DNA from: Flavobacteriaceae bacterium
GTDB lineage: Bacteria > Bacteroidota > Bacteroidia > Flavobacteriales > Flavobacteriaceae
DNA: 32,000 bases
Direction of reading: 5' to 3'
Assembly (NCBI GenBank): GCA_965224465.1
Contig: OZ245049.1
Location: 1,200,001-1,232,000, forward strand
Part shown: one piece after another, positions 1-32,000 of the stretch
Numbering within the stretch: position 1 is the first letter of the stretch
Layout of the letters: every line of letters begins with the position of its first letter
Notes under the pieces: generated by a model
The model's input: only the letters and a program-made list of their open reading frames with translations
What the model was told of the DNA's origin: nothing
Databases searched by the model: none
Translations under genes and position numbers: made by a program

Positions 1-261
1 GAATGTTTTACGTTGTCGGATTATCATTTTTTTCACATTATGAACAACGCTTAGCTAAACGCAGTACAGATTTAAAAGTACAAACTTTAAAGCTTGCACT
101 TAGCCAAATATTTTAATTTATCTTTTTTTTCTAAGACCAAATCAAAAAACTCACCTCCCATGACACTTCGTGTTGATGGTATTCGCTAAAAACACGGAAC
201 TTTTGGCTAAGCACCAAACCCGCATTGTGTCAAGGTTTTGTTACAAGCCGCATATCTTGTT

Positions 262-3069
262 TTATAATTTTCTCTTTAGTTTTTCCACATATAATAAAGT
301 CAGTCCAAATAACACGAATACAACAATCAAATTCGGTTCGCTCATCCTTTGTGCTTCTTCTCCAAGATCTAATGATTTATTTCCAGATAAAACTTGTTTT
401 TGTTTCTTTTTTAATATTGCTTTTTGTGCTTCATTTTCTACAACTAAGTAAGAAGTTAATGGTGTCATTACTCTTGAAATAAAACTGTATTTTACTAAAT
501 TTAACCATTCTTTATTTGCTGTAGCAGGGTGTAAAACCTGTGATGTCCACATCCCTTGGATTTTCAATGCAGTTTCCCAATCTTTTTCTTTTATTTCAAC
601 CTCAGATATTTCAAAAACATCTTTTTTAAATATGATACTTGGTTCATTATCATTTGGTAAATAAGAGATGCTGTTATCGCTGTGTTTATATTCTAATACT
701 GAATTCCTAAAAGAATAAGGAATGGTATCTGCCAAAGGTTGTAAAGGATTTGACACTAAAGAATGTGTTTCTAATTCCCCACTTTTCTTTAGGTTAAAAA
801 ACAAACTACTCTCGGGGAAAGTCATTTTAAAATCTAAAAAATCTTTATCGATTATTGCTTCTTGAATAGAGTCAGTTACCACAACTATAACAGGATAAAA
901 ATCTGTATTATTTTTAAATGAATTGTAAAGCGTTTTCTTTATGGCTCTATCCAAATAAAATCCACCTTCAAAATTTTGAGATTGGAATTTTTCCGTCCAT
1001 TTATCATCAAATTTACTTGTTGTTACATAACTATTTACAAAACTAATTTTTGCGTTTTCACTTAATGATGTATCTGTTTTAACAAACTGCTCTATTCTAT
1101 TGGTAATTTCAGTTATGCGCTTACTATCCGAAGCATCAACTAAAAAATGAAAATATGGTTTTCGTTGAACTTGTTTTAATTTTTGTTTTTGCTTAGAAGA
1201 AACGTAACATATATTATCTGTTTTAGTATCGGTAAATATTGATTCATTAGGATTGCCAAGTACAATAATATTTCCGTCAATAGTTAATTTTACAGGTTCT
1301 TTGTGCAACAACTCAATTCCTGTCTTTCGGACTTCACCACTAGCAAAGGGGAACACTCTAAATGCAACTTTATTACCCGTCAAATAATACAATATCCCTG
1401 GGTCTCTGTTCTCATTTCGAATTTGAGAAAATATCCACATTGCAGATTTTTTTTCAGCCAAAATCCCCATTTCTTTTCTATCTCCTACATATAAAAAATA
1501 ATCACTAATCCAACAACCAACTGGCAACTCAATGGTTGTGGCATATTCAGAAATGCCATTGTTCTCATTTTTATTAGTGATTTCTAATTCAATCCAACTT
1601 TTCCAAGCATTCTGACTTTTATCAAAGGTACTGTTTGTTGAAATATTTGTAATTTCTACATTACGATTTCTAATGTTTTCTGCTCTTATTTCAAAGGAAG
1701 CCTTCTTCCCAAAGAATATTTTTTCAATAGTATTAATTTTACTAGCAGATAGAGTCAGATTATCCAACACAATCCAATTAAAATAAGTTGACAAATACGG
1801 AACCTGTGTTCCAAAAATTCCGCCACGAAAACTTTTTCTATGATGTTTTACAACATTTAGAGTTTTTTGAAGTGAACTTTTATCAATATCATAATTTTTT
1901 GAAAAATCTGGCGTGTATATGTAATCAAGAGTTTCGTTTAGAACGCTTTTGTCTTTTTGATAAATACCCGTAATTGAAAAAGGAATAATCAGTATGCCAA
2001 TTAAAGACAAAGTCCATAGCAATCTGTGAGAAAAATACTTCTTTAGGTATGTAAAGTCTTTTGAGAGCTCACTAATATGAATTACAAAAAGAAGTAATGG
2101 AGTGAGCATTAAGAACCCGATCCCAATAACAATTACGGCAATAATTGACACCGGTAAAAACGGAAGAAAAACAAGAAAGAAATAAAAAGTATATGCAAAA
2201 GTTATACTTCTACCTATAAACAAAAATAATCTATATAATTTATTTTCAATATTGGGTAAGCAGATTAAGATACCATTGATTATTGCAAGAATATAAAACC
2301 AATAATTGCTGAAATTTCCAAAAACCCCTGAATTATTAACTCCAAAACCGTTAAACAAATGTCCATTATTTACAGCCAATCCCAATATAGGTAAAACAAT
2401 AGAAATAGGAATTTTCCACGCCAATTGGTATTTAATCCAAATATTGGACTTTTTAATAGTAAGGATAAATATACCCCTAATTAAGAAAAACAGAAATACT
2501 AATGTTCCTGTGATAATAAATATCAATAAACTATGAGTTGCAAAATCACTACCAACTGGTTTCCATAATGGAAGTATTACTTGAGAAAACAGGTACCAAA
2601 ATATAGGAATTACAAGTGCAATTAAGAAGTTTTTCCAAGCCTTGTGTTCTTTTGTTTCAGAAGTAAAATGATACACTAAAACAAACAAAGAGTACGCAAG
2701 TGTAGGCATTAGAAAAGTACCAATATAAAAAATCATATTTCCCGAAATCATCCATTGCGGAATCGAGAAAGGCATTATTTTATCTAAATAAAAACAAAAA
2801 AGGTAAATGAATGGGATATAGCAAAGTAAGGCGATTAACCCATAGAATATAGATACTTTTTGTTTTTTAATGATTAAATAAATTGCATACACTAAATTTA
2901 CAAAGCCTAGAATGCCCAAAGTCCAGCCAAAAGTTTTCCAAAGACTAATACTTTCTTCATTTAAGAGTGTTTTAATAATACTATACTGCCCAAAATAAAG
3001 AAAAAACAAGGTAATTATTGGAAATGTATTTATTATAAAAAGCCATTTAGGATTAAGTAAGTTTCGCAT
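262..3069 (-). CDS. MSEP-CTERM sorting-domain protein with an N-terminal polytopic membrane region and a large VIT/vWA-like region (predicted XrtN substrate)
   Basis: A 935-aa ORF. About the first 370 aa are consecutive hydrophobic helices. The C-terminus reads ...EEAQRMSEPNLIVVFVLFGLTLLYVEKLKRKL, which is an MSEP motif, a TM helix and a basic tail, the tripartite exosortase sorting signal. The start overlaps the stop of the upstream exosortase-like gene by 17 nt. Confidence 0.8.
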   Translation of the reverse strand: MRNLLNPKWLFIINTFPIITLFFLYFGQYSIIKTLLNEESISLWKTFGWTLGILGFVNLVYAIYLIIKKQKVSIFYGLIALLCYIPFIYLFCFYLDKIMPFSIPQWMISGNMIFYIGTFLMPTLAYSLFVLVYHFTSETKEHKAWKNFLIALVIPIFWYLFSQVILPLWKPVGSDFATHSLLIFIITGTLVFLFFLIRGIFILTIKKSNIWIKYQLAWKIPISIVLPILGLAVNNGHLFNGFGVNNSGVFGNFSNYWFYILAIINGILICLPNIENKLYRLFLFIGRSITFAYTFYFFLVFLPFLPVSIIAVIVIGIGFLMLTPLLLFVIHISELSKDFTYLKKYFSHRLLWTLSLIGILIIPFSITGIYQKDKSVLNETLDYIYTPDFSKNYDIDKSSLQKTLNVVKHHRKSFRGGIFGTQVPYLSTYFNWIVLDNLTLSASKINTIEKIFFGKKASFEIRAENIRNRNVEITNISTNSTFDKSQNAWKSWIELEITNKNENNGISEYATTIELPVGCWISDYFLYVGDRKEMGILAEKKSAMWIFSQIRNENRDPGILYYLTGNKVAFRVFPFASGEVRKTGIELLHKEPVKLTIDGNIIVLGNPNESIFTDTKTDNICYVSSKQKQKLKQVQRKPYFHFLVDASDSKRITEITNRIEQFVKTDTSLSENAKISFVNSYVTTSKFDDKWTEKFQSQNFEGGFYLDRAIKKTLYNSFKNNTDFYPVIVVVTDSIQEAIIDKDFLDFKMTFPESSLFFNLKKSGELETHSLVSNPLQPLADTIPYSFRNSVLEYKHSDNSISYLPNDNEPSIIFKKDVFEISEVEIKEKDWETALKIQGMWTSQVLHPATANKEWLNLVKYSFISRVMTPLTSYLVVENEAQKAILKKKQKQVLSGNKSLDLGEEAQRMSEPNLIVVFVLFGLTLLYVEKLKRKL

Positions 3070-3586
3070 TATGTATTCTTTTTGTTAATATCCTGTCTAT
3101 TATAAAATATGTCAAAATCAAAAATGATAGATTTGTTACAATACCAATTGTTTCGTGAATGATATGTTTTTGATTTATAAAAATATCACTCAACTGATTT
3201 TGGATAACAATAGATGCAAAAATTCTCGAAGTATTTACAAATATTGTCAATAAATATGCCCCAATTAAACCGAAAACAATTGTGAATGTTTTTTTTATAT
3301 TGCTATCAAAATACTTTAAGCCCAAAAAAGTTAGCATTAAAAAACTCAAAACCCAAAAATTAAATCCAGCACAAGATTTGTCAATCACGATGTTTAATTG
3401 ATTATAAAAGTATCCTTTGTCCGAAATGTATACTGAATTTGAACCTGTTAATAACCCTACAAGTTTATCTGTCGGTTTTAACAAGAATATTAAGTTATCA
3501 TTGACGGCATACGTAAAACCAAATTTAAACAGAATAAAAATTCCGACTGTAATCAAATAATATGGTATGTTCTTTATGTTTATCAC
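3053..3586 (-). CDS. xrtN: Short exosortase-family transpeptidase (XrtN type)
   Basis: A 177-aa all-helical membrane protein with exosortase-style conserved residues in the expected order: Cys (DKSCAGFNF), Asn..Arg (VNTSRIF) and His (IIHETIG). It lies directly upstream of, and overlaps, the MSEP-CTERM gene. The annotated start is GTG. Confidence 0.7.
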   Translation of the reverse strand: MINIKNIPYYLITVGIFILFKFGFTYAVNDNLIFLLKPTDKLVGLLTGSNSVYISDKGYFYNQLNIVIDKSCAGFNFWVLSFLMLTFLGLKYFDSNIKKTFTIVFGLIGAYLLTIFVNTSRIFASIVIQNQLSDIFINQKHIIHETIGIVTNLSFLILTYFIIDRILTKRIHNAKLT

Positions 3587-3826
3587 TGTATGTTTTCGTA
3601 AGAACTTTAACGTTACAGTATGAGCAATATTGTTTTAAAACACGCTTACTTTTAGATGTGAAAATAGTGCGTTTTTTTGGTTTTTTGATAATTCAAAAAT
3701 AATAACACAAAACATGAAAATTTTTACGGAACTTCGTTTTACAAAACCAGCTCCGATGTAAGCAATTAATTCATCATTACCTAAATTGATTGTTGTACTA
3801 AACACCTCCTATGTAGCTTATACCAA

Positions 3827-3976
3827 CAATCCAAAATGACCGATACAAGTAGTTTATTTTACGCTCTAGCATTGTTAAAAACAAGAACGATAGCTACTTA
3901 TATTTTTCGACTAGCTATCCGCTCAGTCGAAGAACAAACAAAAAATAATTCCATTTCTAAACCGTCACTTGGAAAT
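3827..3976. repeat. Intergenic repeat family U, copy 1 (about 150 nt)
   Basis: Aligns by eye at about 70-75 percent with 7525..7663. Shared blocks include caatccaaaat, tttattttacg, gaacgata, tatttttcg and catttctaaaccgtc(a/t)cttggaaat. It lies 240-390 nt upstream of the xrtN start. Confidence 0.5.
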
Positions 3977-4061
3977 TTAATTAATATAAGAAGATAAATT
4001 AATGGAATCCCACAGACCCACGTAATTTTAATCGCTAGGTGTTACCAAACGTTTCTCCTTT

Positions 4062-4526
4062 TTATAACTCCAATATGTCGGAAATTAATTTCTTGTATTC
4101 TTGAATGTTATTTTCAAACTTCTTCTGTATAGCAATCCATAATACGATTCCGATTCCTAGTGCTAATAATATTCCTCCATAAATATAAAAGGAAGCACCG
4201 CTCCGAATCCCTGATACTATTGCAATTAAACCCAAAATAAAAATATAGATTATAATCAATATCATTACAAGGTGTTGCGTAAAAGAAATTTCTACATCGG
4301 TCTCATTTTCAGTTTCTTTTTTTAATATTTTCCCATTTACACTAATTCTATTAACGTGTAAAATTTGACTTGTATAATGAACTCGTTTACGCATATTAAA
4401 TAATAACGAATCATTTTTATCATTATCCATATTAAAAACAAATCCGTCAGCTGAACCAAATGCAGCGTCTAGTTTCTTAAGAACCTCTTGAGGATTACTT
4501 TTCACTTTAAAATTCCATGCTTTCAT
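4062..4526 (-). CDS. Hypothetical membrane protein (soluble N-domain plus two C-terminal TM helices)
   Basis: A 154-aa ORF with an ATG start. Hydrophobic stretches are LVMILIIIYIFILGLIAIV and IYGGILLALGIGIVLWIAI. No family was recognised. Confidence 0.55.
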   Translation of the reverse strand: MKAWNFKVKSNPQEVLKKLDAAFGSADGFVFNMDNDKNDSLLFNMRKRVHYTSQILHVNRISVNGKILKKETENETDVEISFTQHLVMILIIIYIFILGLIAIVSGIRSGASFYIYGGILLALGIGIVLWIAIQKKFENNIQEYKKLISDILEL

Positions 4527-4794
4527 AGTGTCGTATTAAATGTTTGGTAATATCCGAGCAAACTCAATATGGTGTATACCTGTAATATACAAAAACAACT
4601 GTTTTGTATTTCTAATCAAATATAGGAAAATACAGGCTGAATTCAACTTATAAACGCGACTTTCTGGTTAAACAATAATTGATTCATTACAAATATACTG
4701 TGTTGCCATTTCATTGTTTTTAACAACGAAAAACTAACTTTAAAAATAAGCGCTATTAAAAAGGTATTATTAGATAAACTGTGTAAATTTTAAA

Positions 4795-4828
4795 ATCTCA
4801 GAGCAAAAAAATGATCTGAGATTTTTAT
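4795..4828 (-). terminator. Bidirectional hairpin terminator candidate
   Basis: ATCTCAGA (4795-4802) pairs with TCTGAGAT (4815-4822), a perfect 8-bp stem flanked by A-runs and T-runs on both sides. It lies between the 785-aa gene and the 154-aa gene. Confidence 0.45.
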
Positions 4829-4960
4829 TAACTTTATGTTTTTTATCATCTTACTAGTCAATAACCCCGGGGCAAGCCCACGAGGCATGAAAAAAAACCT
4901 TAATCATTTCGATGCAAGCATCGGGGAATTAAACCCACTAGTGGGATTAAAAATAGTAGT

Positions 4961-7318
4961 TTAATCCTTGAACCACATATTACCTCCAAAACTAGTTACA
5001 GTAAATCCACCCTTCTTATCGTTTAGATGCACTCTCCAGCATCCTTCTCCATCCCCGCACTTTCCATAATAAGCAATATCTGTATATCCATCATGGTTGA
5101 AATCACCAGCAACTGGAGCATTCAATGGTTCATCTCCTTCAAACCACATGCCGCCACCATAAGAAGTAGTTGTAAATTTTCCGTTTGTATCGTTTAGATG
5201 TACTCTCCAGCATTTTTTACCATCATCACACTTACCATAATAAGCGATGTCTGTGTATCCATCTTTATTAAAATCACCAGCAACTGGAGCATTAATTGGT
5301 TTATCTCCTTCAAACCACATATTATCGCCATAAGAAGTAGTCGTAAATTTCCCGTTTTTATCGTTTAGATGCACTCTCCAGCATTTTTTACCATCATCAC
5401 ACTTTCCATAATAAGCAATGTCTGTATAGCCATCTTTATTAAAATCACCAGCAACTGGAGCATTAATTGGTTTATCTCCTTCAAACCACATACTATCACC
5501 ATAAGAAGTAATCGTAAATTTTCCGTTTTTATCGTTTAGATGCACTCTCCAACATTTTTTACCATCATCACACTTACCATAATAAGCAATATCTGTATAG
5601 CCATCTTTATTAAAATCACCAGCGAGCGGTGTATGTATAGGTTTGTCTCCTTCAAACCATATATTCCCTCCATAAGAAGTAGTCGTAAATTTGCCGTTTG
5701 TATCGTTTAGGTGCACTCTCCAGCATTTTTTACCATCATCACACCTCCCATAATAAGCAATATCTGTATATCCATCTTTATTAAAATCACCAGCAAGCGG
5801 TGTATGTATAGGTTTATCACCTTCAAACCACATATTACTTCCATAAGAAGTAGTCGTAAATTTCCCGTTTGTATCGTTTAGATGTGTTCTCCAACATTCA
5901 TCACCTTCTCCGCATTTTCCGTAATAAACAATATCTGAATAATTTTTTCTAACCAAACCTATAGGTTTTTTTTTAACAATATTTCTGATTTCAACTTTAT
6001 TTAACGTCGTTTTTTTTATACTTGTGCCTTTTATAGTCTTAATTTTGGCTCCTTTCAATGCTCTTTTATTTCTACTTGCTCCTCTAGGGGCACCTCCAAT
6101 TATGGTTCGTTTTAATGCATCCTTTTTTCTGATTACACCTTTATCAACAGTTGCAAGTTCAACATCTACATAATCAGCATTGAAATTCCCAACAACTGGT
6201 TTAGTATGATAGGAATATACTTTCTCTTTTATCTTATATGTAAATTTGGGTATTGAATAAATGATGTGTTGATACCCCACTTCTACAGTTTTATAGAGAC
6301 AATCGCTATCATTAAAATTAGAACAGCCTCCCATTTCTTCATGTCCAAAATTAAGCCACCATTCTTTGTACCAAGTAGGATTTATTGTGTTTTCTCCTGT
6401 CCAAGCAAATGCACGAATACTGTTATGTAGCCCTACCTTACCACCAGCATGTAAATTAAGAACTTTAAGATTTCCTCTAAGTGCCGGAGGAAATGTTACA
6501 TTCAAATCTACTTTCCAGCAATATTTCTTATGATCGTGTGGATTCCTAAATATGTCATTTTTACTATTAATAGGCAGGTATTGTTCAATGGGAGTGTTTG
6601 GTAAAACAACATTTAAATTAAAACCATTAGTTTTTACTAAAATTGGATTTGTTGCTACTGGGTCATATCCTTGTACAATTAATGGTATTTTAGCATATAC
6701 CGAATTACTTCTTAATCGACTTCCAAGACGAAACATTAGAGCGCCACCTCTACTTTGTCCTGCTAGTACGATAACTTCTACTTTTGATGCATCAAATTTT
6801 GATGTTAAAAAGTTATAGAATGCATTTTCTCTTCGTTTTTTTTTATGCTCCTTTCTAAAGTAACCAAACCTTGCATCAAAAGCCAATACGAATAAAGTAG
6901 ATTCCTTGGGGAATTCTCCTGAATTGATGAGTCTAGAAGCTAGTGATTTAGGATTTAATGTCCTATTTGCCTCTAATAAAGGAGTTCCTCTTAATCCAAA
7001 CTTATAATTATCTGGCTGTCCTGTTAATACGTTCGTATAACCATCACCATAATTAATGTGTGATAAAACAACTGGGCTCTCGCTTTGTTGACCTGCAGCA
7101 ATAAATACAACTCGCTTTACTTTGTCTTTTGCTGGTTCACTAACAATTGCTATGTATGTATCTTGCCTACCAGTAATGCTAACACCAGCAGATTTCCAAT
7201 GTGTTAATTTTGGGTGGTTTTGTTGTATAGAATTCATTACGGTCATTAGTTTAACCTCCTGAGCATTTAATGACGTGAAAACTAAAATTGAAACTACTAG
7301 TAAAAAATTATTTTTCAT
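4961..7318 (-). CDS. Secreted alpha/beta-hydrolase-like protein with six C-terminal FG-GAP/VCBS-type repeats
   Basis: A 785-aa ORF. The signal peptide is MKNNFLLVVSILVFTSLNAQE. A nucleophile-elbow-like motif VIVLAGQSRGGALMF is present. The C-terminal third is six 57-aa repeats of the form AGDFNKDGYTDIAYYGKCDDGKKCWRVHLNDxNGKFTTTSYGxNMWFEGDKPIxxPx, with a DxNxDGxxD Ca-binding-type motif. Confidence 0.8.
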   Translation of the reverse strand: MKNNFLLVVSILVFTSLNAQEVKLMTVMNSIQQNHPKLTHWKSAGVSITGRQDTYIAIVSEPAKDKVKRVVFIAAGQQSESPVVLSHINYGDGYTNVLTGQPDNYKFGLRGTPLLEANRTLNPKSLASRLINSGEFPKESTLFVLAFDARFGYFRKEHKKKRRENAFYNFLTSKFDASKVEVIVLAGQSRGGALMFRLGSRLRSNSVYAKIPLIVQGYDPVATNPILVKTNGFNLNVVLPNTPIEQYLPINSKNDIFRNPHDHKKYCWKVDLNVTFPPALRGNLKVLNLHAGGKVGLHNSIRAFAWTGENTINPTWYKEWWLNFGHEEMGGCSNFNDSDCLYKTVEVGYQHIIYSIPKFTYKIKEKVYSYHTKPVVGNFNADYVDVELATVDKGVIRKKDALKRTIIGGAPRGASRNKRALKGAKIKTIKGTSIKKTTLNKVEIRNIVKKKPIGLVRKNYSDIVYYGKCGEGDECWRTHLNDTNGKFTTTSYGSNMWFEGDKPIHTPLAGDFNKDGYTDIAYYGRCDDGKKCWRVHLNDTNGKFTTTSYGGNIWFEGDKPIHTPLAGDFNKDGYTDIAYYGKCDDGKKCWRVHLNDKNGKFTITSYGDSMWFEGDKPINAPVAGDFNKDGYTDIAYYGKCDDGKKCWRVHLNDKNGKFTTTSYGDNMWFEGDKPINAPVAGDFNKDGYTDIAYYGKCDDGKKCWRVHLNDTNGKFTTTSYGGGMWFEGDEPLNAPVAGDFNHDGYTDIAYYGKCGDGEGCWRVHLNDKKGGFTVTSFGGNMWFKD
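4964..5960 (-). repeat. Tandem 171-bp coding repeats (about 6 units) inside the 785-aa gene
   Basis: The landmark caaaccacat recurs with a 171-nt period (for example 5141 and 5312). The units are near-identical at the DNA level. Confidence 0.85.
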
Positions 7319-7405
7319 AATATTTGATTTTGGTAAAGATTATATTTCAACCTTTAATATTTTAAGGTTCCCTTCCCTTTTTCTCTAAGGTTTTTTCCTT
7401 TTATT

Positions 7406-7437
7406 CAAATATACTTTTATTAGTGAATGTTTGGCAA
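7406..7437 (-). promoter_or_regulatory. Candidate Bacteroidota-type promoter for the 785-aa gene
   Basis: The minus strand reads cTTGccaaacattcactaataaaagTATATTTGaat. TATATTTG matches the TAnnTTTG -7 consensus, with a TTG 21 nt upstream. It is about 90 nt upstream of the ATG at 7318. Confidence 0.3.
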
Positions 7438-7524
7438 GTGTCATTTGATTACTCGTTGGGTTCATTCGATTATCGGTTCTCCTCAATGAATGGCAACGGA
7501 TAAACTATGTGGTTATTCCAATTA

Positions 7525-7663
7525 CAATCCAAAATAACAGATGTAAATAATTTATTTTACGTTTTTGATTTATTAAAAATTAGAACGATAACGAAGACTA
7601 ACCATCTATTTTTCGCCTAGATAAAACAAAAACAATTACATTTCTAAACCGTCTCTTGGAAAT
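7525..7663. repeat. Intergenic repeat family U, copy 2
   Basis: See 3827..3976. It lies 207-345 nt upstream of the start of the 785-aa gene. Confidence 0.5.
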
Positions 7664-7903
7664 ATATTTGGTATTAGATCAGGTGATCTATTTTTTAGTT
7701 TTTTTTGAAAGATGATAAGGAATTGAATTGGCGTACAAGTAAGCTGTACGTTGCAGGATTACGATACTACTATCAGGAAATAATTGAAAGATTCCCTGTC
7801 TCAAAGAAAAGCCTAGTTAACCTCAGACACAGAAGTGTGACTGATTATTCCTTTTCGCTAAACACGCTATAAATCAACACACTAAAAACAAGACTAAAAG
7901 CAT

Positions 7904-8182
7904 GTACTAATAACCGAACAAAAAAAATAAACGTAGCCACTAATGGAAAACGCATGCCTAAACGCTACTAACCAACAATAATCAGTATCAAAAAACAGTA
8001 AAAAACTATCCCCACAAAAGAGCGTGTGAGTAAATGCACTAAAACAGGTAGTATCTTATTAAGGTCCTTGTCGATAGCCTCTTAATTAAATCACGCAATC
8101 CCCATAGTATCATCTTTTGAGCCGGTATAGTCAACACTATGTTCATGCTGGGCGCTACGCACCGCACGAACACTTAGTTATT
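7904..8182. repeat. R module copy A (partial; only the stop-proximal 279 bp)
   Basis: Aligns with 10223..10500, 17338..17617 and about 29845..30123. It begins (minus strand) AATAACTAAGTGTTCGTGCGGTGCGTAGCGCCCAGCATGAACAT, 8 nt after the stop of the 8190..8708 gene. Similarity ends at gtactaataac. Confidence 0.85.
8039..8146 (-). CDS. Conserved 35-codon sORF inside the R module (copy A)
   Basis: Encodes MNIVLTIPAQKMILWGLRDLIKRLSTRTLIRYYLF. It has the same start, length and stop position as the sORFs in copies B and C. Confidence 0.3.
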   Translation of the reverse strand: MNIVLTIPAQKMILWGLRDLIKRLSTRTLIRYYLF

Positions 8183-8189
8183 AAGTAAG

Positions 8190-8708
8190 CTATTCCATTA
8201 CTTTATTAATTTCAGATTTTGGTAAGCACATTGTATTTGAGGTGTATCTCTCTTTAACGCTCATAAACGCAACTGCACTAATGACGCAACTTAAGCAATC
8301 TGGTTTTTCTTTAAGTAGTTCTTTAATTATTGGTATCACTTTTATTTCTTTTTTTGAATTTGTATCATTATTATCAAAAAAAACAGATATTCTATACTTG
8401 TATTTATCATTTTTTGAAACTAATTTTAAATTTCCAACTGATGTTAAAGCATATCCTATATTACTGAAATCAACAAAATCATTTTTTTTAAAATTTTCAT
8501 TTTCAAGAAAACAGTCCATTCTTGTATATGCGTATCCGTTTTGTAGATTATTAATAAGTTCTATATCTGATGAAAAATACAAATTATAATATTTATCAGA
8601 TTTAGTATCTTTTTCAATTTTAGTAAATTCGATATTAGCAATAGGTATATTATGACTACAAGACGAAAGAATAAATATTGCTGTAATTAGTAATATAAGA
8701 TTTTTCAT
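8190..8708 (-). CDS. Lipoprotein, candidate immunity protein for the upstream lipase
   Basis: A 172-aa ORF with lipoprotein signal MKNLILLITAIFILSSCSH. It starts 12 nt downstream of the lipase gene on the same strand. Confidence 0.6.
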   Translation of the reverse strand: MKNLILLITAIFILSSCSHNIPIANIEFTKIEKDTKSDKYYNLYFSSDIELINNLQNGYAYTRMDCFLENENFKKNDFVDFSNIGYALTSVGNLKLVSKNDKYKYRISVFFDNNDTNSKKEIKVIPIIKELLKEKPDCLSCVISAVAFMSVKERYTSNTMCLPKSEINKVME

Positions 8709-8719
8709 AATTAGATATT

Positions 8720-9673
8720 TTATTTGTTAATATGTTGTTGAATTAGTTCAAGTAACATATCAGATGCTGAAATATTTGTGTCTTTTAAATATTTAGTAAA
8801 CATAGTGCCTGCACTACCGTGATTACAATCACACTCATCGTTTATTTGCATACCTGTTTTAGGTTTCCATTGCCCTCCATAGTCTGCAACAAAATCATCA
8901 ACTTGATAATTTTCAGGAGAAGTACATATATTAATCCAATAATTGGCTTTTGGTTTGGGTGTAGACCAATATATATCTGAAAATAATTTTGCGTCAGCAC
9001 CTGTACCAACAGGATCTAACGTTATTAATAAATCAACATTATATCCTTTATCTGTTAAAATTTGTGATAAATGTGCTCCATTCCAACCACCAAGACTATG
9101 TCCAATGATATATACAGCCATTTTATCTTTATCTGTAATCGCTGAGATAACTTTGTCTTTAATATCTTCTTCTCCACGTACTTCATTATAACCTAAATAT
9201 ACATTTTCACAAAAAGTAGTTAAATTTTCATTATCGATAGTTTTTTCAAAATCATTTTTTACACCTTCCATAATTTTTGAAGCAGGCATTCCATAGAAAC
9301 CTTCTTTGTCTGAAGCTCCACCAATAAAAAATGTAATAATTTTTTTTGAGAATACTTTACTTTCAATACTCACCTTTTTGATAGGCTTAGACATATAAGC
9401 GTAAATTCTAACTTTTTCACATTTTTTTGCTTCATACTTGAAACAAACTGTCCCATTTTCTTCGTATAAATTTTCTTTTGTTAATTCTAAATCTACAATT
9501 TTACCATTATCGTCAATTTCTTCTGCCCACCAAATATTTTTTATTGGAGTTAATGTTGATTGTTGGAATTTTGTTGCTTTAAAAACATAGGTTTTACCGA
9601 CTTCCATTTCTTCTACTAATTCATCTTTTTCATTAAAAGGTCCTTCGACCTTTTCAACCAAAGGTTTAGACAT
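8720..9673 (-). CDS. Lipase-like alpha/beta hydrolase with GHSLGG motif, candidate antibacterial phospholipase effector
   Basis: A 317-aa ORF with no signal peptide. It has an N-terminal non-catalytic domain of about 100 aa and the class-3 lipase/PGAP1-type nucleophile elbow VYIIGHSLGGWNG. A periplasm-directed lipoprotein gene follows, the arrangement expected of an effector-immunity pair. Confidence 0.65.
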   Translation of the reverse strand: MSKPLVEKVEGPFNEKDELVEEMEVGKTYVFKATKFQQSTLTPIKNIWWAEEIDDNGKIVDLELTKENLYEENGTVCFKYEAKKCEKVRIYAYMSKPIKKVSIESKVFSKKIITFFIGGASDKEGFYGMPASKIMEGVKNDFEKTIDNENLTTFCENVYLGYNEVRGEEDIKDKVISAITDKDKMAVYIIGHSLGGWNGAHLSQILTDKGYNVDLLITLDPVGTGADAKLFSDIYWSTPKPKANYWINICTSPENYQVDDFVADYGGQWKPKTGMQINDECDCNHGSAGTMFTKYLKDTNISASDMLLELIQQHINK

Positions 9674-9688
9674 TTTTAGGCTCGCTGT

Positions 9689-9799
9689 TTATGCAGTTTC
9701 AGGTTTTCCAGAAATATACACTCTTGTAACTAATTCGTGATATTCTTTTTTATCTTTTGGATAACTGTCTTTTTCCCGCATATAAATTGTATCTGACAT
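9689..9799 (-). CDS. Possible 36-aa hydrophilic sORF ahead of the lipase gene
   Basis: Encodes MSDTIYMREKDSYPKDKKEYHELVTRVYISGKPETA. It starts 25 nt after the end of R copy B and stops 15 nt before the lipase ATG. No homolog was recognised. Confidence 0.2.
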   Translation of the reverse strand: MSDTIYMREKDSYPKDKKEYHELVTRVYISGKPETA

Positions 9800-9823
9800 A
9801 GTAATTTGGTTTTTATGGTTTGT

Positions 9824-10500
9824 AACACCTCTATATCAACAATAGCAACCCTAAAGTTGACGTTATTTCCGTAATACCTACAAGCACAATTTATAGTTTA
9901 AAGGTAGTTAATAATTTAAATTACCAGTATATAACTGGCGTATTTATTAACAAAAATTTACTGTAAAGTGTTACATGCATACTTTGTAGTATTTGCAGTA
10001 CTTGTAGGGGGTTTAATTGGTGCTAATTCCTTAGGGAGCGGTGTGTTTTTTAGCTGTATAATTTATTTTAACAGTAGTATTACTTCTAAAAAGAGGAATA
10101 CTGGGTGTTTTTTACGCTTAAAAAGTCTTCGTATTCAAACAATCGTTTTAACCGTTTAAAACGATTGTTTTAAGGACAAAAATAAAAATTAAGTCTTCTT
10201 TTAAAAAAAATATTGCCGTCAGGTACTAATAACAGAATAAAAAAACAAACGTAGCCACGTAATGGGAAACGCATGCCAAAATACTGCTGACCAACACTTA
10301 TCCGTATCTAAAAACAGTAAAAACATATTCCACAAAAGAGCGTGAGAGAAAATGACCTAAAAATAGGTGGTACCTATTAAGGTCTTTGTCGATAACCTCT
10401 TAATTAAATCACGCAATCCCCATAGTATCATCTTTTGAACCGGCATAGTCAATAGGATGTTCATGCTGGGCGCTACGCACCGCACGAACACTTAGTTATT
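9824..10500. repeat. R module copy B (full length, about 677 bp)
   Basis: Runs from aacacctctatatcaacaatagcaaccctaaagttgacg to gcaccgcacgaacacttagttatt. It is collinear with copies C and D, with scattered substitutions and indels that are not multiples of 3, including a 15-nt gap relative to C and D after caagcac. Confidence 0.9.
10357..10464 (-). CDS. Conserved 35-codon sORF inside the R module (copy B)
   Basis: Encodes MNILLTMPVQKMILWGLRDLIKRLSTKTLIGTTYF. The ATG sits in the 3' arm of the conserved hairpin. Confidence 0.3.
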   Translation of the reverse strand: MNILLTMPVQKMILWGLRDLIKRLSTKTLIGTTYF

Positions 10501-10512
10501 GGGCGTAGTATT

Positions 10513-10614
10513 TTATTGGCTTTCTGCTGTGTAAATCATAACACATTTGACAAATGTATCTTTAATATTTTTATTTAATTCTCTCATATTTTCAAATTGT
10601 TCCACTTTAATTTC
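10513..10614 (-). pseudogene. Orphan 3' gene end (33 codons plus stop) abutting the IS30 left end; possibly the displaced C-terminus of the AAA+ ATPase gene
   Basis: The frame is open right up to the IS boundary and reads EIKVEQFENMRELNKNIKDTFVKCVMIYTAESQ*. The stop lies 13 nt before R copy B. Confidence 0.3.
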
Positions 10615-10617
10615 TTA

Positions 10618-11734
10618 AATTCAACTAATAAACGCAACTTTTCGATTTGATTCTATGATGGTTATATTTTCAAAACAGAAAAGTAGGAAAACCTACCTTT
10701 CTTGTCTTGATGGATATGTATCTTACGGTCTCAAATCTCGAAAAAAGAAGTTGTATGAAACACATCACCCAAGCGCAAAGATACACAATTTGTTGCATGT
10801 TAAAACAAGGTTATAAACAGGTTGAGATAGCAGCTGCTATAGGAAAAGACAAGTCTGTTATTAGCAAAGAGATTAAGCGTAATTCAGACAAAAGAAATGG
10901 AGTTTACAAGCATGAATTAGCCCAAAAAAAGTATGCTAAACGTCATAAAGAAAAGCCTAAAAGAAAACGCTTTACAGAAGATATTCAACAAGCAATAGAG
11001 TTGTTATTGCGAGACGATTATAGTCCTGAGCAAGTAGTTGGTGTCCTAAAAAAACAAGGTAAAGAAACGGTGTCTATTGAGCGTATATATCAGCATATTA
11101 GGGAAGACAAGAGGAATGATGGTGATTTACATACACACCTTCGCAGACAGGGAAGGAGATATAGAAAACGTGGCTCATCAAAGGATTCTAGAGGGGTTAT
11201 AAAGAATCGTATTAGTATAGAACAACGCCCTGAAGTTGTTGAACAAAGAAATCGATTTGGAGATTTAGAGGTCGATTTAATCATAGGTAAAAACCATAAT
11301 CAAGCCATACTTACCGTAAATGATAGAGCTTCTGGAATGCTTAAAATGAAAAAAGTAAGCTCTAAAGAAGCAGTTGTTGTCACTAAAGCTATCAATGAAA
11401 TATTAGAAGACTGGAAGCCTTATCTACATACTATAACAGCTGATAATGGAAAAGAATTTGCAGGCCATGAGCAGGTTGCAGAAAATTTATGTATTGATTA
11501 CTTTTTTGCGCATCCATATCACTCTTGGGAAAGAGGATCTAACGAAAATTTAAATGGTTTGATTAGACAATATTTTGCCAAAGGAAGTGACTTTACAAAC
11601 CTAACAGATCAAAGAATCAAAGAGGTAGAAACAAAATTAAATAACAGACCTAGGAAGAGACATAAATATCAAAACCCTATATTTGTAATGGAACAATTAT
11701 TATTTAACTAAAAGTTGCGTTTGTGACTTGAATT
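10618..11734 (+). mobile_element. IS30-family insertion sequence (complete)
   Basis: Imperfect terminal inverted repeats: left AATTCAACTAATAAACGCAACTTTT, and the reverse complement of the right end AATTCAAGTCACAAACGCAACTTTT. It carries a single transposase ORF. Boundaries are uncertain by a few nt, and no clear target duplication was seen. Confidence 0.75.
10755..11711 (+). CDS. IS30-family transposase
   Basis: Starts MKHITQAQRYTICCMLKQGYKQVEIAAAIGKDKSVISKEIKRN (HTH), followed by a DDE-type core (EVDLIIGK...ITADNGKEF...ERGSNENLNGLIRQY). I prefer the ATG at 10755 over the track start at 10707 because the second IS30 copy starts at the equivalent position (31523). Confidence 0.85.
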   Translation: MKHITQAQRYTICCMLKQGYKQVEIAAAIGKDKSVISKEIKRNSDKRNGVYKHELAQKKYAKRHKEKPKRKRFTEDIQQAIELLLRDDYSPEQVVGVLKKQGKETVSIERIYQHIREDKRNDGDLHTHLRRQGRRYRKRGSSKDSRGVIKNRISIEQRPEVVEQRNRFGDLEVDLIIGKNHNQAILTVNDRASGMLKMKKVSSKEAVVVTKAINEILEDWKPYLHTITADNGKEFAGHEQVAENLCIDYFFAHPYHSWERGSNENLNGLIRQYFAKGSDFTNLTDQRIKEVETKLNNRPRKRHKYQNPIFVMEQLLFN

Positions 11735-12819
11735 CAGCTTTGATTACAAATAGTTTCATTAATTTCTATTGGTAATTCTGTGGAATAACTTTTGTTGAAT
11801 TTTTTAATAATGTCTTTAACTCTAAAGTCTACAAACTTTTTTTTGTCTTTTACGCTCAATAAAGTAAAAAAACCTTTGTAATCAAACCTAGACCTAAGTT
11901 CTGGCGAAATTCTTTTTGGAAAATCTTCTTTACTAACGTTTGATGTGAAAACTATTATGAACCCATTTAAATCAATTTCTTCTGCTAGAGAGCTAACTAT
12001 TTTCCCATTTTCCAGTACATCTAGAAAATAATTGAATAATGTTGTATTTGACTTTTCAAACTCATCAATTAGGATTAATCCAGTATCTGAACCTTTAACT
12101 CGAATGAATATTTCACCTTCATCACTACCTATATAACCTCTAGGACTTCCGATTAAAGAGTTTAAAGAATTATCGCTACTATAATTTCCGAAATTAATTT
12201 TCGCTAATTTTTCTTTACCTTTTAGAGATTTATGTATGGCTCTTGCAACTTCTGTTTTTCCGACACCAGAATCTCCCATTAAAAAAATAGAAAGAATCTT
12301 ATGTTCCCCTAACTTATTAAATACACGAAAATTTCTAATTAGGTCTTCAAAATCTGTTTTGAATTTATCGTGTCCATATATTCTCTTAGCGAATGAAGAT
12401 GTAAAATCAGAAATTTCTTCATTACTTAAATCTATTATTTTTTTGTGTTTTAACTTTTTGCGTTTTCCCGTTACTTCCTCTTCATCTATTACTTCAAAGT
12501 TTTCAACTATATCAAGGTCTTGAAATTCTTCGAAACAAAACCTAAGTTCGTATTCAAATATTTTTTTGAAATTATTGTCTGCTATGAAAATAGTTTCTTG
12601 TGGGAATAGTGGAAATACAGATTCAGAATTATATTGAATATTATTAATTTGAGCTAAGGAACTTATGTCTACTATTTGAGTATATTCATTTGTTTCTGAA
12701 GCTTTTTCAAAATTACGTATGCTATCAGTAATTGAAACTATTTCAATTCCTTCTTCAGCTTTTAAGTCTTTATAAAATGCGAAGTAATTTTTATTGTAAA
12801 AAAATAGTTTATCAATCAT
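11734..12819 (-). CDS. ClpA/B D2-type AAA+ ATPase (Dodola DolB-like, tentative)
   Basis: A 361-aa ORF. Motifs: Walker A LMGDSGVGKTEVA, Walker B LILIDEFEKS, sensor-1 VFTSN, and SPELRSRFD resembling the ClpB RPEFLNRID motif. It starts 2 nt after the stop of the upstream gene. Its stop codon coincides with the IS30 right end. Confidence 0.7.
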   Translation of the reverse strand: MIDKLFFYNKNYFAFYKDLKAEEGIEIVSITDSIRNFEKASETNEYTQIVDISSLAQINNIQYNSESVFPLFPQETIFIADNNFKKIFEYELRFCFEEFQDLDIVENFEVIDEEEVTGKRKKLKHKKIIDLSNEEISDFTSSFAKRIYGHDKFKTDFEDLIRNFRVFNKLGEHKILSIFLMGDSGVGKTEVARAIHKSLKGKEKLAKINFGNYSSDNSLNSLIGSPRGYIGSDEGEIFIRVKGSDTGLILIDEFEKSNTTLFNYFLDVLENGKIVSSLAEEIDLNGFIIVFTSNVSKEDFPKRISPELRSRFDYKGFFTLLSVKDKKKFVDFRVKDIIKKFNKSYSTELPIEINETICNQS

Positions 12820-12820
12820 T

Positions 12821-13672
12821 TTAGCTCGGAAGTATTACGTTTTGAACTATTGCCAATAAATCTATGTAATGAAATTCTTTATTCTCTTGATTTGAACTGA
12901 CAAACAAATAATTAGAATTATCTGTTTTTGCTGTGTGTTGGCTATCTTGAATTTCTTGATTCTCGTTATTTTGAGAACTATTCGAATTTTGCATATTACC
13001 AAATTCTTGGAAAAATTCAAAAGAGTTCTTTAATGAATCAACTTTGATTTTTCCTTTATATAAACCGACTACTGAAACTTTGCCAATAAATAAATCGTCA
13101 ACACTATAAGAACTTTCAAATTCACTTTCAAATGTATGAGGAATTTTCACTAATAATTCTTCTTCTGAACCATTAATCGTTCCTCTTATTTTGTATGCGT
13201 AATCTTTAAACATTGAATTGAAAAGATTATTAATGTCAAAACCATCTGCTCCAGGAATGTTCATTCCTTTAAAAGAACCACTTGCAAATAATTTTACTGT
13301 TCTTAATTCTGCTTCATTTTCTAATGAAAGGTTAACATTGTCTATTTTAATCAGCTTACCTTCTTTTAACTGTGAAAAGTCATTAACTGTTTGACTTTTC
13401 TCTATTATTTCATTTAAAATAACGGATTTAGTCGTTTTTATTTCGAAAGTTTCTAGTACTTTTTGAGAGTCCGATTTAATGTTTTTCCTTCCTGCTTCTA
13501 ATTCAGCATTGAACATTGTTAAAAACTTAGCTCCTAATTTCCCACGATAATCAATGTCTTTACCTGTACTTTGGTCGGTTTGCTCTTCTCGACTTAATGC
13601 AATAACATTACTAAGCATCATTTTAATCTCATAAACTTTCGGGAAGTTGATATAATATATATTGAATATCAT
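12821..13672 (-). CDS. Unknown 283-aa protein, partner of the AAA+ ATPase (DolA/DUF6414-like, tentative)
   Basis: The ORF is tightly coupled to the ATPase gene. It has no TM segment or signal peptide, and has a low-complexity N/Q/S-rich C-terminal region. The family assignment rests only on gene-pair architecture and my recollection of the Dodola system. Confidence 0.55.
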   Translation of the reverse strand: MIFNIYYINFPKVYEIKMMLSNVIALSREEQTDQSTGKDIDYRGKLGAKFLTMFNAELEAGRKNIKSDSQKVLETFEIKTTKSVILNEIIEKSQTVNDFSQLKEGKLIKIDNVNLSLENEAELRTVKLFASGSFKGMNIPGADGFDINNLFNSMFKDYAYKIRGTINGSEEELLVKIPHTFESEFESSYSVDDLFIGKVSVVGLYKGKIKVDSLKNSFEFFQEFGNMQNSNSSQNNENQEIQDSQHTAKTDNSNYLFVSSNQENKEFHYIDLLAIVQNVILPS

Positions 13673-13700
13673 TTAATTGGTTTGTTTTTCTATTTTGAGT

Positions 13701-13860
13701 GGTTTTTCACATTACACACAACGTTTGGTATAAGGTTAGTAGCGGATTAATACACACGGATTTTAAGGTTAAATACGAACTTTTATAAAAGAGAAACAGC
13801 CATAAGTTAAGCACAAAACCGCTATTAATTTTATACGGTGTTCTACACAGTTTACCTATA
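13701..13860. repeat. S element copy 1 (about 160 nt conserved spacer after the immunity gene)
   Basis: Aligns with 22813..22975. On the minus strand, TGTGTAGAACACC comes right after the stop, followed by the small hairpin CCGTAT-AAAATTA-ATAGCGG and a T-run (terminator-like), and later CCGCTACTAACCTTATACCAAACGTTGTG. Confidence 0.7.
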
Positions 13861-14764
13861 TTTTTATTCGCTCTTCCTTAAAATTATCTAACAACCATTC
13901 ATTCTCATAATTATTATAACGGACTATTTTAACACCTTCAATAGACGATTTTATTTGATATAAAAAATAAATAACACCTTTATTAGTCCTATTTCCAGTA
14001 TATTTATAATGGCTTCTATCCAAATTACCTAAATACTCAAAACTATCTTCTTCTTTTATAACTTTGTTTTTTATCAAAACGCTCTTAATTTCAGTACTAA
14101 CCTTTTCTTTGTTTTGTGTTAAGTTTAATGTCTCAAAAAGTTTCTCATTATCTTTTATTTTTTTTACAGAAGTTTCATTAAAGACAACCCTTGTCAATTG
14201 ATTTTTTATAATATCAAATTTTAATATAGGAAGAAATCCACTAGATAGTTCTGTTCCACCACCACTTTCAATAAATATATCATCCTTTATAACTATTATT
14301 TCTGCTGAATATAGTGGATGCCCATAATTCATATACGAACCTGAATTAATAGAACCTCCAAAATATTCATTTTTTATAAACTTTTTATCTTCAAAAAAGG
14401 AATACGTGTTTAAATATGTTTTTCCGTGATTATAAAGCATTAAATAAATTATTTTATTCTCCAAAATAACATCACCAATAATTATTCTTTTTCTAATATC
14501 TCCGAAGTGTTCTTGTTCTTTTTCATATATGCTAGACCTTTCAAAATGGTCTATCAAAACACTATCTTTTTTACTATTATATACGTAAATATTCCACGAA
14601 GTTTTCTTTTCCTTTGTGTCGGTGTCAATAAACATTTTCACTTCTAAATTATTGAGTTTTTTAGTGTAGGCTTCCATTGTTTTTATAGTTTTATTTATTG
14701 TTTGTGCTTTACAACTCGTGAGATTGACTAGCAATGCGATTAAAAATACTATTTTTTGTATCAT
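13856..14764 (-). CDS. Lipoprotein, candidate immunity protein (module 1)
   Basis: A 302-aa ORF with signal MIQKIVFLIALLVNLTSCKAQ. It overlaps the toxin gene by 4 nt (ATGA). It is a paralog of 22970..23887. Confidence 0.7.
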   Translation of the reverse strand: MIQKIVFLIALLVNLTSCKAQTINKTIKTMEAYTKKLNNLEVKMFIDTDTKEKKTSWNIYVYNSKKDSVLIDHFERSSIYEKEQEHFGDIRKRIIIGDVILENKIIYLMLYNHGKTYLNTYSFFEDKKFIKNEYFGGSINSGSYMNYGHPLYSAEIIVIKDDIFIESGGGTELSSGFLPILKFDIIKNQLTRVVFNETSVKKIKDNEKLFETLNLTQNKEKVSTEIKSVLIKNKVIKEEDSFEYLGNLDRSHYKYTGNRTNKGVIYFLYQIKSSIEGVKIVRYNNYENEWLLDNFKEERIKI

Positions 14765-15651
14765 AATTCTTTGGTTATAGCGTTGTCTTCATAGTGATGA
14801 GTATCACTTGTAGTTTTATATAATTTATAGGCTAAATATTTATTCATATCAACGGTTAGTGTTTTATATAAAAAAGGAACTCTACCACCAGAAGCAGTCT
14901 GTAAGTCGAGATGTGCACCAGAATGTCTTACATCTAAAAAAGGTTCACCTAAAGCATCTTTTTTACAGAAAAGAACACCTGTAAGAGCGTTAGATGCATA
15001 GGTATTAAGCAGTTCTTTCGATTTCGCAAAATAATTACTGCCTTTTACACCATAAGAAGGGTCGTAGTATTTTATTGTAGTTCCTTTATTAAATGTGGCA
15101 AAAACGTGATCCCAAAAAAAGTGCATTGGTTTGTCATTTCCTTGTGCTTTATTTCCTATTGGTGGATTTTCAACAGGTGCTTTTGGGTCGTTTATCGTCC
15201 ACGTTTTTACTAAAAAAATGGAATTTGTAAATTTAGAAATACTTGGGCTTGGAACAAGATTAGCACCAACAGCGGAAGTAAAAGCAAATTGATTAACTTT
15301 TATACCTTGAGAAAGGGCAATATGTATGAAAAAAAATGTGAACTCACCACATCGAGCCTCACCATCTCGCAATAGCGTACGTAATCCTCTTGAAAAACTT
15401 CCTGTCAGAGAACTGGTATTTCTCCAATACCCCAAACCTTGACTACTCAAATCTTTGTCTAAATAAACAGTACCTTCCCTTGCCCTAGTAATTTTCAAAG
15501 GCTGAAATTCTTTAAAAAATGCATCTAATATTTGCTCTTCGTTATCTTCTGTTTTTTTAGTAGAATTACCCAGTCCTTTCGCTTGCTTACAACCTATCCA
15601 TAGCAAAGTTTCTGAAATATTATTTTTAGAGCCATTAAATGTGGCTTTCAT
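14761..15651 (-). CDS. C-terminal fragment of the toxin gene: transglutaminase/papain-like Cys-His-Asp domain (module 1, split)
   Basis: A 296-aa ORF containing GEARCGEFTFFFIHIALSQGI (Cys), HFFWDHVFATF (His) and KYYDPSYG (Asp). It is collinear with residues of about 295-586 of the intact 586-aa paralog. Confidence 0.7.
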   Translation of the reverse strand: MKATFNGSKNNISETLLWIGCKQAKGLGNSTKKTEDNEEQILDAFFKEFQPLKITRAREGTVYLDKDLSSQGLGYWRNTSSLTGSFSRGLRTLLRDGEARCGEFTFFFIHIALSQGIKVNQFAFTSAVGANLVPSPSISKFTNSIFLVKTWTINDPKAPVENPPIGNKAQGNDKPMHFFWDHVFATFNKGTTIKYYDPSYGVKGSNYFAKSKELLNTYASNALTGVLFCKKDALGEPFLDVRHSGAHLDLQTASGGRVPFLYKTLTVDMNKYLAYKLYKTTSDTHHYEDNAITKEL

Positions 15652-16529
15652 TTCATATCAACAAGTTGACTAGGTAAACGAGGGGTTTTAAATTCACTAT
15701 ACTTAGGTTCTTTCCAAGTAACATAGAGCGTATTTTTAGAAGAACCTGCTCTTGTCCAAGTTTTACCATCTTCTGAATATTCAAAAATCAGTTCAAAGTT
15801 CGTTATATGCTGTACGGTATCTTCAAACGGTTTATTATTGCTTTTAAAGGTTACTTCAAATTCTCCGCTTGTTTTTCCTTTTTCAATGTCAAAAGTATAT
15901 TTTTCATCCTTGTCCGTTATTCTTATTTTTGGTGTTTTGGTAAATGGGTTTTTAGAGGTTACTTTTAAGGTTGCCGTTAATTCTATTTTATCTGTGCTTG
16001 AAAATGTTATGGGTATGAGGTCTGGTTTTATTGTACTGTAATCATCAAGGTTTGTTCTTTTATACAACCAATGATAGTGCTTACCGCCATCTTCGAGTAT
16101 ATAGAATTTTTTGTAATCGCTAAAATCTTTTACGTCATCGCTACATATATCATATTTTGTATTAAAAACTACTTTTGTCAGTACTAAAGTGGCTTTTGGT
16201 GCTGCGGCTTCTCCGTAGGTTTTTATTCCTGTAATGATTTTAGAGGTCTTTTTCCCTTGTTGTTTTTTAGATGCTTCAAGTTCAATAGTATTGTCAGTTA
16301 TTTTTTTGTGTCTAACAAGTTTTTTGCTCATCTTTTCTGTGATGGCATTATCTCTAATATTATTTTCTTCTTCCCAAAGTGTTTTAAGTTTATCTTTTAG
16401 GTCAGTTATATAGTTTTCTAAATCTAGACCAAAAAGTTTTTTTCTGTTTACAGATGGTTTGGTATTTTCGTCCATTTTGTCCGAACTTCCAAATAGGCTC
16501 GTCCAAAAGTTTGATTTTTCTTTGCTCAT
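15648..16529 (-). CDS. N-terminal fragment of the toxin gene (module 1, split)
   Basis: A 293-aa ORF about 90 percent identical to the N-terminal half of the 586-aa paralog. It ends in the duplicated TTCAT TTCAT (15647..15656), which creates the stop and the overlapping ATG of the next ORF. Confidence 0.7.
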   Translation of the reverse strand: MSKEKSNFWTSLFGSSDKMDENTKPSVNRKKLFGLDLENYITDLKDKLKTLWEEENNIRDNAITEKMSKKLVRHKKITDNTIELEASKKQQGKKTSKIITGIKTYGEAAAPKATLVLTKVVFNTKYDICSDDVKDFSDYKKFYILEDGGKHYHWLYKRTNLDDYSTIKPDLIPITFSSTDKIELTATLKVTSKNPFTKTPKIRITDKDEKYTFDIEKGKTSGEFEVTFKSNNKPFEDTVQHITNFELIFEYSEDGKTWTRAGSSKNTLYVTWKEPKYSEFKTPRLPSQLVDMK

Positions 16530-16879
16530 TGTCCTGAATTTAAAAATTGAACTTTACCTCCTAATACACAGTTAATGGTAGATTTGTCTATTAGGGCATT
16601 TTTTCCTTCAATGAGCATATCTTTTTTAAAACCTACCCATTTTAAAAGTGAGATACTCGCTTTACAAGGTTTTTGCGTAATAGAACAAACGCCAAAATCA
16701 AAAGTATTTAGAATTGGGTTTTTGTCAATAGTGGAACAAGAATAAACACCATTGAATTTTAATACCTTTTTACTTGCTTTTATTTGGCAAGGTGTAGTTC
16801 CTTTATCACAAACCATCATTGCACCGTCTTTGATGTATTCAAAAGTTCCGCCATCTTCTGGCTGTATTAGTACTCCCAT
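16526..16879 (-). CDS. DUF4280 PAAR-like protein (module 1)
   Basis: A 117-aa ORF with the pattern YIKDGAMMVCDKGTTPCQIK...FDFGVCSITQKPC...INCVLGGKVQFLNSGQ. This matches the DUF4280 layout (GA.L.C..G..P, PFG.C, C..GG.I....GQ). It overlaps the next gene by 4 nt. Confidence 0.8.
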   Translation of the reverse strand: MGVLIQPEDGGTFEYIKDGAMMVCDKGTTPCQIKASKKVLKFNGVYSCSTIDKNPILNTFDFGVCSITQKPCKASISLLKWVGFKKDMLIEGKNALIDKSTINCVLGGKVQFLNSGQ

Positions 16880-16926
16880 ATTTTATCTTTTTTTTACCGT
16901 TACATTCCTTTGTCCTAATTGTGTAG

Positions 16927-17617
16927 AACACCTCTATATCCACAATAGCAACCCTAAAGTTGACGTTATTTCCGCAATACCTACAAGCACTACAGAGGCT
17001 GTTAAATTTATAGTTTAAAGGTAGTTAATAATTTAAATTACCAGTATATAACTGGCGTATTTATTAACAAAAGTTTACTGTAAAGTGTTACATGCATACT
17101 TTGTTGTATTTGCAGTACTTGTAGGGCTTTAATTGGTACTAATACCTTAGGGAACGGTGTGTTTTTTTGCTGTATGATTTATTTTAACAGTATTATTACT
17201 TCTAAAAAGAGGAATACTTGGTGTTTTTTTACGCTTAAAAAGTCTTCGTATTCAAACAATCGTTTTAACCGTTTAAAACGGTTATTTTAAGGACAAGAAT
17301 AAAAATTAAGTCTTCTTTTAAAAAAAATATTGCCGTCAGGTACTAATAACAGAATAAAAAAACAAACATAGCCCCGTAAAGGGAAACGCATGCCAAAATA
17401 CTGCTGACCAATACTTATCCGTATCTAAAAACAGTAAAAACATATCCCACAAAAGAGCGTGAGAGAAAATGACCTAAAAACAGGTTATATCTGATAAGGT
17501 CTTTGTTGATAGCCTCTTAATTAAATCGCGCAACCCCCATAGTATCATCTTTTGAGCCGGTATAGTCAACAGGATGTTCATGCTGGGCGCTACACACCGC
17601 ACGAACACTTAGTTATT
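16927..17617. repeat. R module copy C (full length, 691 bp)
   Basis: Collinear with copies B and D. Its stop-proximal end supplies the last codons (AAT AAC TAA) of the PanE-like gene. Its other end overlaps the 13-bp inverted repeat at 16920..16932. Confidence 0.9.
17474..17581 (-). CDS. Conserved 35-codon sORF inside the R module (copy C)
   Basis: Encodes MNILLTIPAQKMILWGLRDLIKRLSTKTLSDITCF. Compared with copy B, the first 29 codons show 5 synonymous and 2 non-synonymous differences. Confidence 0.3.
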   Translation of the reverse strand: MNILLTIPAQKMILWGLRDLIKRLSTKTLSDITCF

Positions 17618-18553
17618 ATGTGTAGCTTTTATTTCTTTGTAGATGCTTTCAGTAAAAGTAGTATTAATATTCATTTCTTTTCCATACTTAATAATTGCAC
17701 CTGCAAATAGTTCTAATTCATTATCTTCTTTCCCTGAATTTATATCAAGTTGTAATGAAGTAGGTGTTTTTGGTGGAAATGTAGATGCTTTTTCAAATGT
17801 CTTTAAAATAATATTATCTTGTAAATAAATTCCTTTTCTATCAGCAATTGATTTTATTTCATCCATTATTTTTGTGGCCTCTTCTTTTTGTAATTTTATA
17901 GAGCAAACGGCTCCGATAGATGAATTGTATTTTGCAGTTACTAAACCAAAACTTGCAATGAAAATAAATTTAGTCCAAATATCAACTAAAGAATTCTCTT
18001 TATATTCAAAACTTATCTTACTTTTCTCCATTAAGTCTACAATCCATTCAATATCTTCAGAAGTATGTTCTGGGTCTTTACCAAATATTAATTTTCCAGT
18101 TTTTCCTTTGTGTTCAACAATACCTTTTTCTTTTATATGTGAAGCAACATAAACACAAGATGGTAAAATTATATTATTAGGGATTATTTTATGAATCCTA
18201 TCATAAATATCAGCTCCATTCATCATAGGTAATAAAATGGTGTCTTTTGTAATAACTTTGGATAATTCATTACAAACATTCTCTAAATCATATTCTTTAA
18301 CACAAATCAATACTAAATCAGGGTTTTCAATTTCTGAAATATTTTGATAAATGGCATCAGGATTTGTCGTGCTATTTTTATGTTCTGAAGAAAGTAATGT
18401 AAGCCCTTTTTCTTTAACTATTTTATACGTTTTAGCTCTAGCTATAAACGATATTTGATGTCCCTTATTGGTTTCGTTACTTTGGCATATTTTGAATCCA
18501 AAATAACCACCAACACCACCAAGACCTATAATAACAATATGTTTTTTATTCAT
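17609..18553 (-). CDS. Ketopantoate reductase (PanE/ApbA) family oxidoreductase
   Basis: A 314-aa ORF with N-terminal Rossmann motif HIVIIGLGGVGGYFG. The length and layout are typical of the ApbA/PanE family. Confidence 0.6.
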   Translation of the reverse strand: MNKKHIVIIGLGGVGGYFGFKICQSNETNKGHQISFIARAKTYKIVKEKGLTLLSSEHKNSTTNPDAIYQNISEIENPDLVLICVKEYDLENVCNELSKVITKDTILLPMMNGADIYDRIHKIIPNNIILPSCVYVASHIKEKGIVEHKGKTGKLIFGKDPEHTSEDIEWIVDLMEKSKISFEYKENSLVDIWTKFIFIASFGLVTAKYNSSIGAVCSIKLQKEEATKIMDEIKSIADRKGIYLQDNIILKTFEKASTFPPKTPTSLQLDINSGKEDNELELFAGAIIKYGKEMNINTTFTESIYKEIKATHNN

Positions 18554-18617
18554 TTTTTATATTTTTTACAAATATGAATACTCTCTAATGAATAAGTACT
18601 TGATAAATGACAAGAAA

Positions 18618-18895
18618 TTATATTTTACTAATTTCTTTTCTAATTCTACTCAATGTACTGTCTGTAATTCCTAAATATGAAGCTATAATTTTAAGAGATA
18701 CATTTTGAAAAATCTGCGGTTGCTGTTTTAAAAGGTTTAAATACCTTGTTTCTGCTTTTTGACTTGCCATTTCAATTAGTCTATCATTTAGTTTCGAATA
18801 ATTTATAACAAATAAAAGTCTGCTAAACTCTCTAAATTCAGAAATGTTATGAAAGTTTGTTTGTACGTTTTCTAAACTTGTTTCCCAAAATGAAC
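18618..18895 (-). pseudogene. Crp/Fnr-family regulator, C-terminal (HTH) fragment
   Basis: The minus-strand frame reads ...CSFWETSLENVQTNFHNISEFREFSRLLFVINYSKLNDRLIEMASQKAETRYLNLLKQQPQIFQNVSLKIIASYLGITDSTLSRIRKEISKI*. It continues the 21415..21726 frame exactly once the IS66 and one copy of the target duplication are removed. Confidence 0.8.
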
Positions 18896-18950
18896 GTATC
18901 CGTCCGACGAAGTACGTATAGGAATTAAAAATACATAAAAAAACCTCGAT

Positions 18951-20636
18951 TTATTGATCGAGGTTTAAATTTTGTGGAAATAGCTCACTTAATTTTTGAG
19001 CATTGTAATCAGGGATTATATCCAGTATTTTTTTCATCCATTTATAGGGGTTTACTTGGTGTTTTTTACAAGTCCCAAAAAAGGAATAGAACATCGCTGC
19101 ATTTTTTGCAGCATCATGGCTACCTGCAAATAAATAATTTTTACGTCCAATAGCTAATGTTCTGATAGATCCTTCTACTAGGTTATTATCTAGTTCTAAA
19201 GTACCGTCATACAGGTAGGCTTTTAAGTAGTCCCATCGTTTTAATGTATAAGTAATTGCTTTTCCTAGTGGACTTTTCGGTAAGCTTCCTTGGGTGTTAT
19301 GGATCAACCATTTTATAAATGTATCCATTATTGGTTGTGCTTTATCTAGGCGATAAGCATGCCGTTGCTCAGGAGTAAATTCCTGTTTTTTACAATGTCG
19401 CTCAATGGCATATAATTGTTGAATGAGTACCATCGCATGACTCGCTTTTACTTTGTCATAGTCTAGTGCTTTCTCAAAATAACGACGTGCATGTGCCATA
19501 CACCCTACTAAAGTGACATCTTTTTTATGTGCAAATTCATCATATACAGCGTAGCCATCTGTTTGTAAATACCCTTTAAAGTTTTTAAGCATTTCTCTAG
19601 GTCCATGTTTAGATCTAGAGGGACGATAATCAAACAATACCATTTTTTGTATGGGTGAATAGTACACCCAATGATATCCAGTATGAGTTTTTCCTTTTTT
19701 CTGTTTGTCTAGCACTGGAATAGTTGATTCATCGGCCTGTACATATCCTTGTGACAGCACCGTGTTTTTCATAGCCTGATACAGCGGCTTAAGTAAGTGT
19801 CCTAAGCTGTTTTGCCATCCATTTATTGTAGATGAACTTATAGAGATTCCTTCTCGTTTAAAACGTTCTATCTGTCGATAATACGGTAAGTGATCTAAGA
19901 ATTTATCAATCAATAGCTGTGCTAGCAGGCTGTTTGATGCTACAGATTTTTCAATAGCAAAACTTGGTAAATCAGCCATAATAACGGTCTTAATACCTAA
20001 AGGGTTTCCATTGTCAATCAATGTGTCTTGTACTTTCTTTTTTAAGGCGTATTTTGGTCTGACATATCGTTTTATGTATAGCTTTGTGGGTACAAGTTCT
20101 AATTTATCTGTAATTTCTTCACCTATTTTTATTCGGTTCTCTATAGTCTCTTTAGGCTCTAAATTAATAATTTCAACAGGTAAATGACTGGGGAGATTTA
20201 AACTTCCAATCGTTCTTTTTTTAGCCTTTTTACGTTGATATGTAATGTTTACAGGAGCTTCTTCTTCCTGGGGCATCTCTTTTAAAACTTCGAAAGGGAG
20301 TTGCATTTGAAAAGGGTTATTAGCCATTATAAAACGCTCACGTTTTGTCCCAAAAATCATACGACGTAATTGCTCTAATTGAAATTGTCCATATCCGTAT
20401 TTTGTCTCTAATTCTTTATATTGAGCTTCTAGGATAGCCTTTTGTAAAGTAACGTCTTTTGTCTTTATAGTAAGTAACTCATTCTTTGCGCTAAGAGAAC
20501 TTGTCTTTGTATTAAGTAACTCATTCTTTGAGCTAAGAGAATTTGTCTTTTTGATAAGTAAATCTGACTTAGAATTAGCCTCCTGTAATAGGGCTATAAG
20601 TGCTTTTTTTGATAGCTGTTCTAAGTCTTTTTCCAT
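18951..20636 (-). CDS. IS66-family transposase (TnpC)
   Basis: A 561-aa ORF with an N-terminal coiled-coil or leucine-zipper-like repeat and IS66-type core motifs (ADESTIPVL, GYHWVY, CMAHARRYF). Confidence 0.85.
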   Translation of the reverse strand: MEKDLEQLSKKALIALLQEANSKSDLLIKKTNSLSSKNELLNTKTSSLSAKNELLTIKTKDVTLQKAILEAQYKELETKYGYGQFQLEQLRRMIFGTKRERFIMANNPFQMQLPFEVLKEMPQEEEAPVNITYQRKKAKKRTIGSLNLPSHLPVEIINLEPKETIENRIKIGEEITDKLELVPTKLYIKRYVRPKYALKKKVQDTLIDNGNPLGIKTVIMADLPSFAIEKSVASNSLLAQLLIDKFLDHLPYYRQIERFKREGISISSSTINGWQNSLGHLLKPLYQAMKNTVLSQGYVQADESTIPVLDKQKKGKTHTGYHWVYYSPIQKMVLFDYRPSRSKHGPREMLKNFKGYLQTDGYAVYDEFAHKKDVTLVGCMAHARRYFEKALDYDKVKASHAMVLIQQLYAIERHCKKQEFTPEQRHAYRLDKAQPIMDTFIKWLIHNTQGSLPKSPLGKAITYTLKRWDYLKAYLYDGTLELDNNLVEGSIRTLAIGRKNYLFAGSHDAAKNAAMFYSFFGTCKKHQVNPYKWMKKILDIIPDYNAQKLSELFPQNLNLDQ

Positions 20637-20704
20637 ACATTAAATATACGAAAAATATACATGAACAGCCTGGTTTTATTAGGTTTTTTACCTGTAAAAA
20701 GACA

Positions 20705-21046
20705 TTAATAACGTTTCCTTTGTTGGATGTTTTTTATAGACAGTCCATCAAGAAGCATCACCATTTGGCTGTATTTCATTTGTATACTTCCTTTCAGATT
20801 ATCATACACCGGAAGTTCAAAAGTACCTCGTTCCAATCGTTTATAATACAGTACAAATCCACCTGCTTGCCAATGCAATAGTTTTATTTTGTTTCGAGGT
20901 TTATTTATGAAGATAAAAACAGCTCCATTACTAGGATCCTCTTCTAAATTATTACGGATAACACCTGACAAACCATTAAATCCTTTACGCATATCTGTGG
21001 GTTCTAGGTACAGATGAAAATCAAGTTCACTTGAAAGATTTAGCAT
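20705..21046 (-). CDS. tnpB: IS66 accessory protein TnpB
   Basis: A 113-aa ORF containing TDMRKGFNGLSGVI...IKLLHWQAGGFVLYYKRLERGTFELP, the hallmark IS66 Orf2 signature. Confidence 0.85.
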   Translation of the reverse strand: MLNLSSELDFHLYLEPTDMRKGFNGLSGVIRNNLEEDPSNGAVFIFINKPRNKIKLLHWQAGGFVLYYKRLERGTFELPVYDNLKGSIQMKYSQMVMLLDGLSIKNIQQRKRY

Positions 21047-21047
21047 A

Positions 21048-21356
21048 TTACAAATGAATTAAATTTTGTAAATCGATAAGTGTAATCTCTTTGTTAATGA
21101 CCAAATTTACACCTGTTGGATACTCGATTTTAAAACTATCTAAAATAGAATTTCTGCTGTTTTCAATAGGAGCATCAATAAGTTCAACCTTTGAAAATCC
21201 ACTGGCATTTTTGGAGGTCAATTTCTTATTCCAGTACCTAAATTTACAAAGTGTAATTTTATGACTTTTACAATAATCTTCCAAGGTTAAATCACTCAAC
21301 TTCCAATCGGAAACAACAGCTGTCATATAGGCTCGTTTTTCTTCGTTTTTTCTCAT
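21048..21356 (-). CDS. IS66 accessory protein TnpA (HTH)
   Basis: A 102-aa ORF that is the first gene of the IS66 operon and ends 1 nt before tnpB. Confidence 0.7.
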   Translation of the reverse strand: MRKNEEKRAYMTAVVSDWKLSDLTLEDYCKSHKITLCKFRYWNKKLTSKNASGFSKVELIDAPIENSRNSILDSFKIEYPTGVNLVINKEITLIDLQNLIHL

Positions 21357-21414
21357 GCGTCAAAAATAGAAGCTATTTTTCCACTAAAAAATATGGGGAT
21401 GGTCGGACGGATAC

Positions 21415-21726
21415 AAATGAACAGTCGGTTATGGTTTGATAGATTTCTTTTGTTGGCTGTTTTTTAAAAAAAGATAAAAAGTCATTTACAAAACAAGGAG
21501 CAGAATAAATATTTGTTGTAACTATTTCGTTATCTTCATTTAGAATATATGAGCGTACATATCCTTTCTCTAAAAAATATGTTTTTGTACTAATAGTGTC
21601 TTTGTCAAGTAGCGTAGTATTCTTATCTAATTTGAAATCACAGAACGTTTCCGTAATTTTCATTACTGTCTCCTTTTGGATAGGAAACAAAGAATGGAAA
21701 TAATTATTAAGTATGGATTTGTCCAT
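21415..21726 (-). pseudogene. Crp/Fnr-family regulator, N-terminal (cNMP-binding-like) fragment
   Basis: Encodes MDKSILNNYFHSLFPIQKETV...YFLEKGYVRSYILNEDNEIVTTNIY...TITDCSF, and then runs into the IS66 end. The track ORF 21373..21726 includes 14 IS-derived codons. Confidence 0.8.
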
Positions 21727-21903
21727 TAGTCTGTTTTTCAGTTACGCACAACGTTACGTATATGCTTAGTGCTGGTTAAAAATACAATAATTTTCTGTTA
21801 AGCATTTAGCCAAATTTTTTCTTTTCCAATTTTAACGCAAAATTGAAAATTTTGCGGACTTCATAAATATGCCTAAACTCGGGTTAAACACTGACTTTAA
21901 GCA

Positions 21904-22353
21904 TTAAGTATATACACTGTTGTGCGCAGGCTTTCCACGTTCTAGTTCATTTTCTATTCTTTTTTCGAGTTCTTTCTGTTTAAATTCAAACCAATTTTGT
22001 CTAAAATCAGAATGGTCAACTTTATTCTTAAAATTCTGAAATGGTTTTTTGTTTGCTAAAACATTTTCCAATTCCGACTTTAGATTTTTGTCAGACAACT
22101 GCTCAACAAAAAGTTCCATAATTTTAAACGACTCAAAGTTTTCTAAAGTCTCAAATTTTATAAAATCCGCTTTATGTTTTTCCACTTTTTCTAAACTTTC
22201 ATTAAAAGCTTCTTTAAAATCTTCCTCGTCCGAAAATTGTGAAAAACTCGGAATTGAAACAATTTCGTCAGTTTTAGAATTGTAATAGCAGTCAAATCCA
22301 GAATCTAATTCTTGAGCTATTTCCTTTATTAATTCTGACTGTTTTCTTATCAT
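21904..22353 (-). CDS. UPF0158-like small protein (orphan immunity-type gene, tentative)
   Basis: A 149-aa acidic protein. The C-terminal KKPFQNFKNKVDHSDFRQNWFEFKQKELEKRI resembles the UPF0158 G.G.FRRFKD....W..F signature. It is ATGA-coupled to the upstream gene. Confidence 0.5.
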   Translation of the reverse strand: MIRKQSELIKEIAQELDSGFDCYYNSKTDEIVSIPSFSQFSDEEDFKEAFNESLEKVEKHKADFIKFETLENFESFKIMELFVEQLSDKNLKSELENVLANKKPFQNFKNKVDHSDFRQNWFEFKQKELEKRIENELERGKPAHNSVYT

Positions 22354-22802
22354 TAGATTGCTCTTATTGGATATTGTTGAACTTCTTTTTCTAATTCTTT
22401 TGCAATTAGTTTTAATTCGTCATTATTGAAAACACAATCTACAAAATACTCTTTTTCATCAACAGCATTTTGTGGTCGTGACTCCAAGTCAAATATTATT
22501 CTGATATGCTTTTTTTCTGTACTTTTTTTTGTCAGTTCAAATTCCAAATTCGGTTCCATAAAAACAAGTGAATCAGAATCAGTTTCTATGTTATTCGAGA
22601 GTTTCTCAAACCACTCGATAATTTCTTTTAAATCTCCAACCAAAAGAGATGGGTCAACTGTCTGCCAATTTCCACAATCACTTTTTACTTTTAAATAAAT
22701 CAATAACCAATTTGAGTCATATTCGCAATCCGTTATTTCAGGAAACTGATAATTCGTTATCTTAAATTCAACAGTTTGTTCATTAATTCCTTTAAATATC
22801 AT
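22353..22802 (-). CDS. WapI-like immunity-type small protein (tentative)
   Basis: A 149-aa cytoplasmic protein. The pattern FKITNYQFPE...YDSNWLLIYLKV...W...DPSLLVGDLKEIIEWF resembles WapI-family immunity proteins as I remember them. Confidence 0.45.
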   Translation of the reverse strand: MIFKGINEQTVEFKITNYQFPEITDCEYDSNWLLIYLKVKSDCGNWQTVDPSLLVGDLKEIIEWFEKLSNNIETDSDSLVFMEPNLEFELTKKSTEKKHIRIIFDLESRPQNAVDEKEYFVDCVFNNDELKLIAKELEKEVQQYPIRAI

Positions 22803-22812
22803 TCCATTACGA

Positions 22813-22975
22813 TGGTTTTTTCAGCTTGCGCACAACGGTTTGTATAAGGTTAGTAGCGGATTTAAATACAAAAAGTTATTGGTTAAGCACAAATTTATAA
22901 AAAGGAAACAGACTTTAAATTTAGCACAAAAACCGGTATTAATTTTATACCGTGTTCTACACAGTTTATCTACAT
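22813..22975. repeat. S element copy 2
   Basis: See 13701..13860. Its hairpin is CGGTAT-AAAATTA-ATACCG, with a compensatory G-C/C-G swap relative to copy 1. Confidence 0.7.
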
Positions 22976-23887
22976 TTTTATTCGTTCTTCCTTGAAACCA
23001 TCTAATAACCATTCGTTTTCATAATTATCATAACGGACTATTTTAACACCTTCAATAGACGATTTTATTTGATAGAAAAAATATGTAGTACCTCCTTTAA
23101 CTTTATTAATCTGTTCTAAATCAATCTTAGCACTAAAATCATATAAAAAATCTAGGTATTTATAATTAGCACTCTCTTTTAATAATTTATTTTCAATTAA
23201 TACTTTCTTAATTTCAGTACTTATCTTTTCTTTGTGTTTAATTAAATTTAATGTTTCAAAAAGATGTTTATCATCTTTTCTTTTTTTTACAGATGTATCA
23301 TTAAAAATAATTTTTTTTAATTGATTAATTGATTTATTAAAATTTAAAAATTGCGCAACCATCATTGATTGTACACCGCCTCTTCCATAAATAAAAATTT
23401 CATCTCCTGTTAAAATTTTTATTTCTGCGACATATGATGGATGTCCGAAGTTTAGATATGAACCCATACCAATAGCCCCTCCAAAATATTCTTTTTTTAT
23501 AAATTTCTTATCTTCAAAGAATGAATATGTTTTTAAATATGTTTTTCCGTGATTATAAAGCATTATATAAATTGTCTTATCTTCTAAAATAGCGTCACCA
23601 ATAATTATTCTTTTTCTAATATCTCCAAAATGTTCTTGTTCTTTTTCATATATCCCAGACCTTTCAAAATGGTCTATCAAAACACTATCCTGTTTACTGT
23701 TGAATACATAAATATTCCAAGAGGTCTTTCTTTCTTTCGTGTCGGTATCAATAAACATTTTCACTTTTAATTTGTTTATTTCTTTAGTATAGGCTTCCAT
23801 TGTATTTATTGTTTTATTTGTTGTCTGTGCTTTACAATTAGTAAAGTTTACTAGCAATGCGATTAAAAATAATATTTTTTGTATCAT
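22970..23887 (-). CDS. Lipoprotein, candidate immunity protein (module 2)
   Basis: A 305-aa ORF with signal MIQKILFLIALLVNFTNCKAQ and a 4-nt overlap with the toxin gene. Confidence 0.7.
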   Translation of the reverse strand: MIQKILFLIALLVNFTNCKAQTTNKTINTMEAYTKEINKLKVKMFIDTDTKERKTSWNIYVFNSKQDSVLIDHFERSGIYEKEQEHFGDIRKRIIIGDAILEDKTIYIMLYNHGKTYLKTYSFFEDKKFIKKEYFGGAIGMGSYLNFGHPSYVAEIKILTGDEIFIYGRGGVQSMMVAQFLNFNKSINQLKKIIFNDTSVKKRKDDKHLFETLNLIKHKEKISTEIKKVLIENKLLKESANYKYLDFLYDFSAKIDLEQINKVKGGTTYFFYQIKSSIEGVKIVRYDNYENEWLLDGFKEERIKM

Positions 23888-25644
23888 AATTCTTTGATTA
23901 TAGCATTGTTTTCAGAATAAAACATTCTACTTGTAGTTTTATATAGTTTAAAGGCTAAATATTTATTCATATCAAGGGTTAATGTTTTATATAAAAAAGG
24001 AACTCTACCTCCAGAAGCAGTTTGCAAGTTGAGATGTACTCCTGAATACCGTGCGTCTAAAAAAGGCTCACCTAAAGTATCTTTTTTACAAAAAAGAACA
24101 CCTGTAAGAGCATTAGATGCGTAGGTGTTAAGTAATTCTTTAGGTTTAGTAAAATAATTACTACCTTTTATACCGTAAGAAGGGTCGTAGTATTTTATTG
24201 TAGTTCCTTTGTTGAATGTGGCAAAAACGTGATCCCAAAAAAAGTGCATAGGCTTGTCATTTCCTTGTGCTTTATTTCCTGTTGGGGGATTTTCAACAGG
24301 TGCTTTCGGGTCATTTATCGTCCACGTTTTTACTAAAAAAATGGAATTAGTAAATTTCGAAATACTTGGACTTGGAACAAGATTAGCACCAACAGCGGAA
24401 GTAAAAGTAAATTTATTGACTTCAATACCTTGTGAAAGGGCAATATGGATGAAAAAAGAAGTGAATTCACCACAACGAGCTTCGCCGTCACGTATTAAGG
24501 TTCGTAAATACCTTGAGAAACTTCCTGTCAGAGAACTGGTATTTCTCCAATACCCTAAACCTTCGCTAGTTAAATCTTTGTCTAAGTAAGCAGTTCCTTC
24601 CCTTGCCCTAGTAATTTTTAAAGGTTCAAATTCTCTAAAAATAGCATCTAATATTTGCTCTTCGTTATCTTCTGTTTTTTTACTATCGCTACCTAAGCCT
24701 TTGGCTTGCTTGCAACCTATCCAAAGCAAAGTTTCAGTAATATTTTTTTTACTATTAAATGATGCTTTGATTTGTAGTGTATCATTTTCATTAATTTCTT
24801 TTTCAAAATCACTATATTTAGGTTCTTTCCAAGTAACATAGAGAGTGTTTTTAGAGGAACCCGCCTTTGTCCAAGTTTTTCCATCTTCAGAGTATTCAAA
24901 AAGAAGTTCAAAATTTGTTATATATTGTATGGTATCTTCATAGGGTTTATTATTACTTTTAAAGGTTACTTCAAATTCTCCGCTTGTTTTTCCTTTTTCA
25001 ATGTCAAAAGTATATTTTTTGTCCTTGTCCGTTACTCTTATTTTTGGTGCTTTGGTAAATGGATTTTTAGAGGTTACTTTTAAGGTTGCTGTCAATTTTA
25101 TTTTATCGGTACTTGCAAATGTTATAGGTATGAGGTCGGGTTTTATTGTGCTGTAATCGTCAGGGTTTGTTCTTTTAGACAACCAATGATAGTGCTTACC
25201 GCCATCTTCGAGTATATAGAATTTTTTGTAATCACTAAAATCTTTTACGTCATCACTACATATATCGTATTTTGTATCAAAAATTACTTTTGTCAGTACT
25301 AAAGTAGCTTTTGGAGCAGCGGCTTCTCCGTAGGTTTTTATTCCTGTAATGATTTTAGAAGTCTTTTTATCTTGTTGCTTTTTAGCCCCTTCAAGTTCAA
25401 TGGTGTTACCCGTTATTTTTTTGTGACGAACAAGTTTTTTACTCATTTTTTCGGTAATGGCATTTTCTCTAATGTTGTTTTCTTCCTCCCAAAGGGCTTT
25501 AAGTTCGTTTTTTAGGTCGGTTATATAGTTTTCCAAATCCAATCCAAAAAGTTCGTTTCTGTTTGTTGATGGATTATTGCTTTCGTCTATTTTGTCCGCA
25601 CTGCTAAATAGGTTTATCCAAAAGTTTGATTTTTCTTTACTCAT
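23884..25644 (-). CDS. Intact 586-aa toxin candidate: N-terminal delivery region plus C-terminal transglutaminase/papain-like Cys-His-Asp domain
   Basis: Has no signal peptide. The motifs GEARCGEFTSFFIHIALSQGI, HFFWDHVFATF and KYYDPSYG give a C...H...D order and spacing like the Transglut_core fold. It sits between a PAAR-like gene and a lipoprotein gene, with ATGA overlaps on both sides. Confidence 0.75.
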   Translation of the reverse strand: MSKEKSNFWINLFSSADKIDESNNPSTNRNELFGLDLENYITDLKNELKALWEEENNIRENAITEKMSKKLVRHKKITGNTIELEGAKKQQDKKTSKIITGIKTYGEAAAPKATLVLTKVIFDTKYDICSDDVKDFSDYKKFYILEDGGKHYHWLSKRTNPDDYSTIKPDLIPITFASTDKIKLTATLKVTSKNPFTKAPKIRVTDKDKKYTFDIEKGKTSGEFEVTFKSNNKPYEDTIQYITNFELLFEYSEDGKTWTKAGSSKNTLYVTWKEPKYSDFEKEINENDTLQIKASFNSKKNITETLLWIGCKQAKGLGSDSKKTEDNEEQILDAIFREFEPLKITRAREGTAYLDKDLTSEGLGYWRNTSSLTGSFSRYLRTLIRDGEARCGEFTSFFIHIALSQGIEVNKFTFTSAVGANLVPSPSISKFTNSIFLVKTWTINDPKAPVENPPTGNKAQGNDKPMHFFWDHVFATFNKGTTIKYYDPSYGIKGSNYFTKPKELLNTYASNALTGVLFCKKDTLGEPFLDARYSGVHLNLQTASGGRVPFLYKTLTLDMNKYLAFKLYKTTSRMFYSENNAIIKEL

Positions 25645-25994
25645 TGTCCTGAATTTAAAAATTGAACTTTACCTCCTAATGCACAGTTAATCGTAGATTT
25701 GTTGATTAGGGCATTTTTTCCTTCGATGAGCATATCTTTTTTAAAATCTATCCATTTTAAAAGTGAGATACTTGCTTTGCAAGGTTTTTGCGTAATAGAA
25801 CAAACGCCAAAATCAAAAGTATTTAGAATTGGATTTTTATCAATAGTGGAACAAGAATAAACACCATTAAATTTTAATACCTTTTTACGTGCTTTTATTT
25901 GGCAAGGTGTAGTTCCTTTATCGCAAACCATTATTGCACCGTCTTTGATATATTCAAAAGTTCCGCCATCTTCGGGCTGTATTAGTACTCCCAT
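25641..25994 (-). CDS. DUF4280 PAAR-like protein (module 2)
   Basis: A 117-aa ORF that differs from 16526..16879 at about 6 residues. Confidence 0.8.
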   Translation of the reverse strand: MGVLIQPEDGGTFEYIKDGAIMVCDKGTTPCQIKARKKVLKFNGVYSCSTIDKNPILNTFDFGVCSITQKPCKASISLLKWIDFKKDMLIEGKNALINKSTINCALGGKVQFLNSGQ

Positions 25995-26100
25995 ATTTTA
26001 TCTTTTTTCACCGTTATACTTCGTTGTTCTGAATTGTGTAGAACGGTGAAATATGACACGTGGTGCAGATTTAAAGAAATGAACTCTAAATGAACTCTGA

Positions 26101-26159
26101 GCCAAACAGTTGATTTTGTTTTATCTTATTTTTCACCAAAACAAAATCAACTGTTTGGC
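26101..26159. repeat. Perfect 22-bp inverted repeat (possible terminator or insulator between hamB and module 2)
   Basis: GCCAAACAGTTGATTTTGTTTT, a 15-nt loop, then AAAACAAAATCAACTGTTTGGC. It is flanked by three AATGAACTC direct repeats and a second hairpin GGACTGA..TCAGTCC. Confidence 0.6.
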
Positions 26160-26236
26160 GGTGTCTATTAATTGGACTGAACATAAAATGAACTCAGTCC
26201 GCACTATGTGATATATTTGGTGTTAGGTTTTCGTGT

Positions 26237-28537
26237 TTATTTTTTAGTAATTATTTTATCAATTTTCTCAAATGTTTTAAGTTCGTAATTATCAAACTTT
26301 AATTTTATACTATCTCTAGAATCAATATTTTCATAATAATCTACAATATTGGACGGAACACCATAATCACTTGCTATTTTGCCTTCATCTGTCAATGCAT
26401 TATGTTCAAATTTCATAAGTAATTTATCAATACCCAAGACATCGTCAATTAATATTTTTTCGGTAATAGAAATATAATACTTATACATAATATTAAACAC
26501 TCCAAGGTATTTAACAGTTTGATACTTTAATGTATTATAAACAAATTTTGATGTTAGTTGTATTGCTTTATCAATTGACTCACCCTTAGCTAAGTAATAA
26601 TTAACAGACCCTTTAAAGCCACCTTTCAAATAATAGTATATTAAACTAGTTAAAGTTGAATAATCACCTTTAGAGCCTGTATGTTCAATTAAAAATCTAA
26701 GATTCTTATTAGTTATTATTGGTAATATAGTACGTAAAATAATTTGAAATCCATCATAATCTATATTTAATCTGAAGTTTATAATTTTAATTAATTTCTT
26801 TATTTTTCTAATATCAAAGTTTGATAAATCAAAAATATTATCATAAACCGTAATCTTATCTAACCTACTAATAACTTTATACTGAGATAAAATCTCATCA
26901 GGAATACCTCTTTTAAATTGTTCTTTTATAACATTTTTTTTTCTGCTTTGATCAACATCAGACAAGTATTTATTATTAGTATAAAATAAATCTATTTCAT
27001 CTTTAGGCGCATTTATATCATAGTTTTTATGTTTTAAAGCTTCATCTTCTCCATTAATTATATTAATAAATGAATTACTCAAATCAATAACTCGTCCACT
27101 AAAATGATGACCAAAACGACCTGCTCTACCAGCAATATTTTTTGCATCAAATTTTTTAAGATCCTTATTTCCCTTTTTACTGTGCATAACGATCAAATTT
27201 TTTGCCGATGTATTTACACCTTCAGTAATAGTAGTCGTTGATATTAAGATTTTAATATATCCCTTATTAAATAAATTTATTATTTCTTTTTGAATATATT
27301 TAGGAATTAGTCCATGATGTATACCAATTCCACTTTTTAGTGCGCGTACTAAAATCCAATTATCTGTGAAATTTAAAGATATATGATTAATTAGTTCATC
27401 ATACTCGTTTGTAATATGGTTATTTAATATACCTGATTTAATAATCACTTCAGCATACTTTTCTACTCCACCGTTCTTGCCTCTATTAGAACAATAAACA
27501 ATTATATTTTGTGAAATATTTAATATTGCATCAATAGTTTCTATTAATGTTTTTGATTTATTTTTTGATTTTGTATAACTAATATTTAACTGGTTATCCT
27601 CTGGATATGTTTTATTTTGCCTAACACCTAAATACGTTTTATTTACAATTTCATATTTATTATAATTTATTAACGAAATTTTATTATCTTTTAAAAAATA
27701 ATTAAATGATGGATTATAATTGTAGGAATCTGGTATTGAAAACTCCATATATGGACCTGCAAATAACATATCTGAATTTTGAGATAGAGCATAAAATATA
27801 GCTAAACGATACGCAACATCTCGTTCATTTTCTCTTAATTGTTCATCAATTAAGTAGTCATTATCTATTTTGTATACTTCATCTACAAATATAAAATCAA
27901 ATTTTATATTATAATCTGATTTTTCAGTAAAAGACAAATATCTTTCAGGAGTATAAATAAAAATATTATTCTTTCCGAGTTTTTTAACTTCACTCAGAGT
28001 ATGTATTGAATAATTTTCACGAAACATTTCATAATTTAATCCTGAAAGTAATTTATCCATATTTTCTGAAAGAAGTGCTATTGTAGGAAAAATCAACACA
28101 ATATTTGAATATTTCATTTTCTTAATAACTTCAAATACAATATGAGTTTTACCAAATGAAGTACTTGCGGATAGAAAAAATCTATTCATTTTAGAAAAAT
28201 TAAATTTGTCCAATATTTCCTTTTGGTATTTATGAAGCATACTATTTTCGTCTGTATGTAAAACACTTTCGTAATAAAGTGAAGAGAATGTTCTTAAATC
28301 AAATGAATTAATATTTGGCTTTTGATCAAATTTATCCAGAATATTATAGAAATGTGGAATACCTGAAATATTCGCAATATATCTAAGAAACTTGAAATCA
28401 TTCTGAGTTAATACTTCATTTTTAATAAGATCAAAATAAGAACATACTAAACTAATAAACTTAAAATCTATAAGCTTTCCTTTTTTAAATAGGTTTAGTG
28501 CAATTATTAAATTTGTGGTTTCCTTGATTCTATCCAT
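26237..28537 (-). CDS. hamB: SF2 helicase, Hachiman HamB-type
   Basis: A 766-aa ORF. Motif I is SASTSFGKTHI, motif II is FIFVDEVYK (DExx), and motif VI is NIAGRAGRFG. It overlaps the end of the upstream 298-aa gene by 31 nt. Confidence 0.7.
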   Translation of the reverse strand: MDRIKETTNLIIALNLFKKGKLIDFKFISLVCSYFDLIKNEVLTQNDFKFLRYIANISGIPHFYNILDKFDQKPNINSFDLRTFSSLYYESVLHTDENSMLHKYQKEILDKFNFSKMNRFFLSASTSFGKTHIVFEVIKKMKYSNIVLIFPTIALLSENMDKLLSGLNYEMFRENYSIHTLSEVKKLGKNNIFIYTPERYLSFTEKSDYNIKFDFIFVDEVYKIDNDYLIDEQLRENERDVAYRLAIFYALSQNSDMLFAGPYMEFSIPDSYNYNPSFNYFLKDNKISLINYNKYEIVNKTYLGVRQNKTYPEDNQLNISYTKSKNKSKTLIETIDAILNISQNIIVYCSNRGKNGGVEKYAEVIIKSGILNNHITNEYDELINHISLNFTDNWILVRALKSGIGIHHGLIPKYIQKEIINLFNKGYIKILISTTTITEGVNTSAKNLIVMHSKKGNKDLKKFDAKNIAGRAGRFGHHFSGRVIDLSNSFINIINGEDEALKHKNYDINAPKDEIDLFYTNNKYLSDVDQSRKKNVIKEQFKRGIPDEILSQYKVISRLDKITVYDNIFDLSNFDIRKIKKLIKIINFRLNIDYDGFQIILRTILPIITNKNLRFLIEHTGSKGDYSTLTSLIYYYLKGGFKGSVNYYLAKGESIDKAIQLTSKFVYNTLKYQTVKYLGVFNIMYKYYISITEKILIDDVLGIDKLLMKFEHNALTDEGKIASDYGVPSNIVDYYENIDSRDSIKLKFDNYELKTFEKIDKIITKK

Positions 28538-29403
28538 TTTATAACAGTTGTTTTTATGTCTCTTACTTTATCTACAGGTAATAGTATAAAATAGATTGAA
28601 TATGGTATTGACAATTCAAATTGAGTAGCAGTATATTTTTCATTAATATGTTTGATTACAGAATCTATACTATAATCATAACCTCGTTTATGTTTGTCAT
28701 AAAGTATGATAATTGGATATATTAATTTTATATTATACTTTTTAACATATTCCATTATATTTACCATTGGGTTTTTTTCCCATTCATTTATTATTGTTTC
28801 TACTTTTGTTCCTGTAATATTAAAGCTATTCTTGAAATTTGTAATAGCAAGAAGATTTTTCGATAAATATTTATCCGAAATAGCTTTATCAATATTATCT
28901 AACGCACTATCAACACCAGATTTAAACGTGTTTCTGAATTTAACTTCACCAAACCATAACTCTGTTATTCCTTTATTTTCAATTAAATGATAAGAATCAT
29001 ACCCTTTAGTTTCGGACGACTCCAATGGGTTATAAAAATAGCCCCTAGAAATAACAGCTTTTGCGTTAAATTTTGCATAAAGCATACAGTATAATATAGT
29101 TTCACCGTGAAAACCATAACTTATTTTATATTTTTCCTTTGCATATTCATTATACTTCATTTTTGTAAGTAAAGCGATAGTATGCATATTCATCATATCC
29201 TTATCTTCTAAATCGAATTCATTAAAAGAATAATCAACGATAGAATTATAAATAATAGTTGCAAGAGTATCATTACTTACTGATAAAAAACATTTATCAT
29301 TTTCTGTAGAGAATATTGATTTATCAATTTTTAGTTGAGGATTAGGTAAATCATATTTGTAAACAATAGACTTGGATATTAGATCTAATAATTCATTTCT
29401 CAT
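28507..29403 (-). CDS. hamA: HamA-type (DUF1837-like) nuclease partner of the helicase
   Basis: A 298-aa ORF with a PD-(D/E)xK-like signature GYDSYHL...ELWFGEVKF. Its position and size immediately upstream of the SF2 helicase match the Hachiman architecture. Confidence 0.6.
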   Translation of the reverse strand: MRNELLDLISKSIVYKYDLPNPQLKIDKSIFSTENDKCFLSVSNDTLATIIYNSIVDYSFNEFDLEDKDMMNMHTIALLTKMKYNEYAKEKYKISYGFHGETILYCMLYAKFNAKAVISRGYFYNPLESSETKGYDSYHLIENKGITELWFGEVKFRNTFKSGVDSALDNIDKAISDKYLSKNLLAITNFKNSFNITGTKVETIINEWEKNPMVNIMEYVKKYNIKLIYPIIILYDKHKRGYDYSIDSVIKHINEKYTATQFELSIPYSIYFILLPVDKVRDIKTTVIKWIESRKPQI

Positions 29404-29430
29404 TATATTGCTTTTTTTTGCATGAAACCT

Positions 29431-30123
29431 AACACCTCTATATCCACAATAGCAACCCTAAAGTTGACGTTATTTCCGCAATACCTACAAGCACTACAGA
29501 GGCTGTTAAATTTATAGTTTAAAGGTAGTTAATAATTTAAATTACCAGTATATAACTGGCATATTTATTAACAAAAATTTACTGTAAAGTGTTGCATGCA
29601 TACTTTGTAGTATTTGCAGTACTTGTGGGGGTTTAATTGGTGCTAATTCCTTAGGGAACGGTGTGTTTTTTAGCTGTATTATTTATTTTAACAGTATTAT
29701 TACTTCTAAAAAGAGGAATACTGGGTGTTTTTTTACGCTTAAAAAGTCTTCGTATTCAAACAATCGTTTTAACCGTTTAAAACGGTTATTTTAAGGACAA
29801 GAATAAAAATTAAGTCTTCTTTTAAAAAAAATATTGCCGTCAGGTACTAATAACAGAATAAAAAAACAAACATAGCCACGTAAAGTAAAACGCATACCAA
29901 AAGCACTGCTGACCAATACTTATCCGTATCTTAAAATAGTGAAAACATATTCCACAAAAGAGCGTGAGAGAAAATGACCTAAAAATAAGTGATACCTATT
30001 AAGGTCTTTGTTGATAGCCAATTAATTAAATCGCGCAATCCCCATAGTATCATCTTTTGAGCCGGTATAAGTCAATAGGATGTTCATGCTGGGTGCTACG
30101 CACCGGACGAACACTTAGTTATT
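29431..30123. repeat. R module copy D (full length, 693 bp)
   Basis: Collinear with copies B and C and ends 28 nt before the hamA start. It carries a 1-nt insertion (gtataAgtcaat) that frameshifts the sORF. Confidence 0.9.
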
Positions 30124-30175
30124 GGGCGTAGTTTTTTGCTTTCTTATTTTAATTGGCTTTATGATAAAACATAAT

Positions 30176-30586
30176 TTAACTATTAATTTTATTTTTAATA
30201 GTTTTTTCTAAAAAAGAGAGTTGAGATGGTTCAATCGTTTTTATTGGGAATTTGAGTGTTTTCTCTTTTTCATTTGGATTTTGATAAATTATAATAATAT
30301 TTTTTCCAACAATCGAATAAGATTTTAAACCACTATAAGAAACATTTTTCTTTCCTAAAACAGCAATTTGAAAGACAAAATGTTTTTCTAAAAATTTAAA
30401 TGCCATAACATTTTGGTTGAAAAACCAAATAAATATAAATAATACAGCAATTCCAATTGGCATACCTGCAATTCGATTGAATAATATAAATATTATAAAA
30501 CTTGCTACCCCCATAAATATTGCCATATACAAAAGTCTATTTTTTGTACTTGAACTTAATTCAATTTCATTAATTGATTTACTCAT
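30176..30586 (-). CDS. Small membrane protein (two N-terminal TM helices plus a soluble tail of about 70 aa)
   Basis: A 136-aa ORF that overlaps the upstream ORF by 8 nt. No family was recognised. Confidence 0.5.
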   Translation of the reverse strand: MSKSINEIELSSSTKNRLLYMAIFMGVASFIIFILFNRIAGMPIGIAVLFIFIWFFNQNVMAFKFLEKHFVFQIAVLGKKNVSYSGLKSYSIVGKNIIIIYQNPNEKEKTLKFPIKTIEPSQLSFLEKTIKNKINS

Positions 30587-30869
30587 AATTCTCTTTATAA
30601 AATTTATTATCTTCTAATTTTTCAACTATTTTTCGTACTCCTATTATTCCAATAATACCTATAGGAATAAATAAAAAACTCCCAATACTAAATATGATAC
30701 TTCCTATTTTCGCATTGTTAAACTGCATTATTATAACTCCAATATAACATAATAATAACGCTATAATTAATATTATGTATAATCCTCTATATTCACCTGA
30801 AGCATAAATGAAAAAGGTAATCAAGCTATTAATAATTAAACCTATAACTGTTAAGGAGTTTATTTTCAT
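30579..30869 (-). CDS. Small polytopic membrane protein
   Basis: A 96-aa ORF with three hydrophobic helices. Confidence 0.5.
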   Translation of the reverse strand: MKINSLTVIGLIINSLITFFIYASGEYRGLYIILIIALLLCYIGVIIMQFNNAKIGSIIFSIGSFLFIPIGIIGIIGVRKIVEKLEDNKFYKENYE

Positions 30870-31101
30870 TGCAAATAATATTTTATATTAATTTTCAAAA
30901 ATAATACATTTATTATAACAAGTCAAGATTTTGGGTTACTTATTATTTTATTAGTCCATTCTTTCAACCTATTTCAGAATTATACTTTTCTTAAAATTGC
31001 GCATAACAGCACGGCTATGCTGAGATTGTTTGTGTTGCGCCAGCGGCAAACAAATTACGTATGCGCCATTGTTATGAGCTTTTTTCCTTATTAAGTCATG
31101 C

Positions 31102-31380
31102 CTATATCACTAAGTCTTCATATTCTTGGGTAGTAGAATTTTCAATAAATATTTTCCTATCTTTAGATTTCTTAAAATTCAAAGAGCCGTGTAATTTCCA
31201 CAATTTTGTCCAACTACTTTTTACGTATACACCATTAAAATCATCGACTGAATCAGGCACAAAAAAGGGTTTAACATTTCCAATGAAACCAGAAAAATAT
31301 GGTAGATCATTTTTTTCAAGTGCCATTTCTATCAGCAAATCATAATTAAGAGAAAAGATTTCCTTCTCATGCTCTTGGTT
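31102..31380 (-). pseudogene. SIR2-like (SIR2_2-type) gene remnant
   Basis: EKEIFSLNYDLLIEMAL and TKLWKLHGSLN match the TTNYD..LE and KLHGS motifs of defence-type SIR2 domains. The N-terminus is replaced by the IS30 end, so the first 8 codons of the track ORF derive from the IS inverted repeat. The frame stops prematurely after EDLVI. Confidence 0.55.
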
Positions 31381-31384
31381 CTTA

Positions 31385-32000
31385 AATTCAAGTAGTAAAT
31401 GCAACTTCTTAGATTTGAGAGTTTCTAAGGTTTATTTTTCAAAACAGAAAGAGAGTCACCTCTCCTTCATGTTTTGATGGAATAGTTACCTTACGCCCTC
31501 AAGTCTCTGAAAAAGAAGTAGTATGGCACATTTAACCAAAGAACAAAGATACACAATTACCTGTATGTTATCACAGGGGTATTCTAAGTCCAAAATAGCC
31601 TTGGCTATAGGGAAACATAAAAGCACTATAAGTAGAGAATGCAAACGTAATTGCGATGCTCGTAGCGGCTCCTATGAATACGAATTAGCACATAGAAAGT
31701 GGAAGGATAGACATAAGAAAAAGCGAAAGCACATTAGGTTTACTGAGAAGATAAGAAGCGAGGTTGAAAAGCTGTTACGTGATGATTATAGTCCAGAACA
31801 AGTGGTTGGAATACTTACTAAGCAAGGAAAAGAAGTTGTTTCAGTAGAACGTATTTATCAGCATATCTGGCAAGATAAGAAGCATAAAGGCACACTCTAT
31901 ACTCATTTAAGAAGACAAGGAAGGAAGTACAGGAAACGAGGGGCATTCAAGGACTCACGTGGTATTATTAAAGATCGAATTAGTATTGAAAAACGACCAG
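31385..32000 (+). mobile_element. Second, diverged IS30-family element (left part; runs off the window)
   Basis: The left end AATTCAAGTAGTAAATGCAACTTCTT and the leader (ttttcaaaacagaaa...) are collinear with the IS30 at 10618. Confidence 0.7.
31523..32000 (+). CDS. IS30-family transposase (5' partial in window)
   Basis: The frame from the ATG at 31523 is open to the window end. It encodes MAHLTKEQRYTITCMLSQGYSKSKIALAIGKHKSTISRECKRN...RRQGRKYRKRGAFKDSRGIIKDRISIEKRP, collinear with the 10755..11711 product. It is absent from the ORF track because it has no stop in the window. Confidence 0.8.
   Translation, partial: MAHLTKEQRYTITCMLSQGYSKSKIALAIGKHKSTISRECKRNCDARSGSYEYELAHRKWKDRHKKKRKHIRFTEKIRSEVEKLLRDDYSPEQVVGILTKQGKEVVSVERIYQHIWQDKKHKGTLYTHLRRQGRKYRKRGAFKDSRGIIKDRISIEKRP

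Follow-up and report, generated by a model that had tools for sequence, protein, structure and literature searches.

The window, a 32,000-nt stretch of DNA from a marine, Cellulophaga-like flavobacterium, carries a series of co-oriented, functionally unrelated gene cassettes, with short attC-like sites or copies of a much longer direct repeat, denoted R, at their joints. We give roughly even credence to the interpretation that the window is part of an integron-like cassette array and that R is a long inter-cassette module with an attI-like right end, which either insulates the cassettes or drives their expression. The cassettes meet at G|TT crossover points, most of the joints are attC-like imperfect hairpins of 82–215 nt, and R constitutes a second, far longer kind of joint. 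This anatomy, the rules followed by the junctions, the covariation in the short hairpins and the differences in cassettes between relatives are observed, whereas attI-like activity, any role as promoter or terminator, translation of the small ORF in R and the identity of the recombinase are inferred. The right edge of R (...GGATATAGAGGTG|TT) might act, as double-stranded DNA, as an attI-like docking point for incoming cassettes. Its interior might serve as a unit of expression and insulation. A small ORF guarded by a hairpin would be read there immediately downstream of the preceding stop codon; behind it come a terminator-like hairpin, a conserved palindrome and a leader into the next cassette. 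Duplication or homologous recombination, and not precise site-specific events, would account for the multiple copies of R within the array. Since there is no integrase inside the window, it represents a CALIN-type stretch.

Short attC-like sites and the cassettes between them

Six short attC-like sites, ranging in length from 82 to 215 nt and overlooked in the sequence-only reading, were found in the window:

40..254, minus strand: further attC-like site, after a 935-aa VIT-domain gene
13714..13854, minus strand: e4, between DUF4280 cassette 1 and the PDC-M37 cassette
21744..21933, minus strand: e3, between the WapI/UPF0158 and cNMP/PanE cassettes, with its inverse-core box within the 3' end of the UPF0158 gene
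22828..22968, minus strand: e2, between DUF4280 cassette 2 and the WapI/UPF0158 cassette
26036..26236, minus strand: e1, between HamB and DUF4280 cassette 2
31000..31085, minus strand: small (~82 nt) site, GCTCATAAC...GTTATGCGC, after a truncated SIR2-like gene

The presence of the site at 40..254 indicates that the array architecture extends past the interval originally reported. Five of the short sites form imperfect hairpins with covariation and end in G|TT. In DNA folds, the sites adopt R-box/spacer/L-box hairpins with AAC and GTT boxes and an unpaired spacer. The bottom-strand model contains 23 pairs, with 88% of the cells paired, compared to 29–50% when the partners were slid. Compensatory changes were observed in 10/23 pairs, and the covariation score was reached by none of 500 shuffles. 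At three positions, G.T pairs are conserved on the bottom strand (7/7, 6/7 and 7/7), corresponding to A.C mismatches on the top strand, and the bottom-strand fold was the more stable one in all five short sites. A covariance model of the short sites matched five sites in the window, nine in a 20-kb locus of Cellulophaga algicola and one each in the loci L001 and L011, all of them on the cassette strand.

The core consensus RYYYAAC/GTTRRRY is fitted exactly by e1 and the start of the Hachiman cassette (ACCTAAC/GTTAGGT); the inverse-core box of e1, GAAAACCTAAC, is complementary to this cassette start, GTTAGGTTTC (29433). At the other sites, the fit is limited to AAC/GTT. When the first 12 nt of each cassette were compared to the reverse complement of its own end, the mean was 9.4 of 12 positions, against 7.0 ± 1.0 for non-own pairs, and the own-pair score was 9–12 of 12 in 8/12 cassettes. 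The cNMP/PanE cassette in the near-identical relative L009 has the same GTTGTGCGTAACTGAAAA start, with a different attC half ahead of it. C. algicola carries a group II intron in antisense orientation at the R'' box (TTGT/T); insertion at such a site is a described habit of group IIC-attC introns (PMC7923331). The likeness to an integron cassette array proposed in the sequence-only reading is thus borne out by the covarying attC-like hairpins, the G|TT junctions, the complementarity between the start and the end of the same cassette, the shuffling seen in L009, and the intron.

The co-oriented cassettes comprise a SIR2 fragment, two small membrane proteins, Hachiman, two DUF4280/PAAR-like effector modules, a WapI immunity gene with UPF0158, a cNMP-binding protein with PanE, PDC-M37, and a lipase-like protein with a lipoprotein. 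Many of them carry 2–4 genes. Every gene of the array is encoded on the minus strand, the GC content is 24–36%, and the two DUF4280 modules are a duplicate pair, at 73–90%. Several mobile elements interrupt or border the array:

7518..7789, plus strand: Xer-like tyrosine recombinase and IS91 remnant; an intact copy is found in L009 (3860-6134)
10614..11738, plus strand: IS30-family element, between the body of the PDC-M37B gene and its last 30 codons with R copy B
18896..21414, minus strand: IS66-family element splitting the cNMP-binding gene; in L009, the two flanks join directly, overlapping by 8 bp
31381-32000: second IS30-like element, which cuts the array upstream

The statement that no recombinase is visible in the window was correct for integron integrases, of which none was found, but not for recombinases in general, given these IS30, IS66, second IS30-like and Xer-like/IS91 elements. 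The recombinase trace (7668-7789) belongs to the IS91-associated element at the 3' end of the array. This tyrosine recombinase was rejected as the integron integrase, since the copy in L009 scored 165.7 bits against a cut-off of 265. An integrase gene in the opposite orientation was sought at the head of the array in L001, where the neighbouring gene encodes a metallophosphoesterase.

The R repeat and its junctions

Repeat finding and alignment with MAFFT yielded three full copies of R in the window (~690 nt) and one limited to the 5' 279 nt. The copies are direct repeats, each read on the minus (gene) strand:

29431..30123, minus strand: copy D, full, after cassette c1 (two small membrane-protein ORFs); the Hachiman cassette follows at its right end (...GAGGTG|TT)
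16927..17617, minus strand: copy C, full, beginning within the last PanE codons; its right end joins DUF4280 cassette 1
9824..10500, minus strand: copy B, full, with a 14-nt internal deletion, after the 3' end of the IS30-split PDC-M37B gene; its right end joins the lipase-like/lipoprotein cassette
7904..8182, minus strand: copy A, 5' 279 nt only; homology stops ~12 nt past the internal GTTATTAG, with IS91/recombinase remnants next to it

The four direct copies are at the coordinates given for them in the sequence-only reading. Among the full copies, the segment-wise identity is 89–99% (89–93% in the 5' third and 91–99% in the remainder); for copy A, it is 88–92% over the first 128 nt and 71–81% thereafter. 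All copies start with AATAACTAAGTGTTCGT, and all full copies end with GATATAGAGGTGTT. Copies B and D have additional upstream bases in common (CTACGCCC and AAAGCCAAT), which are outside the cross-lineage core. The right end contains two imperfect direct repeats, GGAAATAACGTC and GGATATAGAGGTG. A spacing of 25–50 nt between R and the start codon that follows it had been described; the distances are 27 nt (HamA) and 47 nt (DUF4280), but behind copy B, 24 nt lead only to a 36-aa ORF, and the 317-aa gene starts after 150 nt. Nor is R the only delimiter, as had been supposed, because each R-bounded block holds one to four cassettes with short attC-like sites between them.

Copy C does supply the last codons of the PanE-like gene, including its stop codon, and in comparisons with PanE genes from elsewhere, homology extends to 17627 or 17605. 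We considered the suggestion that R derived from the native 3' flank of this gene. However, R is absent behind PanE (88–90% protein identity) in L002–L006 and is found behind unrelated genes in two other lineages (L001 and L011), and this origin was therefore rejected. R was likewise rejected as a conserved leader of DUF4280 operons, since the corresponding operons of C. algicola and L008 have no R in front of them.

R takes exactly the same slot as the short attC-like joints, with its left edge following the inverse-core (R'') box of the upstream cassette. The right end of R halts at G|TT ahead of unrelated DNA in eight junctions from three lineages (three in the window, two in L009, two in L001 and one in L011). 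The exception is a ninth 3' end (L001, ~6016), which reads ...GGGGGGTGT|AGTGC and has no GTT. Homology between the DUF4280 operon and C. algicola stops exactly at the edge of R, at 16929. In L001, the cassettes that end in R have own-start complementarities of 12/12 and 11/12, located directly upstream of AACTAAGTG. For the four R-ending cassettes in the window, the corresponding values are 7–8/12, equal to background, and R may thus have spread here by ordinary homologous recombination.

R could also be a mere duplicated intergenic region, consisting of a 3' UTR or terminator and the promoter or leader of the next operon, which was copied by homologous recombination or segmental duplication in an IS-rich island and has no role in recombination, the short attC-like sites being the real machinery. 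The background complementarity of the R-ending cassettes in the window would fit such an origin, as would the extra bases common to copies B and D, the duplication of the DUF4280 modules themselves and the lack of an attC-like fold in R. We nevertheless regard it as rather unlikely, because the same two ends flank unrelated cassettes in three lineages with the middle of R replaced, all junctions but the ninth break at an identical G|TT on the right, and the left end in L001 abuts perfect, cassette-specific inverse-core boxes. The genes that follow R also differ between the window and L009.

R itself lacks the structure of an attC site. Its best score against the attC-like covariance model was 11.9 bits, on the wrong strand. 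In folds of the 5' module, the ends were unpaired and the pairing was no better than in shuffled sequence, and end-to-end duplex energies were within ~2 sd of shuffles for five copies. The folding, covariance model and duplex tests thus ruled out R, or its 5' module, as a giant attC. The last 120 nt of R seemed plausible by eye as an attC like e1–e4, but this was unsupported by the covariance model.

A further possibility is that integrative elements accreted in tandem at a single attachment site. Each block would then be an element that extends from the right part of one R to the left part of the next, and a full R would be an attR/attL fusion, the equivalent of attP, in which crossover takes place close to GTTATTAG (position ~270). 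Such an arrangement is suggested by copy A, at the end of the array, which retains just the left 279 nt and stops ~12 nt past GTTATTAG; by the left module of R in L001, which likewise ends at GTTAT; and by the first R of L001 and both copies in L009, which consist of right-hand parts only. However, the left boundaries of these right-hand parts vary (positions ~315 and ~450 in L009, and ~320 nt from the start of the version in L001). Since IS elements (ISL3 and an IS91 remnant) lie directly against them, IS-mediated truncation explains the boundaries equally well. The blocks, moreover, hold internal cassettes with their own sites, and no integrase is associated with them. Tandem accretion is in our view unlikely.

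R is rare. Searches with exact words from it yielded a match in one MAG among 185,579 representative genomes, but none in JGI metagenome contigs (the sole metagenome match, L010, was due to chance) or in viral sequences. BLASTN against plasmid and phage collections gave no match either.

The interior of R

The ends of R are conserved in the three lineages, but its middle is not. R opens with a small ORF of 30–44 codons, which begins at a GTG directly after a TAA, occupies the first 90–135 nt and is intact in 6/7 copies from three lineages. The elements identified in the interior are:

17474..17608, minus strand: small ORF in copy C, 44 codons
10357-10491, minus strand: same ORF in copy B
8039-8173, minus strand: same ORF in copy A
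starts at 30114, minus strand: same ORF in copy D, frameshifted
17445..17464, minus strand: terminator-like hairpin with T-run, ~10 nt past the stop of the small ORF, scored in copy C only
17251..17290, also 10134-10173 and 29755-29794, minus strand: palindrome AACCGTTTTAAACGGTT in mid-R, conserved in L011

Variable sites in the small ORF are distributed 11:3:2 over third, first and second codon positions (P about 0.004), which is a coding signature; the ORF may be translated. An exhaustive protein search found only one true homologue, of 42 aa (P0131), from a third lineage. The earlier description of R as non-coding consequently fails for its first 90–135 nt. Codon periodicity is absent beyond ~110 nt, and R was rejected as a decayed gene past that point. 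The first 33 nt of the ORF fold into a conserved hairpin, best on the sense strand, in which the GTG start is sequestered. Sequence homologous to the terminator-like hairpin region of copy C is kept in the other copies and in L001. Sigma-70-type scans for a promoter in R were at background level; a single TAYGTTTG match with a 23-nt spacer was spotted by eye at about R position 245.

Alternatively, R might be a MITE, an IS remnant or another non-autonomous mobile element, or else a separate cassette with a small toxin-like gene that stabilizes the array. The sharp ends of R in several lineages fit either idea, the burial of the start codon in a sense-strand hairpin is as in type I toxin mRNAs, and IS110 and IS21 are inserted at the 5' hairpin of R in relatives. 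On the other hand, inspection of the alignments by eye showed no convincing TIR or TSD at either end of R (the repeat search had a minimum of 40 nt and was blind to short TIRs), and all copies lie in a single orientation at cassette joints. A separate attC does not fit between the upstream genes and R, the PanE stop codon is inside R, and R has no matches in the phage or plasmid collections. The analysis identified no antisense RNA or antitoxin. Both versions appear quite improbable.

We also considered a large structured non-coding RNA or shared riboregulatory leader, consistent with the ~690-nt length of R, its conserved 5' hairpin and a 42-nt block that is identical between genera. However, this block falls inside the small ORF, and the middle of R is unconserved between lineages. 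The fold of the whole R had a z-score of −1.7, with a compensatory change in 1/53 predicted pairs, and Rfam gave no match at E<=1 anywhere in the window. (There are no tRNA genes in the window either.) A structured RNA is thus highly improbable.

Relation to known systems and significance

The array resembles sedentary chromosomal integrons and CALINs, with which it shares co-oriented, functionally unrelated cassettes shuffled between relatives, AAC...GTT core boxes, an unpaired spacer, a long L stem and a best fold on the bottom strand, as well as cassette starts complementary to their own inverse-core boxes and a group II intron antisense at R''. Usual attC sites are ~57–141 nt long, whereas the short sites described here are mostly above that range (82–215 nt), and most of them keep only the AAC/GTT of RYYYAAC/GTTRRRY. 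IntI, attI and Pc were not identified here, many cassettes have 2–4 genes, and the 690-nt, non-hairpin R is without counterpart in integrons. Vibrio integron cassettes are reported to encode phage defence (bioRxiv 10.1101/2024.07.02.601686), as do cassettes in the present array. The host here is a flavobacterium, whereas in the RefSeq survey with IntegronFinder 2.0 (2022), the only complete integron reported from Bacteroidetes proper was that of Salinibacter ruber (10.1101/2022.02.28.482270).

The right end of R resembles an integron attI in that it is non-hairpin, ends in G|TT and is followed by different cassettes. The repeats GGAAATAACGTC and GGATATAGAGGTG are reminiscent of the direct repeats DR1 and DR2 of attI1. 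Unlike R, which is present in multiple copies inside the array and is preceded by a cassette, attI is single and next to the integrase gene (intI).

The rAID-1 arrays of Bacteroidales belong to the same phylum and are likewise co-directional and low in GC, with T6SS-related immunity genes and repetitive intergenic sequences, which their authors called ‘reminiscent of integrons’ (bioRxiv 10.1101/471110). They are defined by a 5' XerD-like recombinase with at least 44% identity to BF9343_RS08045 (bioRxiv 10.1101/471110). The array described here has at least two co-directional low-GC genes and intergenic repeats, which are generic features, insufficient alone for membership. It differs from rAID-1 in that no XerD-like recombinase of that definition is present in the window, where an IS element truncates the array on its 5' side, and in holding complete effector modules and phage-defence systems rather than mainly orphan immunity genes. 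In Rhs/CDI orphan toxin-immunity arrays, repeated homologous segments also precede alternative toxin/immunity modules and can be substrates for homologous recombination. Those repeats, however, are pieces of the main toxin gene, taken from its conserved coding part, whereas most of R is non-coding. R also has no relation to the DUF4280 genes, and defence systems are among the cassettes that it precedes.

As a tentative and broader proposal, Flavobacteriaceae might harbour a previously unrecognised integron-like system, the cassettes of which would be whole T6SS effector modules and phage-defence systems. Its joints would be long attC-like hairpins and R, the latter as a multi-copy ‘landing-pad’ of ~0.7–0.9 kb with an attI-like right end and a conserved 30–44-aa peptide. 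R would seed several sub-arrays per locus, and the system would be served by a recombinase other than a canonical IntI. Two predicted junctions could be tested by PCR: that of a Hachiman cassette circle (...CATATTTCACCG|TTAGGTTTCATGC) and that of an R circle (...GAGGTGTT|AACTAAGTG).

Integrons are held to be very rare in Bacteroidota, and an integron-type architecture here organises T6SS effector modules, immunity genes and anti-phage systems (Hachiman, PDC-M37 and SIR2). The flavobacteria in question are marine, and one of them, Cellulophaga algicola DSM 14237, has a complete genome. Recombinase action on these sites, should it occur, would explain how flavobacteria swap whole weapons and defences. 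The idea of integrons as defence biobanks would then be widened to a new phylum and to multi-gene cassettes, and R would be a new kind of array element, in which a docking end and a small gene are combined.

Short attC-like sites and cassette boundaries

In the sequence-only reading, the island at 7904-30123 was described as looking like a cassette array divided by R, the ~690-nt module at cassette joints. The array is indeed integron-like, but within the R-bounded blocks the functional units are also set apart from one another by shorter hairpin elements (the first four below), here called attC-like sites:

26236..26036, minus, short attC-like site
22968..22828, minus, short attC-like site
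21933..21744, minus, short attC-like site
13854..13714, minus, short attC-like site
about 31085..31000, minus, 82-nt attC-like site
254..40, minus, attC-like site (45 bits, E = 3e-7)

The short sites form imperfect hairpins, built of a 6-9-bp R box (…AAC/GTT…), a spacer that stays unpaired, an L box of ~17-20 bp and a variable loop. In an alignment of seven bottom-strand sequences from the window, L001 (a marine Flavobacteriaceae MAG) and Cellulophaga algicola, 88% of the cells were paired, versus 29-50% with slid partners. Compensatory changes were found in 10 of the 23 pairs, and none of 500 shuffles reached the observed covariation score. At three positions a G.T pair is conserved for which the top strand would have an A.C mismatch. 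A covariance model derived from the alignment matched five sites in the window, nine in the 20-kb C. algicola DSM 14237 locus (L007; CP002453 3769738-3790091), where they separate DUF4280, PAAR and other cassettes, and one each in L001 and in the contig L011, all on the cassette strand. Weaker candidates were seen at 3603-3802 and 4560-4716.

The first bases of each cassette, right after the upstream G|TT (the presumed crossover point), are the reverse complement of its own 3'-terminal inverse-core box. The start and own end are GTTAGGTTTC and GAAAACCTAAC in the Hachiman cassette, GTTCTACACAATT and AACTGTGTAGAAC in the DUF4280 modules, and GTTGTGCGCAAGCT and AGCCTGCGCACAAC in the WapI/UPF0158 cassette. 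Own pairs matched at a mean of 9.4/12, compared to 7.0 ± 1.0 for non-own pairs. The cNMP/PanE cassette has identical first bases in the ENA contig L009, but behind a different site. Of the two to three group II introns antisense to cassettes in C. algicola, one (~3972-5833 of L007) lies in an inverse-core box, at TTGT/T, in agreement with the insertion at integron attC sites described for group IIC-attC introns (PMC7923331). Together, the hairpins, own-start complementarity, shuffling and intron are what defines integron cassettes. No integrase, attI or Pc was found in the window, where an IS truncates the array at its head. Since the site at 254..40 follows the 935-aa VIT-domain gene, the FG-GAP, exosortase-like and VIT genes may also be cassettes, and the array may extend past the window at its low end.

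Structure, distribution and position of R

Repeat finding and MAFFT alignment bore out the four direct copies of R reported previously:

10500..9824, minus, R copy B, full length
17617..16927, minus, R copy C, full length
30123..29431, minus, R copy D, full length
8182..7904, minus, R copy A, 5' 279 nt only

The first bases are AATAACTAAGTGTTCGT in all four copies, and the last are GATATAGAGGTGTT in the three full-length ones. Compared by segments, the latter share 89-99% identity and diverge most in the 5' third; identity of copy A is 88-92% at the start and 71-81% further on. No Rfam family matched at E ≤ 1, nor was there a tRNA gene. The first start codon past copy B is that of a 36-aa ORF (9689-9799) located between this copy and the 317-aa lipase-like gene, and not that of the latter.

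The description of R as non-coding holds beyond about 110 nt, where there is no codon periodicity, but the 5' end carries a small ORF with a coding signature. This ORF of 30-44 codons starts with GTG directly after a TAA (in copy C, the PanE stop codon) and is open in six of seven R copies from three lineages, with variable sites distributed 11:3:2 over codon positions 3:1:2 (P about 0.004). The start of this ORF is part of a conserved hairpin, which its G.U pairs make more favourable on the sense strand; downstream of the ORF comes a terminator-like hairpin.

R is a rare sequence. Of the genomes scanned for exact 21-mers, one per species, L001 alone contained it, and no real match came from JGI metagenomes, from viral contigs or from plasmids and phages. 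L009 and L011 were reached through protein homologues. The PanE region of L009 is 99.8% identical to the window, and this contig has two further right-hand parts of R, each before other DNA. L011, found via a 62%-identical, 42-aa homologue of the small ORF, represents a third lineage. Conserved across lineages are the first 115-225 nt, the palindrome AACCGTTTTAAACGGTT and the last 55-75 nt, while the middle is replaced. An origin of R in the native 3' flank of PanE had been proposed. However, R is absent behind PanE in other genomes (L002-L006), and the homologous DUF4280 operons of C. algicola and L008 lack it on their upstream side. Thus, R is neither a PanE flank nor a DUF4280 leader.

Several other features were seen at these loci. 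In L011, an IS110-family element (5100-6443) sits exactly between AACTAAG and GTGTTCG at the 5' hairpin of R, and positions 1-60 resemble the 3' portion of a tRNA or tmRNA gene lying on the other strand, which ARAGORN did not call because the contig end cuts the gene. The 5' hairpin was also hit in L009, where an IS21 element (9541-12000) interrupts the R behind PanE after ~30 nt, and four 49-nt tandem repeats (2622-2805) lie ahead of the array in L001.

Within the array, R occupies the attC slot. Its right end is sharp at ...G|TT in eight cases, each before different DNA; a ninth 3' end, in L001, reads ...GGGGGGTGT|AGTGC, without GTT. The DUF4280 operon is homologous to C. algicola exactly as far as the R junction (16929). 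On the left, R is preceded by the upstream cassette's inverse-core box; in L001, such boxes and their own cassette starts match at 12/12 and 11/12. We considered R as a hairpin attC and rejected this, since the covariance model did not recognise it, its 5' module folded with the ends unpaired, and, in five copies, pairing between its two ends did not exceed that of shuffled sequence.

Gene content and insertion elements

Pfam and PADLOC were used to check the gene content:

SIR2 fragment
two small membrane ORFs
HamA/HamB (Hachiman)
two DUF4280 (PAAR-like) modules
WapI immunity and UPF0158
cNMP-binding gene and PanE
PDC-M37A/B
317-aa protein and 172-aa partner

The pair previously called Dodola-like is present, but is PDC-M37A/B; the lipase assignment of the 317-aa protein had no Pfam or PADLOC match. 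The PAAR-like modules 1 and 2 of the sequence-only reading (13688-15985 and 22802-25100) are a diverged duplicate pair, being 73-90% identical with their attC-like sites included. The cNMP-binding/PanE pair (17609-18553 with 18557-18895 and 21415-21804; also in L002, L004 and L009) acts like a mobile cassette. Versions of PanE with 72-94% identity occur in many flavobacterial genera (Tenacibaculum, Lutibacter, Flavobacterium, Chryseobacterium), in different neighbourhoods, and in L004 the gene lies within a long run of small co-oriented genes. The gene for the 785-aa FG-GAP protein contains five tandem 171-nt (57-codon) repeats (4971-5954).

The earlier statement that no recombinase is visible in the window had overlooked these elements:

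about 10614-11738, IS30-family element
18896-21414, IS66-family element, splitting the cNMP-binding gene
31381-32000, second IS30-like element
7518-7789, IS91/tyrosine-recombinase remnants

The IS66 element has three ORFs (21048-21356, 20705-21046 and 18951-20636) and a 42-nt tandem duplication (20459-20542). In L009 the sequences on either side of it are joined directly, overlapping by 8 bp, which fits a target duplication. The candidate defence system PDC-M37 is probably inactivated, since the IS30-family element lies between the PDC-M37B AAA-ATPase gene (11734-12819) and its apparent last 30 codons (10513-10605). The second IS30-like element, the last 620 nt of the window, is 100% identical to L009 15174-15793 and truncates a SIR2-like defence gene (31102-31404), leaving ~100 codons. 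A further IS91 remnant lies at 3826-3991, and one remnant directly follows R copy A. The intact IS91-family element in L009 (3860-6134) carries an intact Xer-like tyrosine recombinase, which was rejected as an integron integrase (165.7 bits on the integrase model, below the cut-off of 265).

Proposed function of R and relation to known systems

The junction rules, short-site structure and differences between relatives, all directly observed, suggest how the array might work. A tyrosine recombinase encoded outside the window would exchange cassettes at G|TT, and the right end of R would be a double-stranded, attI-like docking point; such docking would explain the differing genes after R in the window and L009. 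The interior of R may end upstream transcription and translation, through the terminator-like hairpin and through coupling of the small ORF to the preceding stop codon, and may provide a leader to the next cassette. The R copies in the source genome were probably multiplied by duplication or homologous recombination, because window cassettes ending in R have own-start complementarity at background (7-8/12) and copies B and D have extra upstream bases in common. Partial copies abut IS elements (an IS91 remnant, ISL3), and IS-caused truncation explains them most simply. Alternatively, each block is possibly an integrative unit, the crossover lying near the internal GTTATTAG.

Among known systems, the sedentary chromosomal integron, or CALIN (an attC cluster lacking an integrase), comes closest: the short sites pass the structural tests, but agree only partly with the full core consensus and length range. 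The rAID-1 arrays of Bacteroidales, which share the phylum and general layout, are defined by a 5' XerD-like recombinase (bioRxiv 10.1101/471110). The literature searched for integrons with Cellulophaga or Flavobacteriia yielded nothing relevant by title and abstract, and the 2022 IntegronFinder 2.0 survey of RefSeq listed only one complete integron in Bacteroidetes proper (10.1101/2022.02.28.482270). R is a new type of array element, the function of which we infer.

Follow-up and report, generated by a model that had tools for sequence, protein, structure and literature searches.

Two cassettes pairing a spike-tip gene with a transglutaminase-fold enzyme and a putative antidote in a Flavobacteriaceae bacterium: probable cargo modules for a T6SSiii encoded elsewhere

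The window analysed here, a 32-kb stretch of DNA (32,000 nucleotides) from a marine, Cellulophaga-like member of the Flavobacteriaceae, contains two three-gene cassettes that each encode a spike-tip protein, a Cys enzyme of transglutaminase fold, and an exported putative antidote, which raises the question of what such genes do and which machine, if any, they serve. In copy A, three minus-strand genes (25994..22970) encode a 117-aa DUF4280 PAAR-like spike-tip protein (25641..25994), a 586-aa effector (23884..25644), and a 305-aa exported, lipoprotein-like protein (22970..23887). These ORFs and the ATGA overlaps that join them (25641..25644 and 23884..23887) had been proposed in a first-pass annotation, and direct reading of the sequence confirmed both. 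A terminator-like hairpin followed by a T-run (22934..22952, minus strand) lies 18 nt past the gene-3 stop codon and is kept in copy B. Each cassette is bracketed by an inverted repeat, with the left arm of copy A, the 13-mer GTTCTACACAATT, lying upstream (26032..26044, minus strand) and the right arm, TGTGTAGAAC, just past the gene-3 stop (~22949..22963); in copy B, the arms lie at 16917..16929 and ~13835..13849 (minus strand). The 13-mer is identical in five Cellulophaga cassettes despite diverged flanks, and the repeat could tag the cassette as a unit that is mobile or co-regulated. On the same strand, immediately past cassette A, are a WapI-like immunity protein gene (22353..22802; Pfam PF24716, E 3e-34) and a UPF0158 gene (21904..22353; PF03682, E 6.5e-9), probably orphan immunity genes outside the operon. 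The cassettes are further flanked by defence systems identified with PADLOC (Hachiman HamA/HamB, PDC-M37A/B, and a SIR2 fragment), with IS elements (IS66 and IS30-like) and truncated genes close by.

The assignment of the first gene to the DUF4280 PAAR-like proteins is well supported, with a match to PF14107 at E 4e-18 (66.5 bits versus a gathering cutoff of 26.3) that spans model positions 3-109 of 109. The protein has six cysteines (positions 24, 31, 48, 65, 72, and 104), and the DUF4280 family is characterized by four conserved, metal-binding cysteines (PMC5014421). It shares ~50% identity with the first 116 residues of the closest fused DUF4280-toxin proteins, which come from Treponema and metagenomes. 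Such fusions are common among the 58 effector homologues found, at least 17 of which carry DUF4280 at their N-terminus, with the domain (residues 1-116) leading into a beta-sandwich at about residue 133.

The effector has no signal peptide and no hydrophobic N-terminus, and sequence searches of Pfam, NCBIfam, PADLOC, and the PDB matched nothing to it. Its AF2 model (pLDDT 90.1) consists of a disordered segment (residues 1-30), a helical hairpin (35-93; 25366..25542, minus strand; pLDDT 83-92), a linker (94-108), an Ig-like beta-sandwich (115-271; 24832..25302, minus strand), and an alpha/beta core (300-586; 23887..24747, minus strand; domain model pLDDT 93.7). The hairpin is missing from the homologues in which DUF4280 is fused, and we infer that it is the docking element for a separate PAAR-like tip. 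The N-terminal 290 aa had previously been left as unrecognised, and of these, residues 115-271 can now be resolved as a beta-sandwich, found together with the core through most of the wider family; Foldseek matched it to RhoGDI and UNC119 (probability 0.9-1.0) and co-aligned it with the beta-sandwich of factor XIII. Sandwich and core follow each other in the domain order of animal transglutaminases, and the segment is not a separate delivery domain.

Within the core, the proposed catalytic residues are Cys391 (24472..24474, motif ARCGEFT), His472 (24229..24231, WDHVFA), and Asp487 (24184..24186, YDPSYG), all on the minus strand. In the model, C391 opens helix 391-403, H472 sits within strand 471-479, and strand 482-487 terminates at D487. 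The three residues are invariant in all four alignments, including those of 49 close and 50 distant relatives. Factor XIII and TG3 aligned with the full-length model over ~580 columns (probability 0.85-0.97, top E 2e-4), while the core domain retrieved vasohibin, Rad4, PNGase, TG2, BDI_1141, TglA, and LapG (E 2e-3 to 0.2), such that each informative Foldseek match was a transglutaminase-fold protein, albeit at modest similarity (TM ~0.3, E 2e-4 to 0.2). A profile comparison additionally matched the PNGase catalytic motif GRCGEW (E 0.0038). Thus two AlphaFold models, the Foldseek matches, and the invariant triad support the previously suggested transglutaminase/papain-like fold with a Cys-His-Asp triad, and the structure search that had been advised places the protein as a distant transglutaminase fold. 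Pfam gave no Transglut_core match to the window effector at E<=1; sub-gathering matches alone appeared in one of the 49 close relatives (E 0.07) and 12 of the 50 distant ones (best E 4.6e-4), among which P0203 scored 20.1 bits (cutoff 23). No NlpC/P60 or CHAP domain was matched by Pfam in the effector or the 49 relatives. The suggestion that the family is undescribed also holds up, in that toxin and immunity protein have neither a Pfam or NCBIfam model nor a PDB sequence relative, and we found no paper on them.

Beyond these homologues, the beta-sandwich plus core unit recurs in ~2,600 unannotated clusters. Among distant relatives drawn from the best 150 of these clusters, most carry the sandwich with the core (matches span profile positions ~140-500), and in nearly all relatives the two form one chain. 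A hydrophobic, signal-like N-terminus is present in 37 of 74 Met-starting distant relatives sampled, as compared to 3 of 55 in the DUF4280-linked branch, and several distant relatives are fused to Big_9, cadherin-like, CBM96, PA14, dockerin, LysM, or malectin domains. Sampled relatives outside the DUF4280-linked set are often signal-peptide-bearing surface proteins, and these signal-like N-termini and surface-module fusions fit an enzyme working outside the cytoplasm. It is a rather doubtful extension that the effector is the first sighted member of a wholly unannotated, ~2,600-cluster clade of beta-sandwich plus core enzymes with the animal architecture, which would act on the bacterial envelope with a chemistry new among T6SS effectors. 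Under that reading, the reaction might be PNGase-like cleavage of a glycan-peptide amide, or else envelope proteins might be cross-linked or deamidated.

The third gene had been described as a lipoprotein immunity gene, of which export stands, given a signal peptide throughout its family, while a lipoprotein type is seen, by eye, in only some relatives. The N-terminus of the copy A protein reads MIQKILFLIALLVNFTNC, then KAQ. Lipobox-like ends were read by eye as LVNFTN-C in copy A, where the Asn at -1 is atypical, and LVNLTS-C in copy B. Some relatives show ISLSS-C, VLAS-C, or LFSS-C, and others end in …MAQ or …SAQ without a Cys, which indicates that these probably use signal peptidase I. Pfam and PDB searches gave no match, and the family is unannotated. 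Members follow the toxin gene in loci from Cellulophaga, Cytophaga, Bacteroidales, Flavobacterium, Treponema, and metagenomes, amounting to at least 10 loci in two phyla with a signal peptide in every one; no member follows the Aquimarina homologue. There are tandem extra copies in Treponema and metagenome loci, as well as orphan copies beside truncated toxin fragments. Between copies A and B, gene 3 diverges faster than the toxin (dN 0.18 versus 0.07), with all cassette genes under purifying selection (dN/dS 0.13-0.25). ATGA coupling and the context of the family suggest that gene 3 encodes the cognate immunity protein.

The second copy, which had been placed at 13856..16879, is indeed present (85.4% nucleotide identity, 26044..22813 versus 16929..13700), and what had been overlooked is a break that divides its toxin gene into two ORFs. 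On the minus strand, copy B (16879..13856) comprises a DUF4280 protein gene (16526..16879; 95% identity to copy A), a gene for the 293-aa N-terminal effector half with hairpin and beta-sandwich (15648..16529), a gene for the 296-aa C-terminal half with the transglutaminase-like core (14761..15651), and a gene for a 302-aa exported immunity-type protein (13856..14764; …LVNLTSC KAQ; 69-71% identity to copy A). The split lies in an indel-rich stretch at the inter-domain linker, where an extra ATGA overlap with the first half contains the start codon of the second. It is possible, if the less probable reading, that copy B, and perhaps both copies, are decaying remnants, i.e., that the split toxin is a frameshifted pseudogene in an IS-ridden island and the cassette is kept for its immunity gene only. 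The broken ORF, the IS66 and IS30-like elements and truncated genes nearby, the single-chain arrangement of sandwich and core in nearly all relatives, and locus L004, where a truncated C-terminal toxin fragment sits beside an intact immunity gene, all favour decay. Set against this, both reading frames are kept, open over 293 and 296 codons despite a dS of ~0.5, RCGEF, WDHVF, and YDPSYG are intact, and the break recreates an ATGA stop-start overlap in a linker between two autonomously folding domains. The dN/dS values of the halves relative to copy A (0.17 and 0.14) are as low as those of intact regions, though such pairwise values are compatible with recent inactivation.

If the cassettes are functional, the question becomes which machine would deliver the enzyme. 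The first-pass annotation had found no secretion-system genes near the cassettes, and this was borne out, as no such gene was matched by Pfam among window ORFs of at least 100 aa and no TssD profile matched the six-frame translation. Its proposal of a T6SSiii encoded elsewhere gained support from VgrG and TssD neighbours in relatives and from the inferred source contig. In Aquimarina sp. MMG016, a VgrG gene and a 287-aa gene are followed by a DUF4280::homologue fusion, and an adjoining parallel module consists of VgrG, a 285-aa gene, and DUF4280-RHS; in C. algicola, two such cassettes lie downstream of an IS-disrupted TssD (Hcp) gene of family PF17642. At least five TssD (PF17642) proteins (P0092, P0094, P0096, P0100, and P0103) are encoded on a contig that appears to be the window's own, suggesting that TssD genes are present in this genome, and from these matches a complete T6SSiii is predicted there. 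In all loci examined except L016, whose toxin has no called gene within the preceding 1.1 kb, the DUF4280 gene is coupled, or its domain fused, to the toxin. Counting against a T6SS, the cassettes of relatives are mostly isolated among housekeeping or defence genes, and fused homologues occur in Treponema, in which, to our knowledge, no T6SS has been described. The cassettes could thus be cargo of another DUF4280-using machine, either an eCIS or an undescribed route, which their lack of linkage to T6SS genes in the window and in most relatives would also fit. PAAR-family proteins likewise tip eCIS particles (PMC8651086). We nevertheless judge such a machine unlikely, since the visible partners are VgrG in Aquimarina or the Bacteroidota-family TssD PF17642 in C. 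algicola, five or more TssD genes appear to be present in the window's genome, and eCIS genes were seen at no locus examined. Were the DUF4280-fused form in Treponema read in the same way, it would imply a spike-based delivery route in spirochaetes, where we know of none.

Taken together, each cassette is probably a self-contained spike tip, cargo, and antidote module for a Bacteroidota-type T6SS (T6SSiii) encoded elsewhere in the genome. The 117-aa DUF4280 protein would cap the VgrG spike, and the 586-aa effector, lacking a Sec signal, would ride on this cap, probably via its N-terminal helical hairpin, and enter a neighbouring diderm cell upon firing. There, the beta-sandwich and transglutaminase-like core would act in the periplasm or cell envelope, with catalysis by Cys391 at the helix N-terminus and His472 and Asp487 on adjacent strands. 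Most likely the enzyme would catalyse hydrolysis or transfer, with an amide or peptide bond in some part of the envelope, for example in peptidoglycan or a protein, as its target; peptidoglycan-amidase activity in particular is a guess. The co-translated gene-3 product, exported to the periplasm (lipoprotein-like in Cellulophaga), would shield siblings, presumably by blocking the enzyme.

Two further explanations dispense with interbacterial killing. One casts the enzyme as a transglutaminase-like protease or cross-linker that has a housekeeping role or is aimed at a host, and gene 3 would then encode its periplasmic substrate or regulator. LapG-type transglutaminase-like proteases work with dedicated periplasmic partners, LapG is among the Foldseek matches, and the wider family contains surface proteins with adhesin and carbohydrate-binding modules rather than toxins. 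What makes this account improbable is that loss of the signal peptide marks the DUF4280-linked branch (the 3 of 55 versus 37 of 74 above), that a spike-tip domain is either fused to its enzyme or encoded by a coupled gene, that tandem and orphan gene-3 copies are typical of immunity genes, and that neighbouring toxin and immunity genes include RHS, Imm44, and WapI-like genes. The other, an anti-phage defence module between Hachiman and PDC-M37 composed of a cell-suicide enzyme and its inhibitor, would explain the HamA/HamB, PDC-M37A/B, and SIR2-fragment neighbours and the setting of locus L014 among AAA_21/RloB, SIR2, and AbiJ-like genes, but is highly implausible given that PADLOC did not match the cassette, a cytoplasmic enzyme would be beyond the reach of an exported inhibitor, DUF4280 is a spike-tip fold, and conflict islands commonly hold both defence and interbacterial toxin genes.

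Compared with known systems, the probable spike tip, cargo, and antidote modules draw on several familiar parts. The effector shares with the transglutaminase-like superfamily its predicted fold and the order and placement of the triad, in which Cys stands at the N-terminal end of a helix and His and Asp on adjacent strands; with PNGase a G-R-C-G-E-W/F motif; and with animal transglutaminases the succession of beta-sandwich and core. It differs in lacking the C-terminal barrels of the animal enzymes, any Pfam match to PF01841, and close structural agreement with superfamily members (TM ~0.3). Tox-TGase polymorphic toxins (Zhang et al. 2012, PMC3482391) and EAT14 (PMC11297309) likewise use a transglutaminase-fold Cys-His-Asp domain as a delivered toxin; these are carried by T3SS, RTX, or eCIS (with DUF4157 in EAT14) and, judged by description, are set apart as mainly host-directed or cytoplasm-acting and usually without exported immunity. 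The Tae1-4 amidase effectors (NlpC/P60-CHAP) and their Tai proteins offer a papain-like Cys-His fold, T6SS delivery (which would apply here), and periplasmic immunity, whereas the window effector is a far larger, two-domain protein from another branch of the fold and has no NLPC_P60/CHAP match. Gene 1 falls in the same Pfam family as Flavobacterium johnsoniae Fjoh_3275/Fte1 and Francisella IglG, whose conserved cysteines it may share, and is a bare 117-aa domain in contrast to IglG with its Francisella-specific N-terminal extension (PMC5014421). Bte3 of the T6SSiii of Bacteroides fragilis GA3, also a member of the Bacteroidota, requires the DUF4280 tip Pte3 and the adaptor Ate3, acts in the periplasm, and is met by the lipoprotein immunity protein Bti3 (PMC13402684). 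Its module lies inside a T6SS cluster, whereas the window cassettes are orphans that adjoin no adaptor gene like Ate3 or the 287-aa gene of Aquimarina, and, compared by description, Bte3 ends in an open beta-barrel without a catalytic triad, as opposed to the Cys-His-Asp core found here (PMC13402684). The two systems share a separate DUF4280 tip dedicated to one signal-less effector and one or more N-terminal beta-sandwich domains in that effector (PMC13402684); a lipoprotein-type signal on the immunity protein and action in the periplasm would be further common features. The cassette represents a so far uncharacterised family of putative toxins whose kind is already familiar, rather than a new kind of system.

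Both cassettes lie on the minus strand, and the ORF listing together with the junction sequences confirmed the three-gene operon proposed in the first-pass annotation. In cassette A, gene 1 (25994..25641, 117 aa) encodes a DUF4280 PAAR-like protein, gene 2 (25644..23884, 586 aa) the putative transglutaminase-fold effector, and gene 3 (23887..22970, 305 aa) a putative exported immunity protein; ATGA is the sequence at both junctions, and a terminator-like hairpin with a T-run lies 18 nt past the final stop codon. The second copy claimed earlier, cassette B (16879..13856), is indeed present, with 85.4% nucleotide identity (26044..22813 against 16929..13700), but its toxin is not one gene, being split into two ORFs of 293 and 296 aa by an indel-rich, frame-shifting stretch within the inter-domain linker. 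At the split, a stop and a start codon now overlap as ATGA (15648..15651), a translation restart point, and family motifs are retained in both halves. One possible, though rather doubtful, reading of copy B (and of that copy only) is a pseudogene retained for its immunity gene. Between copies, dN/dS is 0.13 for DUF4280, 0.17 and 0.14 for the N- and C-terminal halves of the toxin, and 0.25 for gene 3 (dS 0.17-0.72), and therefore both cassettes have been under purifying selection through most of their separate history.

Searches of PADLOC and NCBIfam gave no match for any of the three genes, and gene 2 likewise matched nothing in Pfam or among PDB sequences, nor did its family profile match the PDB. 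Full-length gene 2 returned only nanobody matches on its beta-sandwich from the PDB sequences, rejected as spurious, and a Pfam F5_F8_type_C match (E 0.41) was dismissed. The AlphaFold2 model, built from an alignment of 48 homologues, was confident (pLDDT 90.1, pTM 0.80) and runs from a disordered N-terminus through a helical hairpin (35-93), a linker and a beta-sandwich (115-271) to an alpha/beta domain (300-586). In a Foldseek search of the PDB, coagulation factor XIII and transglutaminase 3 aligned with the model over ~580 columns (E no better than 2e-4, probability 0.85-0.97), and both share with gene 2 the order beta-sandwich then core; the sandwich alone also resembles RhoGDI and UNC119. 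Modelled separately (pLDDT 93.7), the C-terminal domain matched vasohibins, Rad4/XPC, PNGase, TG2, BDI_1141, TglA and LapG, all of transglutaminase fold, with E values of only 2e-3 to 0.2 and TM-scores of ~0.3. Cys391 sits at a helix start in the model, with His472 and Asp487 on adjacent strands, and none of the three varies in any of the alignments. Twelve of 50 distant relatives gave sub-threshold Transglut_core matches, and a profile including distant relatives matched mouse and yeast PNGase at the catalytic GRCGEW motif (E 0.0038). The models, Foldseek matches and invariant triad thus support the transglutaminase/papain-like fold first read from sequence motifs, and on these predicted structures we place gene 2 in the transglutaminase-like superfamily, as a divergent member missed by current models.

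An exhaustive profile search placed this enzyme within a far larger set: 2,595 representative clusters pass E<=1e-3, and 1,571 pass E<=1e-10; the best 150 of the 2,595 supplied the details that follow. Among the matches listed, those not linked to DUF4280 carry the sandwich plus core unit (profile positions ~140-500), and the distant relatives sampled reach 2,135 aa, with additional Big_9, cadherin-like, CBM96, PA14, glucodextranase-B, dockerin, Calx-beta, LysM and malectin domains. A hydrophobic, signal-like N-terminus occurs in half of the Met-starting distant relatives sampled (37/74) versus 3/55 in the DUF4280-linked branch, and the Cys-His-Asp triad is still invariant. From these domains, the signal-like N-termini and the invariant triad, the toxin seems to have been recruited from a large family, as yet unannotated, of transglutaminase-fold enzymes that are secreted or sit at the surface, an origin that would fit an extracytoplasmic substrate. 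From the carbohydrate-binding modules and PNGase-like motif, a glycopeptide such as peptidoglycan is a reasonable guess. Once the substrate of this catalytic module is found, thousands of proteins would gain an annotation, and an envelope component not yet known as a target of antibacterial enzymes could come to light.

Closer relatives bear on how such an enzyme might be carried. Gene 1 matches Pfam DUF4280 (PAAR-like, E 4e-18), and its protein contains six cysteines. A word-indexed search found 58 gene 2 homologues, two of them in Cellulophaga algicola DSM 14237 (75-76% identity) and others in uncultured Cellulophaga, in Cytophaga, Bacteroidales and Flavobacterium MAGs, in Aquimarina and in Treponema; window proteins are 75-83% identical to Cellulophaga proteins, which suggests a Cellulophaga-like source. 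At least 17 of the 58 bear an N-terminally fused DUF4280, and the separate DUF4280 of the window is ~50% identical to the fused domain of the closest fused homologues. This pattern of fission and fusion argues that tip and enzyme would associate physically, and the helical hairpin, missing from the fused forms, suggests a non-covalent docking element for the tip. Such natural 'Rosetta-stone' evidence, from fused and separate DUF4280, speaks to the way a PAAR-like tip and its cargo are paired.

A search for related loci using a 13-sequence toxin alignment reached 5 genomes only, and the genome of the window was absent from these. In Aquimarina sp. MMG016 (locus L001), VgrG is followed by a 287-aa gene and then a DUF4280::enzyme fusion, beside a parallel module of VgrG, a 285-aa gene and DUF4280-RHS. 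The 287-aa and 285-aa proteins, lying between VgrG and DUF4280 effector, are candidate adaptors; past the effectors lie signal-less proteins of 338 and 360 aa, mutually 39% identical even as the toxins differ, and these paralogous genes flank both VgrG modules (L001 9145..10008, 13012..14028, 16133..16990 and 21763..22845). C. algicola carries two cassettes, both downstream of an IS-broken TssD (Hcp) gene, and a query from those TssD fragments retrieved five TssD proteins (P0092, P0094, P0096, P0100 and P0103; 222-231 aa) assigned to the window's genome and encoded outside the window. That genome therefore very probably has the T6SSiii tube protein in several paralogues. Longer than the short form (~155 aa), the five are near-identical over their first ~140 residues and diverge in 80-90-aa C-terminal extensions; they resemble Hcp proteins whose variable C-terminus serves as a cargo or adaptor domain. 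The triplet of DUF4280, enzyme and gene 3 recurs in Cellulophaga (L009), Cytophaga (L010), Bacteroidales (L011), Flavobacteriaceae (L012), Flavobacterium (L017) and a metagenome (L018), and T6SS genes are absent within 10 kb of all six; orphan cassettes are therefore the norm. Delivery by a T6SSiii encoded elsewhere, as first suggested, is supported by VgrG in Aquimarina, TssD in C. algicola and the five genomic TssD; loading and firing we still infer. That another DUF4280-using machine carries the effector seems improbable, its chief argument being the Treponema loci: in Treponema genomes and a related metagenome contig (Treponema sp. CP051200.1, L007, 10001..13721; L014 and L015), a DUF4280-fused toxin is accompanied by immunity genes in tandem, two or three in number, and secretion genes are absent from the surroundings. 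We know of no described T6SS in spirochaetes.

Gene 3 had no match in Pfam or NCBIfam, and its family profile found nothing in PDB or Pfam. Its signal peptide ends in Cys (LVNFTNC in copy A, LVNLTSC in copy B). With an HMM built from the Cellulophaga-type protein, a homologue was found directly downstream of the toxin in all loci bar Aquimarina, where the usual family does not follow the transglutaminase-type effector. Extra tandem copies occur in Treponema (two) and L014 (three, plus one upstream), orphan copies in L016 and L011, and in L004 a copy adjoins a truncated C-terminal toxin fragment. The Treponema and L014 homologues had seemed to lack signal peptides, pointing to a cytoplasmic target, a reading overturned when in-frame upstream sequence was found to encode the signal peptides MKRMYFLIFIILNNFIMNAQ… and MKNRIILFCIILNSLIMSAQ…; those gene calls are therefore too short, and every member is predicted to be exported. 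Gene 3 also evolves fastest in the cassette (69-71% vs 85-95% amino-acid identity between copies). Downstream position, tandem and orphan copies, export and fast divergence are the habits of immunity genes, and as judged from sequence gene 3 is a putative one. The exported immunity protein proposed at first pass is thus upheld as to export, its immunity role staying putative, and it implies a toxin acting in the periplasm or envelope; peptidoglycan or an envelope amide bond as the target is a tentative assignment. A non-toxin enzyme with a periplasmic partner is quite unlikely.

An inverted repeat brackets each cassette, with GTTCTACACAATT preceding the DUF4280 start by ~33-45 nt and AAC-TGTGTAGAAC just past the gene 3 stop (copy A, 26032..26044 and ~22949..22963; copy B, 16917..16929 and ~13835..13849; in relatives, L003 9609, 12683 and 18678, and L009 641 and 3721). 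The 13-mer GTTCTACACAATT is unchanged in five Cellulophaga cassettes despite diverged flanks, and its 9-mer core has no further occurrence in the window; possible roles are those of an operator, a boundary of the cassette or an element for 5'-3' RNA pairing. A sigma-70 promoter scan was not informative: shuffled sequence gave more sites. Directly upstream of cassette A lies a complete minus-strand Hachiman system (26237..29403), comprising HamA (28507..29403, PADLOC E 2e-126) and the helicase HamB (26237..28537, 1067.6 bits), with a long perfect hairpin (CCAAACAGTTGATTTTGTTTT…AAAACAAAATCAACTGTTTGG) at ~26100..26160 in between. Directly downstream of cassette B, also on the minus strand, is the two-gene candidate defence system PDC-M37 (11734..13672), made up of PDC-M37A (283 aa, E 2e-113) and PDC-M37B, a 361-aa ClpB/ClpV-D2-like AAA+ ATPase (E 2e-142). 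These neighbours invite an anti-phage reading of the cassettes, which is very unlikely as an exported inhibitor and a spike-tip domain are a misfit. Between the cassettes are IS66, a PanE gene and orphan immunity genes. The IS66 element is complete (accessory ORF, TnpB and 561-aa DDE transposase), its span (18951..21726, minus) including an adjoining truncated cNMP-binding (Crp-like) gene (21373..21726, minus). Two genes at 21904..22802 (minus), one for a WapI-like immunity protein (PF24716, E 3e-34) and one for a UPF0158 protein, share a single base; a toxin gene is absent alongside, and they probably represent orphan immunity genes. At 10707..11711 (plus) there is a second transposase (HTH_38 + rve), and a 100-aa SIR2-like fragment (31102..31404, minus), which aligns with the central part of SIR2 defence proteins in PADLOC, apparently comes from a truncated gene. 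At 262..7318 (minus), genes for big surface proteins (935 aa with a weak VIT domain; 785-aa FG-GAP-repeat with a Peptidase_M14-like N-terminus) adjoin a short exosortase (EpsH)-like ORF of 177 aa.

Apart from the corrections made here, the first-pass interpretation is supported, and we consider a tip-effector-immunity system the likely identity of the cassettes. The DUF4280 protein would cap VgrG, the signal-less effector would dock via its N-terminal hairpin, and T6SSiii firing would place it in the prey periplasm, where the Cys-His-Asp core may modify or cleave an envelope component; in sibling cells the exported gene 3 protein would neutralise it. The cassette defines a toxin and a matching immunity family, unnamed in databases, that occur in marine flavobacteria, gut Bacteroidales and Treponema alike; to our knowledge, few T6SSiii effectors have been charted in environmental Bacteroidota. 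In a literature search for T6SS effectors of transglutaminase type with periplasmic immunity, no description of the toxin family, the immunity family or the toxin's architecture came up. Transglutaminase-fold toxin domains are known in polymorphic toxins (PMC3482391) and eCIS cargo (PMC11297309), and the Bacteroides fragilis T6SSiii module of effector Bte3, immunity protein Bti3, tip Pte3 and adaptor Ate3 works in this way, its tip being a DUF4280 protein, its effector acting in the periplasm and its immunity protein a lipoprotein (PMC13402684). The window cassettes share its tip-effector-immunity logic and DUF4280 tip, so the type of system is already known; annotation is lacking for the toxin and immunity families and for the two-domain 'animal-like' architecture.
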